A stretch of DNA of 64,000 nucleotides, taken from assembly GCA_041659805.1 (NCBI GenBank), contig JBAZXP010000001.1:192589-256588 (forward strand), given 5' to 3'. This DNA is from Microgenomates group bacterium (GTDB lineage: Bacteria > Patescibacteriota > Microgenomatia > Daviesbacterales > UBA10151). Position numbers and translations under genes: made by a program. Of the stretch, positions 1 through 64,000 are shown one piece after another. The notes beneath the pieces were generated by a model. It did no database searches, was not told the DNA's origin, and saw only the letters and a list, made by a program, of their open reading frames with translations. Every line of letters begins with the position of its first letter. Positions within the stretch are counted from its first letter, which is position 1.

Positions 1-8580: not shown

Positions 8581-10407
8581 TCATTTTAAATCCATGGAGT
8601 AAATTTTACTACCATCCAGTAGATAGACCTTTTTCTTAGCTTCATCAACTACCAAATCTATAAAAGCGCTGAATTTATCCGAGGTGTATTGAGACATGTA
8701 ATTTCCCTTTTTATCCATTACCACCAACCTATTGTTTCCTTTATCCAATACATACAAATTTTCTGTGTCAGATGACACAAAAAAGCTGGAAATTTCTTTG
8801 ATTGGTTTATCCAAATTAGCATAAGAGAAAAAATCTACTACACCTTGAGTAAATTTTTCTATCTCTACTTTATTTTTCAAAACCCAAACAGATGAATCAA
8901 TTTCTAATTTCAATGCTTCGCCTACACTTGGTTTACCTTTAAAATATTCCCGTTTATCAGAATAACCTGCTTCTGTTGGCAGGTATTTCCAGATCTGCGC
9001 AGAAGGGGAAGAAGAATTTCCTTTATCAAAAAGGTAGACATTTCCTCCAAAAGCATACAGATCTGCAATCTGCCCCCAACCGGTATCAGGTTTAACAGCG
9101 ACTGTTGTCTTACCACCTGAATCTATTTTTAACACGCCTTTATCCGCAGAAAATACAAAAGCCGTTTGCCCATTTAATGAAGCAAAGCTCGCATTCCCGA
9201 TTTTATCTGATCCTGCTAAAGCTTCCTGAGATTTAGAATTTAAATTAATTTTCACCAAGGAATTATTTCTATTGTCCAAAAGAAGTAAATTACCGGCGGA
9301 TTGAGACATTTCCTTAGTGGTGAAATCTTTCTTAATTAGGCTCAAATCCAGCCAAACAGGAAATTCTCCAACTAAATTGTTTTTAGAAATTTCCGGGAAA
9401 CTTATATCCAGTTTATTTTTCAGCTCTTTTGCTTCCCTGTTTTCAGGATCAATTTTTAAAAGAGTGTCCAGGGCATTTTTGGCATTATTTAGACTACTGA
9501 CAGCCTCTGCGGTGTTTGAATCTTTAAGAGTCTGCGCCCTGTTAATTTCATTTGTAGATGTCTGTAAATAACCGCTGATTTGTTTTCCTTTTTCAGCATT
9601 TTTTTGGTTATTAAAACTCGCGATTGCACTCACAATCACAACTATTAATATGGCAAATCCAATTATGGCAAAGCCCCTTTTAGACCTTGGCATCAACCTT
9701 GAAAAACCTTTTCTGATACCCCGTCCGATTTTTTGCAAAAAAGCCTTGGTTTTTACTCCGCTTTCTGACGCTAAAACTGGCTGATATTGTATTTCTGTTC
9801 TTTCTACTAATTCTTCTTTAGGAATAATCTTTTCTTTTTCTACAACGATTGCAGCCACAGGATAATTTTCTGCTTCAGGTAACTTACTGGCAACCTCGTC
9901 TTCTAAATTTTCAATTGGGTATTTTTCCAAGGACATTAAATCATCCTGCAGAATCTTATCCAATGTTTTAGTACACATGATGATTCTGTCTCCTTCCTTG
10001 ATAATCCCAGAGATTACCTGTCCGTCAGAAAGTGAGCATAAATCAGTCCTCTTTCCGTTTCTAACAAGGAATGATTCCAGGTTTCCGGGTTGCCCCATTA
10101 GATAAAAAAAAGTATCAGTTGATTCTTCCTGGGTGGCGGAAATTAATATATTTAATTCCAAAGAGTCTTTTAGAGCGTCTTTTATGCCATGGCAAACTTC
10201 TATGACCCTGTCAGTAATTGTAAGAGATGAGGCATAGAACGCACTTTCAGCATCAGACAAAGCTGCCCTGGTACGGGTAAAAGCATCATCAAGGCTTGCT
10301 GAAATAATAATAAATAAATAAAACTTTTGCTCTGGTTGTCGTGAAACCAAAGCGATGGCTGCATCAGTATCCGAATTTAAGCCAATAATTTTGGCTGTTT
10401 TTAGCAT
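8581..10407 (-). CDS. large membrane-anchored protein, unknown; cytoplasmic N-domain, one TM helix, extracytoplasmic repeat (beta-propeller-like) C-domain
   Basis: TM helix FAIIGFAILIVVIVSAIASF mid-protein. C-terminal repeated motifs such as YVLDKGNNRLVVMDKKGNY and VYLLDGSKIYSMD. Confidence 0.5.
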   Translation of the reverse strand: MLKTAKIIGLNSDTDAAIALVSRQPEQKFYLFIIISASLDDAFTRTRAALSDAESAFYASSLTITDRVIEVCHGIKDALKDSLELNILISATQEESTDTFFYLMGQPGNLESFLVRNGKRTDLCSLSDGQVISGIIKEGDRIIMCTKTLDKILQDDLMSLEKYPIENLEDEVASKLPEAENYPVAAIVVEKEKIIPKEELVERTEIQYQPVLASESGVKTKAFLQKIGRGIRKGFSRLMPRSKRGFAIIGFAILIVVIVSAIASFNNQKNAEKGKQISGYLQTSTNEINRAQTLKDSNTAEAVSSLNNAKNALDTLLKIDPENREAKELKNKLDISFPEISKNNLVGEFPVWLDLSLIKKDFTTKEMSQSAGNLLLLDNRNNSLVKINLNSKSQEALAGSDKIGNASFASLNGQTAFVFSADKGVLKIDSGGKTTVAVKPDTGWGQIADLYAFGGNVYLFDKGNSSSPSAQIWKYLPTEAGYSDKREYFKGKPSVGEALKLEIDSSVWVLKNKVEIEKFTQGVVDFFSYANLDKPIKEISSFFVSSDTENLYVLDKGNNRLVVMDKKGNYMSQYTSDKFSAFIDLVVDEAKKKVYLLDGSKIYSMDLK

Positions 10408-10440
10408 AAACTACCTCATTTTTTCCGGGCAGTATAAATA

Positions 10441-10689
10441 TTATCCAAACAAAAAACCAATAAACAAAATAATTATCCCTAAAGCGACCCCTGCATGGAT
10501 TATAGCAAATGCGCGCAAGTATGGCGCAACCTCAGTAATAAGCGTATCAGTCATTAAATTAACCTGTCTTATCACGATTAAACTAAACACAAAATAAAGC
10601 AGGCTCAGTATAACTAAAGCACCGCGCACAATAAACCATATTGTTTCCATAGAAACTGCTGGATTAAAAAAATTACTTTCAAGGGGCAT
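10441..10689 (-). CDS. small two-TM membrane protein, unknown
   Basis: 82-aa hydrophobic ORF overlapping the next gene's stop by 11 nt. Confidence 0.35.
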   Translation of the reverse strand: MPLESNFFNPAVSMETIWFIVRGALVILSLLYFVFSLIVIRQVNLMTDTLITEVAPYLRAFAIIHAGVALGIIILFIGFLFG

Positions 10690-11254
10690 TGTGACCTCCT
10701 ATGGGTTCAACCAATTCACGTAAATCCTGTATCCGTTCTGCCACAAAATCAGGACCGGGTACTGAAATAAAAGAAATATCCTGTTTATCTGCTGCGGTTT
10801 CTATCACTACATCTCCAAAATTAAAAAGGGATCCGAAAATACCTGCCACTTTTGTCTTAACACTCTGCACATCCTCAAGCATCGCTTCAGTTGAAGTTTT
10901 AGAAAGGAGGGAGCTCATAGTAACATCAGTCAAATGAATGTTAGTCACAATATAAATATTAAAGTACCAATACAAATATCTTTCCAGGATATAAGCCATC
11001 ATCAGCATGTACCAAAGAATCACAACCGCCATTACAATATCACCTGGAATTTGAGGTAATAACCCCACAAAAATACTATCAATCGAAGAAAAGATAAAAG
11101 GAAAAAGTAATCCCAAGAAAGCAATTACCACCCAGGAAAGATTTGTAAACCAGTGTTGACGCAGTAGTAATTCAATATGTTCATCAACCTCTTGTTGCCC
11201 CAACTTAATATTTTCAGGATTATCAAAGAGTGCCGGAAATAATTTGAAGCTCAT
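10679..11254 (-). CDS. membrane protein, possibly a bacterial PH-domain (YdbS/YdbT-like) family member
   Basis: Two TM helices, then ERYLYWYF...IVTNIHLTDV, which resembles bPH_2 proteins. Confidence 0.45.
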   Translation of the reverse strand: MSFKLFPALFDNPENIKLGQQEVDEHIELLLRQHWFTNLSWVVIAFLGLLFPFIFSSIDSIFVGLLPQIPGDIVMAVVILWYMLMMAYILERYLYWYFNIYIVTNIHLTDVTMSSLLSKTSTEAMLEDVQSVKTKVAGIFGSLFNFGDVVIETAADKQDISFISVPGPDFVAERIQDLRELVEPIGGHNAP

Positions 11255-11273
11255 GAGGGAATAATATCACAAA

Positions 11274-12953
11274 TTATCTCTTCTCGATATTAAATAGTGG
11301 ACCGACTATTGCAATATTTGCCGGTGCCCGAACATTAAAGTAATCTTTAAAAACTTTTCCATCGAAAGTTTTTGACCCAGCATCTCCGGAAAGAGTAATC
11401 GAGGTTGTTCTTCCTGAACCAAAATCAAAATTTGTAGAGATACTATCAATTCTATTAAACGGCGTCGCTCCCTTACTACGCAGCTCACTTTTAACTTTTT
11501 CAGCATCCCAGGAATCCCAATCAGTGGTATAGGCCGAGAGTATCGCTACATTAACAATATCTGCCACTTCATCTGATTTGAGCCAGGCAGATTTATTATA
11601 TTGTGGTCTCCAACCTTGGGCATTATAAAAACAAGGAGAATCTCTGTCGTAAGCTTTACTAAACAAGTCCGCGAGGCTGTTAATATCACCATTTACATCT
11701 TTTAAGTTTTTAGTCCAAGAGGTGCTACCTCCAAAAACCTCAGATGAAGGATGGGTATAGCCTCCATCTGTTGAAGAAAACCAAGCTTTAATAGGATTAC
11801 CACCAACAACCATGGCTTTTTTGGAAGTTTCATTCACCGCCTGTTCCCAAGCCCCACCTTTAGGATCAGTCTTAAACACCTGACAATCCTGGCTGGCACA
11901 AATAGAACCACTACCTTTATTGGTATAAGCCAGCGCATACGATCTGGCGGCAATTGCCTGGGCTTTTAATGATTCTATTGGCCATGACCCAGGCACCTCA
12001 TAAATGCGTTTGGCATAATCATCCAAACTACCACTCCAATGAATGTTCGCATTACTATCATCCACTCTGATAGTGACATCAAATTCCTGATATCCATCAA
12101 AATTATAATAAGCCTTCAAAATTTGATCATAGCTTTGACCGGCATTTGCCCGACCGTATGCCCCAAATTGACTCATCCCAACACGGTGTGGAATTCCGAA
12201 TGTATAAAAAGCGAAAGCAGGCGAAAACCCTGGATCAATATTGCGATCATCTGAACAAGCCATTGAAATACCGGCTGATCTGGATAAATGTAAGCTACCG
12301 ATTCTTGCTGCAATTATTTCCTGCTGACGGGCGGTCAGTGAGGCAATTTGTTTGGTTAAGTTGGTCTGGTAATCTTTAGCCTTTTTAACTTCCCCTCCAA
12401 TAAAAGCGGCATTTTTATCAACCTCTACCTGCATAGAAGCTAAAGCTTTTTTATCTTTTTCCAGTTTGTCTTTTTGAGTAATTAAATCCAACATATCAGC
12501 AGTGACTTGTGAAATAACACTCTGGTCTTCTCGTGTGGCTGCCTGACGGTAAGAAAGCTCGCGCAGTAAATCTCCGGAAGCAGCACTGGTAAAAATCACT
12601 GTAAAAGGAGAGGCCATATAAGAACGGATGTAATAAGACCTCACCCTTTGAGAAAGTAAGGATTGTTGAACAACCAACTTATCAGTACGAATCGAAATAT
12701 CTTTTTCTTTCTGAATAATATTGGCAGATAAGACTGCCAGCTTATTTTGAATTTGAGCAAGTTGAATTTTTAAAGCACTCAGTTGTCCTTCCAATGGTTT
12801 AGTGGCTGTAACAGACATTTCTCTGGCTTTGGATAATTCATCAATTTGTGCTTGTAAATCAGAAACCTCATCAGCAAAGGCAGGGTTTAGGGTGTAGGTT
12901 ATAGTGAGTAGGGAAAAAAATAATATAACTAGGAACAGGAAAATCTTTTTCAT
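11274..12953 (-). CDS. SpoIID/LytB-domain protein with an N-terminal signal peptide and coiled coil
   Basis: HRVGMSQFGAYGRANAGQSYDQILKAYY is the SpoIID signature. The N-terminus has Q/L-rich heptads. Confidence 0.75.
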   Translation of the reverse strand: MKKIFLFLVILFFSLLTITYTLNPAFADEVSDLQAQIDELSKAREMSVTATKPLEGQLSALKIQLAQIQNKLAVLSANIIQKEKDISIRTDKLVVQQSLLSQRVRSYYIRSYMASPFTVIFTSAASGDLLRELSYRQAATREDQSVISQVTADMLDLITQKDKLEKDKKALASMQVEVDKNAAFIGGEVKKAKDYQTNLTKQIASLTARQQEIIAARIGSLHLSRSAGISMACSDDRNIDPGFSPAFAFYTFGIPHRVGMSQFGAYGRANAGQSYDQILKAYYNFDGYQEFDVTIRVDDSNANIHWSGSLDDYAKRIYEVPGSWPIESLKAQAIAARSYALAYTNKGSGSICASQDCQVFKTDPKGGAWEQAVNETSKKAMVVGGNPIKAWFSSTDGGYTHPSSEVFGGSTSWTKNLKDVNGDINSLADLFSKAYDRDSPCFYNAQGWRPQYNKSAWLKSDEVADIVNVAILSAYTTDWDSWDAEKVKSELRSKGATPFNRIDSISTNFDFGSGRTTSITLSGDAGSKTFDGKVFKDYFNVRAPANIAIVGPLFNIEKR

Positions 12954-13028
12954 GGAATGAAGTCATTATACCTTAAAGATAGTTGGCTCGTCTTGCAAAC
13001 AAAATAGGTTATTGTTAATCTAAAGGTA

Positions 13029-13439
13029 ATGTCCTTCTTATTAAAAACCATTACTTTAGTATTTTTTTCCCTAATTTTTCTTTACTCTTTTCAGCCTGTT
13101 TTTGCTGAAGCAGCTCCAGGAGGAGCAGGTCAACCTTGTCGCTATGAAGGTTCTGATGGCATTTTTACTGCGCTAGGTTGTGTGCCTGTTGAACCCTCAA
13201 AGTTTATTATGGCTGTCTCCCGACTGCTAGCCGGAGCTGGCGGGGGAGTTGCCTTACTATTGATGATTGCAGGGGCTTTTCGGATGATAACTTCCGGTGG
13301 TAATCCCGATGCAGTCAAAGCCGGATCAGAACAGTTTACTTCCGCCTTAATCGGCTTACTGTTCATTATTTTTGCTACACTGTTATTAAAGGTTATCGGG
13401 GTAGATATACTAAACCTACCTGGATTTGGAACAACATAA
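13029..13439 (+). CDS. VirB2/TrbC-like mini-protein, paralog 1 (signal peptide, two Cys, two TM helices around an SGGNPDAVKAG loop)
   Basis: Topology and the loop motif MITSGGNPDAVKAGSEQFTSALIGLLFIIFATLLL are shared with the five following ORFs. Confidence 0.55.
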   Translation: MSFLLKTITLVFFSLIFLYSFQPVFAEAAPGGAGQPCRYEGSDGIFTALGCVPVEPSKFIMAVSRLLAGAGGGVALLLMIAGAFRMITSGGNPDAVKAGSEQFTSALIGLLFIIFATLLLKVIGVDILNLPGFGTT

Positions 13440-13441
13440 TT

Positions 13442-13801
13442 ATGACACAACTACTAGCTCAAAAATTACAACTTCCCGGAGGAACAGAGGTAACATTACC
13501 TGTCGGAGGCAATTCTGCCATTGCAAGTCCCACAATCGGGGGAATCATCACTCCGGCGTTAGAGGCTGTTTTTTTGATCGCTTCTGTTTTAATGTTTGTC
13601 TGGATGGTTTGGGGAATCTTCCAATATATTTTTGCCGGCGGTGAAAAAGAAAAATTAGCCAAAGCCAGATCCCGGATTACCTGGGCTATAGTTGGTTTTA
13701 TTATTGTGCTACTTGCCTTTACTCTTTCCAGATATATACAAGAAATTTTCCCAGCTAGATCAGTGCCTATCACACCTATAACTGAACCGACAAATGATTG
13801 A
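13442..13801 (+). CDS. VirB2/TrbC-like mini-protein, paralog 2
   Basis: IFAGGEKEKLAKARSRITWAIVGFIIVLLAF, starting 3 nt after paralog 1. Confidence 0.55.
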   Translation: MTQLLAQKLQLPGGTEVTLPVGGNSAIASPTIGGIITPALEAVFLIASVLMFVWMVWGIFQYIFAGGEKEKLAKARSRITWAIVGFIIVLLAFTLSRYIQEIFPARSVPITPITEPTND

Positions 13802-14084
13802 TTTAGGACAACAATTTGGTTTTGCACTTCCAACGCTTGGTGCTGGTTTTAACCGGCTGGTCATGCCGGCTTTTGAAATTGCCGGTGTGGCAGTGATTAT
13901 TTACCTGCTTATAGGGGGGATTAAATATATGATCTCTGCAGGAGACAAGAATGCTGTTGCCTCCGCCCAACAAATGATAACTCATGCTATTATTGGTTTT
14001 ATTTTATTGATATTATTATTTGTAATAGTACAATTTGTACCGGAATTTTTTGGAGCTGGCGCACTCAGGATAATCGGAAGATGA
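13794..14084 (+). CDS. VirB2/TrbC-like mini-protein, paralog 3
   Basis: MISAGDKNAVASAQQMITHAIIGFILLILLFVIV. Overlaps its neighbours by 8 and 4 nt. Confidence 0.5.
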   Translation: MIDLGQQFGFALPTLGAGFNRLVMPAFEIAGVAVIIYLLIGGIKYMISAGDKNAVASAQQMITHAIIGFILLILLFVIVQFVPEFFGAGALRIIGR

Positions 14085-14419
14085 ACAAATTATTAGCAGC
14101 GGATTTTTCAAATATTATAGGAACAATTTCTCCTCCTGCAGCAATTAAACCCTTAGTGGACCAAGGTGGCCAAGGAGGCCTTAACACTGTTTTAAGAAAT
14201 GGTATTACCTTAATCTATCAAATAGCAATTGTTTTATTTCTTCTAATGATTCTTTTTAGCGCATTACAATGGATTATCTCCGGTGGAGAAAAAGAAAAGA
14301 TTGCTGCTGCCAGAGGAAGACTGACCAGCGCAGTGATTGGATTAGTAATCTTAGGTTTGGCTTGGGTGATTGTTTCTGTTTTAGGAACTATCACCGGAAT
14401 TAAACTGGGAGGAGTATAA
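14081..14419 (+). CDS. VirB2/TrbC-like mini-protein, paralog 4
   Basis: QWIISGGEKEKIAAARGRLTSAVIGLVILGLAWVIV. Confidence 0.55.
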   Translation: MNKLLAADFSNIIGTISPPAAIKPLVDQGGQGGLNTVLRNGITLIYQIAIVLFLLMILFSALQWIISGGEKEKIAAARGRLTSAVIGLVILGLAWVIVSVLGTITGIKLGGV

Positions 14420-14468
14420 AACTAACCACTCACTTGACAAGGTTTTTATTCTGTGCAAACATTAATTT

Positions 14469-14813
14469 ATGAGTCCTACACCAATTCCAACATTTAGCTT
14501 AAGTAATCTTGGTGTTGGCATTGCCAGCAATACCCCTATCGGAGACATTATTGGTAATGCTATCCGAATCATCATCATTATCTCTTTAATCGCAGTTTTA
14601 GCAATGTTAATCTTCGGAGCTTTTCAATGGATCATCTCAGGTGGTGAAAAAGAAAAGGTTGCTGCTGCCAGAGGAAGAATTACCAATGCCTTAATCGGAC
14701 TGGCCATTTTAGGCTTAGCTTTCGTGATTGTTACAGTAGCCGGTACTTTAGTCGGTATTAATATTTTTGAAAATATTCAAATCCCAAGCTTAGGTGATAC
14801 AACCGCAAGGTAA
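14469..14813 (+). CDS. VirB2/TrbC-like mini-protein, paralog 5
   Basis: QWIISGGEKEKVAAARGRITNALIGLAILGLAFVIV, nearly identical to the loop of paralog 4. Confidence 0.55.
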   Translation: MSPTPIPTFSLSNLGVGIASNTPIGDIIGNAIRIIIIISLIAVLAMLIFGAFQWIISGGEKEKVAAARGRITNALIGLAILGLAFVIVTVAGTLVGINIFENIQIPSLGDTTAR

Positions 14814-14855
14814 TTCTTCCTTGACCTAATTTCTTCTTTTTAGTACTGTTAAGGT

Positions 14856-15221
14856 ATGAAAAAATATCTGTCCTTTATCTTTTCTGTACTATCTCTTTTA
14901 CTCTCTGCACCCGCTTATGCAGCCACTACAGTAAATCCTCTTCCTGCCGGAAAGGATCAATTAATACAACTTATTACCAGAATTATTAATCTGGCAGCTG
15001 AGGCTGCATTCACTGTTTTGTTAATCATGATTATTTACGCAGGAATTAAGTTTCTAACTTCCGGTGGAGACCCGAAAGCAATCGGAGCAGCTTCTGGCAC
15101 TATCACATGGGCTCTTCTTGGTATTTTGTTCATGGCTATAGGTTGGTTATTCTTATTATTGATTAAAAATTTCACTGGCATTGACGTGACTAAATTCTGT
15201 CTTGATTTTCGTGGCTGTTAG
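14856..15221 (+). CDS. VirB2/TrbC-like mini-protein, paralog 6 (clear signal peptide ending AYA)
   Basis: LTSGGDPKAIGAASGTITWALLGILFMAIGWLFLL. Confidence 0.55.
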   Translation: MKKYLSFIFSVLSLLLSAPAYAATTVNPLPAGKDQLIQLITRIINLAAEAAFTVLLIMIIYAGIKFLTSGGDPKAIGAASGTITWALLGILFMAIGWLFLLLIKNFTGIDVTKFCLDFRGC

Positions 15222-15230
15222 TAATTACCA

Positions 15231-17336
15231 ATGAAATACCTGCCTTTGACCCTCTTACTTCTGATAAGTTGTTTTTTTTACATATTCCCTGGTGCAGTTA
15301 AAGCAGATGAATGTACCGGTAAAAATGTCGGCGATGCTTGTGGTGCATTCATAAGACAAATTGATGCCAACAATTGCATGCCATGCCATGGTAGCTGTAT
15401 AAACAGTGGCAGCACTTTATCTTGTAGTATGGCCGGAGGTAATGTCGGTTGTTCTCCGCAATATGCCTGCAGCGGGGTTAACCCTACCCCAACACCAATC
15501 ACTGCTCCACCCCAAGCTCAACAAGGAACTATTATTGGGGCACAAATTCCGCTTGAACAAGCACAAAGCACTATTAATCGAATGGTCCCTTCACAATATA
15601 GTTTCCAATGGCTTAAATATCAATTTTCATTAGGAAGTGGACAGAACTTAGGAGAGGCTGTAACAGCCGCAAAATCGTCTGCTGCCGGAGGAGGAAGGAA
15701 TTATAGCGTCTTGGTTTCAGTGGCAAAAAACGGTGCAGGAATTGAAACCCTAAAAAATCCTGATACTTACCCTCCTGAACAAGCTCCTGAATACTATACC
15801 CACAAATATTGTCCGTATAATGAAGAACTGGAAACATATTCTGTCAACCCTCATAATTGCGGCACTGACCTTGTTAGTGGAGAACCTCAAACCTGCTATG
15901 ATTCACAAACTGCTCAACCAAAATCAGATAACGGTTATATAAAATTCAGAGATCAGATGGAGGCATTAGCCTCAACTTTAAATTCATTAGGAGTTGAGGC
16001 GGTTGAAATCTGGAATGAGCCTAACTTAGCAGTGGAATGGACTAATCAGGGACTTGGTCCAATCAGCCCCCAAAATTATGCAAATTTTTTTATCTGTGGA
16101 GCTAAAGGCCTTAAAAAAGGTGGCTACAATGGGAAAATTATTACTGCAGCACCCTCTCCCGGTGCAGGTGGAACAGGAAATATGGATGATCTGGCTTTTT
16201 TTGATGCTTTTTACAATGAACTTAATTCCCAGGGTCAATTAGGATTAGTTGATGCTTATGGGTGGCATGGGAATGTAACAAGAGATATCTCACCCACCAG
16301 CAGTGATGTAAACGGATTTCAAAGATTCTCAAGGATACTTGGCAAAGGTAAACCTGTTTGGCTAACAGAATTTGGTTGGGATAGAAGTATTTTACCGGGA
16401 TCAGAAGAACAAAAGAGACAAAAACAGGGTCTTTATATTGCCCAGGCTTATGGCGTAATTAACAGCAACTTCTTAAATAAAGTTACAGCTATGTTTGTCT
16501 GGAATTTTGGCTTTACCAAAGCAGGGAGGACTGAAGCAGAATTTGTTGATTGGGATATAGAAGGAATTACTCCTCAAGGACGGCTTTGCCAACCAAATGC
16601 TCCCATTGACCCCAGATATAGAGGAGACCGGAGAAGCACCACTTATGTACAGGATAAATCTCTTTCGGATGATGAAATTGTTGCAACTGTGGCGGGCTTA
16701 GCCTTAGTACCAAAGACAGTAATCGAAGACGCCAACCAGAGTGCCAGGACAATTAGTCAAACCAAGGTTGATACCAAAAAAAGCTTTTACAGCAATCTTC
16801 CGTTACTTGGTGATTTTTTGAGCCAAATTGCTAACCTGATCGATTTTTTCCGCTGTATGATTGGTCAATCAGAGTTTTGTAAACCGAATTTATCAATTGG
16901 TATTGCAGAAAAGATAGAAGGAGGAACTGTTCCAGGAAAAAATACAGCCTCATTTGCGTCGGAAGCTCAAATATTAGGACAGGCCGCCATTCCCAATGGT
17001 ATGGAATTAGTTCCTGAAGAAAGAGATTGTAATATAGGATTTCAGGGAGAAGAACCGGATCCCGGTCATATCAGATTAAACACGCTTAGTGAAACAATGG
17101 GAACTACCACTGGCTTTTATGGTAATAATATGCCTGATTTCAAAACTTTAACCCCAGACGATTGGTTAAATATAATAAAAGACAGAATGCAACAGGAAAA
17201 CTTAAATATTGGCAGTAAACTATTTAATCAGGATAAAAGATCCCCTGATTTATATGTCAGAAAACAGGTGATGTGTAAAGGACTATATCCGGAAGGCATT
17301 TGTCCTTTTGAACCTTCCCCTACACCAACCATATAA
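15231..17336 (+). CDS. secreted clan GH-A (GH5-like) glycoside hydrolase with an N-terminal Cys-rich module and PT linker
   Basis: Signal peptide, then about 10 Cys within the first 60 residues after it, then a PTPTPITAPP linker. Catalytic-type motifs VEIWNEPN (acid/base NEP) and VWLTEFGW (nucleophile TE). Confidence 0.6.
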   Translation: MKYLPLTLLLLISCFFYIFPGAVKADECTGKNVGDACGAFIRQIDANNCMPCHGSCINSGSTLSCSMAGGNVGCSPQYACSGVNPTPTPITAPPQAQQGTIIGAQIPLEQAQSTINRMVPSQYSFQWLKYQFSLGSGQNLGEAVTAAKSSAAGGGRNYSVLVSVAKNGAGIETLKNPDTYPPEQAPEYYTHKYCPYNEELETYSVNPHNCGTDLVSGEPQTCYDSQTAQPKSDNGYIKFRDQMEALASTLNSLGVEAVEIWNEPNLAVEWTNQGLGPISPQNYANFFICGAKGLKKGGYNGKIITAAPSPGAGGTGNMDDLAFFDAFYNELNSQGQLGLVDAYGWHGNVTRDISPTSSDVNGFQRFSRILGKGKPVWLTEFGWDRSILPGSEEQKRQKQGLYIAQAYGVINSNFLNKVTAMFVWNFGFTKAGRTEAEFVDWDIEGITPQGRLCQPNAPIDPRYRGDRRSTTYVQDKSLSDDEIVATVAGLALVPKTVIEDANQSARTISQTKVDTKKSFYSNLPLLGDFLSQIANLIDFFRCMIGQSEFCKPNLSIGIAEKIEGGTVPGKNTASFASEAQILGQAAIPNGMELVPEERDCNIGFQGEEPDPGHIRLNTLSETMGTTTGFYGNNMPDFKTLTPDDWLNIIKDRMQQENLNIGSKLFNQDKRSPDLYVRKQVMCKGLYPEGICPFEPSPTPTI

Positions 17337-17384
17337 ATATTCAGTCTAGTTGCAAGAACCTTGTAAATTTTGTACTCTTAAGCT

Positions 17385-19103
17385 ATGTCTGCCCTACTAA
17401 GAAAAGTTGTCGGTTGTCGGTTGTCGGTTATCGGCCTGTTTTTATTTATAATATTTGCAGTTAATTTCTTTATCCTCACTCCATCTGTTTTTGCAGCTGA
17501 TAACTGGCAAAAACTAAACCCTTCTAACTATCAAGACAGAATTGCTACTCAAAGATATTTTACGAATCTGATAGTTGCAGCGAATGTGGCTATGTCCGGG
17601 GAAGATCCTTTAAACGGACCTGCTTACAGCGAAAAGGTTACAGTCACGAGTACTGATGGTGCATACAACATGAATTCAGTCCCCGGTATTGGTCCGGGAG
17701 ATAAGCAAGGAGGGATGATCGGTATGGCAACTAAATCAATCGCTTCTATAATATCCACCCGTCCAACTTCCAGCCAGGAATATCTGGCTAATTTAGGAGA
17801 GAACATTGGAATCGCTCCCAAGCCTGCTTATGCTCAGATTACTGGGTCAGGACAAAATGTCATTGATCCTGTTTTAAAACTTTGGCAGGTCACCAGAAAT
17901 ATTGCCTATACTGGTTTTATTTTGGTCTTCATGGCAGCAGGAGTCATGATCATGTTCCGCCAAAAACTTAATCCTCAAACAGTCATTGGAATTCAACAGG
18001 CATTACCAGGCATTGTGGTCGGTTTAATTTTGGTTACCTTTAGCTATTTTATCGCAGCACTCATTGTTGATTTGTCGTTTGTCGGCACCCGGCTGGTTAC
18101 TGAAATATTTGTGAGTTCAGGAGAAACTAATTACTTCGGATGCACAGTGAAATGTGAAGAGGGTGGAAATCCCAAGCAAAAAAATATAGACGGGCTTCGT
18201 CAAACTTATAAAGATTCCGATGCTTTTAATATGTTTCAAAGAGTTGCTTTAAGAGTAAATAATGTCACTGATGTATTTAGAAATGTCTGGGGAACGCTGA
18301 TCACTAATCCTGATGTCCCACCTGAACCAGAAAGCCAGGAAGCTTTACTGCAAAGACTTAGTGTAACAACACCTCTTCCAGGTGATGAAGCTGCAGTATC
18401 ATTTGCTGGAGCAGGAGGGGCAGTAATCAAAGATCAGGGAATTCAGGGAGTAGTTGCAATGGGTGTTGCAACAATCGCTTCTTTGTTGGTTCCTCTAATC
18501 TTAATGATTGCTTTAATGATTCAATTTATTAAATTAATTATCGCCTTGCTGATATCATATTTACAGATCTTGTTGATGGTTATTTTTGGACCAATCTTAA
18601 TTATGGTTTCTGCCATCCCAGGCAGAGGGGGTGCATTAAGCTACTGGTTAAAAGCTCTTTTTGCAAATGCTTTAGTTTTTCCAGCTGTTTTTGCCGGATT
18701 TTTGTTTGCCGGTTTACTTTTAGAATGGGCTGGTACCAGCGGACCTACTTTTACAGCCAACATGCCTATGTTTGGGGGGTTACATGCTAATGTCCTAAAA
18801 TCATTACTGGCTTTTGGGGTTTTGCTGGGATTACCTGCAATTCCTGATATGGTCAGAGATGCCATGGGAGTTAAAACTCCTCAAGGATTTATGAAAGCAG
18901 CTGTGGGTGGATTTATGGGTGGAATCGGAGGTGCTCAAGCAGGTTATGGTCAGGCTATGCAGCGAACTGGTCTGTCAGCAAGAAAAGAAGCTATGGAGAA
19001 AGCACAACTGGAAACGGCTGCGCACAATCGTCCTGGAGAAGGCGGACCACAAAATACAGGAGAAAGAATATTGTCTTGGTTGCCGAGTGGTGGACGACGT
19101 TAA
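17385..19103 (+). CDS. TrbL/VirB6-like polytopic membrane protein
   Basis: Signal/TM helix, a ~130-aa extracytoplasmic N-domain, about 6 TM helices, and a Gly-rich C-terminal tail (GGFMGGIGGAQAGYGQAMQ) typical of TrbL. Lies in T4SS-like context. Confidence 0.55.
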   Translation: MSALLRKVVGCRLSVIGLFLFIIFAVNFFILTPSVFAADNWQKLNPSNYQDRIATQRYFTNLIVAANVAMSGEDPLNGPAYSEKVTVTSTDGAYNMNSVPGIGPGDKQGGMIGMATKSIASIISTRPTSSQEYLANLGENIGIAPKPAYAQITGSGQNVIDPVLKLWQVTRNIAYTGFILVFMAAGVMIMFRQKLNPQTVIGIQQALPGIVVGLILVTFSYFIAALIVDLSFVGTRLVTEIFVSSGETNYFGCTVKCEEGGNPKQKNIDGLRQTYKDSDAFNMFQRVALRVNNVTDVFRNVWGTLITNPDVPPEPESQEALLQRLSVTTPLPGDEAAVSFAGAGGAVIKDQGIQGVVAMGVATIASLLVPLILMIALMIQFIKLIIALLISYLQILLMVIFGPILIMVSAIPGRGGALSYWLKALFANALVFPAVFAGFLFAGLLLEWAGTSGPTFTANMPMFGGLHANVLKSLLAFGVLLGLPAIPDMVRDAMGVKTPQGFMKAAVGGFMGGIGGAQAGYGQAMQRTGLSARKEAMEKAQLETAAHNRPGEGGPQNTGERILSWLPSGGRR

Positions 19104-19107
19104 TGGT

Positions 19108-21081
19108 TTATCTGCCTATATCGCTAAACCCTTGTTTAAATATGTGACCCAATACACCTAAAATAAAGCCTATAATGCCATCTTTTACAGTCGACGCCAA
19201 ATTTGCTACTCTCCAATAACGACCGAGCGCTTTTTCTAAAACTTTTTTTCTGGTATCCAAGGTAAAAAACGGTGGCTTGTTTGGATCAGTTAACCCTGCA
19301 AGATCATTTGCCATAGATACAATTTCAGCGTTGTTATATTTTGGTTTGCCTGTCCTTTCTTCTCTCGTGGTTTGGGCAAAATCAATAAAATCAACCGCTA
19401 AGGCTTCTTTTGCCTCATCTTGATTTTTTTTTGAAAAAGCAAAAGCATCCATTAACTTACGTAAAGATTCAACAGTTGGATTCCTTAAATAGCTTTCAGA
19501 TGTCTTGGTTAAAGCATCTCGCACACCTTCTGCACCCTGAACACATCTACTAGCCCAAAGGCCCATTAAACCTCTCCCCATTGGACTAAAATCACGACCT
19601 TCCAATTTTTTAAAATCTACTCGGCCAACCTTACCGCCCGCATTATGATCTTTTCTGTCTAACCATTCCATTCCTGGTACACCATATTTAATAAAACCAC
19701 TTTCTTTTTCAAACAGACTTGCAACCCCTTCATTTCTGGTAAAAAAATCTCCCCCATAACAATCAACCTTATTAATTAATTGAACATGAGCATGTATTGT
19801 TGCCTGTTCTTTAATGACCAAATCACGCTGTTTCATGGTTCTTCTGGTATCATAATCACAGCCATCGCCTCCTCCTATCCAATCAAACTTTACCTCTCTT
19901 TTATGTTGTTTACCATCAGGGTCAGTAACATAATATACAGCGCCATTAAGCTTTTTTCCTTCATAATAATCGTCTGTAATACGAAGTTCTTCTGGTATTG
20001 GCTCTAATACCGGTAATTCAGGAAGGGGTGTTTTATTTTCTACTGCGTCTTCTAGATCTTTTTTATATTTTCGATATTCTGCTATCTGTCTTTTTTGATA
20101 TATAGACCATTTGCTTTCTGCAACCCATACATCCTTACCGTCTTTGTCTTTTTTCTTTTCCGTAAACACCATAATTCCTTTATCAACCAAAGAATCAAAC
20201 ATCACAGCCCGGCAAGTAAAGCGGAACATTCTTTCTGCTAAAAGTTGTGCTGCTGCATAATCTTCTGGTTTACCTCCAAATTCTTTGACTAAATGTCCCT
20301 GAACTTTTGCGGCAAACAACGGTCTGTTCTCAAACGCACTAAAAACAGTAAATTCTTCGCCGTGTTCCTCGTAATATTGCAGGGCCTGAATAAAAGGATT
20401 AAATTCTGTTTCTGTTTTTGGACTAATTTGTTTCATTCCATAGATGGCAGTGAAGTGTTCTGGCTGCAGTTTTTCCTGAGCAGCTTTTATTACCACATTA
20501 AGATCAGAGGAGTTTTCATATTGCAGAGAAATCTCACGGAAAATCATTCTGGCTTCTACTTCTTCCAGCATATTTTTTGCTTCATCTTGCATATTTTTTG
20601 CTTCAGAATACGCCCTTTTTTCTTCATCCGTCTCTCCTAAAGGAATTTCTTCCCCTTTTAAGCTGCCTAAAATTGAATTTATTCGGGTATACTCAGTAGT
20701 AATTTGTTGGCTGAGACTGCCTTTTTCCAGTTCTATTCTGCTTAAAAGAGCTCTGGTCCTTTTGCGGGCTACTTCCGCATCCTTTGGCCAATAAACCCAC
20801 ATTTGGCGTTGCATTTGATCAAAAATTCTAACTGATTTAAACCCCGGTTTTTCAGGAAGCGGGGAATATCTTTCCACTATTTCCCAAGGCAGAAGCCTTG
20901 GATCTACCTCACGACGTCCGGTATAAGGATCAATTGTTTCCTCATCTTCTATATCTACATGGGGGGTTGCAGCGCGTCTTTCCTCTGCAGGCCTAGCTGC
21001 CGCTGCTTCTGTGGGTGGTATTCCTCCTGTTTCAGGTCCTGGACCTGTTCCTCCATCTGGCATAATTCTTTCTCTTTCCAT
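19108..21081 (-). CDS. large soluble protein of unknown function (657 aa); the first ~50 codons are markedly GC-rich and Pro/Gly/Ala/Glu-rich
   Basis: Long uninterrupted ORF with no recognisable P-loop or HUH motifs. N-terminus MERERIMPDGGTGPGPETGGIPPTEAAAARPAEERRAATP. Confidence 0.6.
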   Translation of the reverse strand: MERERIMPDGGTGPGPETGGIPPTEAAAARPAEERRAATPHVDIEDEETIDPYTGRREVDPRLLPWEIVERYSPLPEKPGFKSVRIFDQMQRQMWVYWPKDAEVARKRTRALLSRIELEKGSLSQQITTEYTRINSILGSLKGEEIPLGETDEEKRAYSEAKNMQDEAKNMLEEVEARMIFREISLQYENSSDLNVVIKAAQEKLQPEHFTAIYGMKQISPKTETEFNPFIQALQYYEEHGEEFTVFSAFENRPLFAAKVQGHLVKEFGGKPEDYAAAQLLAERMFRFTCRAVMFDSLVDKGIMVFTEKKKDKDGKDVWVAESKWSIYQKRQIAEYRKYKKDLEDAVENKTPLPELPVLEPIPEELRITDDYYEGKKLNGAVYYVTDPDGKQHKREVKFDWIGGGDGCDYDTRRTMKQRDLVIKEQATIHAHVQLINKVDCYGGDFFTRNEGVASLFEKESGFIKYGVPGMEWLDRKDHNAGGKVGRVDFKKLEGRDFSPMGRGLMGLWASRCVQGAEGVRDALTKTSESYLRNPTVESLRKLMDAFAFSKKNQDEAKEALAVDFIDFAQTTREERTGKPKYNNAEIVSMANDLAGLTDPNKPPFFTLDTRKKVLEKALGRYWRVANLASTVKDGIIGFILGVLGHIFKQGFSDIGR

Positions 21082-21171
21082 AAACCCTCCTTTTCTTAAC
21101 CCAAGCCTAAAAATTGCCTGAATTATATCCTAAAGCAGAGCTTATATCAAATTTAGTATAGCACAACTAAT

Positions 21172-22203
21172 CTATGCTGCCTGCCCTGGAGACCAACCGC
21201 AAACCCTGTCTTCCCCATCCTCTCCTTTAATCCTCCCAGGACAACTGGTAAGCTCTCCTCTTTCCATTCTTTTCTCTTCATCAGGACCGGGCTCCCAGCC
21301 ACACTTTCGGCATCTGACTTTCTCGCAACCTGTACTCACTTCCTGGGAATTCCCGGCAAAAACATTAAAAGCAGTATTGGCTTTAGGTGGACAGCTGGAA
21401 CCTCTATTTCCGACCATACCGGATCTTCCTGCTATATTTACAAATTTTTCCACATTAACCCTGCCTGTATCAGCTGCTGTTTGTTGATATATATCCAAAG
21501 CCTGATTTACTGTTTGTTGCTTTAAGATTAAATCTTCACCGTTTCTGACTTGTCTGACCTGCTTTAAGGAAATATCAGGCAACAGCTCCTCTAATATATA
21601 AGTCCAGTCGCAATTATCACTTAATTCAAGAGGAATAGACCGCACTTCGTCATTTGATGAAAAATACGGCTTATTATGAGAATAATTCGCCAAACCCCGG
21701 GCAAACTCCAAACATTTAGCTTCTTTTATATCCAAAACAATGGCCCTGTTAAATAAAATCTGTTTCCCGTCTTGTTCCCTGATTTCACTGACAATAATCT
21801 TAGAAACCGAATAGGCTCCAGCCTCTGGTGGACTAACCCAGGCAATAACGCCTGACTTTTTACCCTTAACTATCTTTTGTATACTGTCAAAAGCCTGAAA
21901 TTCTAACTCTCCGACTTTGGAATCTCGTAAAATAACTTCTTCTACTAATTTACCGGTAACAGGGGAAAGAAGTTTACCATCTTCACGGATTGTATAAAAG
22001 TAAGGATCAGGAATTCTTTTTGTTTCCATGCATAAAGAAGCAACCTCTTCCGCAAATTGAGTTTTTGGCTTGCCCTCCCAGGCGCGGGCGCCATCTCTAA
22101 GCTCCCGAATACCAATACTATTATCTTGAGACGGAATAGAACTACTCTGAGGTCTTAAATGGGCATCTATTGAGGAGTCTGTTAAAGTTTCTAATCTGGT
22201 CAT
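21172..22203 (-). CDS. unknown protein with a C-terminal Cys-rich (zinc-ribbon-like) tail
   Basis: CEKVRCRKCGWEPG...SCPGRIKGEDGEDRVCGW at the C-terminus. No other recognisable motifs. Confidence 0.55.
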   Translation of the reverse strand: MTRLETLTDSSIDAHLRPQSSSIPSQDNSIGIRELRDGARAWEGKPKTQFAEEVASLCMETKRIPDPYFYTIREDGKLLSPVTGKLVEEVILRDSKVGELEFQAFDSIQKIVKGKKSGVIAWVSPPEAGAYSVSKIIVSEIREQDGKQILFNRAIVLDIKEAKCLEFARGLANYSHNKPYFSSNDEVRSIPLELSDNCDWTYILEELLPDISLKQVRQVRNGEDLILKQQTVNQALDIYQQTAADTGRVNVEKFVNIAGRSGMVGNRGSSCPPKANTAFNVFAGNSQEVSTGCEKVRCRKCGWEPGPDEEKRMERGELTSCPGRIKGEDGEDRVCGWSPGQAA

Positions 22204-22245
22204 AGTTTCCTGCTCGGGACAAATGCGGTTCGGTCTCCTGGCTTA

Positions 22246-22330
22246 ATCAGAGTATCGGCATATCAGCAAATCAGCAGATCAGAAATAAATATCTGACACG
22301 CTGACTCGCCGACACACTGACAAACTGAAA
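22246..22330. repeat. imperfect ~40-bp-arm inverted repeat built from 8-bp-periodic units (5 x ATCAG arm, 10-nt AT loop, 5 x CTGAC arm), located in the leader of the minus-strand gene 21172..22203
   Basis: ATCAG at 22246, 22254 (ATCGG), 22262, 22270, 22278. CTGAC at 22293, 22301, 22309 (CCGAC), 22317, 22325. Most arm mismatches are A:C on the plus strand, which become U:G wobbles on the minus strand. Confidence 0.6.
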
Positions 22331-22540
22331 TTACAGTTGCGGCACAGCTCCCGAGTCTCACGGGATTCCCATTTACCTTAACTCTTTTTAACGAGTGGTA
22401 AACCGCCCTTTTAAATTACACAACTATGTTGTTTTTGTCAATTCCCATCATGAAAGCACCAGATACATTAAGAATAGGCTAAATTGATCTCTTTTGAGAT
22501 GCTTGCGAGTAAAGTTTTCACGAGTTATACATAAAGGACT

Positions 22541-23725
22541 ATGGAACCACATCCTATTCCACAAAATGTAACTTCTTTTGAATTCCACTTAGTAGGGGAT
22601 ATGACTCTAAAACAATTTATTTATTTAGGAGCCGGACTCGGTACTGCTTATTTACTATACGCCACACTCTTTTTTTCAATCCCTGTTTTAGCTATCCCAT
22701 TAATCCTTATTTCCAGCGTGCTTGGAATAGCTTTTGCTTTTGTGCCTATTTACGACCGGCCTTTTGATCATTGGGTTGGTGCTTTTTTCAGAGCTGTTTA
22801 TTCACCGACAAAGGGTTCCTTTAAACTAAGATCTAATCCTAAGTTAAAGGTTACTCCTAGTGATCCTTTTTTACAAAACAGGCTACAGCTATACCTTTCT
22901 TCCATGGGAATGACTGTTAATCTTTGGGATAAGCAAATTCCGACTGCACCTGCCACATCTACCCCCACTCCAACACCAGCAATCCCTGAGATTAAGGAGA
23001 TTAAAGAATCAGAAAAACAGGCTACCTTAGCAGAAAATATCTTAACTAAAACTTTAGGGAATATCCAAGCCCAAGCTCAACCGGAAAGTACCAGTCATCT
23101 ACCTTCCCAACAGGAATTAACAAATCTAGTGGAGATGGCTAGACAAGCACAAGTCTTGCAGGGAAAAATATCTGATACAGAAAAATTAATTAAACAGATG
23201 ACAACCACAACTAAGCAGACAGAAACAACCCAGATTCAGTCCAGTTTAAAAGCTCTCTTACAACAAACAGAAGAGTTATACCAAAAAACTTCCAGCATGA
23301 CTCAGGCAACAACACATACAACTGCTGCCCAACAACTGCCGCAAACAGTACCGATAACACCGGCCCCACCTATTTTAACTCAACCGGCAGTTGCTCCGAA
23401 GGTAACAATAGTCCAACCTTTGGCACACAAGGAAACGCAGGTAGTTTTAACCTCAACTCCGAATGTTATTAACGGCATTGTCGGTGATGATGCCGGAAAT
23501 TTCCTGGAAAATGTCATCGTAATTATTCACGATAAAGACGGAATGCCTGTCCGGGCTTTAAAAACAAATAAATTAGGCCAGTTTGCAGGAGCGACACCTT
23601 TACCTTTAGGTGTTTATACAATCACCCTGGAAAAAGAACATTTTACCTTTCAAACATTACAAATAACGCTTGATAATTCAGTGCTTGGACCTCTTCGAAT
23701 AGTTGCTAAAAGAGGAGGACAATAA
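22541..23725 (+). CDS. PrgI/VirB3-like two-TM N-terminus fused to a long Gln/Thr-rich coiled region and a C-terminal carboxypeptidase-regulatory-like beta-sandwich domain
   Basis: N-terminus FEFHLVGDMTLKQFIYLGAGLGTAYLLY resembles the PrgI family (FGLTLRQF...). C-terminus GIVGDDAGNFLENVIVIIHDKDGMPVRALKTNKLGQFAGATPLPLGVYTITLEKEHF. RBS AAAGGA before the ATG. Confidence 0.5.
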   Translation: MEPHPIPQNVTSFEFHLVGDMTLKQFIYLGAGLGTAYLLYATLFFSIPVLAIPLILISSVLGIAFAFVPIYDRPFDHWVGAFFRAVYSPTKGSFKLRSNPKLKVTPSDPFLQNRLQLYLSSMGMTVNLWDKQIPTAPATSTPTPTPAIPEIKEIKESEKQATLAENILTKTLGNIQAQAQPESTSHLPSQQELTNLVEMARQAQVLQGKISDTEKLIKQMTTTTKQTETTQIQSSLKALLQQTEELYQKTSSMTQATTHTTAAQQLPQTVPITPAPPILTQPAVAPKVTIVQPLAHKETQVVLTSTPNVINGIVGDDAGNFLENVIVIIHDKDGMPVRALKTNKLGQFAGATPLPLGVYTITLEKEHFTFQTLQITLDNSVLGPLRIVAKRGGQ

Positions 23726-23726
23726 T

Positions 23727-24632
23727 TTGACTACCAGCCAAGAATTTATTCCGATTAGCGATGTCAGTAAAAATTTAGTATTTCAAAAAGACGGATCTGT
23801 AGCAATTATCCTCTCTGTCTCAGCCGTTAATTTCGCACTTCTGTTTGAAACTGAACAAATTTCCATTATTGATTCATTCGCAGGTCTTTTGAATTCCTTA
23901 TCCTTTCCCATTCAAATTGTAATTTATTCCAAAATCATGGACGTTTCTTCCTATTTGCATACAATTGACAATGCCCTTGCCCGTCAAGCCAACCCTCTAC
24001 TTAAATCAATGACCTTAAAATACCGTGATTTTGTGGAAAAAAGCATTAAAGATAACAATGTTCTGGATAAAAGGTTCTATGTTTGCATTAAATTAACGTC
24101 TTTAGAATTAGGTCTACTTCCTTCCAATATGGAAGAAAAAACAAAAAAAGTTACAACACTCCTTGAACCAAGACGGGACCATTTGATCAGACAACTAGAC
24201 CGACTTGGCTTAAAGGCAAAGCAGCTAACAACAGAGGAAATCATTAAATTATTTTATGAAATCTATAACCCGCCCATTACAACAAGTGCTGACTTACCTG
24301 TACAAAGCAATGTCAAGGCTACTCCCTTATTGGAAATCCATCAGCCACCCGCCAACCCTCCGACGGACGCACCAAGGGTAGAAAATAATCTGCCGCCAAA
24401 ACTCCGGCCGATTAAACCGGCTTTGACTCAACCGAGCATTCCAGCACCTGCTGTAAAACCGACAGCTCAAACAACGATTCTTGTTCCGGTCGCCACGGCA
24501 GCACCGGTAGTGACGGTTCCAATCACACAACCGCCAGTCAATCCGACACCAACGCCTATCCTTAACCAAGCCGCTCCGCAACACAATAGCCCTTTTGTGG
24601 TAGAAGAGCTACCTGATGACGATGGATCCTAA
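23727..24632 (+). CDS. VirB4/CagE/TrbE-family protein, N-terminal portion, ending in a Pro/Thr/Ala-rich tail
   Basis: FIPISDVSKNLVFQKDGSVAIILSVSAVNFALLFETEQISIIDSFAGLLNSLSFPIQIVIY matches the N-domain of Gram-positive VirB4 homologs. TTG start at 23727 preceded by an AGAGGAGG RBS. The track ORF begins at an upstream in-frame TTG at 23703. Confidence 0.6.
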   Translation: MTTSQEFIPISDVSKNLVFQKDGSVAIILSVSAVNFALLFETEQISIIDSFAGLLNSLSFPIQIVIYSKIMDVSSYLHTIDNALARQANPLLKSMTLKYRDFVEKSIKDNNVLDKRFYVCIKLTSLELGLLPSNMEEKTKKVTTLLEPRRDHLIRQLDRLGLKAKQLTTEEIIKLFYEIYNPPITTSADLPVQSNVKATPLLEIHQPPANPPTDAPRVENNLPPKLRPIKPALTQPSIPAPAVKPTAQTTILVPVATAAPVVTVPITQPPVNPTPTPILNQAAPQHNSPFVVEELPDDDGS

Positions 24633-26379
24633 GCAAAAACAACTAACATTTGAAGATGCAGTGGCACCCTATGAAATGGAGATGGATTTTTCGTTCCTAA
24701 AAATTAATCACCGCTATTTACGTTCTTTTTTTGTATCTGCTTATCCCCGTTATGTTGAACCAAACTGGCTGGAACCGTTAATTTCTTTTGAACATTCAAT
24801 GATTTTATCCATGTTCATCTACCCCACCAGCTCAGCCGGAATCTTAGATGATTTAAAAAGAAAAATTGCGGAAATGGAGGCCACTATCCAAACTGATCTA
24901 GAACGGGGACGAGTTGTTAATCCAACTGTAACAATAGCACTTGATGACGCCAAGCAGTTACAGGAACAACTAGCTAAAGGCTCGGAACGATTTTTCCAGT
25001 TTAGTTTATATATCGATGTCCCTGCAGATTCCATAGAAGAGCTAAACAATAAATCACAATTAGTCCAATCCACCCTGGGTAGTATTTCAATTACTTCGCA
25101 TCCGTTAATGCTCCAGATGAAAGAAGGGTTTGAAAGCACTTTGCCTTTGGGACAAGACCCTTTGTATTTGGCACATAATATGGATACCACCTCTCTTGCC
25201 ACCACTTTTCCTTTTGTCTCATCAGAGCTTACTTCTCCGGACGGAGTAATCTATGGCATTAATGCACATAACGATTCCTTAATTATTTTTGACAGGTTTA
25301 GTCAGGAAAACGCCAATTCAGTAGTTTTTGCCACAGCCGGAGCCGGAAAATCTTATTTTGTGAAACTGGAATCACTGCGTTCATTGATGCTGGGCGCTGA
25401 AATAATTATCATTGATCCGGAAAAAGAATATGTCGATTTAGCCAATGCTGTGGGAGGAGATTATATTAATTTCTCTACTGCCTCCCCGGTTAAAATCAAT
25501 CCTTTTGACTTGCCTGATATAGCCAACAGCGAAGAAGACGAGTTGGGAAGAAAGATTTTATCTTTAACCGGTTTTTTAAGGTTGGTTTTAGGCGATTTGA
25601 CTGCCAATGAAGTTGCAGTTTTAGACCGGGCTTTAAATGCCACTTATAAATTAAAAGGTATTACTGCCAATGTTTTTAATAAAGCTGACCCTACCAGTAA
25701 ACAAAAAATCGAAGCTCCGTTAATGGAAGATTTATATAAGATTTTAATCGGTATGGAAGACACTATGGCTGGCAGTCTGGCAATCCGTTTGGAAAGGTTT
25801 ATTAAAGGCTCTTTGGCAGGCATTTTTTCTGCCCAATCCAATATCAATATCAATAACCCTTTTACTGTTTTTTCGGTTCGTGAATTGCCTGATCAACTGC
25901 GACCTTTGGCAATGTATTTAATATTGGATTATATTTGGACCAAAATCAGACGCGAGATTAAAAAAAGAATTTTAGTAGTGGATGAAGCCTGGTATATGAT
26001 GAAGTATCCTGATTCAGCTTCTTTTTTAGTGGAGATGGTCAAGCGGTCCCGAAAATATTACCTGGGTGTCACCACCATATCTCAGGATGTGGAAGACTTT
26101 TTAGGGCAAGACCGGGGTAAGGAAATTATCTCCAACTCAGCTATGCAAATTTTATTAAAACAAGCGCCTGTTTCCATTGAAAAAATAGGAGCTGTTTTTA
26201 ATCTGTCTCAAGGAGAAAAAAGACTACTAACCACTGCAGGTGTCGGACAAGGGCTCTTTTTTGCAGGCAATGTGCATATTGCCATGTCAATTGTGGCCTC
26301 AGATGAAGAACATCAGCTGATCACTACTAACCCAAGAGAAATTTTAGAACGCCAGGAAAAAGAAAAAGGAGATAAATAG
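24616..26379 (+). CDS. VirB4/CagE/TrbE-family ATPase, central and C-terminal portion
   Basis: AYPRYVEPNWLEPL, Walker A ATAGAGKSYFVK, Walker B RILVVDEAWYMM. Overlaps the upstream ORF by 17 nt in the +1 frame. Confidence 0.8.
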   Translation: MTMDPKQKQLTFEDAVAPYEMEMDFSFLKINHRYLRSFFVSAYPRYVEPNWLEPLISFEHSMILSMFIYPTSSAGILDDLKRKIAEMEATIQTDLERGRVVNPTVTIALDDAKQLQEQLAKGSERFFQFSLYIDVPADSIEELNNKSQLVQSTLGSISITSHPLMLQMKEGFESTLPLGQDPLYLAHNMDTTSLATTFPFVSSELTSPDGVIYGINAHNDSLIIFDRFSQENANSVVFATAGAGKSYFVKLESLRSLMLGAEIIIIDPEKEYVDLANAVGGDYINFSTASPVKINPFDLPDIANSEEDELGRKILSLTGFLRLVLGDLTANEVAVLDRALNATYKLKGITANVFNKADPTSKQKIEAPLMEDLYKILIGMEDTMAGSLAIRLERFIKGSLAGIFSAQSNININNPFTVFSVRELPDQLRPLAMYLILDYIWTKIRREIKKRILVVDEAWYMMKYPDSASFLVEMVKRSRKYYLGVTTISQDVEDFLGQDRGKEIISNSAMQILLKQAPVSIEKIGAVFNLSQGEKRLLTTAGVGQGLFFAGNVHIAMSIVASDEEHQLITTNPREILERQEKEKGDK

Positions 26380-28166
26380 TGGCTGCTTTAAACCCCAGAC
26401 TAATAGAAGACACTATACATTTAATTGAAACATACCAACGAAGCGGAGAAGGGTCTGCTTTTAGAAGGCGCTTTGATATGGCAATTGCCAGAGATGTCAA
26501 CGCCACCTATAAAAACCGGCCTTTAAAATTATATTTCGAGATATTGGCAAGCACCAATGAAGAAAAATTTGGGGACTCTTACAAAGATATCCGCCGGCTC
26601 GTTAAACATGATAACGAAGGAATCATCAAAGAAACACTTCTGAAAGTAAGCCCTAATGATTTAAATAATCTGGCCGACCATTTAGAACAAGCAAAGGAAA
26701 ATATTAATTCAACGACTTACCCAAAGGAGGAGGTCGATGATATTAATAAAATTGAAGCAGATTCCAAAGACCGGATCCAAAAACGAATTGCACATGCAAA
26801 AAGATTAGACCAAACCGAATATCTTGCAGTTACTAAAAAGACCCCAAAAGAAATAGAAAAAGAGGAAGAAGAGGCAGAAGCAGAAACAGGCCCCGGCTCT
26901 TCTCCTGAGCAGAAAAAATCATACAGCCCGGCAACCGAAGAAGAGAAAGCTAGGTTGATGGCAGCCCTGAATACACCAAAAAAAGAAGTTCCCAAGAATA
27001 TATTGGTTGGGCCGAGAGGAGAACCGTTAATAACCATCCCTCAAGAACGATTAATCGAACCGGAGGAGATAACCTTTGAACCAAGAGCTCTTGAGCCAAC
27101 AACCCCATCATTGCCTCAAACACCTGACTTAGGCTTTGCCAGAAGAATTATTAAAACAGGGAAGGTAACGGAAACCGCCGGAGCAGCAGAGGCAGGCATC
27201 AGTTTTACTACAGGAAGAGTGGCGGCAACAGGTGCTGCCAGAGCAGGAGTAATTGCAGCCGAGGGTGGAGCACGGGCTGTTGCCAGATTAGGTGCAGGAG
27301 CTGCTGCCAGAACCGGTGCGGGAGTATTGGCTAAACTAGGATTTTCAGCTGCGACAGGGATAGCTACAGGTGGCGTCGGTTTAGTAATTGGATTAGCTAT
27401 AACCGCAGTCACTACTTTTGGCGATCAAATAAAAAAACTGGGAAAGCTTGTTCTTCAGGTTACAATTGCTATTTTTTGTGTTTTTATTTTAATGTTTTTC
27501 GGGAATTGGGGAGAGAAAATGAACTCTTTACTGCCTCCTTATTCAATTGGGGAGGCTGCAGGTTTACCAACAGCCACACCAACAGGGGCTATTACACCAA
27601 CCCCTACAGGTCCAATAACACCCACCCCAGAAGCCGCTATTGCGAGCTGCCCCATTCCCGGCGGAACAATTACCTGTGGAAGTTTAAGCACTCCCAGAGG
27701 GGGCTGTGCACACTGTAGCGCTGCTTATAAAAGCACGTCTTTTTACCGCGATACATGTGACAGAGACATAAACGGAAGAATAATAGAAAATCGTTGTTTA
27801 TGTGATAAATATCCTGCCACATCTACAGGTCTTGATATTGCAGGAGCAGGAGGGACTCCAATTATATTGCCATCTATTAATAACCATATCGTTGTTTGGA
27901 CCCATCTTTCTCCTGAAGAAGGTAACAGCAACCAGGCAATCCAAAAATTCACAGGCATAGATCAGACTACCGAACAAAGCTATTATTTACAATTTCACCA
28001 TACTAAACCCGGTTCAGGGAGGTCTGGTCAATCAGGACAGGTTGGTGCTAATATTTGTAGTACTACTGCCTGTGGAGAAGAACATGTTCATGTTCAGATA
28101 GGTAATTCCGGTAATAGCCCCGGCAGCACAGGGTGGATGGATGCAGCAGCAACCATGTGTCAATAA
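26379..28166 (+). CDS. membrane protein with a Gly/Ala-rich repeat region and a C-terminal M23/LytM-like peptidase domain (first motif His apparently replaced)
   Basis: GTG start overlapping the upstream TAG. TGxAxAG repeats (AGAAEAGISFTTGRVAATGAARAGVIAAEGGARAVARLGAGAAARTGAG), a TM helix, then STGLDIAGAGGTPIILPS...YYLQFHH...EEHVHVQI, resembling M23 HxGxD / HxH elements. Confidence 0.5.
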   Translation: MAALNPRLIEDTIHLIETYQRSGEGSAFRRRFDMAIARDVNATYKNRPLKLYFEILASTNEEKFGDSYKDIRRLVKHDNEGIIKETLLKVSPNDLNNLADHLEQAKENINSTTYPKEEVDDINKIEADSKDRIQKRIAHAKRLDQTEYLAVTKKTPKEIEKEEEEAEAETGPGSSPEQKKSYSPATEEEKARLMAALNTPKKEVPKNILVGPRGEPLITIPQERLIEPEEITFEPRALEPTTPSLPQTPDLGFARRIIKTGKVTETAGAAEAGISFTTGRVAATGAARAGVIAAEGGARAVARLGAGAAARTGAGVLAKLGFSAATGIATGGVGLVIGLAITAVTTFGDQIKKLGKLVLQVTIAIFCVFILMFFGNWGEKMNSLLPPYSIGEAAGLPTATPTGAITPTPTGPITPTPEAAIASCPIPGGTITCGSLSTPRGGCAHCSAAYKSTSFYRDTCDRDINGRIIENRCLCDKYPATSTGLDIAGAGGTPIILPSINNHIVVWTHLSPEEGNSNQAIQKFTGIDQTTEQSYYLQFHHTKPGSGRSGQSGQVGANICSTTACGEEHVHVQIGNSGNSPGSTGWMDAAATMCQ

Positions 28167-28168
28167 AA

Positions 28169-28672
28169 ATGAATAATAAAGATTTAAAACGGATAATTCT
28201 TATAGGGATAACCAGTTTTTTCGTGGTAATTGTTTTAATCTCGCTTATAATTAGTCAATTTTTTACTGAGAAACAACCTGCTCCATCTACTACTGTTCCA
28301 ATTACCACAATCACTCCTACACAAAAACCTCTCCCGAGCCAATTCGGAATAGAAGAGACTACTCCAAGTGAAGATACTTCTATTATCTATTTTCCTAATC
28401 AACAAATAGGTTTTACTTTTAATAAAAGCGTTGATGCTGATTCCGTGATTTATTCAGTTACTCCAAATGCTCCGGTAAACATTAAGTTAGATATAAACTC
28501 AAACAGAACTGTAGTTTTTACTCCTAAAACAACTTGGCAAAAAGGTATTACAACCATCACAATATTGCCACAAACAAAAGCCCTTGATGGTCAATTATTA
28601 AACCAGTCTTTTGTTTATAAACTTAATTCTGAGTTCCCGTCTAATCCGCCTGCTGACTGGAAAGGTTATTAA
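28169..28672 (+). CDS. N-terminally anchored protein with a bacterial Ig-like (SbsA/Big-like) domain
   Basis: TM helix, a TTVPITTITPTQKP linker, and a beta-rich domain with FTF.. and VVFTP motifs. Start moved to the ATG at 28169, downstream of the previous stop. Confidence 0.45.
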   Translation: MNNKDLKRIILIGITSFFVVIVLISLIISQFFTEKQPAPSTTVPITTITPTQKPLPSQFGIEETTPSEDTSIIYFPNQQIGFTFNKSVDADSVIYSVTPNAPVNIKLDINSNRTVVFTPKTTWQKGITTITILPQTKALDGQLLNQSFVYKLNSEFPSNPPADWKGY

Positions 28673-28675
28673 TAT

Positions 28676-29146
28676 ATGCCGAATTTAAGTATAAAACAAA
28701 AAATTATAGGAATAATTGTAGTTATTGGCACAATATTAATCTTAATTTTTAAAGGAGGAATTTATTCAAAACCAGCTGAGAATTTAGATAAGACTTTTAA
28801 CAATCCCACACCCACAACTATTCAAACTGACACCCCAGAAATCATTTCTACCAGCCCCTCACCTTTAGATAATTCTTATATCTGGGGGACAACAGCAATT
28901 TCAATTACTTTTAATCTACCAATAGAAAACATCCCGGAGCTTAAATATAAATTCGAACCGGCGTCAAACATTAAAACAGATCTTTCAAATGATAATAAAA
29001 CAGTGACGTTTACACCCATTGAACCTTTAAAGCTGGGCTCTGAATATCTTTTAACAATCCCTGCAGAAGCAAAATTTCTGGGTAAAAAAACATTAGGAAA
29101 AAGCTATATTTTTCACATAAGGACGATTGAGTACAAAGGGGTCTAA
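28676..29146 (+). CDS. second N-terminally anchored Ig-like-domain protein (paralogous architecture)
   Basis: TM helix, a PTPTTIQTDTP linker, and ISITFN...VTFTP motifs. Confidence 0.45.
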   Translation: MPNLSIKQKIIGIIVVIGTILILIFKGGIYSKPAENLDKTFNNPTPTTIQTDTPEIISTSPSPLDNSYIWGTTAISITFNLPIENIPELKYKFEPASNIKTDLSNDNKTVTFTPIEPLKLGSEYLLTIPAEAKFLGKKTLGKSYIFHIRTIEYKGV

Positions 29147-29148
29147 GA

Positions 29149-30249
29149 TTAACTTAAATTAACAGGCATCACAATACACTCCAAACCTTCTTCCCCCATT
29201 GGTTTAAAAATAGAGGCAGAAAGCGGCCCGGAAAGTTCAATTATTACCTGGGAAGAGCTAAAGGCAGACAGGCTGTCTTGTAAATACTTAGTATTAAAAG
29301 AGATTTGAATTTCTCCACCCTCACACTCTGCATCAATCTCCTTTTTTTGTGATCCCAACTCTTTTGTTTCTGAGGTTAAAACCAGCTTTTTATCTAAATT
29401 CTGTAATTTAACTGTATTAGCCTCGCCTCTGGCAAAAACCGACGCCAGCTTAACTGCTTTTAGGAGCTCGCTTCTGTCTGTAATGATCCTAACCTTAATC
29501 TCTGTTGGAATAATCTTCTCCCAGGCAGGAAATTGTCCTTCAATTAAGCGGGAAGAAAGCTGGGTGTTACCAAAAGAAAACACAATTTGGTTCTGATCAT
29601 CAGAAACAGCTACTTTAATCTCGTCAGACTCATCTTCTCCAATCAACCTAATAACTTCTTCGAAGGTGCGCCTGGGAACCAAAGCCTTAAAACTGGAATC
29701 ACTTTCTGTGACTACGCTTTTGTGGGCCAGTCTATATCCGTCTGTTGCCACAAGTTGTAATTTCTTATTATTTATCTCGGTTAAAATACCGGTTAAAATC
29801 GGCCGACCATCATCAACTGCCGCTGAAAAAATCACTTCCGGCAAGGCCTTCACAAGTAATTTAGGATCAATAGAGGCTGCCTGCTTACCTGATAAGGGAA
29901 TATTAGGAAATTCGGTAGCACTGATTCCGTTTAAAGAAGATGAAAATGTCGGAGTAGTGAGTTCAACAGATTCATCACTGGCACTTATTTCTATTTTTTC
30001 ACCGCTTAAATTAGAAATTACATCAACCAGCATCTTTGCGGGAATAGTTATCTCGCCTTCCTCAATAACATCTGCTTTCACAGATTTCACGACACCGATT
30101 TCTAGATTAGTGGCTGATATTTTAACTCTGTCTGAATCTGCCTGAATCAAAACATTACCCAAAACAGGCAGTTGAGACCTGATTCCGGCCGAACGGGAAA
30201 CAGAAGAAAGCACTGGCATCAAATCCTGTTGTAAAATCGTAAATTTCAT
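29149..30249 (-). CDS. dnaN: DNA polymerase III beta sliding clamp
   Basis: MKFTILQQDLMPVLSSVSR...ATNLEIGV is a canonical DnaN N-terminus; 366 aa. Confidence 0.9.
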   Translation of the reverse strand: MKFTILQQDLMPVLSSVSRSAGIRSQLPVLGNVLIQADSDRVKISATNLEIGVVKSVKADVIEEGEITIPAKMLVDVISNLSGEKIEISASDESVELTTPTFSSSLNGISATEFPNIPLSGKQAASIDPKLLVKALPEVIFSAAVDDGRPILTGILTEINNKKLQLVATDGYRLAHKSVVTESDSSFKALVPRRTFEEVIRLIGEDESDEIKVAVSDDQNQIVFSFGNTQLSSRLIEGQFPAWEKIIPTEIKVRIITDRSELLKAVKLASVFARGEANTVKLQNLDKKLVLTSETKELGSQKKEIDAECEGGEIQISFNTKYLQDSLSAFSSSQVIIELSGPLSASIFKPMGEEGLECIVMPVNLS

Positions 30250-30255
30250 TAATTT

Positions 30256-30708
30256 TTATTCTTTGTGGGCAGAAATATATTTATGGGCATCTTCGTCTGA
30301 GATCTTAATCAAGCGAAAATGAACGCGCCCGGTGACTACTAGGTTTTTAATGTGTTTTTCCTCTTCTGTCAAGGTAGCAAAGTTCCCGGATTTTACTTCA
30401 ATAAAGTCGATTCGTTCATTATTCTTAATCCCAATAAAGTCAATCGGTTGTCCTAAGGGAATAATCCGGTCGTAATCATACCTTAATTCTGCATAAGTTA
30501 ATAACTCTGCTACCTTACCTTTTTGTGGATTAATTGAGCCCTGAATTGTTTGTAATACTCTAGCTGGTAAATCTGCAACTTGCTTATAAAGTGATATAAA
30601 ATCTGTGGGAATTTCCTGTGGTTTTGGTTTAACACTCAGTCTTCCAAATAAATAAACAATGATTAGTACAAGTATTCCTATTAAGTAATATGTAAAGTTT
30701 ATATCCAT
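30256..30708 (-). CDS. membrane-anchored PD-(D/E)xK nuclease, archaeal Hjc/Holliday-junction-resolvase-like
   Basis: N-terminal TM helix, then IDFIGIKNNERIDFIEVKSG (D...E.K catalytic arrangement). Confidence 0.5.
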   Translation of the reverse strand: MDINFTYYLIGILVLIIVYLFGRLSVKPKPQEIPTDFISLYKQVADLPARVLQTIQGSINPQKGKVAELLTYAELRYDYDRIIPLGQPIDFIGIKNNERIDFIEVKSGNFATLTEEEKHIKNLVVTGRVHFRLIKISDEDAHKYISAHKE

Positions 30709-30818
30709 GCTTATCCACTTACAAAGCAGTTCTAGTTCTCTCTTTATTTATACAGCTGTAGTATTACTAGGGTCTGTTAAGATGTGTATTCACAGCCACA
30801 ACCCAGCTTCAGGTTACT

Positions 30819-30966
30819 TGGGGATAAGGATAAGTGTAAAACTTAAACCTAGTTATCCCCTCTCTTGGACTTTTTTAACCACAACTTTTCGCCTACTCTT
30901 CGTGTGTAAAAAGTATATCACAACTGTGGATAAAGTGGTGGATAACTTTAAGAGTTTTGGGGATAA
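30819..30966. promoter_or_regulatory. cluster of DnaA boxes (candidate oriC part 1) between dnaA and the downstream nuclease/dnaN genes
   Basis: Perfect TGTGGATAA at 30925..30933. One-mismatch GGTGGATAA at 30937..30945. TGGGGATAA at 30819 and 30958. TTATCCCCT at 30853. Confidence 0.6.
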
Positions 30967-30978
30967 GTGTGTTGAAAG

Positions 30979-32313
30979 TTACTGGGCAGTTAAGGCTTGC
31001 TTGAGCTCTATTAAAACCCTCTGGATTTCCCTGTCTGTGCCAGAGGCAGTCCTGATTTTATCCACACCGTGCAAGATGGTGGTGTGATCCCTTCCGCCCA
31101 ATAAATCCCCGATTCTCTCATAGGGAATTTTGCACTCCTCATACAAAAGATACATAGCTAATTGTCTGGGGAAAACCAACTCTTTTTTGCGTCTGGGGCC
31201 GGTAATATCTGACATTTTAGTATTAAAATAACGATTGATTTCTGAAAAAACCTTTTTATGGTCCAATTTCATACTGGATGGCTGAGGTTTTCCCAGGTGG
31301 TTTCTGATAAATTCAGGGGTCAGTGCAAGATTTTGTAATTTGGCAATCTGAATAATTTGCATCAACTTCCCTTCCAGCTCTCTGGCGTTTGTTTCTACCA
31401 GCTCAGCAATTAGAATCATACATTCTTCTGGCACAGCATCTCCTTTTTCCCTGCATCTGGCTTTGATAATAGCGACCCTGGTATCAAAATCCGGTAGTTG
31501 AATATCTACCATCAAACCTCCCTGGAATCTGGAGGCGAGTCTTCCTTCCAGTTTTTGAATTTCATTTGGCGGTCTGTCTGAGGTTAAAATAATCTGGGCA
31601 TTTTTAGCCTGAAGCTCATTAAAGGTATGGAAAAACTCTTCCTGAGTTGAATCTCTGCCGGAAATAAACTGGACATCATCAATTAAAAGCAGTCCGCAAT
31701 TGCGGTATTTAGCCCGAAAATCCCCTGTTCTTTTGGTTTGAATGCTTTGGATAAAGTCGTTCATAAATTTTTCCGAAGAGCAATAAATAATCTTCAGGTG
31801 TGGGTTTTTAGCAACTAAGGCATTTCCTACACCGTGCATTAAATGAGTTTTTCCTACTCCTGTGCCGCCATAAATAAATAAAGGATTATAGGTAGTGCCG
31901 GGATTATTGATTACGCCCTGGGCTGCGGCATAAGCCAAGTTATTTGACAGGCCAACTACAAAGTTTTCCACAGTATATTTTGGATTAAGACCTGTTTGAG
32001 ATAAATCAGGAGCTCTGACTTCAAAATCTAACTCCAGATCCAGCCCTGAATCAGATCCGCTTTTAGAGTTTAGCGAAGAATCGACTCTAAATTCTATGTT
32101 CAGGGTTTTTCCAAAGGATTGCTCCACAGCTTTGGCTAAAACATCAATATATTTTGTGGAAAGTTGTTGTTTAATAAAAGCTGAGGGGACATTGATTGTA
32201 ACCTTGTTGTCCTCGATAGATTCGAGAGTGGTTTTAGAAAACCAGGTACGGTAGTTTGCCAGGGTAACCTGGTCCTTAAGGATTTTTAAAGTATTTGACC
32301 ACTGTTTTTCCAT
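30979..32313 (-). CDS. dnaA: chromosomal replication initiator DnaA
   Basis: AAA+ Walker A GGTGVGKTHLMHGVGN, box VII and a C-terminal DNA-binding helix. N-terminus WFSKTTL. Confidence 0.95.
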   Translation of the reverse strand: MEKQWSNTLKILKDQVTLANYRTWFSKTTLESIEDNKVTINVPSAFIKQQLSTKYIDVLAKAVEQSFGKTLNIEFRVDSSLNSKSGSDSGLDLELDFEVRAPDLSQTGLNPKYTVENFVVGLSNNLAYAAAQGVINNPGTTYNPLFIYGGTGVGKTHLMHGVGNALVAKNPHLKIIYCSSEKFMNDFIQSIQTKRTGDFRAKYRNCGLLLIDDVQFISGRDSTQEEFFHTFNELQAKNAQIILTSDRPPNEIQKLEGRLASRFQGGLMVDIQLPDFDTRVAIIKARCREKGDAVPEECMILIAELVETNARELEGKLMQIIQIAKLQNLALTPEFIRNHLGKPQPSSMKLDHKKVFSEINRYFNTKMSDITGPRRKKELVFPRQLAMYLLYEECKIPYERIGDLLGGRDHTTILHGVDKIRTASGTDREIQRVLIELKQALTAQ

Positions 32314-32375
32314 AAATTCTTGATGGGTAAATCGAGGCAGAACCAGAACTCATTGGGGCTATCATAGTGAAAAAG

Positions 32376-32384
32376 TTATCCACA
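32376..32384. promoter_or_regulatory. perfect DnaA box TTATCCACA in the dnaA-rpmH divergent intergenic region (candidate oriC part 2 / dnaA autoregulation)
   Basis: Exact 9-mer consensus. Confidence 0.5.
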
Positions 32385-32467
32385 GAAAAGATACCTAAAC
32401 AGTGACGCAATATATCAACTTAGAGTTAGCCTTGCAAAAAGCCTCGAAAATTAGTAAACTACCCTAT

Positions 32468-32608
32468 ATGCCTAAACGCACTTATCAACCAAAAGCAGTC
32501 AAAAGAGTTAGAAAACACGGATTCATGGCCAGAATGAGTGATTCCGACGGACAAAAAGTCTTGAAAAGAAGACGGGCTAAAGGTAGAGTAAAGCTGGTGA
32601 CGGTATAG
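32468..32608 (+). CDS. rpmH: 50S ribosomal protein L34
   Basis: [43 protein letters not shown]. Start set to the internal ATG at 32468. Confidence 0.9.
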
Positions 32609-32648
32609 TCATCAGCAGTCAGCTTTCAGTCGTCAGGCTAAAAATAAA

Positions 32649-32990
32649 ATGCTTCCCAGAGAAAAAAGGCTCAATTTAAAAACTTCATTTAACTTTGTAA
32701 TCAAAGGACAAAAGGTAGAAAATTCCTTATACAAAATGTTTTTCAGACAAGCCGAAGAGAATCAGCCCAAAGTAGGTATCGCTTTAAAAAAAGAATATTT
32801 TAAATTAGCAGTTGATAGAAACAGAGCCAGAAGATTAACCTCAACAGCGCTCGGAGTGCTTTACCCCAACTTAAAGAAAAAGGTTAACCTGATTCTTATG
32901 CCAAAACAGGGAGTACTAGAACAATCTTCAGAAGAACTTACAGTGTTTTTAGAAAAGGAGTTAAAAAGATTAGACCTATTAGTCAAATAA
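32649..32990 (+). CDS. rnpA: RNase P protein component
   Basis: Position after rpmH, and the RnpA-like basic motif RNRARRL. Confidence 0.85.
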   Translation: MLPREKRLNLKTSFNFVIKGQKVENSLYKMFFRQAEENQPKVGIALKKEYFKLAVDRNRARRLTSTALGVLYPNLKKKVNLILMPKQGVLEQSSEELTVFLEKELKRLDLLVK

Positions 32991-32995
32991 GATCT

Positions 32996-33196
32996 ATGAG
33001 ACCTATTGTTTTGTTTTTAATCGATTTTTATAGGAAATTTTTATCCTTTGATAGAGGCCTGCTTTCTTTTTTGGCACCTGGGGGAGCTTGCAGGCAAACC
33101 CCAACATGCTCATTGTATACTAGGCAAATGATTATAAAGTATGGTTTAATGAGAGGACTTATTTTAGGAGGTAAAAGAATAATCAAATGCCGGTAG
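32996..33196 (+). CDS. yidD: membrane protein insertion efficiency factor YidD
   Basis: GGACRQTPTCSLYTRQMIIKYG. Confidence 0.85.
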   Translation: MRPIVLFLIDFYRKFLSFDRGLLSFLAPGGACRQTPTCSLYTRQMIIKYGLMRGLILGGKRIIKCR

Positions 33197-34035
33197 ATAT
33201 TGGAGCTGTTTTTAATACATTATTTTTAGGACCAATTGTTAATCTTTTAGTTCTAATTTTCCGCGCTCTTGAGACCATTCACCTACCAGGTGCTTTTGGT
33301 TTTTCAATTATAGTTCTTACAGTTATAGTAAGACTTTTGGTTTGGCCTTTTATGCAGACCCAGCTTAAATCCGCCAGAAAGATGGCAGAGCTAAAACCCC
33401 ATCTGGATGCTTTAAAGATTAAACACAAGGGAGATAAACAAGGATTAGCTACTGCTCAAATGGCTTTATACAAAGAACATGGGGTTAATCCTGCCGGAGG
33501 TTGTCTCCCAGCTATTATTCAGATTCCTGTAATATGGGCTCTTTATACAGCAATTCAGAAATTCTTTGAACCTTCTAGTTTGGATTGGTTAAACAATAGC
33601 GTTCTATATGTTAAAGAATGGTATTTTACTGCCACTCCTGATTTAAACTTTTTTGGTTTGAATTTAGCAACTAAACCTTCAGAATTTGGTCAATTTGGGG
33701 TATTGCTTCTTCTGATCCCTGTTATTACAGCGGCATTACAACTTATTCAATCCAAGATGATGGTTCCGGAAAAACCAGTAAAAATAAATAAAGATGATTC
33801 TCCAAAAGAGAAAAAGGAAAAAGTACAAACTGAGGATTCTATGGCAGCAATGCAATCTCAAATGATGTTTATGATGCCGCTCATGATTGGATATTTTGCC
33901 TTCCAGTTCCCTGTCGGCCTGGCTCTTTACTGGAATACATTTACTATCTTAGGAATTGTTCAGCAGTATAAAATTTCCGGTTGGGGTGGACTTAAGGATT
34001 GGACTGTTTTAGCAAAAAAATATTTACCTGCTTAG
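33187..34035 (+). CDS. yidC: membrane protein insertase YidC (short form)
   Basis: Synteny with yidD/jag. TM pattern and LYKEHGVNPAGGCLP motif. Confidence 0.85.
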   Translation: MPVDIGAVFNTLFLGPIVNLLVLIFRALETIHLPGAFGFSIIVLTVIVRLLVWPFMQTQLKSARKMAELKPHLDALKIKHKGDKQGLATAQMALYKEHGVNPAGGCLPAIIQIPVIWALYTAIQKFFEPSSLDWLNNSVLYVKEWYFTATPDLNFFGLNLATKPSEFGQFGVLLLLIPVITAALQLIQSKMMVPEKPVKINKDDSPKEKKEKVQTEDSMAAMQSQMMFMMPLMIGYFAFQFPVGLALYWNTFTILGIVQQYKISGWGGLKDWTVLAKKYLPA

Positions 34036-34073
34036 ATTCCACTGATTGACTGATCCTGGCTGATCATTTATAC

Positions 34074-34619
34074 TTGTCCTCTATGGAAGCAAAAGTTTCA
34101 GAAATTTTAGAAAATATTTTAGGAATGCTTGGACTTGAGGGTAGTTTTGAAGTGACTGAAGGCCCCGAAGAAGTTAAAGTAACTATCGAAGCTTCAGACC
34201 CGGGTAGATTGATCGGATTTGGTGGTGAGACTCTTGATGCACTGCAATTAATTGTTAATCAAATTGTTGGAAAGCAAGCAACTGACAAAGAACCTTATAA
34301 AAGAGTGTCTATTGATGTTGCTGGTTGGAGACAAAACAAAGAAGCAGATTTAGAAAGACGCGCTAGAAATTGGGTTAATGAAGTACTGGAGAGCAAAGAA
34401 GAGCTGGAACTTGAACCAATGCCATCCTGGCAAAGAAGAGTAGTTCATATGGTTGCTTCAGAAACTGAAGGTGTTGAATCAGAAAGTATTGGAGAAGGCC
34501 GAGACAGACATTTAGTAATCAGACCCGCAGCTTCTGTTAAACCAGCAAAAAAAACTTCTAAAAAAGCTGCTGAAAAGCAAGAGATTCAGGAAGAAGCTCC
34601 AAAAGAAGATATTGAGTAG
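34074..34619 (+). CDS. jag: Jag/KhpB RNA-binding protein (KH plus R3H)
   Basis: R3H motif WQRRVVHMVASE and synteny after yidC. Confidence 0.8.
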   Translation: MSSMEAKVSEILENILGMLGLEGSFEVTEGPEEVKVTIEASDPGRLIGFGGETLDALQLIVNQIVGKQATDKEPYKRVSIDVAGWRQNKEADLERRARNWVNEVLESKEELELEPMPSWQRRVVHMVASETEGVESESIGEGRDRHLVIRPAASVKPAKKTSKKAAEKQEIQEEAPKEDIE

Positions 34620-34646
34620 ATTTAAAATCTAGGTTACACTAGATCC

Positions 34647-45206: not shown

Positions 45207-46064
45207 ATGTCGTTTGGTGATAAAATCGATCGAATCCATTCTTTTTCTCTGGGAGATTTTCACGACTTTGATTCGTGTGTTTTTAGATTCTTTGTAAATC
45301 ACCATTTACAAAAAAAATATGAACTGGCAGAAGGTAATGAATCTCAGGCCATTGGAACTCTTTTAGATTTGGCAATTAAAAAAGTGCATATGGCTTCTGC
45401 TTATAACGAATCACCGGAATATCTTGTTAATTTAATTAAGGCAGCCAGAGCGGATATTGAAAATGAAGTATATCTTAGAGGAGGGAATTCTTTTTTTGGG
45501 TGTCTACCGCCACTCTTAACCCCTGAAGTGATTTCAAAAGCACAGGAAATATTCAAAGATTACCTAACTCAAATGAAAGGTCAGATTAAGCCGTTTGTCC
45601 CTACATTTCAGATGAAAAAAGTAAAGCCTTTTTGGTCCAGAGTTATTCAAGCAGAAAAGCCTTTAAAATTATGGGGAGGTCCAGATGCTATAGAAATGAA
45701 TGATATGCCGGAAGTAGCAGATTACAAGTATTTTGAAAATAGTGAAAGAGGAAAAACTTATTTGGATATGGATTTGATGCCCAAAATGTATATACTCCTC
45801 ACGGCCGATGATTTAATTGACTCGGGATTTAACAAGGCAAGATTTATTGCCAGAATATGGAGAGAACCCGGGAACAATGATTTTTATGAAGAATTTGATT
45901 TTTCTCAAATTAAAAATCTGGAGGATTATTTTAAAGATAAAATGGAAAGAATATTAAGGACAAAAGAATTAAGTTTTTGTGAAAAAGAATACTGTAAGGC
46001 ATGTAAAAGTGATTTCCGTGAAGAATGGACTGCAGAACTAAAAGTAAAAGGATTTATAGATTAA
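45207..46064 (+). CDS. Cas4/RecB-like PD-(D/E)xK nuclease with a 1+3 Cys Fe-S cluster pattern
   Basis: N-terminal SLGDFHDFDSCVFRFFVNH, and C-terminal CEKEYCKACKSDF. Confidence 0.5.
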   Translation: MSFGDKIDRIHSFSLGDFHDFDSCVFRFFVNHHLQKKYELAEGNESQAIGTLLDLAIKKVHMASAYNESPEYLVNLIKAARADIENEVYLRGGNSFFGCLPPLLTPEVISKAQEIFKDYLTQMKGQIKPFVPTFQMKKVKPFWSRVIQAEKPLKLWGGPDAIEMNDMPEVADYKYFENSERGKTYLDMDLMPKMYILLTADDLIDSGFNKARFIARIWREPGNNDFYEEFDFSQIKNLEDYFKDKMERILRTKELSFCEKEYCKACKSDFREEWTAELKVKGFID

Positions 46065-46628
46065 TTATTGTAAATGTACCTCAGCTAAAGTGTTTTGTTT
46101 ATGAAATCCTTCTTCCGGGATTGATTCAAATAGTTTAATAGAAGTGATTTGAACTGGTCCGAAATCTTCTTTGACTGCAATTTCTTGTAATAATGCTTCT
46201 TGTTTGATGGATAAATCATAACTGCTGTTTATTTTACCCATAGCGATATGAGGAATATATCTTCTTTCATCCATATAAAGACCAAGCTCCACAAAGCCAT
46301 CTTTTATTCTTTCACGGAGTACAAATAATTTATCGATATCTCCTTTAACTCCGGCCCACAAAGTATGGGGATGATGGATATTGGGAAAACCATCAATATA
46401 GGCAGGGATAATTTGGAAGGGACTGATTCCTAAAACAGCCTTATTAATTACTTTTTTGAAATCTTCAACAAAATTATCCGGTTGCTCTCCGATAAAGGCG
46501 ATGGTTAGATGTAGTTCGTTCGGATCAGTCAAATGCACCTCAGGGATAATATCTTTTAACTTTTGCTGGACAATTTTTAAGCTTTGACGGCTTTGATTAG
46601 GAATTTCCAAGGCAATGAAGAACCTCAT
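46065..46628 (-). CDS. thpR: RNA 2',3'-cyclic phosphodiesterase (2H family, LigT/ThpR)
   Basis: Two H-x-T/S-x motifs: HLTIAF and HIAMGK. Confidence 0.8.
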   Translation of the reverse strand: MRFFIALEIPNQSRQSLKIVQQKLKDIIPEVHLTDPNELHLTIAFIGEQPDNFVEDFKKVINKAVLGISPFQIIPAYIDGFPNIHHPHTLWAGVKGDIDKLFVLRERIKDGFVELGLYMDERRYIPHIAMGKINSSYDLSIKQEALLQEIAVKEDFGPVQITSIKLFESIPEEGFHKQNTLAEVHLQ

Positions 46629-46641
46629 GTAACTTATTATA

Positions 46642-48510
46642 CTATTGTTTTGTTCCGACCTTAATTACTTTTTGCCAAGGACGGAAGTTTGATCTGATTA
46701 TTTCATCAACTAAAGTTTCGCCATTTCTTATAACCGTTCTTTTGAACTGAACATTCATCCCCCAAATTGAATGCTCTGTTTCCTGCTCTACCCCTATTGG
46801 CAAATTTGGATCATCTTGTCTGAGTTCCGGTGGTGGGGCAGTTTGGCTTAAAATAACAGGCTTTTCAATAGTTGTGATCCTTCCGTCAGAAGTTCCATAA
46901 ATCTTATAGGTAAGGGTAGTGCCAACCATATAGTTTTGAATTAAGATATATGAACCAGTATCGTTTTTAACCTTAAGATCAACATATGGGGGATAGACTG
47001 TGGCATCTATTCCTGGAGGGGATCCTCCTTGTTCGTAAAATCCAACTCGGTAAGCATGGGCATGTCTTTCAACAATTGGGAGTCCTGCATTTAAGGCAGC
47101 GCGGAAAAGAGTTGTGGAAACCTGACAGACTCCACCACCATCATCCAGCACAGTTTTTCCCTCTTTGATAACATATGCTTGTTTATAGCCGGTTGCAGCA
47201 GTAACTTCTCCCAGATATTGATCAAAAGAAAAAATTTCACCGGGAGGAACTAAAATACCATTAATCCTTGTGGAAGCCAGACCGATATTAAAAACTCTGT
47301 TAGGAATGGAATCCACGAAGCTTGAGGTACCTGTTCCTAGCAATTCTTTTATACCGTAGCTATTAACCTCATTGGTAGTATTTTTAGGATAAGTGGTGTC
47401 AACAGGGAGAGGGATATTGGTTGCGGTATCGTCAATAACAGCTTTGGAAACAAGCCCAGAGGCTTTAGAAATATTTAATTGCTGTCCTGGTTGGCCAGGT
47501 TCAAACTCGGTAACCCTGATAGCACCTTCATCAAAAATAAATTTTGCTTCTTTTAAAGGCTGATCAATTGTTTTGGCAATATTCTTTAGATATACATTTA
47601 GGAGATCAGGATCAAGTAGTAGTTGGCTGTCAGAAAAAGTAGTTTGACCGAAATTAATACCCTCTATAGAAAATGTTTGATTTCCATCTTCATAAGACAA
47701 AAGTTCAGTTTTAGTTTTATCAAAATCCAAAAGGCTGTATAGGGTAGCTTGGTCGATAGTCCAGGAATTATCTTTAAAGACAAGTTTGATCGGAGATGTT
47801 TTTACGCGGTCGAGAGCTTTTTTGTATTTCTCTGCTTTGGATGTTGTGAGACTTGGTGAAAGTGGCTTAACCATAACCACTTTTGGTGGAAGATAATTTT
47901 GAATAAGATAATTTTCTATGGCAGATAAAAGCTTTTTGTCATCAACCTCGATTCCGTTTTGGGAAGGTGTAATTGTAATGGTGTCTGCAAAAACGATTTG
48001 TGCAGGGATAGCCTCTTTTTTAATTTGTTGATTAATGGCTGATATTTGGGATAGAAGCAGGGATTTATTTTTAAACTTTAACTGCGGAATAAAGTTCTGT
48101 CCTACAAGAAGAAGTTTTGCTTGGGTTTCCAGATCAATAAAAACATTCCCTGATCTGCCGGCAAGTGCAGCCTTGGTGATAGTCTCGTCTAGATTCGCGT
48201 CCGGCAGAGCAGATTCTAAATTAATATTAAAAGTTTGATCTAAGTAATGAAGTTCAAGGGTTGATTTGCTCCTTTTTTTAAACTCTGCGTTTAAATTGTT
48301 GCCGGACATAGCTACATTTTGCCCTGTTACATTAATTCCGGCGATTTTTACTCCAGGAAAAAACTTGTCCTTATAAAAACTAACAAAGAAAAAATAGGAA
48401 AGTAGAACCAAAGAAATAGCAATAAAGACAACTGACAATATAAATCTGAGCTTGCGGTAGAACTTTTTCATAGTAAACCAAATTTTAATGGTATTTGATT
48501 GTATAATCAA
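46642..48510 (-). CDS. VanW-family protein with an N-terminal TM helix
   Basis: VLDDGGGVCQVSTTLFRAALNAGLPIVERHAH and IDATVY. Confidence 0.7.
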   Translation of the reverse strand: MIIQSNTIKIWFTMKKFYRKLRFILSVVFIAISLVLLSYFFFVSFYKDKFFPGVKIAGINVTGQNVAMSGNNLNAEFKKRSKSTLELHYLDQTFNINLESALPDANLDETITKAALAGRSGNVFIDLETQAKLLLVGQNFIPQLKFKNKSLLLSQISAINQQIKKEAIPAQIVFADTITITPSQNGIEVDDKKLLSAIENYLIQNYLPPKVVMVKPLSPSLTTSKAEKYKKALDRVKTSPIKLVFKDNSWTIDQATLYSLLDFDKTKTELLSYEDGNQTFSIEGINFGQTTFSDSQLLLDPDLLNVYLKNIAKTIDQPLKEAKFIFDEGAIRVTEFEPGQPGQQLNISKASGLVSKAVIDDTATNIPLPVDTTYPKNTTNEVNSYGIKELLGTGTSSFVDSIPNRVFNIGLASTRINGILVPPGEIFSFDQYLGEVTAATGYKQAYVIKEGKTVLDDGGGVCQVSTTLFRAALNAGLPIVERHAHAYRVGFYEQGGSPPGIDATVYPPYVDLKVKNDTGSYILIQNYMVGTTLTYKIYGTSDGRITTIEKPVILSQTAPPPELRQDDPNLPIGVEQETEHSIWGMNVQFKRTVIRNGETLVDEIIRSNFRPWQKVIKVGTKQ

Positions 48511-48513
48511 TGT

Positions 48514-49830
48514 ATGAGGAATTTAATTATTATCGTTATTGTTGTTGCGCTTATCGCCGGTATTATATTTTGGCGTTTCGGAGATGCGATAATGAACTCG
48601 GTTAATAAACCAAATCCTGAGAATGAGCAAGTCATATTAACCTGGTGGGGGCTTTTTGATGAAGAGCAGGTATATCGGACTGTGATTGCTACATACGAAC
48701 AAGACCATCCTAACGTAAAAATTGTTTATTCCAAGGAGTCAACCTTAAATTACCGTCCAAGACTTCAGACTCAGTTAAGAGCCGGGCAAGGCCCGGATAT
48801 TTTTATGATCCATTCGTCATGGGTGCCGATGTTTGCAGGTGATTTGGCTGCTGCACCGGAAACTATTTTCCCCACTAATTCTTTTGTCACTGCTTACTAT
48901 CCTATTGTTAAAGATAATTTAGTTGTTGCAAATAGAGTTTATGGAATTCCGATGGAGGTTGATGGATTGGGAATGTATTACAACGAAGATATATTAAGGT
49001 TTGCCGGAGTAGATGTGCCTAAAACCTGGCAGCAATTTTTGGATGCTGCAAGAAAACTGACTGTTAAAAATGACAAAGGTCAAATTCAAACAGCCGGCGC
49101 ATCCCTCGGGACAGCTTCCAATGTTGATGATTGGCCGGAAATCTTAGGATTACTTTTTTTACAACAACCGAGCACCTCTTTAGCGTCCCCCGGATCTAAA
49201 GGAGGAGTAGACGTCATCCGTTTTTATACCAGTTTCATTATTGATCCGCAAAATAAAACCTGGGATGTAACTCTGCCTAACTCTACTCAAATGTTTATTG
49301 ACGGAAAATTGGCTTTTTACTTTGCTGATTCAAAAAAAGCAGCCGAAATTCAAAGTGCAAATCCTAATTTAAAATTTAAGGTCGCACCTGTGCCGCAACT
49401 CCCGGGAGGAGAAACTAACTGGGGCGGGTTTTGGGATTACTCGGTTTCTACCAAACAAACATACACAGAAGCCTGGAAATTCTTACAATATTTATCTACA
49501 CCTCAGGCAATGCAGGTTTTATATCAGCAAAAAACACAAAATCAATTGGTAGGAGACGCTTTCCCAAGGCGGGATATGGCAGATTTACTTGTTAATGATC
49601 CTATTCTGGGAGCATATGTTTCTGAAGCTCCAACAATGAAGGGTTGGTTTTTAAATTCTAAAATAAAGGATGCAGGAATAAATGATGAAGTAATTTCTTT
49701 ATACGGAAAAGCCGTGAATGATGTACTCTCAGGATCCTCTCCAGAACAAGCTTTACAGGGAATGGATGTAAAGATAAAAGTAATTATCGATAAATATACC
49801 AAAGCCCCAACCCCTACAATAAAGAAATGA
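48514..49830 (+). CDS. ABC transporter extracellular solute-binding protein (sugar-type)
   Basis: N-terminal anchor and the typical SBP family 1 length and motifs. Confidence 0.65.
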   Translation: MRNLIIIVIVVALIAGIIFWRFGDAIMNSVNKPNPENEQVILTWWGLFDEEQVYRTVIATYEQDHPNVKIVYSKESTLNYRPRLQTQLRAGQGPDIFMIHSSWVPMFAGDLAAAPETIFPTNSFVTAYYPIVKDNLVVANRVYGIPMEVDGLGMYYNEDILRFAGVDVPKTWQQFLDAARKLTVKNDKGQIQTAGASLGTASNVDDWPEILGLLFLQQPSTSLASPGSKGGVDVIRFYTSFIIDPQNKTWDVTLPNSTQMFIDGKLAFYFADSKKAAEIQSANPNLKFKVAPVPQLPGGETNWGGFWDYSVSTKQTYTEAWKFLQYLSTPQAMQVLYQQKTQNQLVGDAFPRRDMADLLVNDPILGAYVSEAPTMKGWFLNSKIKDAGINDEVISLYGKAVNDVLSGSSPEQALQGMDVKIKVIIDKYTKAPTPTIKK

Positions 49831-49867
49831 AAAATGCTTTGATTTTACATGTAAAATATACCTAAAG

Positions 49868-50518
49868 ATGGAAAAAAATATTTTTGTGTTTGGAGCTAGT
49901 ACCACCCATGGATATTGGGATATAGAAGGTGGTTGGGTGGCAAGACTCAGAAAAGCTGTTGATCAAAAGGTTTTAGCAACTAATTTTGAATTTTATTGCT
50001 CAGTTTATGAATTAGGAGTGTCTGGAGATGATTCTGGGGATATCTTGGCCAGATTTGAATTTGAAGCCACTAAAAGAATGTGGCCAGGGGACGAAGTAAT
50101 CTTTATTTTTTCAGCAGCGATTAATGATGCCATTGTGAATATAGATGATGGAAGTCTTAAATGCCCGCCTGAAAAATATAAGGAAAATGTTAAAGAATTA
50201 ATCAAGTTAGCTAAAAAGTACTCACAAAAAATTATTTTTGTTGGAACATTACCAGTAGATGAAGAAAAAGTTGATCCGATCCCCTGGCTAGAAGGTCATG
50301 CTTATCGAAACCAACTAATTGGGGAATATAACAAAACGACCGAAGATATTTGCAAAGAAAATGATATTCCTTTTATTAAGGTCTTTGAGGATTTTATTCA
50401 TGGAGATTATAAAAAAATTCTAGAGGATGGCGTTCACCCAAACACAGAAGGGCATAAGATTGTTTTTGAAAAAGTAAGAGATTATTTAATTGAGCACCAA
50501 ATCATTGATTTAACGTGA
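49868..50518 (+). CDS. SGNH/GDSL hydrolase
   Basis: FVFGASTTHGYWD block I (catalytic Ser in GAST), GVSGDD block II, and DGVHP block V. Confidence 0.7.
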   Translation: MEKNIFVFGASTTHGYWDIEGGWVARLRKAVDQKVLATNFEFYCSVYELGVSGDDSGDILARFEFEATKRMWPGDEVIFIFSAAINDAIVNIDDGSLKCPPEKYKENVKELIKLAKKYSQKIIFVGTLPVDEEKVDPIPWLEGHAYRNQLIGEYNKTTEDICKENDIPFIKVFEDFIHGDYKKILEDGVHPNTEGHKIVFEKVRDYLIEHQIIDLT

Positions 50519-51446
50519 GTAGAGGGAGATTGACGAGTTGAACTTCCGGTTCCAGAGTAACTCCAAATTTTTCTTTAACATCTTTGATTAAGTCTTTAGC
50601 AAGTTCAGTAAAATCTGAAGCTTTGCCATGGCCTGTATTGATGATTAAATTGGCATGAGCATCAGATACCTGCACGTCTCCAACTTTTTTTCCTTTGGCA
50701 TTAACGCTTTCAAGTAAATATCCTGCAGTTACTTTTCCGTGAACAATTTTATCTTCCGGGATTAGTTTTAAAGCAGTTTCAGGCATTTTTTCAATTGGAA
50801 TATTTTTGAAAAAAGAACCAGGGCTTTTCCCTTGCCCATATTTTAAAGCAGAACGCTTCTTCAAAACATCTTTCACTTGTGCCTCCAAGGCCTGGCCCTG
50901 GAGCTTCACTAGCTTAAAGTGGGCTTCTAAAATAATGTAGTTATTTTTTTTAAAAATAGAATCACGATAATCGAATTTGCATTGCTTATTCATAAAACTA
51001 ATAACTGCTTTTTTCTCTGGGTCAAAACAAACTACTCTGGTAATATTATCTCCAACTGCTGTTCCGTATGCTCCTGCATTTCCATATATTGCTCCACCAA
51101 CAGTACCAGGAATTCCAGCTAGTTTTTCCAGACCAGATAAATTTTGTTTCACTGTGGTAGTAATTAATTGAGAAAGCAAAGTACCAGAACCCACTTTAAT
51201 AATTTGTCTAAAACCAACAATGCTCTTGATATTATTTTTTATTACCAGTCCTGGAAAACCTTTATCAGCAATTAAAATATTACTGCCTGCGCCCATTATT
51301 AAATAAGGTAGTTTTTTGTTAGTTGCCCATTTTACAGCCTCCATCATTTTTTCAGCTGTTTTAGCTTCATAAAAATATTTTGCTGGCCCTCCGACACCGG
51401 ATGTGGTGAGCCCATCTAAAGCAATGTTCTTTTTTGGTTTAATCAT
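50502..51446 (-). CDS. murB: UDP-N-acetylenolpyruvoylglucosamine reductase
   Basis: FAD-binding GGPAKYF and IMGAGSNIL motifs. Confidence 0.85.
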   Translation of the reverse strand: MIKPKKNIALDGLTTSGVGGPAKYFYEAKTAEKMMEAVKWATNKKLPYLIMGAGSNILIADKGFPGLVIKNNIKSIVGFRQIIKVGSGTLLSQLITTTVKQNLSGLEKLAGIPGTVGGAIYGNAGAYGTAVGDNITRVVCFDPEKKAVISFMNKQCKFDYRDSIFKKNNYIILEAHFKLVKLQGQALEAQVKDVLKKRSALKYGQGKSPGSFFKNIPIEKMPETALKLIPEDKIVHGKVTAGYLLESVNAKGKKVGDVQVSDAHANLIINTGHGKASDFTELAKDLIKDVKEKFGVTLEPEVQLVNLPLLTLNQ

Positions 51447-51560
51447 AAAATGAATTATACATTATTTTCACGAGCTTGACTCTTGACAATAAAAAAAATC
51501 ATGATTAAAATAGCGAAGCAGTTAATGGATTGCTAGAACTATAAGGTTTTAAACAAAAAT

Positions 51561-51899
51561 ATGGGACGAACATCTAAAACGCAAACAGAAAAAGCCCCTG
51601 CCACCCAATCAGTAAAACCCCTTATGGGCTATGTATTAGTAGAGCCATCAGAAGCAGAAACAAAAACCTTATCCGGTATAATCCTCCCGGAATCAGTCCA
51701 AGAAAAACCAGCGGGTATGGGAAAAGTGATATCATTAGGCGCAGATTTAATGATGGGTGACGGAAAAGTAATGGCTTGTCCGGTTTCTGTTGGTGATAAA
51801 GTTTATTTTAAAAAATGGGGTGGAGATGAAATTAAAATTAATGGTCATGAACTAAAGCTGGTTAAGTTTGATGACTTAATAGCAATAGTGGAGGGATAA
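51561..51899 (+). CDS. groES: co-chaperonin GroES
   Basis: KPLMGYVLVEPSEAETKTLSGIILPES. Confidence 0.9.
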   Translation: MGRTSKTQTEKAPATQSVKPLMGYVLVEPSEAETKTLSGIILPESVQEKPAGMGKVISLGADLMMGDGKVMACPVSVGDKVYFKKWGGDEIKINGHELKLVKFDDLIAIVEG

Positions 51900-51927
51900 G
51901 CAAAGCTTGCGAGCTGCGCTCTAAAAT

Positions 51928-52194
51928 ATGGCAGAAATTAAAAACAGTAAAACAGAGGCGGTAGCAGAAACTGTATTAAATGAAAGTCAATTTAGTGAAA
52001 TTACTGAAGATATAAAAGGTGCATTGGATCATCTTAATTTTGGTCCTCATTTTGAAGGCGATTTTGCCAGAGAAGAGAACGAAAGGTTCAAGGAAATGCT
52101 ATACGCATATCAGGCAGGTATAGCAGTTGGAATGGGTAAAAGAAAACCATTAGAGATTACAGAAGGTGGTCGTTTAAAAACACACGGTATTTAA
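51928..52194 (+). CDS. small acidic protein of unknown function inserted between groES and groEL
   Basis: 88-aa ORF that fits exactly in the intergenic gap. Confidence 0.4.
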
Positions 52195-52204
52195 TAAGGA
52201 AAAT

Positions 52205-53836
52205 ATGGCTAAAATTTTAAAATTTGATTCTGAAGCAAGAGAAAAATTACTTAAAGGGGTTAATATCCTGACAGAAGCTGTGGCTTCAACTTTGGGCCCA
52301 AAAGGCAGAAATGTTGCCATAGACAAAAAATGGGGATCTCCAAATGTGGTGCATGATGGAGTAACTGTGGCTAAAGAAATTGAGTTAGAAGATCCTTTTG
52401 AAAATATGGGAGCACAACTGATTAAAGAAGCAGCTTCTAAAACCAATGATGTGGCAGGAGATGGAACCACCACTGTTACTATTTTAACCCAGGCAATTGT
52501 TGCTGAAGGCTTAAAAAATATTCAAGCCGGAGCAAATCCAATGATGTTACGTCGTGGTATTGAAATTGCAACTTCTGCTGTTGTTGCAGAACTTGCCAAG
52601 ATGAGTAAAAAATTAACTACAGCTGAGGAAATTACTCAAGTAGCTACTATTTCTGCACAAAATGATGAAATTGGAAAATTAATTTCCGAAGCCATTAATA
52701 AAGTAGGTAAAGATGGAGTGGTAACAGTAGAAGAAGGAAAAACCATGGCTATGGGTGTTGATTATAAAGAAGGTATGGAATTTGATAAAGGTTATGCTTC
52801 TGCTTATTTTGTCTCTGATTCAGACCGCATGGAAGCCACAATAGAAGACGCCTATATTTTAATTACAGATAAAAAAATCTCCAGTATGCAGGAACTTTTA
52901 CCTTTCCTGGAAAAATTTGTGGCTGTCAGTAAAAATCTGGTTTTAATTGCTGATGAAATTGATGGTGAAGCTTTAGCTACTTTGGTGATTAATAAAATGC
53001 GGGGAGTATTTAATATTTTGGCAGTAACTGCTCCTGGATTTGGGGATAGAAGAAAGCAAATGTTGGAAGATATAGCAATTTTAACCGGTGGTAATGTAAT
53101 TTCTGCAGATACTGGTCAAAAATTTGAATCAGTTGAAGTAACAGATTTAGGAAGATGTGGAAGGGTTACAGCAACTAAAGACAGTACTTTGATTGTTGAT
53201 GGTAAAGGCTCTAAGTCAGCTATTTCTGCCAGAATCACTCAAATCAGAAAAGAAGTAGAAGCTTCAGATTCAGAATTTGATAAAGAAAAATTAGCAGAAA
53301 GACTAGCAAAACTGACAGGTGGAGTGGCAGTAATTAATGTTGGGGCTGTAACAGAAATAGAAATGAAAGAGAAAAAAGAGAGAGTGATTGATGCAGTGGC
53401 TGCAACTAAAGCTGCAATAGAAGAAGGAATAGTACCAGGTGGAGAAATTGCTTTAATCAGAGCAGGTAAAGTATTAGATAATATTAAAGCTGAAGGGGAA
53501 GAACTACTTGGAATTATGATTGTTAAAAAAGCGCTTGATAAACCATTCAGAAGATTGGTGGCAAATGCAGGACTGGATGAAGGAGTATCTTTATCTAAAA
53601 TAATTGACGCAAAAGAAAATGAAGGTATAGATGTTGTTGATGGAGTTGTTAAAGACTTAGTTAAAGCTGGAATTATTGATCCTGTAAAAGTAACCAGATC
53701 AGTGTTGCAAAATGGAGCATCCGTTGCCACTATGATTATGACAACCCAGGTTTTAATTACTGATAAACCAGAACCAACTCCTCCAGCTCCTCCTATGCCG
53801 GGTGGCATGTCAGGGATGGGTGGTATGGATTATTAA
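52205..53836 (+). CDS. groL: chaperonin GroEL
   Basis: [25 protein letters not shown]...GDGTTT, with a C-terminal GGM repeat. Confidence 0.95.
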
Positions 53837-54190
53837 ATGATTGAACAAAAAACCTCTGGTGCCTCATATAAGGATCTTCAGAAAGCGACTTTAGCTGTAG
53901 TAACAAAATGCGTTTTTAATATTCCGGATAAAAAGACTGCAAAAAGATTATCTTTACGGTATTTTGTTAAAAAGTTAGCACATGATGAGATGGCAACGCC
54001 AAGAAGTAGAGATCATTTAAGAAGCCTAAGAGAATTAAGAAATGAAGCTTATAGAGGTGAATTTGAGAATGTAGTACCTCATTTTGAACAAATTTACAAA
54101 GAAAAAAACCCGGATTGGCGTAACCCTGAAGATACAGTTGAAAGAGGAATAGGTATAGCATTTCGTAATTTGGCTCAAGCATTATCCTAA
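53837..54190 (+). CDS. hypothetical protein
   Basis: 117-aa ORF directly after groEL. Confidence 0.45.
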   Translation: MIEQKTSGASYKDLQKATLAVVTKCVFNIPDKKTAKRLSLRYFVKKLAHDEMATPRSRDHLRSLRELRNEAYRGEFENVVPHFEQIYKEKNPDWRNPEDTVERGIGIAFRNLAQALS

Positions 54191-54233
54191 AAATTTCACG
54201 CACTATTTTGTCAGATATAGTATTATTAAATCA

Positions 54234-54836
54234 ATGGCTAAGAAAGTGCATTATCAGGAAGCAATAACAGAAAAAGAAAAAAAGGCTTTTGAAAAATTCC
54301 TGGCAGAAGATGAAGAGCTAATTGTGGCAACAGGTTTTGGATCTGTCTACCTTAGATCTTTGTTTATGCAGTTTATAGTGTGGCCAGGTGTGGTTTTTTG
54401 GATTTTGGGATTAGCTTTTGCCTATTTTTCGCAATATAACTTAGGTTACGGACTTCTTTTAGGCCTTGTGCTTTCAATACTTGTTGCTTTTTTGAAAACC
54501 ACCCATGCGTATCATGCTAACCGCTACTTACTTACTACTAGAAGAGTGGTTATCAAAAAAGGATTATTTGCTGTAGAGTTAACAACTGCTCTTTATGACA
54601 AAATTACCCACATTGAAGTAATTCAATCATTTGTGGATAAGCTTCTTTATCATCATGGGAGTATTATTGTAAACACTGCCGGGACGAACAAAGGGGAGAT
54701 TGTTTTAAAATATGTGGATTTCCCTGTTGAATTTAAAAACCTGATGGAAAGAATGATCAACCGTGAACGTGAACAATATGGGGGACATACAGCTTCAATT
54801 ACGACAATAGAAGGTCAATTAGTTGAAGAAGATTAA
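54234..54836 (+). CDS. membrane protein with a bacterial PH domain (YdbS/YdbT-like)
   Basis: Two TM helices, then RRVVIKKGLFAVELTTALYDKITHIEV. Confidence 0.6.
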   Translation: MAKKVHYQEAITEKEKKAFEKFLAEDEELIVATGFGSVYLRSLFMQFIVWPGVVFWILGLAFAYFSQYNLGYGLLLGLVLSILVAFLKTTHAYHANRYLLTTRRVVIKKGLFAVELTTALYDKITHIEVIQSFVDKLLYHHGSIIVNTAGTNKGEIVLKYVDFPVEFKNLMERMINREREQYGGHTASITTIEGQLVEED

Positions 54837-55549
54837 CTGGTTTTTTGAGTATTTACCTGGATTTGTTTAGCATAGGTTGGAAAATCAGGAATGTTTGGCA
54901 AAATATTGGCAGGATTGATATATTTATTATCTTTCATAATTTCCAAATGGGTATGAGGTCCGGTAGTACGCCCGGTTAAACCAACCTGTCCTAAGATTGA
55001 CTCTTTGGTCACCAAATCTCCGGATTTTGCGAATATTTTACCCATATGGCTGTAGGTAGATTTATAGCCTAATTCATGCTCAACAGTGACCTGATTTCCG
55101 TAACCAAAAAAACCATATTTAACGTCGGTTATTTTCCCCTTTAAAATAGGGTGGATAGGCATTCCTAAGCCTATGGCGATATCAACCCCTGGGTGCCAGA
55201 CAGAATAGGTGGTAGTAAGATAACCTGGGTGTGGGAGGGTAAAGGCTTCGGATAAAGTACCTGGTTGAATCTGTTGATCCTGAGAAAAATCTGCTTTAAC
55301 TATTGATTTTTGAATAGGAGGGATAGCCAGGACTGGTTGATATCCGGAAAAGAAAAGCGCAATCATAATCATAAACGCAAACTTTGATGCGAATGACGGC
55401 TTAAAAAATATTGGTAGCTTTCTGTAACCCCTTTTTAACTTTAAAAGCTGATGTTGGGAGATTAGATGATTTAGGCCAAGCCCTTCATTTAATCTCTTAG
55501 GCAAAGTTTTTCGATATAATCGAAAATTCATATCTTTCGCGCAATGCAC
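54833..55549 (-). CDS. M23-family metallopeptidase
   Basis: HPGVDIAIGLGMPIHPILKGKI and GPHTHLEI. Confidence 0.8.
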   Translation of the reverse strand: MHCAKDMNFRLYRKTLPKRLNEGLGLNHLISQHQLLKLKRGYRKLPIFFKPSFASKFAFMIMIALFFSGYQPVLAIPPIQKSIVKADFSQDQQIQPGTLSEAFTLPHPGYLTTTYSVWHPGVDIAIGLGMPIHPILKGKITDVKYGFFGYGNQVTVEHELGYKSTYSHMGKIFAKSGDLVTKESILGQVGLTGRTTGPHTHLEIMKDNKYINPANILPNIPDFPTYAKQIQVNTQKTS

Positions 55550-55619
55550 GAAGTGTAAATTATACCTGAGTTAGGCTCAAAAAGCAAATCTAGGTGCCCT
55601 GATGATATATAATTGAGGA

Positions 55620-56420
55620 ATGAAAAGAAAGTTGTTTTTAGGTTTGGTGTTTGTCTGTGCAATTTTATTAAGTATTCAGATCGGAAAGCAAGTTTTATCT
55701 GAGGTTTTCGGTATAGTTCCCAAAGGTGGTTTAAAAGTTGCGTCAGTCCCGGACGCAACAGTTTATTTAAATGGAATAGAGGTAGGGAAAACCCCATACA
55801 GGGATGATAATTTAAATACCGGCGAATATCTGGTTAAACTTATTAGTGATAATTCAAATTGGCAGGGTAAAATCGTTTTAACAAAAGGAACCCTGTCAGT
55901 TATTAACAGAAGTCTTGCTCCAAGCGTTGCTTCTTCTTCTGGGGAAACATTGGTTTTGGATAAAGGTCAGGGAGTAATAGTTACTTCTTCTCCTGCAGAT
56001 GCTGTCGTAGAGATTGACGGCAAACAAGTTGGGAAAACACCCTTGTTTGTGTCTTTATTATCTTCCGGTGTTCATGGATTTAATATTTCTCATGATGGTT
56101 ATTTAACCAGAGTGGTTGATGTAGTGTTGCCTGCTGACTTAGCACTTCATATTAATGTTGATTTGGCCTTAGTTGAAAGGCATGAAAGTATTACAGTTAC
56201 GCCGACTGTTGCGGTGGTAAAAAAAATAAAAATTAAGCAAACGCCGCTTGGATATTTGCGCCTTAGGGAAAGTCCCAGTATAAACAGTAAAGAAGTTGCA
56301 CAGGTCTCTTCAGGGGAGGAGTTGGAAGTCGTTCTTGAGGTTCCCGGTTGGACTAAAGTTAGGCTAAAAAATAATTTAGAAGGGTATGTGTCTTCGCAAT
56401 ATGTTCAAAAAATACCCTAA
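55620..56420 (+). CDS. anchored protein with two PEGA domains and a C-terminal SH3b domain
   Basis: PDATVYLNGIEVGKTPY and ADAVVEIDGKQVGKTPL, then a C-terminal GYVSSQYV SH3-like segment. Confidence 0.65.
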   Translation: MKRKLFLGLVFVCAILLSIQIGKQVLSEVFGIVPKGGLKVASVPDATVYLNGIEVGKTPYRDDNLNTGEYLVKLISDNSNWQGKIVLTKGTLSVINRSLAPSVASSSGETLVLDKGQGVIVTSSPADAVVEIDGKQVGKTPLFVSLLSSGVHGFNISHDGYLTRVVDVVLPADLALHINVDLALVERHESITVTPTVAVVKKIKIKQTPLGYLRLRESPSINSKEVAQVSSGEELEVVLEVPGWTKVRLKNNLEGYVSSQYVQKIP

Positions 56421-56422
56421 AA

Positions 56423-57361
56423 TTAATAATTACCCAAATAGTAAACAATAACAATAACCATGATTAGCCACGAGATTACGATTGAAAGAAGTGGTGTGTC
56501 TGTGAGAAGTACTTTTTCCGGTGACTCGCCTTCTTTTTTTTCATAGATCACATACAAGTACCTCATTACACCGTAAATAACGAGCGGCACTGTGATCATC
56601 ATGTATTTAGCTTCTGCAAAAGGAAGTGATCCGATATCCAATCCGAAAATATTATGCCTTAGCGCAACCGGCGATTGTTGAAAAGCAAATAAAGCATAAG
56701 TCAGCCAGGCCGAGTTGGCGAACATAGAAGTTAAGATATCTAAAAGATTTTCAGGATAATGAAGCAAGGTCTCTCTGTGTTTGGCAGCAATATCTTTTTG
56801 TGCCATCAGGGTTAGTTCTGATCGCCTTTTTCCTATTGCAAGAAAAAGAGAGAAAGAAATAATTGATAATAAAAACCAGACATTTAAGTGTGCATCGATT
56901 GCCCAGATACCTGCATAAACCCGGAGGACAAATCCGGCAGCAATTACCATTACATCTAGTAAGATTACTGATTTAAAGTAGGCAGAATAAAAAAGTTGCA
57001 ATAAAAGATATGCGAGCCCTGCATAAAATAATGAAGGACTGGTTAAATAAGCAAGGGGTAGAAGGACAGCAATAAGCCCTATAACAATCGATATTATCAA
57101 CGGAAGCGGTATACTGCCTGAGGCAATTGGGCGGTGAGATTTAATGGGATGTTGTCTGTCTCGTTCTATGTCAAAAACATCATTTAATAAATAAACAGCA
57201 GAAGAAAATCCACAAAATAGGAAGAATGCTTTGGTAATTAAAACAAATGAAGCAGGATTATCGAGTTGACCGGCAAAAACTAGTCCTGCAAACAGGGCAA
57301 AGTTTTTTATCCATTGTCTCGGCCTTGCGGCTCTAAATAATCCCCAAAAGAGTTTAACCAT
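56423..57361 (-). CDS. UbiA-family prenyltransferase (decaprenyl-phosphate phosphoribosyltransferase-like)
   Basis: NDVFDIERDRQHPIKSHRPIASG. Confidence 0.75.
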   Translation of the reverse strand: MVKLFWGLFRAARPRQWIKNFALFAGLVFAGQLDNPASFVLITKAFFLFCGFSSAVYLLNDVFDIERDRQHPIKSHRPIASGSIPLPLIISIVIGLIAVLLPLAYLTSPSLFYAGLAYLLLQLFYSAYFKSVILLDVMVIAAGFVLRVYAGIWAIDAHLNVWFLLSIISFSLFLAIGKRRSELTLMAQKDIAAKHRETLLHYPENLLDILTSMFANSAWLTYALFAFQQSPVALRHNIFGLDIGSLPFAEAKYMMITVPLVIYGVMRYLYVIYEKKEGESPEKVLLTDTPLLSIVISWLIMVIVIVYYLGNY

Positions 57362-58425
57362 AAAATCAAACCTGTAAAAATTAACACCACAATAATAAAG
57401 GCAAATAATTTTACCTCAGGGCTTACCAGTAAGGCAACTGCTCCCAACATAACAGATACTAAAATATAAAACAAGCTAATTTGTCTGTGGGACCAGCCAA
57501 TATCAAGAAGCTTATGATGCAAGTGACCCCTGTCTCCCCAGACCGGTGATTTTCCGCTGACTATTCGCCGGAAAAAAGTATAGATAAAATCTGTTGCAGG
57601 AACTGCTAACACAAGCAAAGCAGTTGCAACTTTTGCGCCGGATAAAATAGCCAGTACTGCCAACATGAAAGCAAGTATGGTGGAGCCGGAAAAACCGGGC
57701 AAAATTTTACTAGGGAACCAGTTAAAAAATAAAAATCCTAACGATACACTGGCAGTAATAAAACTCAATTTAGCGATATTCAACTGGTTAACGTCTCCCT
57801 GGTAGAAAAACTTCAAAGATAGTAATCCAAGTACGACTGCTGTCACAAAAGTAATACCGGGCATTTGTCCATCAACCCCCTTGGACCAATTAATTATTTG
57901 TGTTATTGCAACTATCCATAAAAGCGCAAAAAGATCAGCAATCAAAATAATATTATGTGTTCCAAAAAAATTAATTGTATAAACAATTTCGTCCAGCCGG
58001 ATTATAGGAATAGTCCAAGAGGTTGGTAAGAACGAAAAGAAAGACAGGGGGTTGGTTGTAAAAGAAATCCCGATACCGCTTCCTACTGCAAAGAGGGCTG
58101 CAATAAAAAGTAACCCCAACCGGATATAAGGACTAAATTTTATTGCTTTATCATCGGCGATGCCTATTATAAGTAACAAGGTGATACCGGCAAATATTCC
58201 GATTAGATATTTTTGAACTGGTAAAAAAATTAAGCTTGATATTACAATGCCGAGATAAATGGCCAATCCTCCTGCTCTGGGAATAACTCGTGTTTGGACA
58301 TGGGCAGGGTGTGGTCTTTTATTAGGGTCATCAACTAAACCTTGTTTTTTTGCAAACTTAATTACAAAAGGAGTCAAGAATAAGGTCACTATTAAAGAAA
58401 ATAAAGTCGGAAATATTATCTCCAT
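57307..58425 (-). CDS. glycosyltransferase family 4 (MraY/WecA-like polyprenyl-phosphate sugar-1-phosphate transferase)
   Basis: IGIADDKAIKFSPYIRL and the PVWGDRGHLHHKLLD motif. Confidence 0.75.
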   Translation of the reverse strand: MEIIFPTLFSLIVTLFLTPFVIKFAKKQGLVDDPNKRPHPAHVQTRVIPRAGGLAIYLGIVISSLIFLPVQKYLIGIFAGITLLLIIGIADDKAIKFSPYIRLGLLFIAALFAVGSGIGISFTTNPLSFFSFLPTSWTIPIIRLDEIVYTINFFGTHNIILIADLFALLWIVAITQIINWSKGVDGQMPGITFVTAVVLGLLSLKFFYQGDVNQLNIAKLSFITASVSLGFLFFNWFPSKILPGFSGSTILAFMLAVLAILSGAKVATALLVLAVPATDFIYTFFRRIVSGKSPVWGDRGHLHHKLLDIGWSHRQISLFYILVSVMLGAVALLVSPEVKLFAFIIVVLIFTGLILWLNSFGDYLEPQGRDNG

Positions 58426-58838
58426 CAGATAAAAATTGAAACAATCTGAAAAGCTGTGATAACTAAAATTAAATCAATGATGATGAGGGAAACCATCAGC
58501 ATTCTTTTTAGTAAATATTGGACACTATGTAGTTGGGAAGCAATTAATGAATTTACCAAACAGATTAAGATTAAGGCAATAGGTAATAAGAGGAATTGTT
58601 GCTTGGTGGCAAGCTGTCCTTCTCCCCAGGCAAGTGAGTAAAAAAGAGGTAGTTTGTCCGGTAAGTGGTTATAAAAAATAAAGAATAATGAAAGTATTAA
58701 TAGGGAGGATATAATGGTTACTAAAACGGGGATTACAAAATATTTATCTGAAGACCCCCAAATTTTGATAATTCCGGTAAACATTTTATTCTTTTGTCCT
58801 TGCTTTAACAGTTGTTCTAAATTCCATATATTTTCCAA
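58425..58838 (-). CDS. small polytopic membrane protein, unknown
   Basis: Hydrophobic 137-aa ORF inside the glycan operon. Confidence 0.4.
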   Translation of the reverse strand: MENIWNLEQLLKQGQKNKMFTGIIKIWGSSDKYFVIPVLVTIISSLLILSLFFIFYNHLPDKLPLFYSLAWGEGQLATKQQFLLLPIALILICLVNSLIASQLHSVQYLLKRMLMVSLIIIDLILVITAFQIVSIFI

Positions 58839-60576
58839 ACATTAATCTGGTTTGTGCATCAATAGCAGGTAGGGCAGAGATGGTAACCATGATAACAGGA
58901 ATTAATACCCACTGGATATATGACCAGAATTTTTCCAAAAAATTCCATGATTTAGGTCTTGGAGGAACGGTTCTTTCATGAATATAAATAGTAGAAAAAA
59001 TTCCAAAAAAGGCGCCTGTTAAAATATACGATGAGACAATAGGCAAGTTATAAGCAACAGCCGATTCAGTATAGTGAGGGTTTACAATAGGGATAAGAAG
59101 TCCGGCGAATGTGACAAACAAAGCCAGTGTTCCCCATTTAAAATCACCCCAAATTTTAAAAAGCACCTGATCTGTTTTATTCCAAAAATCAATTTCAGTT
59201 GAATTAAAATAAGACCGGATGATAAAAGGCATGTGTTCTACACCATAAGCCCATCGTTTCAATTGTAAATATTGATTTTGGATTGTTTTTAGAATTGTTA
59301 CATCAAGTACAGCATCAGCAGAAATTGGCATGTAATGGGGAACGACCTTATAATGCCCATTGTAATGGAAATAAGCCTTCCAATAAAATCCGGAATCATC
59401 GTTTACTTTATCGGGGATCCAAAGTCCAACATCCAGAAGTGACTTCATATTCATAGAAAGAGAGGAGAAATTTGAATATTTATCAGAACCTACCATTTCT
59501 GCTAATTGCCAGAAGGCTGTACCTGTGGCAATAAGTCTCATTGGTGCAGGCGCTTGCCAATAGTTATTATAATAAAGAAAAACTCCAGTATAGGATCTGC
59601 GTATGCGATCACGCGGTGGTGTTGCTAAATATTTATGTAACATGCCGGCAAGAAATTGCGGATGGATCACAAAATCAGCATCCAGTGTAGTAACAATAAC
59701 TTTTTCCGTGTCTATTTTTAATTTGGTAAATTCTTTGGTTGCATTATTGATGACAAAGTTTCGGTTCGTGGCAGGGCCGGCGAGCTCACCGGGTAAGCCG
59801 TAAGGGTGGATGGTAATAAAAGCTCCGCCAATTTTATGAGCATTTTCTTCAAAATATTTTTGTACCTCAGCAATTTTTCCGGGGTCATCTCTTTGTTCCA
59901 GCCCTACACCGAGAAAGATTTTTTTATTTGGATACTCCGAATTAATTATGGCGTCAAAGGCAGGTTTTAATACCTCCAGCGATTCTTTATAAGTAGGAAT
60001 TACGACGAGTTGATAGTAATCTTGCCACTCCTCCGGATAATCAGCATCCAATTTTTCCAGCCAGTTTTGTGATTTTGCATAATTCATTTTTTTATAGCCG
60101 ATATAAATTAAGATGGCAATTTTACAAGCGTTAAAAAGCCAATAAATATCTGCAATTAAAATAATATAGGCGACTGCAAAAGGAAGAGTGAAAGATAGCC
60201 AAATTGGAGAGGTTAAGGCCAACCAGGTTAAGGCCCCTGGAAAAATTTCGAACAATCGATCAATACCTTTTTCATGTTTTTTTGCAAATCTGGCTTCTGC
60301 CTCAGGAAATAAAAAATATCTTTTTGATAGGATATGATGAGCGATGAGTCCTAATCCCGAACCGATACTGATCCAGGCGATAAGGGTTTTTAGAGGGTCG
60401 ATGCCCGACATAATACCGATTATTATTCCAAAAGTTATCAAAATGATCCCAAACACGCTATGGCTGATGGGGGTGATTTTTTTAATTAAAGGGATTTTAC
60501 GGTTGATGACAACAATCAACTCTCCAATATAAAAAAAGAAAATAAAACTAATTAAAAAACTTAGTAAGATCCTCAT
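58786..60576 (-). CDS. processive family-2 glycosyltransferase (cellulose/chitin/hyaluronan-synthase-like) with flanking TM helices
   Basis: DxD (TLDADFV) and the QxxRW motif (QLKRWAYG). Confidence 0.75.
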   Translation of the reverse strand: MRILLSFLISFIFFFYIGELIVVINRKIPLIKKITPISHSVFGIILITFGIIIGIMSGIDPLKTLIAWISIGSGLGLIAHHILSKRYFLFPEAEARFAKKHEKGIDRLFEIFPGALTWLALTSPIWLSFTLPFAVAYIILIADIYWLFNACKIAILIYIGYKKMNYAKSQNWLEKLDADYPEEWQDYYQLVVIPTYKESLEVLKPAFDAIINSEYPNKKIFLGVGLEQRDDPGKIAEVQKYFEENAHKIGGAFITIHPYGLPGELAGPATNRNFVINNATKEFTKLKIDTEKVIVTTLDADFVIHPQFLAGMLHKYLATPPRDRIRRSYTGVFLYYNNYWQAPAPMRLIATGTAFWQLAEMVGSDKYSNFSSLSMNMKSLLDVGLWIPDKVNDDSGFYWKAYFHYNGHYKVVPHYMPISADAVLDVTILKTIQNQYLQLKRWAYGVEHMPFIIRSYFNSTEIDFWNKTDQVLFKIWGDFKWGTLALFVTFAGLLIPIVNPHYTESAVAYNLPIVSSYILTGAFFGIFSTIYIHERTVPPRPKSWNFLEKFWSYIQWVLIPVIMVTISALPAIDAQTRLMFGKYMEFRTTVKARTKE

Positions 60577-60614
60577 AACTTGAGCAGCTAGTTAATTATA
60601 TCTCAAAAACAGTT

Positions 60615-61418
60615 TTAGGGTAAGTGGAAGAGGGTTTTGGCATTATTAAAAGTGGTTTGGGCAACTTCATCAAATGATAAATTTTTGATTTCTGCAATTT
60701 TTTTTATAACTTCTATAACATTGGCTGGTTCATTTCTTTGCCCTCTTAAAGCTTGTGGAGGAAGAAAAGGACAATCTGTTTCAGTTAAAATTCTATCCAA
60801 AGGAATGGTTATTAAAATTTCCCTTAATTCTTCATTTTTAGGATAGGTGATTGTGCAATTAATTCCTAGATAAAATCCTAAATCCAGAATTTTTTTGGCA
60901 GTTTCTAAATTTCCACCAAAACTATGAAAAACACCATTTAAGCCATTAAGTTCTGGCACAAAAATATCAGAGCCACAATCCCTGGAATGAACTATTAAAG
61001 GTAAATTTAGTTTTTTTGCTAAATTAATTTGGGCCAGAAATAATTTTTTTTGGTTGATTTTTTCATCTTCTGTGATAGGTTCAGTAGAGAATTTGGGATT
61101 GCGATAATAATCCAATCCGCATTCACCAACAGCAATAACTTTTTCTTGGTGTTTTAAATAAATTTGTTCTAACTGAGAAACGTTTTTGATAATGGATTCG
61201 TTACTATTGATATGGGCAATTTCTTCGGGGTGTAGCCCGATTGAAGAATAACTAACAACAGGATTGCAATCTAAAATGGAAGCATCAATACTAGATTGCA
61301 TGTCTGCTCCAACGTTTATCACTATTCCAATATCCGCGTCTTTGGTTCTTTTTATAACTTCTTGAAAGTCTGGTTTAAACGAATCCCAGGTTAAATGTGC
61401 ATGTGTGTCGACTATCAT
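60615..61418 (-). CDS. tatD: TatD-family metal-dependent DNase/hydrolase
   Basis: MIVDTHAHL. Confidence 0.85.
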   Translation of the reverse strand: MIVDTHAHLTWDSFKPDFQEVIKRTKDADIGIVINVGADMQSSIDASILDCNPVVSYSSIGLHPEEIAHINSNESIIKNVSQLEQIYLKHQEKVIAVGECGLDYYRNPKFSTEPITEDEKINQKKLFLAQINLAKKLNLPLIVHSRDCGSDIFVPELNGLNGVFHSFGGNLETAKKILDLGFYLGINCTITYPKNEELREILITIPLDRILTETDCPFLPPQALRGQRNEPANVIEVIKKIAEIKNLSFDEVAQTTFNNAKTLFHLP

Positions 61419-61419
61419 T

Positions 61420-61728
61420 TTATTTAATCCAAGTCCAAAGCCAAAAGGCTATAAAAGCAATAAATAAACTTACAGACGATATCCCCATCAATCCAAACTC
61501 ATTGGCCCCAAGTGATTTGATTGTTAATAACAATACTATAGCCTCAATTGGTATAGCCCAATAAGAGTAAAATTTCCCCAAAAGATTAATTCCGTGAACT
61601 GGTTTTTTATGACCGATATCAATTAATGGATGGTGAATATGCAAAATATCTTGCAGCAAATCTCGAGTCAGATGATAGGAAGCCCAAATAAATAAAAGCC
61701 AAATAACAGCGCCCTCTATTTGAGTCAT
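61420..61728 (-). CDS. small membrane protein, unknown
   Basis: 102-aa ORF with 2-3 TM helices. Confidence 0.4.
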   Translation of the reverse strand: MTQIEGAVIWLLFIWASYHLTRDLLQDILHIHHPLIDIGHKKPVHGINLLGKFYSYWAIPIEAIVLLLTIKSLGANEFGLMGISSVSLFIAFIAFWLWTWIK

Positions 61729-61737
61729 AAAAATATT

Positions 61738-63156
61738 TTATCCTATTCTTGGAAAAAGAGATGGACCTGATTTAATTTTGCCGGAAAACTGTTTTAAGAT
61801 TTTTTCAGAAGTTTCTGGCAAAAAAGGTTTTAAGCTTAAAGCAATAGAATGGATTTTAGTACTGCTTTCTGATATAAATTCCTTTAATGGCGCCTCTTCT
61901 AATTTCCAAGGTTCTACCTCATTGATTTTTTTATCCAATGCAGCAATATCCTGCCAAATTACTGACAAGGCTTCATTAAATTTAAATTCCTTTAGTTTTT
62001 CTGTAACAACCAGATCAAAGATCTCTGTGGTTTTAGTTACTTCAAAATCAATTTTTTCTGCCAGTTTGGCAATTCTGGCAATAAGATTTCCCAAACCATT
62101 GGCTAAATCTGCATTATAGGTTTCTCTAAATTTATCTTCAGAAAAATCACTGTCGGAAAAAGGGGAGATTTTGGCTAAACAATAATATCTGAGCGCATCT
62201 GCTCCCAATTTTTCTATTAAAGGGATCGGATCTAAAACGTTACCCACAGTTTTGGACATTTTCTGACCATTAACAGTAATATATTCATGGACAAACAATT
62301 CTTTTGGCAATTCTAGTTTTGCTGAAAGCAAAAATGCAGGCCAATAAATTGCATGAAAGCGGGTGATACCTTTTCCGACAACATGTACATTGGCAGGCCA
62401 CCATTTTTGATATTTTTCTGCGTCTGTTCCAAAACCAATGCCGCTTTGATAAATGTTTAAAGCATCAAACCAAACATAGATTTTTTGAGAAGAGTCGTTG
62501 GGGACATCTACCCCCCAGTCTTTAGCCCGTTTATTAGTTCTGGAAATACTAATATCCTGTAATGGGTTTTTTAAAAAAGATAGAATTTCATTCTTGCGAG
62601 ATGAAGGTGTAATTTTATATTTGTCAGCACTAATAATTTTAATTAACTCATCTTGATATTTAGAAAGTTTGAAGAAATAGTTTTCTTCCTCCACTTCTTC
62701 TAACTTTTTTCCGGGGTGTTCAAAACATTCACCATTTTCATCTAACTCTTCGCTTGTATAAAAGGCTTCACAACCAACACAATATAATCCTTTATAGATT
62801 TTTTTATAAATATCTCCTGACTTATCACAAAGTTCCCATAATTTTTGAGAGGCTAGGTGATGATTTTTATCACTGCCTTTTTGAAAAACATCAAAATCAA
62901 CATTTAAAGACTTTGCTAAATTTTTAAAAAAATCAGCATTTTGGTCAACAAATTTTTGGATATCCAATCCTGAGTCTTCTGCAGCAGTGACGTTTTTTAT
63001 GGCATTTTCATCACTGCCGGATAAAAACAAAACATCATCCCCTAAAATCTTATGATAACGCGCGATAACATCACCTTGGATAAATTCTAAGGCGTGACCA
63101 ATATGTGGTTTAGCATTAACGTAAGGAATTGCTGTTGTAATGTAGTATTTGCTCAT
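61738..63156 (-). CDS. metG: methionyl-tRNA synthetase (minimal form)
   Basis: TTAIPYVNAKPHIGHALE and KMSKTVGNV. Confidence 0.85.
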   Translation of the reverse strand: MSKYYITTAIPYVNAKPHIGHALEFIQGDVIARYHKILGDDVLFLSGSDENAIKNVTAAEDSGLDIQKFVDQNADFFKNLAKSLNVDFDVFQKGSDKNHHLASQKLWELCDKSGDIYKKIYKGLYCVGCEAFYTSEELDENGECFEHPGKKLEEVEEENYFFKLSKYQDELIKIISADKYKITPSSRKNEILSFLKNPLQDISISRTNKRAKDWGVDVPNDSSQKIYVWFDALNIYQSGIGFGTDAEKYQKWWPANVHVVGKGITRFHAIYWPAFLLSAKLELPKELFVHEYITVNGQKMSKTVGNVLDPIPLIEKLGADALRYYCLAKISPFSDSDFSEDKFRETYNADLANGLGNLIARIAKLAEKIDFEVTKTTEIFDLVVTEKLKEFKFNEALSVIWQDIAALDKKINEVEPWKLEEAPLKEFISESSTKIHSIALSLKPFLPETSEKILKQFSGKIKSGPSLFPRIG

Positions 63157-63187
63157 GTTTGGATTGTAGCCTTTCTGAGGCTAACTG

Positions 63188-63559
63188 TCAAAGTTTTTGT
63201 GTCTTTCTTAGCTTTAAACTTTGAATTTTTGATGTTTGTGCTTTTCGTGTTTTTTTAAAGGAAATAGTAATAAATACTGTGGCAAGAATAGTTAAAATAA
63301 TAGACACAAGATTTAACATATCAAGCGACTTAAAAATTAATAATAGAATAATTCCTAAACTGATAATAAAACTTCTGATTAAAAACTGTAAAAAAATATC
63401 TAATAAAAACATTAAAAATAAAAATAGGGGCATAAAAAATAATAAAAGAGTGGCAAAACTAGCTGAAGTTAGTGTTTGAGGCGGTTGGGTTGTAAAAACA
63501 ACAACACCAAAAATAATTGCAAATATAAATGTAGGCAGGATTTTTTTAATTAAACTCAC
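63188..63559 (-). CDS. small membrane protein, unknown
   Basis: Hydrophobic 123-aa ORF. Confidence 0.4.
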   Translation of the reverse strand: MSLIKKILPTFIFAIIFGVVVFTTQPPQTLTSASFATLLLFFMPLFLFLMFLLDIFLQFLIRSFIISLGIILLLIFKSLDMLNLVSIILTILATVFITISFKKTRKAQTSKIQSLKLRKTQKL

Positions 63560-63667
63560 TGATTAATTGTATCTTAAAGCAAAAATATTTGACAGAAGTT
63601 TTTTACAATGCAACAATTTAAAGTAATGCCATATTCCTTGGCTTGAAATTCCTGTAAAATAAAACAA

Positions 63668-64000
63668 TATGAAGAATAATAAGGTTGTTATTTCAAAGGA
63701 TGGTCCGTATTTAGTGTTCGGTAACTTACCTTTGGATAAACAAATAATTATGCCGGATCAAGACGGAATTCCATATAAATATAAACAAGTAGAAAAATTC
63801 AAAACAGAAAAAGAATATTCACTTTGCCGTTGTGGTAAATCCAAAAACAAACCTTTTTGTGATGGTTCACACAAGAAAGGTTTCAATGGAGCTTGTGCAG
63901 CTAGTCGCGAAAAATATTTGGCTCAAGCGGAAATGTTAGAAGGGCCAGGAATTGATCTCTCTGATGCTTCCTCTTTTTGTGCGGATGCTGCTTTTTGTGA
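63668..64000 (+). CDS. CDGSH-type iron-sulfur domain protein (3' end beyond the window)
   Basis: CRCGKSKNKPFCDGSH motif. No stop codon before the window end. Confidence 0.6.

Follow-up and report, generated by a model that had tools for sequence, protein, structure and literature searches.

Positions 13029-29146 of the window (the whole stretch of 64 kb that was analysed, part of a contig of ~1.13 Mb) hold a real chromosomal cluster of type IV secretion (T4SS) genes, next to the origin of replication in a genome of Daviesbacteria (Patescibacteria). With a probability of nearly nine in ten, we consider this block to be a chromosomal, vertically inherited T4SS of the Patescibacteria type, belonging to Candidatus Daviesbacteria (Microgenomatia), that goes back to the conjugation machinery of monoderms (MPF_FATA) but has acquired a new purpose. 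All the ORFs of the block are intact, and its T4SS components could be identified by profiles as well as by structure. Scans of the block with promoter and terminator consensus sequences gave hits at or below the level of chance.

A preliminary description of this DNA, made from its letters and translations, had recognized a chromosomal T4SS gene set of monoderm (Gram-positive) type next to oriC, and profile searches confirm most of the components. Its gene list was mostly right but overlooked the TrsD-like ORF 23703-24632. The view that such a T4SS layout had not been described must be given up: the same features are found in Wang et al. 2023 (PMC10633639) and Quinonero-Coronel et al. 2025 (PMC12102498). 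The pilin-rich, relaxase-free layout was thus already on record for the phylum in 2023-2025, and the present locus is a further example of it, not a new type of machine. The genes are listed below, with Pfam gathering scores given as GA.

13029..13439, plus strand: VirB2-type pilin 1, 136 aa; PF18895 T4SS_pilin 34.4 bits (GA 26.6); signal-like N-terminus and two hydrophobic helices
13442..13801, plus strand: VirB2-type pilin 2, 119 aa; PF18895 42.8 bits
13794..14084, plus strand: VirB2-type pilin 3, 96 aa; PF18895 29.4 bits
14081..14419, plus strand: VirB2-type pilin 4, 112 aa; PF18895 48.7 bits, weak TrbC
14469..14813, plus strand: VirB2-type pilin 5, 114 aa; PF18895 34.0 bits; 57% identity to pilin 4
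14856..15221, plus strand: VirB2-type pilin 6, 121 aa; PF18895 24.3 bits, below the GA of 26.6; TrbC E 0.003
15231..17336, plus strand: exported clan GH-A glycosidase, 701 aa; PF11790 Glyco_hydro_cc 23.1 bits (GA 21)
17385..19103, plus strand: VirB6-like polytopic membrane protein, 572 aa, about 7 TM, from structure prediction and two fold searches
19108..21081, minus strand: fast-evolving soluble protein, 657 aa; no TM, no P-loop; kept at this position in Daviesbacteria-like loci
21172..22203, minus strand: soluble protein, 343 aa, C4 zinc ribbon in the C-terminal part; oriented divergently from prgI
22541..23725, plus strand: PrgI/VirB3-like membrane protein with a C-terminal CarboxypepD_reg-like domain, 394 aa; PF12666 33.7 bits (GA 27), PF13620 25.9 bits
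23703..24632, plus strand: TrsD-like protein, 309 aa by longest ORF, called as 301 aa from 23727; NF041427 TrsD E 2e-6, PF11130, PF26593
24616..26379, plus strand: VirB4 ATPase of monoderm (MPF_FATA) type without its N-terminal domain; NF045971 379.7 bits (cutoff 325)
26379..28166, plus strand: bitopic protein, 595 aa; helical N-terminal domain, two TM at ~326-375, Pro/Thr linker and Cys-rich C-terminal divergent M23-like domain (residues 419-583)
28133..28672, plus strand: membrane-anchored Ig-like protein, 179 aa by longest ORF, called as 149 aa from 28223; one N-terminal TM
28676..29146, plus strand: membrane-anchored Big_5 Ig-like protein, 156 aa; PF13205 33.7 bits (GA 23.6)
29149..32313, minus strand: context block with dnaN, a Holliday-junction-resolvase-like gene, a DnaA-box cluster (putative oriC) and dnaA
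29149-30249, minus strand: dnaN, by dnaN/dnaA synteny
30256-30708, minus strand: Holliday-junction-resolvase-like gene, PF10107
30979-32313, minus strand: dnaA, by dnaN/dnaA synteny

The PrgI-TrsD-VirB4 core

The product of the ATPase gene matches NF045971, the NCBIfam model of the CD1110-family VirB4, over model positions 181-734 of 752, as well as PF19044 and PF12846; it carries a Walker A (ATAGAGKS at 239) and a Walker B motif (ILVVDE at 452), and its nearest solved structure is the Thermoanaerobacter VirB4 (4ag5, E 1e-46). The earlier call of a VirB4-family ATPase with Walker A and B motifs is confirmed. The annotated start of this gene differs from the ORF start used here.

The upstream TrsD-like protein aligns to positions 2-170 of the CD1110-type VirB4 and, judged by this alignment, is the N-terminal domain of VirB4 encoded separately. 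We considered a VirB4 pseudogene created by a frameshift but rejected it in view of the conserved split: trsD and virB4 are separate ORFs in 78 of 79 related loci, with small overlaps typical of translational coupling. The gene just before them had been described as PrgI/VirB3-like, which its PF12666 score bears out, although the C-terminal CarboxypepD_reg-like domain had been left out of that description; prgI adjoins trsD-virB4 in nearly all of the 80 loci compared. A FATA-type VirB4, an adjacent but separate TrsD-like gene and a nearby PrgI/VirB3-like protein are all hallmarks of the Patescibacteria-type T4SS.

The pilin array and the VirB6-like protein

The array of divergent VirB2-like pilins (PF18895/PF04956) is another such hallmark. 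Six tandem plus-strand ORFs fill positions 13029-15221; they had been called VirB2/TrbC-like mini-proteins, and five of the six score above the Pfam gathering score of PF18895. Each has two hydrophobic helices, and their pairwise identities range from 22 to 57%. Pilin 6, the one below threshold, is 73% identical to its orthologue in a related locus (L001).

The 572-aa protein encoded at 17385..19103 had been proposed to be TrbL/VirB6-like. Its sequence gives no such indication: neither it nor 71 members of its family match a TrbL/VirB6 profile in Pfam or NCBIfam, and profiles made from the family retrieve nothing relevant from the PDB or Pfam. The predicted structure and the fold searches, on the other hand, do favor the proposal, the best solved-structure matches of the model being TrwI/VirB6 and DotA. 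A polytopic protein (at least 5 TM) with a predicted VirB6 fold inside a T4SS locus is what one would look for in a VirB6 counterpart, and the model supports calling this protein VirB6-like.

Putative wall hydrolases and Ig-like proteins

Between the pilins and the VirB6-like gene lies a glycosidase with an N-terminal hydrophobic segment (signal or anchor). Its score with PF11790 barely exceeds the threshold, but the two catalytic glutamates of clan GH-A (NEP and TE-x-G) are both in place, in the motifs WNEPN at 262 and LTEFG at 379. The earlier assignment to clan GH-A thus holds, whereas membership of GH5 proper does not, the GH5 ‘Cellulase’ model scoring 13.7 against a threshold of 23.5. The protein has no sequence relative in the PDB; homologues occupy the equivalent position in the related loci L001, L006, L008 and L009. 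We regard it as a candidate functional stand-in for VirB1.

The N-terminal domain of the 595-aa protein is found downstream of virB4 in 8 loci and its C-terminal domain in 6. The latter had been presented as an M23-like wall hydrolase, which was an over-call: the Pfam M23 model gives it 12.1 bits against a gathering score of 28.7, and in the family the match is weak in 4 of 6 members (best E 0.0023) and below every curated threshold. Nevertheless, when the family profile is compared with the PDB, the top 8 matches are all M23 enzymes (E 0.14-1.7). Four residues (H, D, H and H) are invariant, including the D and the middle H as well as the last H of HxH; our protein has the first H of HxH (EHVHV), which other family members do not always share. 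The H of the canonical HxxxD, four residues before the D, is absent and there is instead an invariant H 41 residues upstream. Taken as a whole, the M23-like call is weakly supported. An AF2 model of the whole protein, built from 5 sequences, has a pLDDT of 46.8 and is confident only for residues 1-150; its NTF2/VirB8-like Foldseek matches (E ≥ 0.64 over ~45 columns) carry no meaning and were discarded. No VirB8-like component was identified in the block.

The two anchored Ig-like proteins of the preliminary description are genuine: the second is a direct Big_5 match, and an iterated profile joins the first to the same family as its paralogue. The Big_5 gene stands directly before dnaN, a position conserved in Daviesbacteria-like loci.

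The opposite-strand gene pair

The two minus-strand genes at 19108..22203 had been thought to split the block. They are instead a conserved part of the architecture of the locus, and nearly every Microgenomatia locus inspected has a large ORF on the minus strand after the VirB6-like gene. The 657-aa protein is encoded at the equivalent position and strand in 7 other loci, and a word-index search returned only 2 homologues; it has no signal peptide and no match among the Pfam and NCBIfam families or in the PDB. A comparison by hhalign with the large ORFs at the equivalent position in other lineages revealed no link, but this negative result carries little weight, the alignment of those ORFs being heterogeneous.

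The family of the zinc-ribbon protein (21172..22203) comprises 214 cluster representatives with invariant cysteines, and its profile matches only zinc ribbons. In 4 of 5 informative contigs, the gene of distant members is likewise divergent from prgI-trsD, and the zinc-ribbon gene occupies the slot that in 22 sister-lineage loci is taken by a VirD4-type coupling protein (T4CP). It is tempting, if quite improbable, to see in the Daviesbacteria pair the substrate-handling part of the machine, with the 657-aa protein as a translocated effector and the zinc-ribbon protein either as an adaptor working independently of a T4CP or as a regulator acting on the divergent prgI promoter. The two proteins are in any case lineage-specific candidates for substrate or regulatory roles.

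Chromosomal context and mobility

As had been stated, the block abuts dnaN-dnaA/oriC. The dnaN gene follows it directly; six DnaA boxes (at most one mismatch) lie in the intergenic region 30711-30966 and a seventh at 31058 inside the 3′ end of dnaA, and the cumulative GC skew has its minimum at 30-32 kb. This arrangement is not peculiar to one genome. Of 80 related Microgenomatia loci (Daviesbacteria, Curtissbacteria, Gottesmanbacteria, Woesebacteria and Levybacteria), most show the same succession prgI-trsD-virB4 ... dnaN-dnaA. The loci retained count as Patescibacteria because of their record titles or because they share the synteny of the locus; the titles of many TPA records are generic or inconsistent. 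In many of the loci pilin arrays and a VirB6-like gene lie upstream of the core genes.

These observations bear on the possibility of a conjugative element, intact or decayed to a remnant, that was integrated near the origin by chance and whose relaxase and coupling protein are encoded elsewhere. The VirB4 family concerned (NF045971) was typed on conjugative elements of Firmicutes, a VirD4-type T4CP is present inside the locus in 22 of the 80 related loci, and the G+C content of the block (0.39-0.43) is slightly higher than that of its flanks (0.33-0.39), all of which would suit such an element. However, the same gene order beside dnaN-dnaA is kept across a whole class, which argues for a vertically maintained chromosomal system and not for the insertion of an ICE, and the intactness of every gene speaks against decay. 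Moreover, the ORFs of the 64-kb window include no relaxase, T4CP, VirB11 or integrase, in agreement with the preliminary description, and no member of the recombinase families; a VirD4/TcpA-type profile from the sister-lineage loci matches only VirB4 there, and no tRNA flanks the block within 6.5 kb. The combination that would mark an ordinary ICE (MOB relaxase, coupling protein and integrase) was looked for in the window, including immediately beside the block, and was not found. Relaxases occur in only 103 Patescibacteria genomes, and near virB4 in only 15 (PMC12102498). We consider a conjugative element very improbable indeed; Microgenomatia synteny and the literature agree with the earlier preference for a host-contact or secretion machine.

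Proposed working of the machine

From the gene identities we infer a T4SS mechanism and a function in effector export or in uptake from the host. The TrsD-like protein and VirB4 would jointly form a membrane-associated ATPase, tethered by the PrgI/VirB3-like protein, and the VirB6-like polytopic protein would provide the membrane channel or the base of a stalk. The six pilins may reside in the membrane as two-helix hairpins, and VirB4 would pull them out for assembly into a pilus or conduit. To open the cell wall, either the cell's own or that of its host, the machine could use the exported glycosidase and the membrane-anchored M23-like protein in place of VirB1, while the two small anchored Ig-like proteins might supply an envelope-spanning or surface part. 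The position next to oriC would ensure a high gene dosage. Such a machine would serve an epibiotic lifestyle by exporting effectors to a host bacterium or by taking up material from it, rather than conjugation.

Uptake could also mean, more narrowly, a ComB-like or Ced-like machine that imports host DNA as a source of nucleotides and uses its pilus as a capture device. Import requires neither a T4CP nor a relaxase, and an uptake role has been proposed for the T4SS of Patescibacteria, which lack nucleotide synthesis (PMC11665869; PMC12857230). The VirB4 is weakly similar to the archaeal DNA importer CedB (NF041017, E 6.5e-12), as expected for any VirB4 relative, but far less so than to conjugative VirB4, and we find dedicated DNA import rather unlikely. 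That ComEC-dependent competence is dispensable in S. epibionticum is neutral with respect to T4SS-mediated import (PMC11665869; PMC12857230).

Alternatively, the locus might encode an organelle of adhesion or attachment only, made of pilins and Ig-like proteins, in which VirB4 is solely the motor of pilus assembly and no substrate is translocated. Most prominent among the extracellular parts are indeed six divergent pilins and two anchored Ig-like proteins, a T4CP is absent from the window, and pilin diversification would fit adaptation to host surfaces (PMC12102498). Against this, type IV pili already give Saccharibacteria both adhesion and motility (PMC12857230), the putative wall hydrolases suggest penetration of the envelope, and the T4CP kept in sister-lineage loci implies that substrates are handled. 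A purely adhesive function is accordingly unlikely, and a translocating, repurposed T4SS remains our preferred reading.

Comparison with known systems

With the diderm MPF_T systems (R388 Trw and Agrobacterium VirB), the Daviesbacteria locus shares VirB2-like pilins and a VirB6-like stalk or channel protein, the latter with no detectable sequence similarity to VirB6/TrbL. It differs from them in having no VirB5, VirB7, VirB9, VirB10 or VirB11; VirB8 was not detected. The resemblance to the MPF_FATA systems (pGO1/pSK41 Trs, pCF10 Prg and the C. difficile CTn-type CD1110) extends to the NF045971 VirB4, a PrgI-type VirB3, a polytopic VirB6 analogue, a putative wall hydrolase and the lack of an outer-membrane core complex, and the split between TrsD and VirB4 is as in pGO1. 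These conjugation systems reside on mobile elements, whereas ours is chromosomal and vertically inherited; its window lacks a relaxase, a T4CP and a PrgB-type adhesin, and it has the VirB2-type pilins that monoderm conjugation systems do not.

The closest counterparts are the other Patescibacteria T4SS, reviewed in PMC12857230. In Saccharibacteria, the system has a series of pilins and no recognizable coupling or relaxase proteins, and in Southlakia epibionticum (SEML1_0006-0019), the only species tested, Tn-seq showed it to be essential for epibiotic growth (Wang et al. 2023, PMC10633639). The phylum-wide survey of Quinonero-Coronel et al. 2025 (PMC12102498) reported MPF_FATA-like VirB4, TrsD and PrgI with arrays of 2-11 VirB2 pilins in Patescibacteria including Microgenomatia. 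It also found that wall hydrolases are of alternative types, that relaxases are missing, that many Patescibacteria have their T4CP homologues a long way from virB4, and that dnaA/dnaN are close by, the last for Microgenomatia and Paceibacteria. The Daviesbacteria locus has in common with these systems the monoderm VirB4 with a separate TrsD-like gene, PrgI/VirB3, a VirB6-like protein, tandem divergent VirB2-like pilins, putative wall hydrolases other than VirB1 by virB4, the lack of a relaxase in the window and the chromosomal site beside dnaA/dnaN. In the same survey VirB6 was scarce in Microgenomatia, and VirB3 had little linkage to virB4. The present locus has the two of them (VirB6 by structure), with conserved synteny in relatives, which shows that they are present in the class but too divergent for the usual profiles. 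To the known scheme the locus adds no new principle, but it does add a GH-A (Glyco_hydro_cc) glycosidase located between pilins and VirB6, an M23-like domain that is divergent and rich in Cys, two Big_5 proteins and the conserved opposite-strand pair, in which a zinc-ribbon protein accompanies the fast-evolving protein of 657 aa; the members of this pair are candidates that could guide work in cultivable relatives.

Gene content of the T4SS block

The source genome is a Candidatus Daviesbacteria (Microgenomatia, Patescibacteria); the closest relative of its VirB4, found in a Daviesbacteria MAG, is 94% identical, and its VirB6-like protein is 100% identical to WCV81_00065 ("Microgenomates group bacterium"). 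Our ORF listing and independent gene calls on the identical public contig concur on the gene content of 13029-29146. This type IV secretion system (T4SS) block is real and is a further example of a kind already described; the preliminary description was mostly right.

Features of the block
13029-15221, plus: six tandem small ORFs, VirB2-type pilins (Pfam T4SS_pilin)
15231-17336, plus: GH-A glycosidase, moderately supported (Glyco_hydro_cc barely over threshold)
19108-21081, minus: soluble, fast-evolving 657-aa protein; no P-loop, no known family
21172-22203, minus: 343-aa protein, C-terminal C4 zinc ribbon; N-terminal domain of no known family
22541-23725, plus: PrgI/VirB3-like protein (Pfam) with an additional CarboxypepD_reg-like C-terminal domain
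23703-24632, plus: TrsD-like gene, matching TrsD and VirB4-model positions 2-170
24616-26379, plus: VirB4, CD1110 (monoderm, MPF_FATA) family, over the NCBI curated cutoff
26379-28166, plus: bitopic M23-like protein; helical N-terminal domain, two TM segments, linker, C-terminal domain
28133-28672, plus: paralogue of the 28676-29146 protein
28676-29146, plus: Ig-like protein (Big_5 match), single N-terminal TM segment

The pilin, PrgI, TrsD, VirB4 and Big_5 assignments are demonstrated, in agreement with the earlier reading of six VirB2-like mini-proteins, a PrgI/VirB3-like protein, a Walker-type VirB4 ATPase and two anchored Ig-like proteins. Five of the six pilins exceed the gathering score and the sixth falls slightly under it; all six show the VirB2-typical two-helix hairpin, and their pairwise identities are 22-57%. 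VirB4 carries both Walker A and Walker B, and its nearest solved structure is a Thermoanaerobacter VirB4. It aligns to the model only from position 181 on, the N-terminal domain being encoded by the ORF just upstream, a TrsD-like gene that had been overlooked. This split is no frameshift artefact, since TrsD and VirB4 are separate ORFs in 78 of 79 related loci (overlapping mostly by 1-4 nt). TrsD is reported to be the commonest T4SS component in Patescibacteria (PMC12102498).

The proposed secreted glycosidase has a signal-like N-terminus and both clan GH-A catalytic motifs (WNEPN and LTEFG), but the Pfam GH5 model stays under threshold. Divergent from the first pilin lies an exported 559-aa SpoIID-domain protein (11274-12953, minus; 52 bits), of a peptidoglycan lytic enzyme family, with a coiled-coil N-terminal half; the related locus L005 has a 60%-identical homologue at the equivalent position. 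The G+C content of 12001-28000, the T4SS block, is 0.39-0.43 versus 0.33-0.39 in the flanks; no mobile-element signature accompanies this rise in the window, and Ala/Gly-rich membrane proteins may be its source.

Two divergent components

The 572-aa protein (17385-19103) described as TrbL/VirB6-like has no sequence match in Pfam, NCBIfam or PDB, either alone or as a 71-sequence family. An AlphaFold2 model built on that alignment (pLDDT 76.7, pTM 0.61) ranks four TrwI/VirB6 chains at the top in Foldseek (E 0.03-0.23, probability 0.96-0.63). Because of this match, some seven hydrophobic helices and a conserved place in the locus, we accept it with moderate confidence as VirB6-like. Six of the 71 family members give weak TrbC/VirB2 pilin matches (best E 2.6e-5), the window protein giving none, a hint that part of the family contains a two-helix hairpin like that of pilins, or a fused pilin.

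As for the M23-like wall hydrolase, the N-terminal domain of the 26379-28166 product (residues 1-150) is confidently helical, and eight loci conserve it downstream of virB4; after it come two TM segments (about 326-375) and a Pro/Thr linker. The Cys-rich C-terminal domain, present in six loci, has invariant H, D, H and H in its alignment, and its best eight PDB matches are all M23 (zoocin A, LytM, lysostaphin and SpoIIQ among them). Nevertheless, their E-values are weak (0.14-1.7), Pfam M23 matches only weakly in four of six family members, and the canonical HxxxD histidine is missing, so "divergent M23-like" is a lead rather than a demonstrated membership. The standard profile does detect a canonical Peptidase_M23 protein elsewhere in the window (54833-55549, minus; 78.5 bits), which shows that the profile performs well on this genome and that the virB4-adjacent domain is genuinely divergent.

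The slot between the VirB6-like gene and prgI

The two opposite-strand genes had been thought to split the block, but they are no interruption. Both recur in relatives: the 657-aa gene is at the equal position in seven other Daviesbacteria-like loci, and the zinc-ribbon gene is repeatedly divergent from prgI-trsD (four of five informative contigs with distant members of 23-40% identity, an arrangement kept even at about 25-35%; loci L083, L085, L087, L088). Nearly all of the Microgenomatia loci inspected (L001-L072) have a minus-strand ORF of 573-1365 aa, lacking a signal peptide, immediately after the VirB6-like gene. No homology among these ORFs is detectable across lineages (hhalign probability 0.04), and they appear to diverge fast. 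The zinc-ribbon family counts 214 cluster representatives (50% clustering), has no Pfam entry and is a candidate for a T4SS accessory or regulator specific to the lineage.

In 22 of 80 related loci (Gottesmanbacteria/Woesebacteria-like) this slot next to prgI holds a VirD4-type coupling protein (T4CP) of about 730 aa, whose gene lies within the T4SS locus in divergent orientation to prgI (TrwB_AAD_bind 33.2 bits versus GA 20.5, plus TraG-D_C and DUF87):

L019:5571-7766, minus: VirD4-type T4CP; likewise 21 further loci, e.g. L016, L022, L031, L034, L042, L049, L054, L055

The Daviesbacteria-like loci and the window have the zinc-ribbon gene there and no T4CP. Since the sister loci keep theirs, the lack of a T4CP in the locus is a trait of the Daviesbacteria-like lineage and not of the class.

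Origin context and absence of conjugation genes

As noted earlier, the block abuts dnaN and dnaA; both genes run opposite to it. The intergenic region 30711-30966 contains six DnaA boxes (at most one mismatch), and a seventh, at 31058, falls within the dnaA 3' end. Cumulative GC skew reaches its minimum at 30-32 kb, so that the probable oriC would be about 1.6 kb beyond the end of the block. Between dnaN and the boxes, the product of 30256-30708 (minus) is small, anchored in the membrane and carries an endonuclease domain resembling archaeal Holliday-junction resolvases (PF10107, 39.8 bits); only Daviesbacteria-like loci conserve it, at 65-87% identity.

The reported lack of conjugation genes holds for the window: Pfam finds no relaxase, T4CP, VirB11 or recombinase among its other sizeable ORFs, which are mostly housekeeping (tRNA synthetases, GroEL, MurB, YidC, TsaD, glycosyltransferases) with a few lacking any match; a T4CP profile built on related loci matches VirB4 only; and the nearest tRNA is more than 6.5 kb from the block. 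The chromosomal position is conserved. Among the 80 loci, which come from GTDB species genomes, nearly all have prgI, trsD and virB4 side by side; in most, dnaN-dnaA lie about 0.1-6 kb past the virB4 end on the opposite strand, and in many the pilin arrays and VirB6-like gene are upstream. This class-wide synteny counts against an origin as an integrative and conjugative element (ICE) and indicates a chromosomal system inherited vertically across the class.

Comparison with known systems

By analogy with known T4SSs, VirB4, tethered by VirB3, would pull pilins out of the membrane, VirB6 would form the base of a stalk or channel, and the hydrolases would breach the wall. Work on Saccharibacteria suggests that such a machine may serve the epibiotic interaction through export or uptake, both possible for Patescibacteria T4SSs (PMC11665869). 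Our analysis adds a divergent Microgenomatia VirB6 identified from a predicted structure, tight synteny of prgI, trsD and virB4, which HMM surveys had found poorly linked in this class, and a conserved zinc-ribbon gene and a large variable gene in the slot that holds the T4CP in sister lineages.

The layout itself had been considered undescribed; this was mistaken, since every headline feature has been published, for S. epibionticum and phylum-wide (PMC10633639, PMC12102498). The essential T4SS of S. epibionticum (SEML1_0006-0019) resembles Gram-positive conjugative systems (PMC10633639, Wang et al. 2023); it has several essential pilins, and neither a coupling protein nor a relaxase can be recognized in it (PMC10633639). 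In Patescibacteria, VirB4 forms a clade of its own, related to MPF_FATA, and TrsD and PrgI/VirB3 are abundant (PMC12102498, Quinonero-Coronel et al. 2025); alternative wall hydrolases, M23 included, also occur, and relaxases are found in only 103 genomes (PMC12102498). Arrays of 2-11 VirB2 genes occur especially in Microgenomatia and Saccharimonadia (mean identity ~25%), and dnaA, dnaN, rnpA and rpmH are enriched near virB4 in Microgenomatia and Paceibacteria, read as a gene-dosage effect (PMC12102498). A 2025 review counts the Patescibacteria systems as the most recent additions to the T4SS superfamily (PMC12857230).

What the first reader, a model, noticed from the sequence alone, without database searches (positions are those of the whole stretch)
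13029..15221. Six tandem, strongly diverged pilin-like paralogs with a conserved SGGEKEK loop
Six consecutive ORFs of 96-136 aa share one architecture. A signal peptide or N-terminal extension leads into hydrophobic helix 1, then a short conserved loop, then hydrophobic helix 2. The loop reads (Q/A)(W/Y)I(I/F)SGG(E/D/N)(K/P)(E/D/K)(K/A)(I/V/L/A)(A/G)xARxR(I/L)T.A(L/V)IG.

Paralogs 4 and 5 are nearly identical in the loop, while the N-terminal and extracellular parts are highly variable. Gene boundaries overlap or abut (ATGA-type junctions), implying a single operon.

This is the VirB2/TrbC pilin topology. Six diversified copies suggest variable surface subunits, perhaps for host-range or antigenic variation, or a heteropolymeric filament. 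The conserved loop motif itself may define a new subfamily.
Basis: seen in the sequence. Interest (0 to 1): 0.75.

Follow-up and report, generated by a model that had tools for sequence, protein, structure and literature searches.

The report
Patescibacterial six-gene T4SS pilin array
Six adjacent small membrane-protein genes are old, diverged copies of the "type IV secretion pilin" family that ultra-small Patescibacteria keep beside their secretion machinery; such arrays are already published, so this is a new example, not a new kind of system.

Summary
Six co-oriented ORFs (13029-15221, 96-136 aa) share a two-helix hairpin with a conserved inter-helix loop. Five of six exceed the Pfam gathering score for PF18895 (T4SS_pilin), and NCBI already names two of them "pilin".

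They lie 7 genes upstream of a PrgI/VirB3-like, TrsD-like and VirB4 (CD1110-type) cluster next to dnaN/dnaA, in a Microgenomates (Ca. Daviesbacteria-like) chromosome. This matches a published kind: 441 VirB2-like arrays of 2-11 genes in Patescibacteria (PMC12102498), and an essential series of pilins (six per a later review) in S. epibionticum (PMC10633639).

What this analysis adds:
- The six are ancient orthogroups kept in the same order p1→p6 in nine other complete arrays and two partial ones. Orthologs are 67-82% identical against 34% for paralogs, and dN/dS is 0.05-0.4.
- p2 and p3 are fused into one protein in at least 20 lineages.
- p1 is a conserved pilin core that elsewhere carries a hypervariable 250-600 aa Cys-rich ectodomain.
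- The closest named outside relative is a Mycoplasma-ICE "pilin-like" family, not diderm VirB2.

This favours a co-assembled heteromeric structure over interchangeable antigenic variants. No pilus has yet been seen in any Patescibacterium. Verdict: new member of a known kind, moderate interest.

The parts
13029..13439 (+). p1: pilin-like protein with signal peptide (cleavage predicted after VFA, residue 26), a short Cys-pair ectodomain (C37, C51), then the hairpin core. Orthologs elsewhere carry 250-600 aa hypervariable Cys-rich ectodomains.
   Evidence: PF18895 34.4 bits; hydropathy; core of orthologs 75-89% identical among four genomes; ectodomains of 254-599 aa are mostly non-homologous. 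NCBI: hypothetical protein WCV81_00030.
13442..13801 (+). p2: leaderless pilin-like protein, loop QYIFAGGEKEKLAKARSRIT. Fused to p3 in other lineages.
   Evidence: PF18895 42.8 bits; NF045849 E 1.1e-8; 20 p2-p3 fusion clusters; NCBI name 'pilin'.
13794..14084 (+). p3: shortest pilin-like protein (96 aa), overlapping p2 by 8 nt. Its start coincides with the residue after the AxA-type junction of the p2-p3 fusions.
   Evidence: PF18895 29.4 bits; NF045849 E 3.9e-6; alignment A5.
14081..14419 (+). p4: leaderless pilin-like protein, loop QWIISGGEKEKIAAARGRLT, ATGA overlap with p3.
   Evidence: PF18895 48.7 bits; 100% identical to NCBI 'MAG: pilin [Microgenomates group bacterium]'; AF2 hairpin with helices 29-66 and 71-105, pLDDT 75.
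14469..14813 (+). p5: leaderless pilin-like protein, closest paralog of p4 (57% on the core).
   Evidence: PF18895 34.0 bits; identity matrix. Orthologs in L029 and L030 carry full signal peptides.
14856..15221 (+). p6: pilin-like protein with signal peptide (AYA|A after residue 22) and a conserved C-terminal Cys pair (C115, C121).
   Evidence: PF18895 24.3 bits, just under the 26.6 cut-off; TrbC 18.1 bits; orthologs 72-83% identical; 106 bits against the six-orthogroup profile.
15231..17336 (+). Secreted 701-aa Cys-rich protein with a glycoside-hydrolase catalytic-core match, 9 nt after p6. Candidate envelope- or host-wall-degrading partner (inferred).
   Evidence: PF11790 23.1 bits against cut-off 21; signal peptide and 19 Cys; a gene of 622-728 aa occupies the same position in L001, L002 and L005; no PDB relative.
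17385..19103 (+). Polytopic membrane protein (signal or anchor segment plus at least 5 hydrophobic segments). VirB6-like candidate by topology and position only.
   Evidence: Hydropathy; a gene of 531-577 aa at the same position in L001, L005, L028, L029 and L030; no Pfam, NCBIfam or PDB hit.
22541..23725 (+). PrgI (VirB3-like) membrane protein with a C-terminal CarboxypepD_reg domain.
   Evidence: PF12666 33.7 bits against cut-off 27.
23703..24632 (+). TrsD / VirB4-N-terminal-like protein, a separate ORF overlapping virB4 by 17 nt.
   Evidence: NF041427 TrsD E 2.1e-6; NF045975 E 1.4e-10; PF11130 E 8.5e-6.
24616..26379 (+). VirB4-type T4SS ATPase (CD1110 / MPF_FATA type).
   Evidence: NF045971 379.7 bits against cut-off 325; NF045975 269 bits; PF19044 87.9 bits.
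26379..29146 (+). Three further membrane-anchored proteins of the cluster: a 595-aa protein with 2 TM segments and a Cys/His-rich C-terminal ectodomain, and 179- and 156-aa single-pass proteins, one with a Big_5 Ig-like domain. Roles unknown.
   Evidence: Hydropathy; PF13205 33.7 bits; weak IcmG/DotF match E 4.5e-4.
11274..12953 (-). Divergently transcribed secreted SpoIID-domain protein, syntenic with the array in relatives. Possible peptidoglycan-remodelling partner (inferred).
   Evidence: PF08486 52 bits; same position in L001, L005, L029 and L030.

Best explanation
The six genes are a conserved operon-like array of PF18895 'T4SS pilin' proteins. They belong to the chromosomal, origin-proximal, monoderm-type (MPF_FATA-like) type IV secretion system of a Microgenomatia (Ca. 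Daviesbacteria-like) Patescibacterium.

Shown here:
- Family membership, the two-helix hairpin and the T4SS neighbourhood.
- The six are six different, ancient orthogroups, each under purifying selection.
- They keep the fixed order p1-p6 across Daviesbacteria-type genomes.

Inferred mechanism:
- Each protein inserts into the cytoplasmic membrane with both ends outside and the loop inside. In p2, p4 and p5 that loop is basic. p1 and p6 use a cleaved signal peptide; p2-p5 insert as leaderless N-out hairpins.
- The membrane pool is then extracted and polymerised at the VirB4/TrsD/VirB3-like/VirB6-like machine, as VirB2 is in classical T4SSs.
- All six co-assemble into one heteromeric pilus or envelope-spanning conduit. 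They are not interchangeable variants.
- p1 is the specificity subunit. Its pilin core is conserved, while in most relatives its N-terminus displays a large, hypervariable, Cys-rich ectodomain that would contact the host cell. The window's p1 is a minimal version of this.

By extension from the cultured Saccharibacterium S. epibionticum, the structure probably serves host attachment or exchange rather than conjugation. No relaxase or coupling protein is nearby.
For: Family:
- PF18895 above the gathering score for 5 of 6, with p6 just below.
- A profile of the six finds 74,650 cluster representatives at E <= 1e-3.
- NCBI names p2 and p4 'pilin'.

Fold and topology:
- Two hydrophobic segments in each; signal peptides only in p1 and p6.
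- AF2 hairpin.
- Every Cys lies in a predicted outside tail: p1 C37/C51 and p6 C115/C121; p2-p5 have none (sequences).
- The K/R-rich loop of p2, p4 and p5 fits the positive-inside rule.
- Signal peptides come and go within an orthogroup, as expected if the N-terminus is outside either way.

Context:
- PrgI/VirB3-like, TrsD-like and VirB4 (379.7 bits) lie 7 genes downstream.
- dnaN and dnaA follow directly, with the cumulative GC-skew minimum at 30-32 kb. This is the origin-proximal placement reported for Microgenomatia (PMC12102498).
- No VirD4 or relaxase among the ORFs of at least 100 aa that were scanned, which is most of the non-overlapping ones.

Non-redundancy and co-assembly:
- Same-position orthologs are 67-82% identical; within-genome paralogs are 34%.
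- The order p1-p6 is kept in L001, L002, L005, L019-L023, L029 and L030, and in the partial array of L017.
- dN/dS is 0.05-0.4 for all six.
- Junctions p1/p2, p2/p3 and p3/p4 are overlapping or 2 nt apart.
- p2-p3 fusions occur in gene order in 20 distinct 90% clusters. They are uninterrupted ORFs under table 11. The model shows two hairpins joined by a disordered linker.

p1 as specificity subunit: core 55-89% identical, while the 250-600 aa ectodomains are mostly non-homologous, hold 7-19 Cys and match no Pfam domain.

Literature:
- Pilin genes in the T4SS cluster of S. epibionticum are essential (PMC10633639).
- That cluster encodes six sequence-divergent VirB2-like pilins (PMC12857230).
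- 441 arrays have been found across Patescibacteria (PMC12102498).
Against: - No T4SS pilus has been seen in any Patescibacterium. The family name is a prediction (PMC12857230, PMC11665869).
- Sequence homology to experimentally defined VirB2/TrbC pilins is not demonstrable here. PF04956 is below its cut-off, hhalign probability is 1-18%, and there is no PDB relative.
- Fold searches return only generic helical hairpins.
- Heteromeric co-assembly is inferred from comparative genomics, not observed.
- Fused proteins with 6-17 hairpins are hard to fit into a classical helical pilus. They may point to a membrane-embedded role instead.
- The loops of p1, p3 and p6 are not basic.
- The VirB6-like and hydrolase roles of the neighbouring genes are guesses.
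Confidence: 0.6

Rival explanations
1. Interchangeable variant subunits. The six copies are alternative major pilins used for antigenic or host-range variation, as proposed for the VirB2 paralog arrays of Bartonella and Anaplasma.
For: - Exposed N- and C-tails diverge fastest: 30-67% against 82-95% for the loop.
- The p1 ectodomain is hypervariable between genomes.
- Paralogs are very divergent.
- The published paper suggests the same.
Against: - 1:1 orthology and a fixed gene order across genomes whose orthologs are down to about 40-50% identical.
- All six are under purifying selection.
- There is no sign of recent duplication or gene conversion; the closest pair, p4/p5, is only 54-57% identical.
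- Junctions are tight or overlapping.
- p2-p3 occur as a single polypeptide in many lineages.
- The pilin series is reported as essential in S. epibionticum.
Confidence: 0.13
2. Not a filament. The hairpins are integral-membrane building blocks of the T4SS translocon, forming a ring or stalk in the epibiont membrane. Alternatively, they are hairpins delivered into the host membrane to form a pore. The second version echoes the earlier annotation of six putative effector genes in the T4SS region of TM7x, which may be the same array.
For: - No pilus has been observed.
- Monoderm T4SSs normally lack pili.
- The family includes single proteins with 2-17 consecutive hairpins, that is 4-34 TM helices, which look like polytopic membrane proteins.
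- The nearest named relative is a small ICE membrane protein of wall-less Mycoplasma.
- TM7x was described as having 'six putative effector genes' in its T4SS region.
Against: - Both termini are predicted outside, and the termini and ectodomains evolve fast. This pattern suits a surface-exposed polymer more than a buried ring.
- p1 orthologs display ectodomains of up to about 500 aa.
- Weak but co-linear similarity to TrbC/VirB2.
- In fusions the hairpins are joined by long disordered external linkers carrying an AxA motif, compatible with processing into monomers.
Confidence: 0.22
3. Unrelated small membrane proteins, such as holins, bacteriocins or immunity proteins, or type IV (T4P) pilins, that merely neighbour the T4SS.
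For: Small size and two hydrophobic helices are common to many such families. There is no positive tool evidence.
Against: - No PHROG family matches at E <= 0.01.
- Pfam and NCBIfam give no holin or bacteriocin hit. The only consistent hits are T4SS pilin-type families.
- There is no prepilin-peptidase G|F(T/S)LxE motif in any of the six sequences.
- Linkage to the VirB4 cluster is conserved in relatives.
Confidence: 0.02

Closest known systems
VirB2-like pilin arrays of Patescibacteria (Quinonero-Coronel et al. 2025, PMC12102498), including the essential pilin cluster of Ca. Southlakia epibionticum ML1 (Wang et al. 2023, PMC10633639; described as six pilins in PMC12857230)
   Same: - Same Pfam family (PF18895).
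- Tandem array within the published range of 2-11 genes (here 6).
- Low paralog identity: about 25% on average published, 34% here on the core.
- Located near virB4, trsD and prgI of an MPF_FATA-like T4SS.
- No relaxase or T4CP nearby, and close to dnaA and dnaN.
- Arrays are reported as especially abundant in Microgenomatia.
   Different: This is a different lineage (Daviesbacteria-like Microgenomatia). The accessible text of those papers does not describe the fixed p1-p6 orthogroup order, the p2-p3 and higher-order fusions, the hypervariable p1 ectodomain, or the link to the Mollicutes ICE protein. Whether the six Saccharibacterial pilins correspond one-to-one to p1-p6 was not tested.
TrbC/VirB2 conjugative pilins of diderm T4SSs (PF04956; Agrobacterium VirB2, RP4 TrbC)
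   Same: - Small protein with two hydrophobic helices joined by a short loop.
- Encoded in a cluster with VirB3- and VirB4-type genes.
- Weak co-linear profile similarity: PF04956 at 16.9-18.1 bits; hhalign over 61 columns at E 0.0014.
   Different: - Below every significance threshold, so homology is unproven.
- The loop is about 7 residues longer.
- Four of the six lack the long cleaved leader.
- Six co-conserved paralogs stand in place of one major pilin.
- The organism is a monoderm, and there is no VirB5, VirB1 or VirB7-11.
- No pilus has been observed.
Mbov_0395 / MMCAP2_0565 family pilin-like conjugal transfer protein of Mycoplasma ICEs (NCBIfam NF045849)
   Same: - It is the best named match outside PF18895: p2 E 1.1e-8, p3 E 3.9e-6, and 14 of 24 orthologs at E <= 0.01 with near full-length coverage.
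- The accompanying VirB4 and TrsD also match the Mycoplasma ICE ATPase model NF045975.
- Both hosts are monoderms with MPF_FATA-type systems.
   Different: Scores are below the family cut-off (34.6 against 40), so these are not members. The Mycoplasma proteins belong to mobile conjugative elements and, as far as I know, are single-copy. Here the genes are chromosomal, sixfold and not linked to a relaxase.
VirB2 paralog arrays of Bartonella and Anaplasma (as cited in PMC12102498)
   Same: Tandem amplification and divergence of T4SS pilin genes in a host-dependent bacterium.
   Different: Those arrays are interpreted as antigenic variation of true PF04956 VirB2. Here the copies are ancient, ordered orthogroups under purifying selection.
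Major and minor pilin operons of type IV pili (analogy only)
   Same: Several diverged pilin-like subunits are encoded together, with one subunit carrying a large adhesive domain. This gives a model of an initiation or tip complex plus a major subunit.
   Different: The family and fold are unrelated. There is no class III signal peptide, and there are two TM helices instead of one N-terminal helix plus a globular head.

Membership tests
Pfam PF18895 T4SS_pilin | Score at or above the family gathering threshold (26.6 bits) | tested here: met
   p1 34.4, p2 42.8, p3 29.4, p4 48.7 and p5 34.0 bits. p6 scores 24.3 bits, just below, but is clearly homologous: 106 bits to the six-orthogroup profile.
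Pfam PF18895 T4SS_pilin | Two-helix hydrophobic hairpin of about 70 residues | tested here: met
   Hydropathy; AF2 helices 29-66 and 71-105 in p4; matches cover positions 2-71 of the 71-position model.
Patescibacterial VirB2-like pilin array (PMC12102498) | At least 2 pilin genes (PF18895 or PF04956 hits) in tandem or separated by one gene | tested here: met
   Six consecutive genes with nothing between them.
Patescibacterial VirB2-like pilin array (PMC12102498) | Located within 20 CDS of a Patescibacteria-clade (MPF_FATA-like) virB4, with TrsD and PrgI | tested here: met
   virB4 (24616-26379, NF045971 379.7 bits) is the 7th gene after p6. TrsD-like and PrgI genes lie directly upstream of it. 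VirB4 phylogenetic placement was not computed.
Patescibacterial VirB2-like pilin array (PMC12102498) | Host genome is a Patescibacterium | tested here: met
   Proteins are identical to 'Microgenomates group bacterium' entries on a 1.13-Mb contig. The nearest relatives are Ca. Daviesbacteria.
TrbC/VirB2 pilin (PF04956) | Profile score above the gathering threshold (27.9 bits) | tested here: not met
   Best scores are p6 18.1 bits and p4 16.9 bits; the other four have no hit.
TrbC/VirB2 pilin (PF04956) | Detectable homology to experimentally defined VirB2/TrbC by profile-profile comparison | tested here: inconclusive
   hhalign against 8 annotated VirB2/TrbC sequences gave probability 4.6% and 1% with small alignments. 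A 375-sequence domain alignment gave 17.6% (E 0.0014, co-linear over 61 columns). A PDB sequence profile search found nothing.
TrbC/VirB2 pilin (PF04956) | Long N-terminal leader cleaved by signal peptidase | tested here: not met
   Only p1 and p6 have a signal peptide. The ORFs of p2-p5 cannot be extended upstream.
TrbC/VirB2 pilin (PF04956) | Assembles into an extracellular pilus (with phospholipid); cyclisation in some members | not testable with these tools
   Needs microscopy or biochemistry. No Patescibacterial T4SS pilus has been reported.
NCBIfam NF045849 Mbov_0395-family pilin-like conjugal transfer protein | Score above the curated cut-off (40 bits) | tested here: not met
   Best is p2 at 34.6 bits (E 1.1e-8); p3 scores 26.5 bits. 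14 of 24 orthologs match at E <= 0.01. These are related proteins, not members.
Type IV pilus (T4P) pilins | Class III signal peptide with a G|F(T/S)LxE motif and a single N-terminal hydrophobic helix | tested here: not met
   The motif is absent from all six sequences, and each has two hydrophobic helices.
Phage holins / bacteriocins | Profile match to a holin or bacteriocin family | tested here: not met
   No PHROG hit at E <= 0.01. No such Pfam or NCBIfam hit.

The most novel reading that the evidence does not exclude
The array is not a set of variants but an obligate six-component pilus or conduit, with three features:
- A modular first subunit (p1) that swaps host-binding ectodomains.
- Subunits descended from, and in some lineages still made as, poly-pilin precursors of 2-17 hairpins. 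These would be cut at AxA junctions by signal peptidase, or built into the structure as covalent multimers.
- An origin together with the monoderm MPF_FATA machinery, shown by the relationship to the Mollicutes ICE pilin-like protein, rather than capture from a diderm T4SS.

If so, some monoderm T4SSs ancestrally had a pilin.
Probability: 0.3. Interest if true: 0.65.

Novelty: new member of a known kind. Interest (0 to 1): 0.35.

Why it matters
Patescibacteria make up a large share of bacterial diversity and appear to live by attaching to other cells. In the one genetically tractable species, the T4SS and its pilin genes are essential, yet what they build and what passes through it is unknown.

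This window adds a clean, complete example from Microgenomatia. Comparison with its relatives yields testable constraints:
- Six non-redundant subunits in a fixed order.
- A natural p2-p3 fusion that predicts direct contact between those two subunits.
- A first subunit whose displayed domain changes from genome to genome, making it a candidate host-specificity determinant.

These points can guide AlphaFold-multimer modelling, proteomics and CRISPRi or knock-out designs in cultivable relatives. In itself the finding does not reveal a new type of system.

Tried and rejected
- Foldseek of the p4 model against the PDB: no hit at E <= 1e-3. The A. pernix conjugation pilus 8dfu appeared only at rank 10 with E 7.4.
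- PDB sequence-profile search with alignment A3: one chance bacteriorhodopsin hit at E 0.73.
- hhalign of small pilin alignments against eight genuine VirB2/TrbC sequences fetched from plasmids: not significant. A deeper 375-domain alignment raised this only to 17.6% probability.
- The search for related loci with all six paralogs failed because no stretch was conserved enough. It worked with p4, p5 and p2 only.
- tblastn of p2 against 72,556 plasmids: no match at E <= 1.
- PHROGs: no hit.
- phmmer against the PDB for the neighbouring 701-, 572- and 595-aa proteins: nothing. Their VirB1- or VirB6-like roles remain guesses.
- The promoter and terminator scan of 12800-17500 found no more sites than shuffled sequence: 9 against 12.8 promoter-like and 6 against 4.3 terminator-like. 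Operon structure therefore rests on gene spacing and synteny only.
- The weak Pfam hits of p2 and p5 to WLS-like_TM, SUR7, Fig1 and similar families are all below their cut-offs. I treat them as hydrophobic-helix noise.
- dS is saturated (>1 in most pairs), so the dN/dS values are only qualitative.


Full report
**1. What is in the sequence**

Between 13029 and 15221 the + strand carries six consecutive ORFs of 136, 119, 96, 112, 114 and 121 aa. I call them p1-p6.

- A multiple alignment shows a shared core: hydrophobic helix, a loop of about 20 residues, then a second hydrophobic helix.
- Only one loop Gly and the T..A..G at the start of helix 2 are invariant.
- Kyte-Doolittle profiles give two hydrophobic segments in each protein. 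p1 and p6 also have an N-terminal signal-peptide-like segment.
- The likely cleavage sites, read from the sequence, are VFA|E after residue 26 in p1 and AYA|A after residue 22 in p6.
- p2-p5 have non-hydrophobic N-tails of 20-40 residues. Their ORFs cannot be extended upstream.
- The string SGGEKEK is exact only in p4 and p5. p2 has AGGEKEK, and p1, p3 and p6 have SGGNPDA, SAGDKNA and SGGDPKA.
- Junctions are a 2-nt spacer, an 8-nt overlap, an ATGA overlap, then 49-nt and 42-nt spacers. The next gene follows p6 after 9 nt.
- A profile scan of all six-frame ORFs of at least 50 aa finds these six and no other pilin-like ORF in the 64-kb window.

**2. Family assignment**

- All six hit Pfam PF18895 (T4SS_pilin), five above the gathering score. 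PF04956 (TrbC/VirB2) is hit only weakly by p4 and p6, below threshold.
- PHROGs gives nothing.
- NCBIfam's only consistent hit is NF045849, the "Mbov_0395 family pilin-like conjugal transfer protein" of Mycoplasma ICEs. p2 scores E 1.1e-8 and p3 E 3.9e-6, both below the 40-bit cut-off. Across four genomes, 14 of 24 orthologs match at E <= 0.01.
- p4 is 100% identical to an NCBI protein named "MAG: pilin [Microgenomates group bacterium]" on a 1.13-Mb contig. p2 is also named pilin. p1, p3 and p6 are "hypothetical protein" WCV81_00030, _00040 and _00055.
- A profile of the six finds 74,650 50%-identity cluster representatives at E <= 1e-3. This is a very large family.

**3. Fold**

- AlphaFold2 on p4 with 21 sequences gives a helical hairpin: helices 29-66 and 71-105, mean pLDDT 75.
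- To test homology with real conjugative pilins, I fetched eight annotated VirB2/TrbC genes from plasmids and ran profile-profile comparisons.
- Small alignments gave probability of at most 5%.
- A 375-sequence non-redundant domain alignment gave a co-linear 61-column alignment: helix 1 to helix 1, a loop shorter by 7 residues in VirB2, and helix 2 to helix 2. The probability was only 17.6%, E 0.0014.
- Homology to VirB2 is thus suggestive at best. The VirB2-like label rests on topology and genomic context.

**4. Genomic context**

- Downstream of p6 lie, in order: a secreted Cys-rich 701-aa protein with a glycoside-hydrolase-core match (PF11790, 23.1 bits against 21); a polytopic 572-aa membrane protein (VirB6-like by topology only); and two unknown minus-strand genes.
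- Then come a PrgI/VirB3-like protein, a TrsD-like protein and a VirB4 ATPase of the CD1110 / Mycoplasma-ICE type (379.7 and 269 bits). Three further membrane-anchored proteins follow.
- dnaN and dnaA follow directly, with yidC beyond them. The cumulative GC-skew minimum lies at 30-32 kb.
- No VirD4-type coupling protein or relaxase appears among the ORFs of at least 100 aa that I scanned, which covers most but not all of the non-overlapping ones. The surroundings are housekeeping genes such as SmpB, tRNA synthetases and GroEL.
- This matches the published description of Patescibacterial T4SS loci: MPF_FATA-like VirB4 with TrsD and PrgI, few relaxases or T4CPs nearby, and dnaA/dnaN proximity in Microgenomatia (PMC12102498).

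**5. Prior knowledge**

- PMC12102498 reports 441 VirB2 arrays of 2-11 pilin genes in 383 assemblies. [quoted passage not shown] The paper speculates about adaptation to different host strains.
- Wang et al. 2023 found a series of predicted pilins inside the essential T4SS cluster of S. epibionticum.
- A 2025 review describes that cluster as six structurally conserved, sequence-divergent VirB2-like pilins. It notes that a pilus would be unprecedented for a monoderm T4SS.
- The function is stated to be unknown.

The kind of feature is therefore known. The window holds a new example.

**6. What comparison adds**

*(a) Orthogroups and order*

- Syntenic six-gene arrays occur in Ca. Daviesbacteria GCA_028687915.1 and several other MAGs and metagenome contigs.
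- Same-position proteins are 67-82% identical over the last 95 residues. Within-genome paralogs average 34%.
- Assigning every pilin domain in 14 loci to its best orthogroup shows the order p1-p2-p3-p4-p5-p6 in nine other complete arrays: L001, L002, L005, L019 (with p5 duplicated), L020-L023 and L030.
- Two more arrays keep the order but are incomplete or interrupted. L017 ends after p5 at the contig edge. L029 has two genes inserted between p4 and p5.
- A Beckwithbacteria-type locus (L028) has seven pilins in a roughly co-linear order.
- dN/dS is 0.05-0.4 for every orthogroup, though dS is saturated.
- Among orthologs the loop is the most conserved part (82-95%) and the outside tails the least (30-67%).

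*(b) Fusions*

- Among the 119 newly returned listed hits of a profile search, 20 distinct 90% clusters are single proteins made of a p2-like domain followed by a p3-like domain.
- Examples translate without stops under the standard code.
- Their AF2 model is two hairpins joined by a disordered linker at residues 117-140.
- Gene fusion of neighbours is classical evidence that the two products act together.

*(c) p1 as a modular subunit*

- The p1 core is 55-89% identical across genomes.
- Between the signal peptide and the core, relatives carry 250-600 aa ectodomains with 7-19 Cys. These have no Pfam match and are mostly not homologous to one another.
- The window's p1, and that of its closest relative, is the minimal form. 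It keeps only the conserved C-x13-C loop before helix 1.

*(d) Signal peptides*

Signal peptides are present or absent within the same orthogroup in different genomes. This is expected if the N-terminus ends up outside the cell either way.

**7. Mechanism proposed**

*Shown:* family membership, the hairpin, the T4SS neighbourhood, six conserved ordered orthogroups, the fusions and the variable p1 ectodomain.

*Inferred:*

- Topology is N-out, C-out with a cytoplasmic loop. The support is that every Cys lies in the predicted outside tails, and that the loop is basic in p2, p4 and p5.
- The VirB4-type machine extracts and polymerises the pilins, by analogy with VirB2. This comes from established knowledge of Agrobacterium VirB4 and VirB2, not from a test here.
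- The six co-assemble into one heteromeric pilus or conduit, with p1 as the host-contact subunit.

I put about 0.9 on the identification and about 0.5 on heteromeric co-assembly into an extracellular structure.

**8. Rivals**

- *Interchangeable antigenic or host-range variants.* This fits the variable tails. It conflicts with orthology, fixed order, purifying selection, tight gene junctions and the fusions.
- *A purely membrane-embedded role, or insertion into the host membrane.* This remains a serious alternative. No pilus has been seen, and some family members are single proteins with up to 17 hairpins.
- *Holin, bacteriocin or T4P-pilin readings.* These are excluded by profile searches and by the absence of the relevant motifs.

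**9. Verdict**

The topology and the heteropolymer idea hold. TrbC membership, the "new subfamily" claim and antigenic variation do not.
- Novelty: a new member of a known kind.
- Interest is moderate to low for the array itself. The comparative details (ordered orthogroups, p2-p3 fusion, modular p1, poly-pilins and the Mollicutes link) may be useful leads for groups working on the Patescibacterial T4SS.

Noticed in passing
L016:1777-3435 (P0020); also P0067, P0061, P0058 (protein ids): Single ORFs encode many consecutive pilin hairpins: 6 in P0020 (552 aa), 10 in P0058, 11 in P0061 and 17 in P0067 (1775 aa). P0020 translates without stops under table 11 and sits inside a further pilin array. 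Such 'poly-pilins' are not mentioned in the accessible text of the Patescibacteria T4SS paper.
   Followed up: partly
L017:3234-3887, L029:4549-5220; alignment A5; window 13794 (start of p3): The junction of the p2-p3 fusion proteins is conserved as ...P..L..TAYA|(A/Q)VDIG..., an AxA-type signal-peptidase-I-like motif about 20-25 residues after helix 2 of the p2 half. The window's separate p3 starts exactly at the residue after it. The N-termini of p2, p4 and p5 and their orthologs read M-x-x-[LV]-[LFI]-A-[AQEK], as in MTQLLAQ, MNKLLAA and MIQEVLAA. These look like remnants of the same site. This suggests either a split of an ancestral precursor or a short propeptide.
   Followed up: partly
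L002:7538-9310, L019:2896-4311, L021:1622-3169, L017:1651-3237, L005:5181-5945: p1 orthologs carry large (up to about 500 aa) Cys-rich N-terminal ectodomains. These have no Pfam match and are mostly unrelated between genomes, while the C-terminal pilin core is conserved. They are candidate host-specificity modules.
   Followed up: partly
L025:4926-7115, L026:4926-6929, L027:4971-5531 (one contig of Ca. Daviesbacteria isolate 22E.vamb.044): Three genes within about 20 kb encode an N-terminal p2-like pilin hairpin followed by a long C-terminal extension. The extension reaches about 560-630 aa in the 667- and 729-aa proteins; the third protein is 186 aa. None has a Pfam match. This is the opposite arrangement to p1.
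   Followed up: no
window 23703-24632 and 24616-26379: The VirB4 function is split into a TrsD-like N-terminal protein and a VirB4 ATPase that overlap by 17 nt. This matches the TrsD + VirB4 arrangement reported as typical of Patescibacteria, so it is not a frameshift artefact.
   Followed up: yes
window 29149-34035: dnaN (29149-30249, -), dnaA (30979-32313, -) and yidC (33187-34035, +) lie here, together with the cumulative GC-skew minimum at about 30-32 kb. The T4SS cluster therefore abuts the replication origin.
   Followed up: yes
L002:4987-7386: In one relative, a block of toxin-antitoxin or defence-type genes (AbiEii, DUF433, DUF5615, PIN, PhdYeFM) is inserted between the SpoIID gene and p1. 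In the window only 75 bp separate those two genes.
   Followed up: no
L021, L023, L024 (record titles): Three TPA MAGs labelled 'uncultured Gammaproteobacteria bacterium' match the pilin motif patterns. L021 and L023 carry full Daviesbacteria-type six-pilin arrays, while L024 has a single p5-like pilin gene. They are probably taxonomically mislabelled.
   Followed up: no
window 1896-6493: There is a cluster of four tRNA-Ser genes (anticodons gga, cga, gct, tga) and one tRNA-Arg. tRNA-Ser(tga) at 6405-6493 overlaps the listed start of the glyoxalase-family ORF 6449-6901, so that ORF probably starts further downstream.
   Followed up: no
window 26379-28166: This 595-aa protein has a charged cytoplasmic N-half, two TM segments and a Cys/His-rich C-terminal ectodomain (...FHHTKPG...EEHVHVQIG...). 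By eye it recalls metallopeptidase motifs, but it has no Pfam, NCBIfam or PDB match.
   Followed up: partly

Follow-up and report, generated by a model that had tools for sequence, protein, structure and literature searches.

The stretch of DNA that we analyzed (the window; 64,000 nucleotides of a Microgenomates group bacterium) contains a T4SS locus in which one reading frame, running from its ATG to its stop at positions 15231..17336 on the + strand, encodes a protein of 701 aa. Directly ahead of this frame, with a gap of 9 nt, six genes for VirB2-like T4SS pilins form an array (13029..15221, +; PF18895 matches), and the frame is followed 48 nt downstream by a gene (17385..19103, +) for a polytopic membrane protein of 572 aa, for which hydropathy indicates about seven TM segments. 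A Pfam search with the latter protein gave no match, and we refer to it as VirB6-like by position and topology only. Further downstream, Pfam identifies a PrgI/VirB3-like gene (22541..23725, +) and a VirB4 that is split into a TraC-like N-terminal part (23703..24632, +) and a P-loop part (24616..26379, +). Transcribed divergently from the pilin array is a gene for a SpoIID-domain protein (11274..12953, -; PF08486, E 1.2e-13), a candidate for the peptidoglycan lytic transglycosylase of the locus. An earlier note on this DNA had placed the gene inside a secretion locus, and the pilin genes directly upstream, the polytopic gene directly downstream, and the PrgI/VirB3 and split VirB4 genes beyond bear this out. 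We consider the reading frame itself to be genuine: it is complete from ATG to stop, its motifs stand above chance, and family profiles match it. A scan of the region from 12.8 to 19.4 kb for promoters and terminators gave no more candidates than shuffled sequence would lead one to expect, and was thus uninformative.

The encoded protein is composed, in this order, of a signal peptide, a Cys-rich module, a Pro/Thr-rich linker, a clan GH-A domain and a conserved C-terminal (CT) domain. Hydropathy analysis detected one hydrophobic segment at the N-terminus (aa 5-23) and no further TM segment in the 701-aa protein. Followed by VKA|DE, this segment fits a Sec signal peptide (aa 1-25; 15231..15305, +, the 75 nt ahead of position 15306), in keeping with the secretion that had been proposed. 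By the -3/-1 rule, cleavage would take place after VKA, and the even numbers of Cys residues (6 or 8) found in the module that follows would suit an extracytoplasmic protein. We also considered a lipoprotein, as a LISC lipobox look-alike is present at C14; this was rejected, since the alignment shows that it is not kept in the relatives P0004 or P0007. An NCBIfam scan of the 701-aa protein gave no match.

The Cys-rich module (aa 26-82; 15306..15476, +), as delimited by its Cys positions and the homologue alignment, possesses 8 cysteines (C28, 37, 49, 52, 56, 65, 74, 80), instead of the approximately 10 that had been counted previously. It was found in six of 18 close relatives, where the number of Cys residues ranges from 6 to 8; P0003 and P0004, for example, have 6. 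In P0072, the same module is joined straight to a CT domain, with no GH domain. The module had no Pfam match, and the confidence of the AF2 model is low across it (pLDDT of about 55); its disulfide connectivity is not readable from the model. The proposed Cys-knot-like character, which would call for three interlocked disulfides in a knotted topology, finds no support in these data. We regard the Cys-rich module as an optional accessory part, putatively a glycan- or surface-binding unit. The PT-rich linker that had been noticed behind it is indeed present as VNPTPTPITAPPQAQQ (aa 83-98), in a linker segment that we delimit at aa 83-99 (15477..15527, +).

The central part of the protein (aa 100-444; 15528..16562, +) is a clan GH-A (beta/alpha)8 catalytic domain of the PslG/GH39-like kind, as judged from PF11790, the PslG profile, AF2 modeling, Foldseek and the alignment. 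The two motifs that had originally pointed to such an enzyme, IWNEPN (aa 260-265; nt 16008-16025) and LTEFGW (aa 378-383; nt 16362-16379), are both in place, and their core residues (W261-N262-E263-P264-N265 and T379-E380-x-G382-W383) are invariant across the 18 aligned homologues. The same is true for further hallmarks of the clan, namely N262, H346, where strand b6 ends, and W424 on strand b8. A TIM barrel with the two glutamates at strands 4 and 7 was the test that had been set beforehand, and this is the arrangement found in the AF2 model: aa 100-425 form eight alternating strand/helix units (pLDDT 85-95), E263 lies just past the C-terminal end of strand b4 (257-260), and E380 lies within strand b7 (376-381). 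In the WNEPN motif, E263 (codon GAG, 16017..16019, +) is the predicted general acid/base; in the TEFGW motif, E380 (codon GAA, 16368..16370, +) is the predicted nucleophile. The barrel contains a beta-hairpin insert (approximately aa 180-235) that short-form relatives do not have.

The family to which this domain had been attributed needed correction. When the AF2 model was compared with Foldseek, the top significant matches were all GH-A enzymes (GH39, 30, 53, 5, 10, 128), with PslG as the best fold match (E 2.8e-11); likewise, the family profile searched against solved structures found PslG (E 2.1e-10). A single-sequence PDB search with the 701-aa protein returned only a match at chance level (E 0.87). 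Pfam PF11790 was passed marginally (23.1 bits against a gathering cut-off of 21, E 6.5e-5), with a match that spans only positions 61-193 of the 237 in the profile; 15 of the 18 family members matched it, the best with an E of 2.1e-9. The Pfam GH5 family (PF00150) stayed below threshold, scoring 13.7 bits where 23.5 are required (E 0.044), and just five of the 18 relatives reached E<=0.01 with it. We therefore rejected membership in GH5; the label "GH5-type" was too specific, the nearest solved relative being PslG (GH39). Pfam GH39 (PF01229) in turn had no match in the window protein at E<=1 and weak ones in 5/18 relatives. Clan GH-A, PslG-like, is the safe assignment.

A large gap in score sets this family apart from other GH-A proteins: members reach 456 bits or more, and the others 109 bits or less. 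Among the matches listed, the relatives of the GH domain outside the family are Chloroflexota proteins, some of which carry LysM, SH3b or GH18 modules, partners that hint at cell-wall-associated glycan substrates. Likewise, when genome contigs were scanned with the whole-family alignment, Chloroflexota GH-A genes sharing both motifs dominated the matches listed, which included at least one full-length relative (L008). The family is small and, among the matches listed, restricted to a narrow CPR lineage. The domain would be a retaining beta-glycanase acting on surface polysaccharide; its enzymatic activity and the class of its substrate are predictions, and a polysaccharide of a host cell is a plausible target.

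Behind the barrel lies the CT domain (aa 445-701, 257 aa; 16563..17333, +), which we delimited with alignments, 54 cluster representatives and AF2. The earlier note did not mention this domain. It is mainly alpha-helical, has a near-invariant Cys pair (C550/C600), and displays the motifs PExxDCN, GN, QDxRxPD and YPxGIxP in the alignments. Its AF2 model has a pLDDT of 88.4 and a pTM of 0.87, and Foldseek found no fold match for it in PDB or BFVD; by sequence, it had neither a Pfam nor a PDB match. Since the fold matches nothing, its role is not readable from structure. Two specific candidates, a lysozyme-like/SLT (VirB1) fold and a VirB8-like NTF2 fold, received no support from Foldseek and were discarded.

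Proteins with a CT domain are modular in their N-terminal parts. The domain is carried by 54 protein cluster representatives; a third homologue search, based on the CT alignment, yielded just one protein. In 33 of 45 newly found CT-bearing representatives, the GH-A domain is missing. Some of these proteins consist of a signal peptide and the CT domain alone (234-267 aa), while others bear different Cys-rich heads; the N-termini of ten CT-only proteins had no Pfam match. The CT-only proteins P0074, P0083, P0118 and P0080 occupy the same slot between pilin and VirB6-like genes. Hence, the CT domain, not the enzyme, is the part that is conserved at this position of the locus, and the glycanase is a head specific to certain lineages rather than a general component for breaching the wall.

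Synteny around the gene is strict. In the window and in all related loci with upstream sequence (L001-L008, L088, L089), the pilin array is followed by the target gene and then by a gene for a membrane protein of 510-825 aa; each locus has the gene exactly once, fixed between the pilin and VirB6-like genes. The SpoIID gene is syntenic in L001, L002, L003, L006 and L088, and VirB4 is likewise split in L001, L003, L006 and L088. In the T4SS of S. epibionticum, no such gene follows the pilin array; this is the only experimentally characterized Patescibacteria T4SS. The gene evolves fast within its conserved setting: compared with a Daviesbacteria MAG, the target protein is 53% identical overall (Cys-rich module plus PT linker 26%, GH domain 62%, CT domain 53%), whereas VirB4 and SmpB are 95% and 91% identical, respectively. 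Such fast evolution is typical for exposed or partner-contacting proteins.

This setting bears on the possibility that the enzyme sits in the locus by chance and serves either to trim the bacterium's own EPS, as PslG does, or to release sugars for fermentation. The closest characterized relative, PslG, does process EPS, and many Patescibacteria GHs are thought to feed fermentation (PMC11665869). Yet, no EPS biosynthesis genes are found near the locus, every related locus keeps the gene in this position, and the domain to which the enzyme is fused is itself bound to this slot. We consider a nutritional or EPS-processing role very unlikely.

A second possibility is that the GH-A enzyme replaces VirB1 and makes room for assembly of the T4SS channel and pilus by cutting into the wall of the bacterium itself, be it peptidoglycan, a secondary wall polymer or S-layer glycan. 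Canonical VirB1 homologues are mostly unlinked to VirB4 in Patescibacteria, and the authors of that survey suggest that other glycosidases might substitute for them (PMC12102498). The gene lies within the T4SS operon, adjoining the pilins, and we detected no SLT or CHAP domain in the window's locus; neither did Pfam or NCBIfam find a lysozyme-like SLT, muramidase or CHAP domain in the window protein. Against such a role, we know of no clan GH-A enzyme that cleaves peptidoglycan, and the SpoIID-type lytic transglycosylase candidate, which is conserved next to the pilin genes, could breach the wall instead. Moreover, the loci of the 33 CT representatives without a GH domain are otherwise alike, which argues that the glycanase is no general requirement for assembly, and a fast-diverging head is at odds with a conserved substrate in the cell's own wall. 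A substitute for VirB1 thus appears unlikely to us, if less so than a purely nutritional enzyme.

The modularity of the family could also reflect a two-step effector: Sec would export the protein, and the T4SS would subsequently release or deliver it, in the way that Ptl handles pertussis toxin. The CT domain would then serve for recognition, and the head would be a payload acting on the host. A signal peptide combined with rapid evolution would suit such an effector, and a variable N-terminal head joined to a conserved C-terminal domain resembles T4SS effectors whose recognition domain is C-terminal, such as those of the X-Tfe/XVIPCD type. However, the head-less proteins in the same slot would then represent a bare tag devoid of cargo. 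The single copy at a fixed position has the look of a machine subunit, and no immunity-like gene is consistently present next to the target. We judge an effector of this type to be quite improbable, ranking it between the two preceding possibilities.

The reading that we prefer, and to which we assign about an even chance of being correct, is that of an accessory subunit of modular build, exported by Sec and belonging to a T4SS/pilus locus of Patescibacteria (CPR, Daviesbacteria-like). The CT domain defines this family and would most likely tether its members, on the outer side of the membrane, to the apparatus of the T4SS or pilus; we infer docking through this domain, and its link to the pilins or to the VirB6-like protein is one of position only. 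The N-terminal head is swappable between lineages. In the window protein, it has two parts: a small module rich in disulfides, which may bind glycan or a surface, and a predicted retaining glycanase of clan GH-A with a PslG/GH39-like (beta/alpha)8 barrel, in which E263 would serve as acid/base and E380 as nucleophile. At the place where the T4SS pilus acts, this enzyme would cut a beta-linked surface polysaccharide, such as an exopolysaccharide, a capsule or a glycan associated with the wall, and the glycan could belong either to a partner cell or to the bacterium itself.

In the single species in which this was examined, the Patescibacteria T4SS is essential for growth as an epibiont; its function has been described as completely unknown (PMC10633639, PMC11665869). 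A published survey of these systems found homologues of VirB2, VirB3, VirB4 and VirB6, with very few of the latter in Microgenomatia; it detected neither a consistent VirB1 nor any VirB5 (PMC12102498). The locus described here adds a testable piece, a fast-evolving Sec-exported family fixed between the pilin array and a VirB6-like gene. The family combines a conserved CT domain without a fold match with swappable heads, among them a glycanase that is predicted to be active. Should these heads act on glycans of partner cells, they would offer a way into host recognition by CPR lineages that are uncultivated, and new enzymes for polysaccharide degradation could be drawn from them; should the protein be only a self-wall or nutritional enzyme, the gain in annotation would be modest.

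Our literature search for a GH-A/GH39 enzyme or a hydrolase-bearing VirB5 in T4SSs found no precedent. The best solved relative by both profile and fold is PslG from Pseudomonas aeruginosa (GH39, clan GH-A; PDB 5bx9/4zn2). Both proteins are (beta/alpha)8 barrels in which the glutamates of the NEP and TE(F/W)GW motifs, E263/E380 in the window protein, align with E165/E276 of PslG, at a spacing of 117 residues in the former and 111 in the latter; the PslG E165Q/E276Q double mutant is inactive (PMC4928890). PslG is also similar in being an endo-acting hydrolase of a surface exopolysaccharide whose gene lies inside a machinery operon. The two proteins differ in that they share only about 15% identity, with Pfam GH39 (PF01229) failing to match the window protein, and in that PslG has an N-terminal membrane anchor and belongs to an EPS-synthesis operon while the window gene is part of a T4SS locus. 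PslG lacks the Cys module and the CT domain that are both present in the window protein. The core common to clan GH-A also connects the window protein to PF11790 (Glyco_hydro_cc, the GH128-type catalytic core) and PF00150 (GH5).

VirB1, PrgK and TraG likewise represent glycan-cleaving enzymes whose genes lie in a monoderm-type T4SS operon (PMC12102498). They act on peptidoglycan through lysozyme-like SLT, muramidase or CHAP folds, whereas the window protein is a TIM-barrel GH-A enzyme; unlike them, it carries its glycanase on a further conserved domain, and its own family includes members that do without the enzyme. The slot itself is of the VirB5 type (Sec-exported, about 220 aa, virB2-virB6 interval), and it is filled by the 234-267-aa CT proteins with their signal peptides. 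Like VirB5/TraC, the minor pilin at the pilus tip, these stand-alone CT proteins are Sec-exported, about 230 aa long, mostly alpha-helical, and encoded between virB2-like and VirB6-like genes; no sequence or fold likeness of the CT domain to any solved structure was detected, and its resemblance to VirB5/TraC is positional only. A bolder proposal, which we put forward tentatively and hold to be unlikely as a whole, is that the CT domain represents an unrecognized Patescibacteria T4SS pilus subunit with a new fold, a functional analogue of VirB5 (tip or adaptor). Its exchangeable heads, whether Cys modules that bind glycans, the PslG-like glycanase or other Cys-rich domains, would recognize and locally digest surface glycans of partner cells and would help to set the host range of an epibiont. 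The effectors of the Xanthomonas X-T4SS (X-Tfes) combine a variable N-terminal enzyme with a conserved C-terminal XVIPCD, and the window protein shares with them this design of a variable head on a T4SS-linked conserved C-terminal module. X-Tfes, however, lack a signal peptide, and VirD4 recruits them while they are still in the cytoplasm, whereas the window protein is Sec-exported and disulfide-rich, and its family, in contrast to the X-Tfes, includes head-less versions and is represented by a single fixed gene within the operon.

The ORF at 15231..17336 (+) encodes a 701-aa protein whose sole hydrophobic segment near the N-terminus (aa 5-23) is followed by the residues VKA and DE, an arrangement consistent with a Sec signal peptide and a putative cleavage between these two groups. 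The earlier note had described a module with about 10 cysteines, a PT-rich linker, and the motifs IWNEPN and LTEFGW; the Cys-rich stretch is indeed present behind the signal peptide but possesses eight cysteines (C28, 37, 49, 52, 56, 65, 74, and 80), and we located the Pro/Thr linker at aa 83-98 and the two motifs at aa 260-265 and aa 378-383.

A Pfam scan assigned the catalytic domain to PF11790 (Glyco_hydro_cc; 23.1 bits, cut-off 21), and GH5 (PF00150) reached only 13.7 bits against a cut-off of 23.5, leaving its former designation as GH5-type unsupported at the family level; an NCBIfam scan of the protein gave no match. Only 17 close relatives (31-57% identity) were recovered among 5.8 billion proteins, the top named one being a protein of a Candidatus Daviesbacteria MAG. 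PF11790 matches 15 of the 18 family members, GH5 and GH39 five each. W261-N262-E263-P264-N265, G344-W345-H346, T379-E380-x-G382-W383, and N425-F426-G427 are invariant in the alignment of the close relatives, and W424 is nearly so. This family is small and confined to uncultivated organisms; because its members score at least 456 bits with the family profile and the next proteins at most 109 bits, our data suggest that its GH-A domains form a distinct subfamily.

The best solved relative in a family-profile search is PslG, the GH39 exopolysaccharide hydrolase of Pseudomonas aeruginosa (E 2.1e-10). When aligned to the PslG 31-442 construct, E263 falls on chain position 139 and E380 on 250, which are E165 and E276 of PslG; the E165Q/E276Q variant of PslG is catalytically inactive (PMC4928890). 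An AlphaFold model of the whole protein, built from the family alignment, is confident for aa 100-425 (block pLDDT mostly 85-97) and contains eight beta/alpha units. Strand 4 (aa 257-260) places E263 at its C-terminal end, strand 6 ends with H346, and E380 lies within strand 7 (aa 376-381). Foldseek searches of the PDB returned PslG at the top (E 2.8e-11), followed by GH30, GH53, GH5, GH10, and GH128 enzymes, so that the TIM barrel of clan GH-A proposed in the earlier note is borne out by the model. The two glutamates, at the end of strand 4 and in strand 7, thus map as the refuting condition of the earlier note demanded. We read the domain as a predicted retaining glycosidase of clan GH-A that has kept both catalytic residues, for which PslG/GH39-like is the closest description.

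Outside the CPR, a contig scan for the nearest relatives of the GH-A domain (L009-L087) yielded, among the matches listed, almost exclusively Chloroflexota (Anaerolineae, Thermomicrobia, Thermoflexales, and others), which align to residues ~239-432 with 24-35% identity. These relatives may reflect either the origin of the domain or a substrate class held in common. Some of them bear LysM, SH3b, or GH18 modules, which hints at cell-wall-associated glycans as the substrate.

The C-terminal 257 residues (aa 445-701; CT domain), on which the earlier note is silent, are conserved across the 13 long-form close relatives. When this region by itself was searched exhaustively with HMMER against 1.84 billion cluster representatives, 54 proteins were detected at E<=1e-3 (43 at E<=1e-10). 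We sorted the 45 new representatives with a local hmmsearch that used one profile for the catalytic domain and another for the C-terminal one. GH-A and CT domains were combined in 12 of them, and 33 possessed CT without GH-A. The latter consist of a signal peptide and CT alone (234-267 aa), carry small Cys-rich modules with PT linkers as their head, or possess a larger Cys-rich head of 200-450 aa without Pfam match. Domain shuffling occurs within the family: in protein P0072 a Cys module of the type found in the window is joined straight to CT without a GH domain, and P0012 (locus L003, 9489..11594) has a ~150-aa Cys-rich insert between GH and CT and no N-terminal Cys module. Since the CT-only proteins occupy the same slot behind the pilin array, and since a Cys module (with 6 or 8 Cys) is found in just six of 18 close relatives, the CT domain is the conserved element of this slot, with the glycanase and the Cys module as heads that can be absent. 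That some versions have no head at all also weakens the view that the protein is a two-step effector, exported by Sec and then by the T4SS with CT as its recognition module, a scenario that we regard as improbable. Although poorly predicted in the whole-protein model, CT folded alone from a 47-sequence alignment gave a mean pLDDT of 88.4 and a pTM of 0.87; it is mainly alpha-helical with small beta elements. C550, C600, G612, D668 and R670 (QDxRxPD), and P687 (YPxGIxP), numbered as in the whole protein, are near-invariant, and C550 and C600 probably form a disulfide.

Six PF18895 T4SS pilin genes precede the ORF, the last one 9 nt away, and a gene for a 572-aa VirB6-like protein with about seven hydrophobic segments follows at 48 nt; further downstream lie a PrgI/VirB3-like gene, a split VirB4 ATPase, and dnaN and dnaA at 29-32 kb. 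We compared this region with related loci (L001-L004, L005, L006/L007, L008, L088, L089, and L090), L001 being a 1.1-Mb contig of the Daviesbacteria MAG. In every locus with upstream sequence, the homologous gene stands immediately after an array of 4-6 pilin genes and immediately before a gene for a 510-825-aa protein without Pfam match; L090 begins at the homologous gene and represents the downstream half only. Upstream lies a divergently transcribed SpoIID-domain gene, and downstream are PrgI, TraC-like, and VirB4 genes. The placement inside the secretion locus is hence both correct and conserved. Together with the CT fusion, this synteny speaks against an unrelated nutritional or EPS-trimming enzyme, which we consider highly improbable. 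A survey of Patescibacteria T4SSs covers pilin arrays, VirB3, VirB4, and VirB6, reports VirB1 as mostly unlinked to VirB4 with other glycosidases as possible substitutes, and does not include a protein of this type in its description (PMC12102498).

Several other features of these loci deserve mention. VirB4 is divided between two ORFs (+) that overlap, one for its TraC-like N-terminal portion (23703..24632) and one for the P-loop portion (24616..26379); since the same split recurs in L001, L003, L006, and L088, it is a genuine lineage feature and not a frameshift error. The first gene of some pilin arrays is oversized (393-491 aa) with a weak T4SS_pilin match (L006 4640..6106, L089 194..1669, L003 6532..7713) and may be a fusion of a pilin with an extra domain. 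HicA toxin/MazE antitoxin genes are inserted in the locus of one relative (L006 4029..4247 and 9673..9879; L007 905..1123 and 6549..6755), where one insert separates the CT-domain gene from the VirB6-like gene. L008 (CAZZEB010000007.1) stems from a MAG labelled 'uncultured Gammaproteobacteria' and is probably mis-binned or mislabelled; its layout is fully of the CPR type (small-ORF array, 570-aa GH-CT relative, 532-aa protein, cobalamin riboswitch). In the window, a tmRNA gene adjoins smpB (7680..8080 (-), 8128..8568 (-)), and four tRNA-Ser genes with different anticodons and one tRNA-Arg gene lie within ~4.6 kb (1896..6493).

Along the locus, proteins differ widely in how similar they are to those of the Daviesbacteria MAG. 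Since SmpB and VirB4 are 91% and 95% identical, the window organism is, judged by these sequences, its close kin. The pilins (71-83%), PrgI (73%), SpoIID (66%), and VirB6-like protein (60%) follow, and the GH-CT protein (53% overall; Cys module plus PT linker 26%, GH 62%, CT 53%) is among the fastest-evolving of the locus, as would be expected of an exposed, partner-contacting protein. A cobalamin riboswitch (RF00174; 22214..22418 (-), 51.2 bits, E 7.8e-10) lies within the T4SS locus directly 5' of two minus-strand genes (21172..22203, 343 aa; 19108..21081, 657 aa), and occupies the same position in L001 (17247..17377), L002 (18316..18487), and L008 (11727..11879). Neither protein has a Pfam match or a TM segment. 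On sequence comparison the pair (19108..22203 (-); L001 13835..17233) is extremely divergent: the 657-aa protein is 29% identical to its Daviesbacteria counterpart, in contrast to 95% for the flanking VirB4, and the 343-aa protein gave no BLASTP match to that MAG. Such B12-regulated genes of obscure role inside a CPR T4SS locus merit separate study.

Beyond fold and synteny, we infer each step of the protein's function. The reading to which we commit, and to which we give an even chance, is that of a Sec-exported, CT-docked T4SS subunit. After Sec export and removal of the signal peptide, the CT domain would hold the protein at the T4SS or pilus apparatus, a docking role suggested by the fixed slot between pilin and VirB6-like genes, the single copy per locus, and the head-less versions. 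The GH-A head would then cleave a beta-linked polysaccharide in a double-displacement reaction, in which E263 would serve as acid/base and E380 as nucleophile, and the Cys module would probably assist glycan or surface binding. A VirB1 replacement working on the bacterium's own wall is, in our estimate, unlikely. For the docked subunit, an exopolysaccharide, capsule, or wall-associated glycan is the more likely substrate than peptidoglycan, because PslG, the closest characterized enzyme, cuts exopolysaccharide, because GH-A enzymes are not known to be muramidases, because related loci share a candidate lytic transglycosylase of the SpoIID type beside the pilin array, and because most CT-family loci do without the enzyme. 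The glycan could belong either to a partner cell or to the bacterium itself.

As an enzyme, the protein is a further member of an already known clan, and it provides a testable handle on a T4SS of still obscure function. Our literature search revealed no precedent for a T4SS in which the gene behind the pilins encodes a TIM-barrel GH-A glycanase joined to a conserved domain of no classified family. Unlike the window, S. epibionticum has no gene of this type after its pilin array; its wall hydrolases are lysozyme-like/CHAP and M15/M23 proteins located after VirB4.

Follow-up and report, generated by a model that had tools for sequence, protein, structure and literature searches.

The question raised by this locus is why two large genes should stand, on the opposite strand, in the middle of a T4SS-like gene cluster of a member of the Microgenomatia (CPR/Patescibacteria). 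CPR bacteria are ultrasmall, obligate epibionts with a minimal metabolism. In the window, that is, the whole 64-kb stretch of DNA that was analysed, the first-pass annotation had placed two minus-strand ORFs at 19108..21081 (657 aa) and 21172..22203 (343 aa), both running against the flanking plus-strand T4SS-like genes, and the gene positions confirmed the coordinates exactly, as well as the orientation. The pair, called here the large and the small gene, is flanked on one side by a VirB6-like polytopic membrane gene (17385..19103, plus strand), which has no Pfam match and is convergent with the large gene, the two stops lying 4 nt apart. On the other side stand the divergent PrgI (VirB3-like), TraC-like/TrsD-like and VirB4 genes of an MPF-FATA-type T4SS (22541..26379, plus strand), with Pfam matches to PrgI (5.5e-8), TraC_F_IV (8.5e-6) and P-loop_TraG (7.4e-25). 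The surrounding gene set comprises a VirB2-like pilin array, a glycoside hydrolase and the VirB6-like, PrgI, TrsD/TraC-like and VirB4 genes, with no relaxase in the T4SS-like locus; the locus is chromosomal and oriC-proximal, adjoining dnaN and dnaA. Since 167 relatives of the small protein and 41 of the large one were found, both ORFs are real genes and not chance ORFs.

As had been anticipated from the lack of familiar motifs, both proteins stand outside the known families: nothing significant was returned by Pfam, NCBIfam, PADLOC or PHROGs, there was no PDB family match, and the confident AlphaFold models of both proteins have no known fold. Neither the two proteins nor their family members matched the T4SS families (VirB1-11, VirD4, Prg/Trs/Tra) in Pfam or NCBIfam.

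Upstream of the small gene lies an element absent from the first-pass annotation of this region. A covariance-model search identified a cobalamin (B12) riboswitch aptamer with a long P6-region insertion at 22214..22418 on the minus strand (Rfam RF00174, clan CL00101). At 51.2 bits it clears the gathering score of 31.5 (E 7.8e-10 with the whole window as target), and it covers the model completely (positions 1-189 of 189); its 3' end lies about 10 nt upstream of the small gene's ATG. The B12 box of the aptamer reads AAGCCAGGAGACC, its core includes GGGAA and GCCGCAACUGUAA, and these two core elements, together with the core element AGCCAGGAGACC, are all present in the window's cmscan alignment and in 14 loci. 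An aptamer precedes the small gene in the 17 unique loci with upstream sequence, reaching or exceeding the Rfam gathering score in 14 of them, falling just under it in two (E<1e-3) and reduced to a remnant of the core in one. The arrangement of riboswitch and small gene recurs in relatives at just 33-47% protein identity, and two aptamer classes, RF00174 and RF01689, are used among them. Compensatory changes on both sides were seen in four of the five pairs of the P4 stem across eight loci, an analysis confined to P4, as the variable P6 insertions upset the alignment at the other stems. Just 5' of the riboswitch, a TTGACA-17 nt-TAATTT element (22413..22441, minus strand) can be read from the sequence as a putative promoter, and a TTGACA...TGTGTA.TTT arrangement likewise precedes the aptamer in one relative (L001). 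By its position, the 343-aa gene is the gene directly controlled by this predicted cobalamin riboswitch.

The direction of this control is suggested by the expression platform UCCCGAGCAGGAAACU (22204..22219, minus strand), which stands immediately before the small gene's ATG, contains the Shine-Dalgarno (SD) sequence and leaves no space for a terminator. The motif UCC-CG-N(1-2)-GCA-GGA(G) was found upstream of the start codon in 14/14 unique loci examined, and RNAalifold paired the UCCC of the platform with the GGGA of the aptamer core in 7 of 8 sequences; among the relatives two types of platform occur, one SD-sequestering and one terminator-like (L025). From these sequences we infer a P13 hairpin, an L5 kissing loop and SD sequestration at the platform, pairings for which covariation is unusable since the bases involved are invariant. 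With B12 bound, the UCC of the platform would pair with the GGA of the SD and create a P13-like hairpin with the loop CG^GCA, which could kiss the invariant L5 sequence UGCCG, and translation of the small protein would be shut off. Without B12, the UCCC would pair instead with the GGGA of the aptamer core, leaving the SD free. Such an SD-sequestering design predicts repression by B12, with the small protein produced only under B12 scarcity.

The product of the small gene is a cytoplasmic protein of a new family, with an alpha/beta core and a C-terminal zinc ribbon, and none of the 167 family members carries a Pfam domain. It has no TM segment and no signal peptide (maximum KD19 0.84), and lacking a TM segment it cannot itself be a transporter. 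The AF2 model has a pLDDT of 82, above 90 in the core, and Foldseek gave no significant PDB match (best hit, TM 0.24). The family conserves the motifs DPY, WVSPP, SKIIVSEI, LFNRAIVLD, (G/S)SCP and TAF, and many polar residues are invariant (D66, Y68, S124, K135, S139, E140, N152, R153, D158, C164 and R188), a pattern more reminiscent of an active or ligand-binding site than of a chaperone surface. The CxxC-type zinc ribbon proposed earlier for the C-terminus stands as regards the Cys pattern, which is conserved family-wide as CxxC...C...C (C293, C298, C301, C321 and C335, in a zinc-ribbon or rubredoxin-like cluster at aa 293-335; 21199..21327, minus strand), but the profile matches, to L37Ae-type, rubredoxin-like and Prok-RING ribbons, are weak and generic. 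A divergent protein in the same slot of L001 shares only this Cys-cluster part with the small protein. An S-C-P motif (SSCP, aa 269-272; 21388..21399, minus strand) precedes the ribbon in a flexible linker, of which residues 274-295 have pLDDT <50. Its S270 and P272 are invariant and its C271 nearly so across the family, and one may speculate that the motif serves as a metal/cobalt ligand or a redox cysteine.

The gene order of the T4SS loci, which adjoin dnaN/dnaA, is fixed: the PrgI/VirB4 genes are followed by the riboswitch, the small gene and the variable large gene on the opposite strand, and then by the VirB6-like and pilin genes, which run in the same direction as PrgI/VirB4; the VirB6-like homologs occupy an identical position in all loci compared. 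Residence in the T4SS-like locus thus extends to the relatives, all of which, where the flanks are sufficient, have a small and a large or giant gene in the opposite-strand slot; absence from syntenic loci, set beforehand as the observation that would count against it, was not seen. The exceptions are two divergent members of the small family (L022 and L023) without adjoining T4SS genes, and L023 also has no large-slot gene downstream. The order in L022 is nrdJ, encoding a class II (B12-dependent) RNR (Ribonuc_red_lgC, 2.7e-126, plus TSCPD), with a PduO adenosyltransferase gene (Cob_adeno_trans, 2.8e-55), then a riboswitch remnant and directly the small homolog. This nrdJ-pduO neighbourhood was found on one contig only, and the aptamer there is degenerate; neither nrdJ nor any other B12 enzyme occurs within the 64-kb window or, L022 apart, in the other loci examined. 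Because a conserved cobalamin riboswitch lies upstream and, in one lineage, nrdJ and pduO are neighbours, a role in B12 economy is indicated for the small protein.

This role could not be assigned to a known B12 family. The small protein has no homology or fold likeness to B12-binding, B12-processing or transport proteins, and no profile or fold likeness was found to the B12-binding Rossmann domain, CblC/MMACHC, PduO/CobA/EutT or DUF4465/BtuG. The search for B12 transporters (BtuFCD, BtuB, ECF-CbrT, BtuM) revealed in neither protein transporter domains, membrane-spanning segments or an exported substrate-binding domain. Neither protein is homologous to the isozymes of B12-dependent enzymes (MetE, NrdD/NrdG, NrdA/B, NrdE/F), and the models, an alpha/beta core with a ribbon and a helical protein, include no TIM barrel and no 10-stranded RNR barrel, which rejects isozyme identity. 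A TSCPD domain (PF12637) was also considered for the small protein and rejected, as no member of the small family matches PF12637; an hhalign comparison with the C-terminus of the L022 NrdJ gave no more than 15% probability and aligned just the ribbon knuckles.

The large gene (19108..21081, minus strand) encodes a mostly helical, fast-evolving protein, also of a new family: an exhaustive HMMER search of 1.84 billion representatives yielded its 41 relatives, 12 of them at E<1e-30, and no Pfam domain was present in any of 32 aligned members. Its AF2 model (pLDDT 82.7, pTM 0.81) found no match in PDB (best E 0.23) or BFVD. The gene evolves far faster than the small one, and in other loci the slot is filled by proteins of 505-1549 aa; the large-family profile (A3) detects a member in the same slot of L001, L002, L010 and L011. 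The termini of the family are conserved and the middle is variable. At the N-terminus, a disordered Pro/Gly/Ala/Glu/Arg-rich tail (aa 1-48, pLDDT <50; 20938..21081, minus strand) begins with the leading peptide MERERIMPDG..GPE, conserved as M..[ER]..M[PAS][ED]G..P.PE in most of 32 family representatives, and giant proteins of 1221-1549 aa in the same slot keep this peptide and little else. The GC-rich 5' end noted earlier for this gene is borne out by its first 150 nt, whose 50% GC exceeds the mean of 37.5% for the window and ranks in the top 2% of 150-nt windows. Since GC1+2 is raised there (0.65 vs 0.44 in the rest of the gene) and GC3 is not (0.20 vs 0.27), the GC-richness reflects the Pro, Gly, Ala, Glu and Arg codons of the disordered tail, and foreign DNA as its source was rejected on the same ground. 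At the other end, a long C-terminal helix (aa 621-657; 19111..19221, minus strand), ending in the hydrophobic/basic GIIGFILGVLGHIFKQGFSDIGR, is where the protein reaches its highest hydrophobicity, a KD19 of 1.39 that stays below the TM cut-off of 1.6. Its hydrophobic/basic character is conserved across the family, and it is a candidate membrane-binding tail that may possibly bind the membrane.

The intergenic region (21082..21150, minus strand) gives the large gene a promoter-like element of its own, TTGATA-17-TATAAT (21150..21122), which matches 11/12 consensus positions, followed by a conserved 5'UTR and a strong SD, AAGGAGG. The 60 nt before its ATG are near-identical in L001, though identity between the encoded proteins is only about 35%. 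In view of this element and 5'UTR, of the faster evolution of the large gene and of its replacement in other loci, the two genes are probably separate units, and the small and large genes probably do not form one functional unit.

Taken together, our findings suggest, tentatively, a B12-repressed module in a T4SS-like locus, in which the small protein would act in cobalamin acquisition or handling and the large one would be a separate, membrane-face component by the T4SS. The regulons of cobalamin riboswitches comprise B12 biosynthesis, B12/cobalt transport and isozymes of B12-dependent enzymes (PMC3766115). The reading is supported by the score and conserved position of the riboswitch, the use of two aptamer classes and two platform types, the P4 changes, the 14/14 platform, the L022 neighbours, the invariant polar residues, the small genes that occur without T4SS (L022/L023) and, for the large gene, its own promoter-like element and 5'UTR and its conserved termini. 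Against it, the conserved neighbourhood is overwhelmingly one of T4SS and not of B12 genes, the proteins bear no likeness to those that bind, process or transport B12, the nrdJ-pduO context is a single contig with a degenerate aptamer, the small protein has no TM segment, no B12 enzyme lies within 64 kb, and the platform pairings involve invariant bases. The biochemical function of both proteins would then be as follows. The small protein, soluble and cytoplasmic, with an enzyme-like or ligand-binding core, a flexible linker bearing a near-invariant Cys, and a Cys4 ribbon, would most likely bind scavenged corrinoid, process it reductively or deliver it to the PduO adenosyltransferase and the AdoCbl-dependent RNR NrdJ. 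The 657-aa protein, hypervariable and mostly helical, would be a separate component, partly co-expressed and with its own promoter-like element, which its conserved N-terminal peptide and hydrophobic C-terminal helix would most likely place at the cytoplasmic membrane face by the T4SS. Of the earlier proposal of system-specific components, the fixed place in the T4SS-like locus and the lack of a known family remain; a substrate, adaptor or DNA-processing role is not what the riboswitch and nrdJ/pduO point to for the small protein.

The same L022 order of B12-dependent RNR, riboswitch remnant and small gene could also be read as a B12-sparing backup, in which a B12 supply insufficient for NrdJ switches on the small protein, possibly with the large one, to open a B12-independent route to deoxynucleotides. 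Such logic is that of the riboswitch-controlled nrdDG, nrdEF and metE isozymes, a standard target class (PMC3766115), the zinc ribbon might bind nucleic acid, and the fixed position is in a T4SS locus without relaxase whose role is unknown (PMC12102498, PMC11665869). In one conjectural form, the backup would activate or adapt this relaxase-less machine to scavenge host DNA or deoxynucleosides. We consider this reading unlikely: the small protein has no likeness to an RNR, kinase, nuclease or nucleotide-salvage enzyme and contains neither a P-loop nor a nuclease motif, its 343 aa and predicted fold exclude RNR identity, and the link to DNA uptake is wholly conjectural. Doubtful to the same extent is a pair specific to the T4SS and cued by B12. 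Here the small protein would be a cytoplasmic adaptor, chaperone or regulator that recognises the N-terminal peptide of the large protein, the latter an effector or membrane-proximal T4SS accessory, and the riboswitch would tie production of both to B12 as a nutritional or host-contact signal. The synteny within the T4SS locus wherever flanks suffice agrees with it, as does the typical regulator position of a small gene divergent from the prgI-virB4 operon, and the hypervariable large-slot proteins, with giants that keep the N-terminal peptide, resemble effector families with a common recognition signal. However, the small genes of L022 and L023 lack T4SS neighbours and that of L023 also the large-slot gene, the invariant polar residues suit an active or ligand-binding site better than a chaperone surface, searches brought up no homology to known adaptors or chaperones of T4SS, and the literature searched offered no known case of secretion components under the control of a B12 riboswitch.

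The separateness of the two genes raises the further thought that a small gene with its riboswitch landed by historical accident in an ancestral Microgenomatia T4SS locus and was kept there by the stable gene order near oriC, the large gene being unrelated and lineage-specific, and both independent of each other and of secretion. The conserved promoter-like element of the large gene, the toxin-antitoxin and ATPase genes that separate the pair in several loci and the occurrence of the small gene elsewhere would fit. Yet pairing and order hold to about 33% identity although the region tolerates insertions, and the spacing in L010, where the genes are about 30 nt apart, and in L011, where their ORFs overlap, looks like that of an operon, so we regard such an accident as improbable. 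Similarly improbable, in our estimate, is a bolder extension in which the Microgenomatia T4SS-like machine partly pirates host B12 or a B12-related commodity, with the small protein receiving or processing corrinoid in the cytoplasm, at the channel's inner face, the hypervariable large one as membrane-tethered docking or host-specificity partner, and B12 starvation arming the uptake.

In the single CPR species tested, the T4SS-like system is essential, its role being described as "completely unknown", and inducible genetic tools are sought for the group (PMC11665869). The predicted cobalamin riboswitch provides a ligand-defined regulatory handle on a conserved protein without known fold in a T4SS locus, as well as a native, predicted ligand-responsive expression element for CPR bacteria. 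L022 adds an independent genomic link of the small protein to an AdoCbl-dependent RNR and PduO, making the small family a concrete candidate for a missing B12 acquisition or handling step in these bacteria, and a coupling of T4SS function to B12 status is raised as a possibility. If true, B12 piracy would give a CPR T4SS its first physiological role, and B12 would be its first small-molecule regulator.

The locus shares its surrounding genes, the adjoining dnaN/dnaA and the lack of a relaxase with the MPF-FATA-type T4SS of Patescibacteria surveyed by Quinonero-Coronel et al. (2025, PMC12102498), although neither these two genes nor any riboswitch is described there and neither protein matches a T4SS profile. 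Like the riboswitch-controlled isozymes (metE, nrdDG, nrdEF/nrdAB), the small gene is predicted to be expressed only at low B12 and in one lineage adjoins a B12-dependent RNR, but neither protein has homology to MetE or any RNR class, and size and fold are incompatible. Secretion systems know adaptor/chaperone-effector pairs such as VirE1/VirE2 and IcmS-IcmW with the Dot/Icm effectors. A conserved small cytoplasmic protein beside a hypervariable large one with a short conserved terminal peptide recalls them; homology is lacking and some small-family members have no T4SS neighbours. To the TSCPD or Cys-rich zinc-finger tail of class II RNR the likeness is superficial: a four-Cys ribbon stands behind an S-C-P motif, and the L022 gene adjoins an NrdJ that carries TSCPD. 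From the operons of B12 salvage and transport (btuB, btuFCD, ECF-CbrT, BtuM, btuR/pduO) the small protein differs in having no TM segment, signal peptide, ABC/ECF/TonB or known B12-binding domain and no PDB match for its fold, and the locus is one of T4SS rather than a transporter operon. The resemblance lies in the RF00174/RF01689 aptamer in the 5' leader, the predicted repression by B12 and, in L022, the adjoining pduO and nrdJ; the bacterium itself is presumably a B12 auxotroph that, as CPR, must scavenge the cofactor. Class-II cobalamin riboswitches of the env8 type exert translational control through an L5-L13 kissing loop. Unlike them, the window's aptamer has a long, class-I-like P6 insertion, its proposed pairing is between two invariant partners, and a relative (L025) has a terminator-like platform; as in them, there is no terminator, and a short element directly 3' of P1, able to form a hairpin, contains the SD and has a loop complementary to L5.

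A full-length cobalamin riboswitch, overlooked in the first-pass annotation, was found at 22214..22418 (-) of the window, where it scores 51.2 bits with Rfam against a gathering score of 31.5. It contains the B12 box, is directly preceded on its 5' side by a promoter-like TTGACA-17-TAATTT, and ends about 10 nt from the ATG of a gene encoding a 343-aa protein (21172..22203 (-), the small gene), which is followed by a gene encoding 657 aa (19108..21081 (-), the large gene). The coordinates of both ORFs were confirmed exactly, and the relatives recovered for each by sequence or profile search indicate that both are real genes. As had been described, they run opposite to plus-strand T4SS-like neighbours: the large gene is flanked by a VirB6-like membrane gene ending at 19103 (+), and the set of PrgI, TraC-like and VirB4 genes begins at 22541 (+) on the side of the small gene. 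The impression that neither belongs to a familiar family also held, since Pfam, NCBIfam, PADLOC and PHROGs assignments are absent in all members of both families; an origin from a defence system or a phage was rejected after the PADLOC and PHROGs searches gave no matches.

The locus corresponds to the T4SS of MPF-FATA type that Patescibacteria are described as carrying close to oriC (PMC12102498); in the window, a glycoside hydrolase and a VirB2-like pilin array lie farther upstream, and dnaN and dnaA downstream. At least five short ORFs in tandem make up the array (13029..15221 (+)); their homologs in relatives match PF18895 (T4SS_pilin), and such arrays have already been described for Microgenomatia (PMC12102498). 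VirB4 is split at 23703..26379 (+): the N-terminal part is a TraC_F_IV/TrsD-like protein of 309 aa that has a Pro-rich tail, the other a P-loop protein of 587 aa, and the two ORFs overlap. This agrees with the TrsD + VirB4 arrangement that has been reported in Patescibacteria (PMC12102498). The genes dnaN and dnaA (29149..32313 (-)) adjoin the T4SS locus directly and, together with a minimum of the cumulative GC skew near 31-32 kb, are consistent with a replication origin at that position. Elsewhere in the window, the segments 1896..6493 and 7680..8080 contain a tRNA cluster, with four tRNA-Ser (GGA, CGA, GCT, TGA) and a single tRNA-Arg, and after it a tmRNA gene (86 bits), and a 961-aa ORF at 36426..39311 (+), adjoining a polysaccharide-biosynthesis (flippase-like) gene, fuses an NAD-dependent epimerase/dehydratase domain to DUF4012.

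GTDB genomes, metagenomes and look-ups of exact proteins supplied the related loci, and clustering at 95% identity gave 18 unique loci with a member of the small family, plus L001, a locus where the slot is occupied by a very divergent protein. Among the 17 of these 18 loci that have upstream sequence, an aptamer of class RF00174 or RF01689 (AdoCbl-II) scores above the gathering score in 14 and slightly under it in two (L017, 35.5 against 36.5; L015, 29.0 against 31.5), while in the remaining one, L022, it is reduced to a recognisable core. The aptamer of L003 lacks a P6 extension. As the small proteins of the related loci are just 33-47% identical to that of the window, the association of riboswitch and small gene is old and has persisted. 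The 11 nt of the aptamer core, CTGTGCCGCAA, also occur without mismatch at 49388..49398 (+) inside a solute-binding-protein gene; other aptamer features are absent there, and a second riboswitch was therefore rejected in favour of a chance match.

The way in which the aptamer could act on translation is suggested by the element that follows it. In 14 of 14 unique loci, UCC-CG-N(1-2)-GCA-GGA(G) stands directly before the start codon, so that the Shine-Dalgarno sequence sits within an invariant platform that leaves no room for a terminator. RNAalifold pairs the UCCC of the platform with GGGA of the aptamer core. In an alternative pairing, UCC would join with the GGA of the Shine-Dalgarno in a short stem; the loop of this small hairpin, CG^GCA, could then kiss L5, whose invariant sequence UGCCG complements it. 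Class-II cobalamin riboswitches use a kissing-loop design for switching translation OFF, and the hairpin with its loop/L5 complementarity fits that design. We infer the same mechanism for the riboswitch of the window, where the bases involved are invariant. A model of competition with P4 was ruled out, because the platform is constant while P4 covaries, with compensatory changes in 4 of its 5 pairs. L025 (5547..5681) has an AdoCbl-II-type aptamer followed by a GC-rich hairpin and six U, CCCCUCGAAGAGAGGGG-U6, directly before the ATG; this platform looks like a terminator, unlike that of the other loci, which would sequester the Shine-Dalgarno. That a single gene family carries aptamers of two classes and platforms of two types argues strongly that its control by B12 is real. 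In L001 (8021..8080), a uORF of 15 codons (MPVFRNLLRIKEVFL) begins at the conserved platform and ATG; its stop overlaps the start codon of the divergent zinc-ribbon protein (ATGA), an overlap that points to translational coupling by way of a leader peptide.

The first-pass annotation had proposed to look for the two genes in syntenic loci, and the small gene and a large or giant gene are in place in all loci whose flanking sequence is long enough. In all of these, dnaN, small ORFs, an ORF of the 595-aa type, VirB4, TraC-like and PrgI genes follow each other on one strand; after PrgI come the riboswitch, the small gene and the large or giant gene on the opposite strand, and then, converging with them, the VirB6-like gene, in some loci a hydrolase, and the pilins. 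In various relatives the edges of this module carry inserted toxin-antitoxin, AAA_14/DUF4143, AbiEii and bAvd-like genes, so that the region tolerates insertions and the module stays put. These borders are an insertion hotspot for bAvd/23S-rRNA-IVP-like four-helix proteins, MazE/PIN, HicA, ParE-like proteins, AAA_14/DUF4143 ATPases and AbiEii (L002 7127..7492; L003 1137..1839 and 8676..8912; L004 5609..6144; L006 3640..4014; L007 11239..12429; L024 4797..5924 and 7730..8449).

A single-sequence search finds 26 relatives of the small protein, and a profile search 167. The family alignment contains many invariant or near-invariant polar residues in DPY, W-x-SPP, SK..SE, LFNRA..LD and C164, as well as TAF and, within a flexible linker, an invariant S-C-P, and the zinc-ribbon-like C-terminus seen at first reading is borne out by a conserved CxxC...C...C ribbon. 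The AlphaFold model is confident (pLDDT 82, core >90) and predicts a pair of helices at the N-terminus and a small antiparallel sheet against which helices pack; it also has a helical subdomain, and a disordered linker leads to the ribbon. Foldseek against the PDB returned nothing significant (best match E 3.8e-3, TM 0.24), and the weak PAS/GAF-like sheet and hydantoinase-family matches (TM 0.24) were set aside as noise; profile searches of PDB sequences gave generic zinc-ribbon matches only. Homology of the SCP + Cys4 region to TSCPD or to the tail of NrdJ, the B12-dependent (class II) ribonucleotide reductase, was examined and found unsupported, and readings of the motifs as a PD-(D/E)xK nuclease or an E2-like protein were dropped, since the spacing does not fit and these abundant folds are missing from the Foldseek matches.

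The large protein is not a true orphan: a word-indexed search found one relative and an exhaustive HMMER scan 41, 12 of them at E<1e-30. Its positional orthologs are 23-33% identical, so it evolves much faster than the small protein. The model is confident (pLDDT 82.7, pTM 0.81) and mainly helical with few hairpins; the fold has no match in the PDB (Foldseek) or BFVD, the helical-repeat matches in the PDB (TM ~0.1) being noise. In 32 representatives sharing <50% identity, the extreme N-terminus MERExxMP[ED]G..GPE is conserved, as is a hydrophobic/basic helix at the C-terminus, where the hydrophobicity of the protein peaks but stays under the TM threshold. In other loci the slot is filled by proteins of 505-1549 aa that are unmatched by the profile of the large family and have no Pfam domain; those of giant size (1221-1549 aa) have the N-terminal peptide of the large family at their start and share that peptide only. 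The reported GC-rich start of the large gene is real in composition (50% GC in the first 150 nt against a window mean of 37.5%, in the top 2% of 150-nt windows), but its cause is compositional: GC3 is 0.20, below the rest of the gene, and GC1+2 is 0.65, so that the signal reflects the codons of a disordered Pro/Gly/Ala/Glu/Arg-rich tail (residues 1-48, pLDDT <50) and a foreign origin is ruled out. GC content in the window peaks at 27150..27610 (+), reaching 61% in 150 nt, where the sequence probably encodes a further low-complexity tract; this stretch lies within the ORF at 26379..28166, which encodes a conserved 595-aa protein without Pfam domain, always after VirB4.

Upstream of the large gene, 60 nt are almost identical in the window (21082..21150 (-)) and in L001 (9129..9188), despite only about 35% identity of the encoded proteins, and include TTGATA-17-TATAAT (11 of 12 consensus positions), a 5'UTR and a strong Shine-Dalgarno. 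Transcription of the large gene thus probably starts from a promoter of its own, with a functional 5'UTR, and the conserved region may be a regulatory RNA or DNA element. In the equivalent region, the giant-protein loci L003 and L007 contain an inverted repeat GGAAGTTCTATG...CATAGAATTTCC, of which L008 retains the CATAGAATTTCC arm. Partial co-transcription of the small and large genes is likely, since no terminator was seen between them in the window, the gap is about 30 nt in L010, and the ORFs overlap in L011. We regard the large protein as a membrane-proximal, fast-evolving T4SS partner, which could be accessory or effector-like and whose connection to B12 is one of adjacency alone.

An independent link to B12 comes from L022, a single short contig without flanking T4SS genes, in which a bona fide small-family member with all motifs lies directly after a class II ribonucleotide reductase (Ribonuc_red_lgC 2.7e-126 + TSCPD) and a PduO-type cobalamin adenosyltransferase (2.8e-55); in this one case the small gene is placed beside AdoCbl-using and AdoCbl-making enzymes. 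NrdJ/PduO homologs were found nowhere else within the 358 kb of sequence examined, nor B12 enzyme genes within the 64-kb window or the other related loci examined. In L023 the small gene is followed by unrelated genes (dehydrogenase, CBASS, LexA, methyltransferases), and both neighbourhoods indicate that the small protein can exist away from the T4SS. The contig of L023 (Ga0214473_10003763) carries a CBASS-like pair of a Cap15 effector and a SMODS cyclase at 2970..4482 (-), adjoining LexA and two DNA methyltransferases. The cobalamin-riboswitch regulons known so far comprise B12 biosynthesis, B12/cobalt transport and isozymes of B12-dependent enzymes (PMC3766115). A transporter role was ruled out for both proteins, which have no TM segments; the small protein also lacks a signal peptide and, being soluble, is not the transporter, and it resembles none of the isozymes. 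Our best reading from this context is that the small protein may be a cytoplasmic corrinoid-handling factor induced by B12 starvation and acting in binding, reductive processing or delivery.

Other explanations appear less convincing. The reductase of L022 would suit a B12-sparing role, for example T4SS-mediated deoxynucleotide scavenging switched on when NrdJ is starved of B12; we consider this unlikely. Equally doubtful is an adaptor/effector pair with B12 as its cue, which would agree with the fixed place of the module in the T4SS locus; L022 and L023, in which the small gene stands without T4SS neighbours, speak against it. A merely historical co-location, with no functional linkage, seems more improbable still; it would accommodate these same two contigs, and the persistence of the module among inserted genes weighs on the other side.

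The 2025 survey of T4SS in Patescibacteria (PMC12102498) makes no mention of these genes, of a riboswitch or of cobalamin, and full-text literature searches returned no paper that ties either CPR bacteria or T4SS loci to cobalamin riboswitches. The riboswitch itself belongs to a known family and is ordinary in kind; its target and its location are unusual, and what is added here to the known systems is a cobalamin-riboswitch regulon that targets an undescribed protein family and is embedded in a secretion locus.

Follow-up and report, generated by a model that had tools for sequence, protein, structure and literature searches.

A long, imperfect inverted repeat of 8-bp-periodic units occupies positions 22246-22330 of the window, the 64,000-nucleotide stretch of Microgenomates group bacterium DNA analysed here. 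It raises the question of whether such an array is read as RNA or as DNA, on which strand, and how it came to lie where it does. The units, in plus-strand letters, are:

22246-22250 (ATCAG), 22254-22258 (ATCGG), 22262-22266, 22270-22274 and 22278-22282 (all ATCAG): left-arm units
22283-22292: A/T stretch between the arms
22293-22297 and 22301-22305 (CTGAC), 22309-22313 (CCGAC), 22317-22321 (CTGAC) and 22325-22329 (CTGAA): right-arm units

The period is exactly 8 nt on both arms of 22246-22329, according to TRF and a repeat finder. The original prediction of five ATCAG-type units followed by five CTGAC-type units is borne out by the sequence, except that the fifth right-arm unit is CTGAA. The idea that CCGAC mirrors ATCGG is incorrect: the two variant units are offset from each other by one unit, and neither compensates for the other. 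In the symmetric register (also the register of the MFE structure), ATCGG (left unit 2) lies opposite CTGAC (right unit 4) and yields an A.C mismatch in the RNA, and CCGAC (right unit 3) lies opposite ATCAG (left unit 3) and yields a G.U pair. A three-unit pattern, with at most 3 mismatches allowed, has 8 matches in the window versus 1.6 expected, and none of 100 shuffles reached 8.

Folding the repeat in both orientations, a check proposed along with the claim that the arms pair as a minus-strand RNA, gives a far more stable structure on the minus strand (-45.9 kcal/mol, z -7.8, with 0 of 200 shuffles as good) than on the plus strand (-22.4 kcal/mol, z -4.1). Pairing had been expected over about 36 positions, which agrees with a hairpin proper of 33 bp, or 36 bp including a 3-bp base that belongs to riboswitch stem P6. 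As RNA, the hairpin consists of:

22292-22328, minus strand: 5' arm, UCAG and then GUCAG/GUCGG units with an 8-nt period (sequence, MFE, TRF)
22284-22291, minus strand: loop UAUUUAUU (MFE structure)
22247-22283, minus strand: 3' arm, CUGAU/CCGAU units with an 8-nt period (sequence, MFE, TRF)

An intrinsic terminator was considered for this hairpin and rejected, the U-tract being absent. The 36 pairs include eight G:U and one U:G wobbles, whose plus-strand equivalents are A:C oppositions, and this asymmetry had been taken as a signature of selection on a minus-strand RNA. Its direction is right, and a strand gap this large arose in 0.7% of trials when ten independent transitions were simulated in a perfect, neutral hairpin; the signature is nonetheless weaker than claimed, on account of unit copying and leading-strand bias. 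Four of the nine wobbles represent a single unit position (G1:U5 of GUCAG/CUGAU), and these could have been copied with the repeat unit, hence would not be independent events. The cumulative GC-skew minimum lies near 31 kb, dnaA is found at 30979-32313, and oriC (dnaA, dnaN, rpmH, rnpA) is inside the window. Because oriC is near 31 kb, the minus strand at 22 kb is the leading strand, and a leading-strand C-to-T mutation bias would likewise create G:U pairs in the hairpin. Since the wobble asymmetry is confounded, the strand is more safely assigned from a cobalamin riboswitch match, which backs a hairpin transcribed from the minus strand independently of the wobbles.

This match was obtained in a scan with all Rfam families; it has an E value of 8e-10 and covers model positions 1-189 of 189 of RF00174. 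The leader that contains the hairpin comprises the following features:

22436-22441, minus strand: putative -35 box TTGACA of the riboswitch promoter (conservation in the window, L001, L002 and L003)
22413-22418, minus strand: putative -10 box TAATTT (from the same cross-locus conservation)
22214-22418, minus strand: cobalamin (B12) riboswitch aptamer (RF00174, 51.2 bits versus a gathering score of 31.5)
22334-22336, minus strand: 5' strand of the P6 basal stem (CUG), pairing with CAG at 22238-22240 (in the full-leader MFE structure)
22238-22240, minus strand: 3' strand of the P6 basal stem (CAG; comparison of relatives and full-leader MFE structure)
22232-22243, minus strand: B12 box AGCCAGGAGACC, matching the conserved AGCCAGGAGACC of the model at posterior probability '*'
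22208-22219, minus strand: UCCCGAGCAGGA element with the Shine-Dalgarno sequence AGGA (22208-22211), presumed expression platform (conservation)

The RF00174 alignment puts the hairpin in the P6 terminal loop, between GCAACUGUAA and the B12 box AGCCAGGAGACC; the covariance model leaves about 67 nt of it as an unaligned insert, in the variable region between ACUGUAA and the B12 box. The core motifs of the family (B12 box AGYCMGGAGACC, GCCGCAAC / GGGAA) are all present here, GGGAAUCCCG...CUGUGCCGCAAC is found upstream of the B12 box, and core motifs are invariant or near-invariant across 20 related leaders. The P6 basal stem has 3 bp, the middle one of which covaries (CUG/CAG, CGG/CCG, CCG/CGG) with 0 violations among pattern-matched loci, and in the full-leader MFE structure the hairpin is an independent module on the CUG/CAG base. 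A covariation analysis of homologous loci had been proposed as a check on the hairpin; covariation is found in the P6 basal pair, but the insert itself is absent from relatives or made of other units. The hairpin does lie 43-127 nt upstream of the ATG (22203), as first noted. Its description as a structured leader of the minus-strand gene holds in that it is part of the 5' leader of 21172-22203, but it forms the tip of P6 in a B12 riboswitch and is not free-standing. With 37 and 23 bits versus a gathering score of 90, Rfam matches to mir-9424 on the two strands were set aside as generic long-hairpin matches.

A TTGACA, 17 nt, TAAnTT arrangement is kept just upstream of P1 in the window and in the related loci L001, L002 and L003. 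A scan of 22150-22560 with consensus promoters and terminators gave no match; the putative promoter was missed because its -10 box is weak. On the minus strand the leader would span approximately 22412 to 22204, and the hairpin lies within the aptamer. Directly before the AUG, YCCCGNGCAGGAG is kept in nearly all related leaders, and the Shine-Dalgarno-bearing UCCCGAGCAGGA ends 4 nt before the AUG. A switch in which UCCCGAG pairs with the 3' strand of P5, as in the MFE structure, was rejected, its complementarity not being kept in L004 or L012.

In its full-length match, four-way-junction core, B12 box and position upstream of the Shine-Dalgarno sequence and AUG, the element resembles the cobalamin riboswitches (CL00101: RF00174, RF01689). 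Cbl-II riboswitches lack a P2 module and their P6 addition is a simple stem-loop projecting from the core, whereas Cbl-I riboswitches have a P2 module and, on P6, a long branched extension (P7-P11) folding back on the core via junctions with conserved adenosines (PMC7367189). The continuous helix found here resembles the P6 stem-loop of Cbl-II, greatly lengthened, while the uninserted P6 of relatives has 3 bp with a 6-nt loop; relatives without an insert match the short-P6 model RF01689 (AdoCbl-II), which is the best model for L001, L007, L008 and L013. Unlike in either class, the P6 tip here takes the form of a regular, approximately 33-bp duplex composed of 8-nt repeats, neither a short hairpin nor a branched P7-P11 structure. 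It differs from Cbl-I further in being one helix with small mismatches that is absent in close relatives, so the element does not qualify as Cbl-I. Given its P2-like hairpin (UACCACUC...GAGUUAAGGUA) and very long P6 tip, this copy fits neither Cbl-I nor Cbl-II cleanly.

The riboswitch precedes two genes:

21172-22203, minus strand: regulated gene 1, 343-aa hypothetical protein WCV81_00075 of Microgenomates group bacterium
19108-21081, minus strand: regulated gene 2, probable operon partner, 657 aa

A counterpart of gene 2 of like size follows gene 1 in L004, L005, L026 and L027. Neither the 343-aa nor the 657-aa protein has a significant family in Pfam or NCBIfam. The AlphaFold model of the 343-aa protein (pLDDT 82) gave no Foldseek match against the PDB at E <= 0.001, only a weak PAS-like similarity, and a search of 5.8 billion proteins returned only 26 homologues; the gene is on a 1.13-Mb contig. 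The gene pair sits in a type IV secretion-like cluster near oriC, with the hairpin in a divergent intergenic region beside type IV secretion genes, and the divergent PrgI/TraC/VirB4 arrangement is present in L004, L007 and L026. The regulated genes thus set this riboswitch apart from its known counterparts: they encode unknown proteins in a CPR type IV secretion-like cluster and are not known genes of B12 transport, B12 synthesis or a B12-independent isozyme.

Comparison with 25 related Microgenomates/Daviesbacteria loci (L001-L025; two further assemblies of this genome were left out) reveals a cobalamin riboswitch before the homologous gene in all eight of L001-L008 and, at the gathering threshold, in 12 of the 17 loci L009-L025. 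Thus, the riboswitch is upstream of the same gene in at least 20 of 25 related loci. The P6 loop segment, taken as the sequence between CCGCAAC and the B12 box in every pattern-matched locus, has the following lengths:

5-6 nt (for example, UGUAA): L001, L006, L010, L011, L012, L015, L016, L018, L020, L021 and L022
40 nt, a plain hairpin: L002
85-113 nt: L003, L004, L005, L009 and L014
92 nt: this window

L007, L008 and L013 match the short AdoCbl-II model and have no space for an insert. At least 14 loci, the closest relative L001 (72% protein identity) among them, have a P6 loop of just 5-6 nt. The insert site is a 6-nt P6 loop (UAA^AGY), and a clean 81-nt indel, in an otherwise invariant aptamer core, separates L014 from L011, L016 and L018. 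On the protein tree, this window pairs with an insert-free locus as its sister, and L003 with L002, which has the plain hairpin; L014 is nested in insert-free loci, L004 and L005 are sisters, and L009 stands apart. This patchy distribution implies at least four gains of an insert or many losses.

All five long inserts of the relatives are hairpins built of tandem 7-nt units on both arms:

L003 and L014: GUCGUCA on one arm, CUGAAAG/CUGAUAG on the other
L004 and L009: UUAGGGU and ACCCUAA
L005: UAGGAUU and AAGUCCU

The sister loci L004 and L005 have GGG:CCC-type versus GGA:UCC-type units, with matching changes on both arms. The sense strand is more stable than the antisense strand in six of seven inserts (the plain hairpin of L002 included), and the gap is widest in this window (-46.5 versus -22.8). 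Across these inserts the structure is preserved but not the sequence, and between sister loci the units change jointly on both arms, which is how rRNA expansion segments are described to evolve under compensatory slippage (PMC1888808, citing Hancock and Dover 1990). The absence of the hairpin from relatives suggests that it is dispensable.

These observations suggest, with a probability of roughly 0.8, that the inverted repeat is a dispensable, repeat-built P6 expansion segment of a B12 riboswitch, self-paired at the RNA level. The minus-strand transcript would start just after the promoter-like TTGACA-17-TAATTT, and the repeat arms would form a hairpin of about 33 bp capping stem P6. B12 would be sensed by the conserved four-way-junction core and the B12 box, leaving the hairpin outside the sensing core, and control would most likely be exerted on translation initiation of the two-gene operon via the Shine-Dalgarno-bearing element, presumably by occlusion of the Shine-Dalgarno sequence. 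The lineage-specific expansion segment would be placed in the 6-nt P6 loop (UAA^AGY) and would consist of tandem repeats of a 7-8-nt family (UCAG plus 3-4 nt) that is found in several transcribed non-coding spacers. Such an insert may be tolerated only if it is self-paired and projects away from the core; because it must self-pair within a folded RNA, its arms would be complementary as RNA, with G:U pairs allowed, and form a poor palindrome as DNA. The segment could have lengthened where it stands, through slippage on its two arms ('compensatory slippage'), or arisen by insertion of a pre-formed palindromic repeat.

Two further arrays in the window contain related units:

4949-5012, minus strand: second member of the repeat family, in the tRNA-Arg/tRNA-Ser spacer, five AUCAG/AUCGG units with an 8-nt period (pattern and fold)
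32612-32636, plus strand: third UCAG array, in the rpmH-rnpA spacer, sense orientation, four units with a 7-nt period and no inverted arm

The tRNA-Arg/tRNA-Ser spacer, 64 nt long, comprises the repeat units and then an opposite arm that is degenerate and U-rich. The spacer folds better on the minus (tRNA) strand (-20.9 kcal/mol, z -4.2) than on the plus strand (-10.5 kcal/mol). In-register alignment of its array with the two P6 arms gives about 71-78% identity (about 78%, or 32 of 41 positions by hand count, against the 3' arm), and the three-way alignment of all of them has 78% mean column identity. The rpmH-rnpA spacer is 40 nt long. In the window together with L001-L025 (184 kb), TRF detects 26 arrays of period 7-8 versus 0.7 in shuffles, and 17 of the 26 avoid the long open frames, which make up 88% of the sequence. 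Arrays of this period lie directly upstream of start codons in L004 and L005, and L009 has two more repeat hairpins, the first located upstream of the riboswitch and the second in the stretch that links the aptamer to the expression platform. The P6 hairpin is thus a single case within a class of short tandem repeats typical of this lineage. In the literature searched, nothing relevant turned up on such repeats in Patescibacteria, on cobalamin riboswitches of CPR bacteria or on expansion segments in riboswitches.

More tentatively, Microgenomates/Daviesbacteria might carry an undescribed family of 7-8-nt tandem repeats that has repeatedly colonised permissive sites in transcribed non-coding RNA. 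The unit types of the proposed family are UCAG, CUAG and UAGG, often forming long hairpins, and the proposed sites are the P6 loop, the aptamer-platform linker, tRNA spacers and short spacers before start codons. If it exists, the family would represent the bacterial equivalent of the rRNA expansion segments of eukaryotes, or else a new kind of very small mobile element, and a lineage-specific RNA- or DNA-binding factor may read it.

The closest known parallel to growth in place is compensatory slippage, the model put forward to explain the expansion segments of rRNA (Hancock and Dover 1990, summarised in PMC1888808); similar segments have been reported for SRP RNA, RNase P RNA and enod40 (PMC1888808). 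Like rRNA expansion segments, the P6 insert is a stem-loop of variable length at the tip of a conserved helix that leaves the core fold untouched, is internally repetitive on both strands, and is present or absent between close relatives. Unlike them, it is hosted by a bacterial riboswitch instead of a eukaryotic rRNA, and its units (7-8 nt) are longer and more regular than typical 'cryptically simple' sequences. Moreover, compensatory slippage would leave length polymorphism, and none is seen in repeat number here, albeit in a small sample of three assemblies from different samples. For a neutral slipping array, the hairpin is unusually long, regular and stable, and lacks repeat-number polymorphism in these three assemblies.

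Cyanobacterial STRR are arrays of short, tandemly repeated heptanucleotides in non-coding DNA. They have been used for fingerprinting (PMC5088731). The arrays described here are likewise lineage-typical, short in period (7 nt in STRR, 7-8 nt here) and concentrated in non-coding DNA, but they belong to the phylum CPR/Microgenomates, have other units (UCAG-, CUAG- and UAGG-type) and often occur as hairpin-forming inverted pairs. They resemble STRR heptamers but are unrelated to them.

Palindromic dispersed repeats of bacteria include REP/BIME and MITE-like elements such as Correia or RUP, and the hairpin might be a copy of a dispersed element of this MITE/REP-like kind that landed in the P6 loop. 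This possibility concerns the origin of the hairpin and is compatible with a P6 expansion as its present state. Like such elements, the hairpin is about 65-85 nt long, occurs more than once in the genome, at transcribed intergenic positions, and shows clean presence or absence between relatives. The inserts of this window, L014 and L003 are also alike in their termini (UUUCAG...CUGAUU) and A/U-rich loops, despite belonging to different clades. The 81-nt indel in L014 with its invariant core, the second five-unit hairpin that fills the tRNA-Arg/tRNA-Ser spacer and the in-register alignment of its array with the P6 arms would favour an origin by insertion. However, the copies are just two or three in 64 kb and have diverged (about 71-78% alike), their arms are internally periodic, the period varies between 7 and 8 nt among relatives, and no transposase link was found. 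A signature of terminal inverted repeats plus target-site duplication is not established, and inspection by eye of the junctions in this window, L014 and L003 showed no consistent target-site duplication. The different units of L004 and L005, with their matching changes on both arms, and the array at 32612-32636, which lacks an inverted arm, would rather favour turnover in place. Insertion of a dispersed element is a possible origin of fairly low probability.

It had also been suggested that the periodic units are protein-binding sites, for a regulator or for the titration of an RNA-binding protein. The binder could be an RNA-binding protein acting on UCAG or a ribbon-helix-helix-type repressor of the divergent promoters. 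Arrays of 7-8-bp direct or inverted units are targets of the omega repressor of pSM19035 and of ParG of TP228, and the exact periodicity of both arms and the divergent intergenic position beside type IV secretion genes agree with this. Similarly, UCAG units are in sense orientation in all three transcribed spacers of the window, which hints at some recognition function. However, the closest relative and at least 13 other loci keep the riboswitch without the insert, the closest relative and most others retain the gene arrangement although they lack the hairpin, and the unit sequences of the inserts are wholly different among relatives. At the DNA level, the symmetry is broken by a systematic difference between the arms at a single unit position (ATCAG versus GTCAG, read on one strand), and a DNA operator would have no reason to respect the riboswitch P6 loop, exactly where the insert sits. 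In the transcript, a stable duplex would enclose the units. No candidate binding protein for the repeats was identified, and protein binding is an unlikely explanation of the array.

Equally improbable is that the hairpin serves as a functional periphery of the riboswitch, either as a Cbl-I-type P6 extension for selectivity or as an RNase III target that couples the leader to mRNA decay. RF00174, the best Rfam model, has members that often carry long P6 extensions, and a near-perfect duplex of about 33 bp suffices in length for RNase III; the sequence is also identical in three assemblies. But the hairpin is one continuous helix that the covariance model leaves as an unaligned insert, unlike a Cbl-I extension, and relatives with the same core do without it.

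A chance palindrome or an assembly artefact, for which only the general proneness of short repeats to mis-assembly speaks, is extremely improbable in view of the z of -7.8 against shuffles, the defined site in a conserved riboswitch, the analogous hairpins at that site in five relatives and the three independent assemblies (this window, ENA ERZ27249449 and Logan SRR6484324), whose identity throughout the leader means that the repeat is no assembly artefact.

As a repeat-built P6 expansion segment, the hairpin belongs to a riboswitch that is a new member of a known family; what is new is a repeat-built P6 tip that is gained and lost between relatives, of which no description was found in the literature searched. 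The hairpin shows that inserts of about 80-110 nt, built from tandem repeats, can be acquired and lost at the end of a riboswitch stem between close relatives, and the inserts amount to a natural experiment on the sites of an aptamer that tolerate insertion. They also call for caution in motif searches, as the insert lengthens the element by sequence that the model leaves unaligned. These reduced CPR organisms are probably B12-auxotrophic, and a B12 riboswitch before a family-less gene pair offers an approachable lead on what B12 controls in CPR. The location of the regulated gene pair in a type IV secretion-like cluster is a separate lead.

The predicted targets of the cobalamin (B12) riboswitch are a conserved gene pair of unassigned function (19108-22203, minus strand), which encodes proteins of 343 and 657 aa, the former Cys-rich at its C-terminus. 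The structure model of the 343-aa protein is confident (pLDDT 82), and its comparison with PDB folds returned no match. A type IV secretion-like cluster near oriC surrounds the pair in the window (flanks 22541-26379) and in locus L026. This cluster contains PrgI, TraC-like, VirB4/TraG P-loop and T4SS pilin genes (n = 5). A gene pair in such a setting is an unusual regulon for the B12 riboswitch of a CPR bacterium. In three related loci (L003 259-618, L004 2198-2563, L005 348-713), a gene of 119-121 aa matching 23S_rRNA_IVP/bAvd adjoins the riboswitch and is divergent from it; the gene is absent in the window. bAvd is the family to which the accessory protein of diversity-generating retroelements belongs.

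The leaders of relatives also carry inserts 5' of stem P1 and in the linker between P1 and the Shine-Dalgarno-containing (SD) element, which are further permissive sites:

L009 2525-2645 and 2848-2935: repeat-built inserts that fold as hairpins (z -3.7 to -5.0)
L005 1074-1104: repeat-built insert
L016 and L018, linkers: hairpins of plain appearance, unlike the repeat-built inserts

Among relatives, the P2 position ranges from no stem to a 10-bp hairpin.

Repeats of the family found in the P6 tip recur in a spacer between two tRNA genes, in a region that also includes a tmRNA gene:

4949-5012, minus strand: hairpin of 8-nt repeats between tRNA-Arg (5013-5088) and tRNA-Ser (4861-4948)
7680-8080, minus strand: tmRNA, 401 nt (86 bits), within 1896-8080

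The hairpin fills the spacer end to end, with five AUCAG/AUCGG units on one side and degenerate UUGGUAUU/UUGAUAUU sequence as the opposite arm. Its fold is more stable on the tRNA strand (-20.9 kcal/mol versus -10.5 on the opposite strand). The surrounding tRNA cluster (1896-8080) comprises four tRNA-Ser genes (GGA, CGA, GCU and UGA) and tRNA-Arg(GCG).

A UCAG array lies close to the replication origin:

30979-34035: origin neighbourhood, with minus-strand dnaA, then plus-strand rpmH, rnpA and additional genes
32612-32636, plus strand: array of 7-nt period with four UCAG units, filling the 40-nt rpmH-rnpA spacer

The array stands immediately 5' of the rnpA start codon and has no inverted arm; no obvious Shine-Dalgarno sequence was seen in this spacer. 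According to the L026 gene table, dnaN follows dnaA on the minus strand. The cumulative GC-skew minimum falls at ~31 kb of the window, and the origin position bears on how strand-biased substitutions in the hairpins are interpreted.

Heptamer arrays occur near start codons and in coding sequence:

L004 1034-1064, 2185-2210 and 2570-2600, and L005 725-749: CUAGAAC/UAGGUUC-type arrays
17406-17434 of the window, plus strand: GTTGTCG tandem heptamer, 4.1 copies, 95% match

The L004 and L005 arrays, found in both orientations about 5-15 nt from start codons, occupy the expected Shine-Dalgarno position. The impression from the non-coding arrays seen is that nearly all of them carry TAG or TGA on one strand. 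The GTTGTCG array falls in the first 17 codons of ORF 17385-19103 (MSALLRKVVGCRLSVIG...), probably its signal-peptide region.

Follow-up and report, generated by a model that had tools for sequence, protein, structure and literature searches.

A TrsD-like protein and a short VirB4 encoded by adjacent genes in Microgenomatia very probably form one VirB4-type ATPase

Introduction

In the window studied here (the whole stretch of 64,000 nucleotides from a Microgenomates group bacterium), a T4SS ATPase of the VirB4 family is encoded by two overlapping open reading frames, which raises the question of whether the protein is made in two pieces, is joined by a frameshift, or appears divided only through an error. 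An earlier note, made from the sequence alone, left all three options standing. In the R388 system the N-terminal domain of VirB4 comprises residues 15-400, is wrapped by VirB3 and forms a dimer interface (PMC9259494). In Patescibacteria, the most abundant T4SS component is TrsD, a remote homologue of the VirB4 N-terminus (Quinonero-Coronel et al. 2025, PMC12102498); 1,664 of its 2,272 homologues there are associated with VirB4, and one is counted among the essential genes of Southlakia epibionticum (PMC12102498).

Results

The locus consists of the following elements:
22541..23725, + strand: membrane protein of the PrgI family, VirB3-like (Pfam PrgI match over residues 5-88 with E 5.5e-8, passing the cutoff)
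23711..23719, + strand: Shine-Dalgarno site of ORF1, AGAGGAGGA, read from the sequence, 8 nt upstream of TTG 23727
23727..24632, + strand: ORF1, TTG start, 301 aa
24616..26379, + strand: ORF2, ATG start, 587 aa, a VirB4 (TrsE-like) ATPase without the first ~180 residues (Pfam, NCBIfam, PDB 4AG5)
26379..28166, + strand: downstream gene of the same operon (ORF list), its GTG start overlapping the ORF2 stop codon by 1 nt

The layout reported in the earlier note was verified in the sequence throughout: ORF2 lies in the +1 frame relative to ORF1, the two overlap by 17 nt, and a TAG in the ORF2 frame (24601..24603) stands four codons ahead of the ORF2 ATG, so that any frameshift fusing the two would be confined to 24604..24629. 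The longest version of ORF1 begins at TTG 23703 and ends with TAA 24630..24632. The later start, TTG 23727, which that note had preferred, is backed by GGAGG (23714..23718, 8 nt upstream), by a publicly annotated identical protein (P0001, 301 aa, 100% identity and coverage), and by the alignments of the closest orthologs, which begin at residues 1-4. This start lies 1 nt past the stop (TAA 23723..23725) of the PrgI-like gene, and the trio therefore reads VirB3-like, TrsD-like and VirB4, with a 1-nt gap followed by the 17-nt overlap. The first protein of the trio also carries a linker rich in P/T/Q and, at its C-terminus, a CarboxypepD_reg-like domain (Pfam CarboxypepD_reg, 310-378). The membrane protein encoded by 26379..28166 has a linker rich in P/T and a C-terminal domain rich in Cys/His, and it had no match in Pfam or NCBIfam. 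Other T4SS genes thus lie alongside the VirB4 gene, namely the PrgI-family gene and six tandem small two-TM genes at 13029..15221.

The motor part of the ATPase is found in ORF2, and its nucleotide-binding motifs are located as follows:
25339..25353, + strand: Walker A GAGKS, ORF2 residues 242-246 (G242, G244, K245 and S246 invariant in alignment A2)
25972..25986, + strand: Walker B VVDEA region, ORF2 residues 453-457 (V455, D456, E457 and A458 invariant in alignment A2)

Alignment A2 holds 60 sequences, and both P-loop ATPase signatures (Walker A GxxGxGKS/T, Walker B hhhhDE) are present. In ORF2, residues ~1-210 make up the latter half of the N-terminal domain and residues ~210-575 the C-terminal P-loop ATPase domain, and the protein matches P-loop_TraG (87.9 bits, cutoff 25.8), AAA_10 and DUF87 in Pfam. 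It exceeds the cutoff of 325 for the CD1110-family VirB4-like ATPase model NF045971 of NCBIfam with 379.7 bits, covering positions 181-734 of 752, and the C-terminal domain structure of VirB4 (PDB 4AG5) matches its residues 209-570 with E 1e-46. The chain does not hold a complete N-terminal domain (~400 aa): positions 1 to ~180 of every full-length VirB4 model are missing from ORF2 and are supplied by ORF1. The AlphaFold2 model of ORF2 alone was poor, with a mean pLDDT of 61.

ORF1 is divided into a folded domain and a tail:
23727..24272, + strand: TrsD-like folded domain, residues 1-~182 (NCBIfam, family HMM, AlphaFold2, PDB fold search)
24273..24629, + strand: disordered Pro/Thr/Ala/Val-rich C-terminal extension, residues ~183-301 (composition, AlphaFold2)
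24591..24620, + strand: conserved motif PFVVEELPDD ending the tail (ortholog comparison)

The folded domain, predicted by AlphaFold2 with pLDDT mostly above 90, is the counterpart of the initial ~180 residues in the N-terminal domain of VirB4, and all of the top 14 matches in a PDB fold search were TrwK/VirB4 of R388. Residues 5-181 match positions 16-200 of 201 in the NCBIfam TrsD model NF041427 (E 3.4e-6); the score of 27 bits falls short of the curated cutoff of 200, so that ORF1 is a distant relative of TrsD rather than a member at that threshold. The homology nevertheless runs along the full length of TrsD, with the ORF1-family HMM covering residues 33-218 of the 227 in pSK41 TrsD (E 6e-6 at Z = 1e6), and ORF1 also occupies the position of TrsD, flanked by a VirB3-like gene on one side and a short VirB4 gene on the other. 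Nearly all of its homologs bear the precomputed Pfam family PF26593.

When placed on full-length VirB4 models, ORF1 and ORF2 tile them end to end and without overlap, with the break at about model position 175-190. ORF1 and then ORF2 cover 2-170 and 181-734 of the CD1110 VirB4 model, 9-178 and 198-741 of TraC-F, and 104-281 and 290-893 of VirB4_plasma (all NCBIfam), and 7-175 and 181-747 of the fused Carboxydocella VirB4. Together with the motif matches, this agrees with the earlier assignment of ORF1 as the N-terminal part of VirB4 and ORF2 as the remainder with Walker A and B. Fused forms also exist within the class: two relatives of 767 aa (L064) and 787 aa (P0296), 53% identical to each other, each stand beside split relatives of 75-80% identity, and the halves can therefore work as a single chain.

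It might be argued that ORF2 is already a complete VirB4 and that ORF1 is an accessory paralogue duplicating the VirB4 N-terminus as a separate factor, since the literature describes TrsD only as a remote homologue of the N-terminal portion of VirB4, without an assigned function (PMC12102498). We regard this as very unlikely, because ORF2 begins only at positions 181-290 of the full-length models and ORF1 fills exactly the missing part. Moreover, the ORF1 domain and ORF2 add up to ~770 aa, in keeping with the 754-787 aa of fused relatives, and the N-terminal domain of R388 VirB4 has ~385 residues, whereas only ~210 precede the ATPase domain of ORF2.

The same adjacent two-gene split was found in 79 of 80 orthologous loci, each from a different GTDB species of Microgenomatia; the split genomes were assembled by many groups with many methods and include complete chromosomes. 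The ORF1 family comprises 1762 clusters at E <= 1e-3, and ORF1 stands alone in 149 of its 150 best representatives (50% identity clusters). Among the 120 closest clusters of each protein, ORF1 measures 222-405 aa and ORF2 531-618 aa, the latter being 67-95% identical with intact Walker motifs, and both halves are under strong purifying selection. It might seem plausible that a single virB4 was broken by an error in sequencing or assembly or by a recent pseudogenising frameshift, since the break comes after a low-complexity Pro/Thr-rich region, where indel errors could be expected. The earlier note would have taken a single continuous frame in orthologs as the sign of such an error; when the junctions were compared, the loci proved to be split instead. 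With the split shared by 79 of 80 independent species-level genomes, with both halves conserved as described, with the same junction in the nearest relative (L001, 94% identity), and with an identical ORF1 protein on record from two contigs, the probability of an error or a pseudogene is negligible.

The junctions themselves vary. With distances taken to the ATG that first follows the upstream stop, the split orthologs include 18 loci with an ATGA overlap and 10 with a TAATG overlap; a further 20 overlap by at least 8 nt, 23 have gaps of 1-14 nt, and 8 have gaps of at least 50 nt, reaching 190 nt. Such junctions are typical of coupled gene pairs. A heuristic choosing the ATG nearest to the alignment start picked internal ATGs; its gap values were discarded, and it served solely for the counts of relative frame and the sequence contexts. 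Counting the 79 split orthologs and the window itself (n=80), ORF2 is in the +2 frame relative to ORF1 in 41 loci, in the +1 frame in 33, and in frame 0 with an intervening stop in 6.

This variety bears on the proposal of a programmed +1 frameshift within 24604..24629, which would yield a single full-length VirB4 with an internal Pro/Thr-rich linker. Its appeal lies in the +1 relation with a short overlap, common to 14 of 16 Daviesbacteria-clade loci (the window counted; most loci of this clade are +1 with an overlap of 8-26 nt), and in the two fused relatives elsewhere in the class. The proposal fails because the orthologs differ in relative frame, in overlap or gap (many gaps, up to 190 nt) and in the sequence at the stop, the codons at and before the ORF1 stop being TCC TAA, CCC TAA, CCG TAA, ACC TAA or AAC TGA. 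Even within the clade, two loci (L013 and L010) keep the split without an overlap. Neither hallmark of a prfB-like frameshift was found, that is, a frame and shift site conserved among orthologs and a downstream frame devoid of its own initiation signal: across orthologs, ORF2 has a Shine-Dalgarno-like GAGGAG/GAAGAG 7-9 nt ahead of its conserved ATG. Nor did the junction show a frameshift-stimulating RNA structure, as the fold of 24585..24704 was no more stable than shuffles (z = -0.07) and an Rfam search of 23400..25000 gave no match at E <= 1. A programmed frameshift is thus highly improbable as the explanation of the locus, although low-level frameshifting may occur in the Daviesbacteria clade. 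The conserved split, the tiling and the junctions favour the remaining option of the earlier note, a two-subunit VirB4, in which translational coupling would join the synthesis of the two parts.

That note had also placed the split inside a Pro/Thr-rich insert and estimated the tail of ORF1 at ~90 aa. A tail rich in Pro, Thr, Ala and Val does exist, but it is longer, about 110-120 aa (residues ~182-301, 65% P/T/A/V/S/Q), and is predicted as coil without secondary structure (pLDDT 52-66). The insert could not be upheld: the fused Carboxydocella VirB4, L064 and P0296 have none at the breakpoint, and ORF2 opens straight into conserved sequence. Among orthologs and cluster representatives the tail can be as short as 6 aa or as long as about 500 aa, and in most other split lineages it has only 6-40 aa. 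By this comparison, the Pro/Thr-rich stretch is best described as a variable, lineage-specific C-terminal extension of ORF1 alone.

The tip of the tail is conserved and of acidic-hydrophobic character. The motif that ends the tail in the window, PFVVEELPDD, is present in 114 of the 120 closest ORF1 homolog clusters. Its consensus in Daviesbacteria is PF[VI]VEEL-x-[DE]D; another clade carries LPP[IL]xEI at its tip. In the window, the Glu-Glu codons of PFVVEELPDD (GAAGAG, 24603..24608) double as the Shine-Dalgarno-like site of ORF2, whose ATG sits within the Pro-Asp-Asp codons (CCT GAT GAC). Reading the motif as a mere by-product of the ORF2 ribosome-binding site and start does not account for it fully, because synonymous sites vary while PFVVEELPDD is kept in 16 Daviesbacteria-clade loci, and because L010 and L013, whose two genes do not overlap, retain PFVVEEL. 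This pattern places PF[VI]VEEL under selection at the protein level in Daviesbacteria, and the tip probably docks onto a partner.

Discussion

From these results, the following model may be proposed: the TrsD-like ORF1 and the short VirB4 ORF2 are translated as separate polypeptides and very probably constitute together one VirB4-type T4SS ATPase. ORF1 would contribute ~180 residues at the start of the N-terminal domain, and ORF2 the rest of that domain and the Walker A/B motor domain. With the Shine-Dalgarno-like site and ATG of ORF2 lying inside the last codons of ORF1, the presumed translational coupling would probably match the amounts of the two parts, which we infer to associate without a covalent link on the cytoplasmic side of the membrane and which may bind VirB3.

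The locus shows a TrsD + VirB4 pairing that is conserved and has been described before in Patescibacteria and in some plasmids of Gram-positive bacteria. The earlier reading did not recognise this known TrsD/TraD + TrsE/VirB4 arrangement. The closest plasmid counterpart is TrsD + TrsE of the conjugative plasmids pSK41/pGO1 of staphylococci (TraD + TraE of pIP501-type; MPF_FATA class). In pSK41, TrsC (VirB3-like), TrsD (227 aa) and TrsE (672 aa) follow the same order as the PrgI-like gene, ORF1 and ORF2, the genes are also tightly spaced (14-nt gap), and the breakpoint is the same, the ORF2-family HMM covering TrsE from residue 36 and the ORF1-family HMM all of TrsD. The similarity to the window pair is remote (E ~1e-6, 27-31 bits), and pSK41 TrsD lacks both the long Pro/Thr-rich tail and the PFVVEEL tip. 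A B. thuringiensis plasmid 'TrsD' (H17) was set aside as a reference because it lies in a rearranged region with a group II intron, and pSK41 was used instead. In pSK41 the machine serves plasmid conjugation and includes a relaxase, whereas the Patescibacteria loci are chromosomal, adjoin dnaA/dnaN and mostly lack a relaxase (PMC12102498). The window shares VirB4, TrsD, PrgI/VirB3 and tandem VirB2-like pilins with the latter, as well as the dnaA/dnaN vicinity and the class Microgenomatia; it differs in nothing essential and is a further example of that T4SS.

Full-length VirB4 proteins (TrwK of R388, CD1110-family, TraC-type, Carboxydocella plasmid) share the fold, the domain order and Walker A/B with the pair, and in both cases the partner gene virB3 lies upstream. 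They are, however, single chains of ~750-820 aa, while here the cut falls midway through the N-terminal domain and not at the boundary of the N- and C-terminal domains. The VirB3-VirB4 fusions of some conjugative systems indicate that covalent links among VirB3, the VirB4 N-terminus and the ATPase evolve readily (PMC12102498); these represent the opposite direction, fusion rather than fission, and none occurs in the window.

In the main text of PMC12102498, no account was found of how the two proteins tile VirB4 end to end, of the variable, disordered tail and its clade-specific C-terminal motifs or of the occasional re-fused forms, and the terms 'split', 'truncat' and 'fragment' do not occur in it. 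A literature search on 'split VirB4' found no papers, and 'TrsD' is absent from the main text of Guglielmini et al. 2014. The conserved PF[VI]VEEL motif is the only part for which no description was found in the literature.

A possible, still tentative reading is that the Pro/Thr-rich tail is a flexible tether whose tip docks on a partner, for example a substrate, the coupling protein or the motor domain of VirB4, an architecture that would be comparable to SSB with its disordered linker and acidic tip. If so, cutting VirB4 would have freed a new C-terminus that evolved a recruitment function, one special to the essential, non-conjugative T4SS of Patescibacteria epibionts. We consider the variable tail with its conserved tip a small testable lead rather than a discovery.

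For annotation, flags such as pseudogene, frameshifted gene or assembly error are out of place for the pair, and ORF1 is better named TrsD-like (VirB4 N-terminal subdomain) than 'hypothetical protein'. More broadly, the locus suggests that the N-terminal domain of VirB4 can be cut mid-domain and still work, which bears on how VirB3, the VirB4 N-terminus and the motor are assembled in the T4SSs of monoderms and Patescibacteria, essential for epibiotic growth.

Reading frames and domain composition

On re-inspection of the sequence, the coordinates and features that the earlier note had assigned to a VirB4 encoded in two overlapping frames proved correct. The upstream frame (ORF1, a TrsD-like protein) and the downstream frame (ORF2, a short VirB4 of 587 aa) are placed as follows:

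22541..23725, + strand: PrgI-family, VirB3-like protein (Pfam), the gene 5' of ORF1
24630..24632, + strand: TAA stop of ORF1, read from the sequence
24616, + strand: ATG start of ORF2, +1 frame, 17-nt overlap with ORF1, read from the sequence
26379..28166, + strand: 595-aa protein whose GTG start shares 1 nt with the virB4 stop codon

The frame of ORF2 is closed by a TAG at 24601..24603, four codons 5' of its ATG. The most likely start of ORF1 is TTG 23727, as had been proposed: a GGAGG lies 8 nt upstream, and the identical public protein P0001, assigned in its record to 'Microgenomates group bacterium', is annotated as 301 aa. This TTG is located only 1 nt past the stop of the upstream gene.

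In Pfam, TraC_F_IV matched the first 200 residues of ORF1, weakly, and P-loop_TraG, AAA_10 and DUF87 all matched ORF2. On full-length NCBIfam models of VirB4, ORF1 and then ORF2 filled consecutive stretches that did not overlap:

CD1110 model (752 long): ORF1 at 2-170, ORF2 at 181-734
TraC-F model (800 long): ORF1 at 9-178, ORF2 at 198-741
Mycoplasma ICE VirB4 model (894 long): ORF1 at 104-281, ORF2 at 290-893

ORF1 also matched the NCBIfam TrsD/TraD model over its whole length, with an E-value of 3.4e-6 and a score far under the curated cutoff. In the AlphaFold2 model of ORF1, residues 1-180 are of high confidence and the last ~120 are coil, and the best 14 matches in a PDB fold search with this model were all TrwK, the VirB4 of R388. 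The solved VirB4 C-terminal domain 4AG5 matched ORF2 from residue 209 to 570, hence ORF2 has only ~210 residues before the motor domain. Since the N-terminal domain of R388 VirB4 comprises residues 15-400 (PMC9259494), the cut falls midway through that domain.

Conservation of the split

The split of VirB4 is real. With one genome scanned per species, 80 orthologous loci (ORF2 identity 54-94%) were recovered from Daviesbacteria, Curtissbacteria, Woesebacteria, Gottesmanbacteria, Levybacteria, Chisholmbacteria and others, and the two parts were encoded by separate adjacent ORFs in 79 of them, which rejects the sequencing or assembly error considered in the earlier note. All of the 120 closest ORF1 homologue clusters were 222-405 aa long, and all of the 120 closest ORF2 clusters 531-618 aa. 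When the ORF1 domain was searched exhaustively, 1762 clusters (50% identity) reached E ≤ 1e-3; among the best 150, 149 were stand-alone proteins consisting of the N-terminal ORF1 domain and a variable low-complexity tail, and one was fused to an ATPase. This protein and the single fused locus are:

P0296: fused TrsD-VirB4, 787 aa
L064, 3431..5734 of CP066685.1 (Levyibacteriota complete chromosome): fused TrsD-VirB4, 767 aa

The existence of such single chains means that both parts can function in one chain. Identity between the two is only 53%; both fall among split relatives, and each has 75-80% identity to split neighbours with ATGA or TAATG junctions. They look like independent secondary re-fusions at these junctions, or possibly 1-nt assembly errors. 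Hardly any linker separates the two parts at the breakpoint of fused relatives, and ORF2 opens straight into conserved sequence, so the Pro/Thr-rich stretch is not an insert of VirB4, contrary to what had been supposed.

Many of the loci (L002, L005, L010 and L011 among them) carry the record title 'uncultured Gammaproteobacteria bacterium' despite a Patescibacteria-type locus, and two have archaeal titles (L041 Bathyarchaeia, L080 Nanoarchaeia). These names probably reflect mislabelling or mis-binning, not true taxonomy.

The junction

Across the 79 split loci and the window, ORF2 was in the +2 frame relative to ORF1 in 41 cases, in +1 in 33, and in frame 0 with an intervening stop in six. 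The junctions comprised 18 ATGA overlaps, 10 TAATG overlaps, 20 overlaps of at least 8 nt, 23 gaps of 1-14 nt and eight gaps of 50-190 nt. The window falls in the Daviesbacteria clade, in which most loci have ORF2 in the +1 frame with 8-26 nt of overlap; even so, the stop-site codons vary among them, and L013 and L010 lack any overlap. Such variation among orthologues rules out a conserved recoding site. The junction RNA folded no more strongly than shuffled sequence, and Rfam gave no match around it. With frame, junction type and the codons at the stop all variable, and with ORF2 having its own ATG and its own site (GAGGAG or GAAGAG, 7-9 nt before the conserved ATG), the programmed +1 frameshift offered as a second option was rejected. 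Independent but coupled initiation, as in tightly packed operons, is the simplest reading. Of the three options in the earlier note, the genuine two-subunit VirB4 is the correct one.

Neighbouring genes

At 394 aa the PrgI VirB3-like protein is unusually long; it includes a linker rich in P, T and Q, and its C-terminal domain is a CarboxypepD_reg-like beta-sandwich. Three or more successive genes of the operon encode Pro/Thr low-complexity linkers. The 595-aa protein following virB4 is acidic in its N-terminal region and rich in Cys and His in its C-terminal domain, and it also contains a Gly/Ala-rich hydrophobic segment and a Pro/Thr linker. Neither Pfam nor NCBIfam matched it; it might be the VirB1/CHAP-like cell-wall hydrolase or some other component of the channel. 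Further genes are:

13029..15221, + strand: six tandem small proteins (136, 119, 96, 112, 114 and 121 aa), each with two hydrophobic segments
15231..17336, + strand: 701-aa secreted protein, directly 3' of the array; its N-terminus is Cys-rich, a Pro/Thr linker is present, and Glyco_hydro_cc matches it weakly
29149..30249, - strand: dnaN
30979..32313, - strand: dnaA

Several proteins of the array have a common 'SGGEKEK..AAARGR' loop, and it looks like a divergent VirB2-like pilin array as reported for Microgenomatia (PMC12102498). The 701-aa product may be a T4SS-linked cell-wall or host-surface hydrolase. With virB4 followed 3-6 kb downstream by dnaN and dnaA, the T4SS locus adjoins the presumed replication origin, in agreement with reports on Patescibacteria.

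The tail of the TrsD-like protein

In the 79 split loci the tail measures 6-40 aa in most lineages, 69-167 aa in Daviesbacteria and up to 220 aa in Curtissbacteria; among cluster representatives it reaches ~500 aa. An unchanged PF[VI]VEEL-x-[DE][DN] motif closes the Daviesbacteria tail and occurs in 114 of the 120 closest clusters. Its Glu-Glu codons double as the Shine-Dalgarno-like site of ORF2, whose ATG sits inside the Pro-Asp-Asp codons. Since synonymous sites of the motif vary freely and the motif is retained where the two ORFs do not overlap, it is under selection at the protein level. Tails of another clade end in LPP[IL]xEI[K], and in many lineages YTTP[LM]V is encoded directly 3' of the folded domain. 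The tail-end motifs, seen in the TrsD-like genes of L001-L014 and L036 and in proteins P0270-P0359, are clade-specific and the tails are disordered. As to the role of the motifs, one may reasonably guess at a docking peptide on a tether.

Comparison with known systems

The staphylococcal plasmid pSK41 has the same gene order: TrsC (VirB3-like), TrsD (227 aa) and TrsE (672 aa, DUF87). TrsD is matched at residues 33-218 by the HMM of the ORF1 family, and TrsE from residue 36 onwards by that of the ORF2 family, therefore the breakpoint is the same. A Carboxydocella plasmid encodes a fused VirB4, on which these HMMs match residues 7-175 and 181-747. Quinonero-Coronel et al. (2025) described TrsD as 'remotely homologous to the N-terminal portion of VirB4', the commonest T4SS component in Patescibacteria, with 1,664 of 2,272 homologues associated with VirB4 and the Southlakia epibionticum homologue listed as essential (PMC12102498). 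They found Patescibacteria T4SS loci often near dnaA/dnaN, with tandem VirB2-like pilin genes; the window is likewise near dnaN/dnaA, with six tandem small membrane-protein genes.

In R388, VirB3 wraps the VirB4 N-terminal domain, which also mediates VirB4 dimerisation (PMC9259494). By analogy, the TrsD-like protein most likely represents the membrane-proximal, VirB3-binding half of this domain and would bind the short VirB4 non-covalently; the close packing of the PrgI, TrsD and VirB4 genes probably helps to keep protein amounts matched.

Because features reported for the described system (PMC12102498) recur in the window, the pair is an ordinary member of it, in an arrangement already known as TrsD plus VirB4; the tip, conserved although the tail itself is variable and disordered, is a minor lead.
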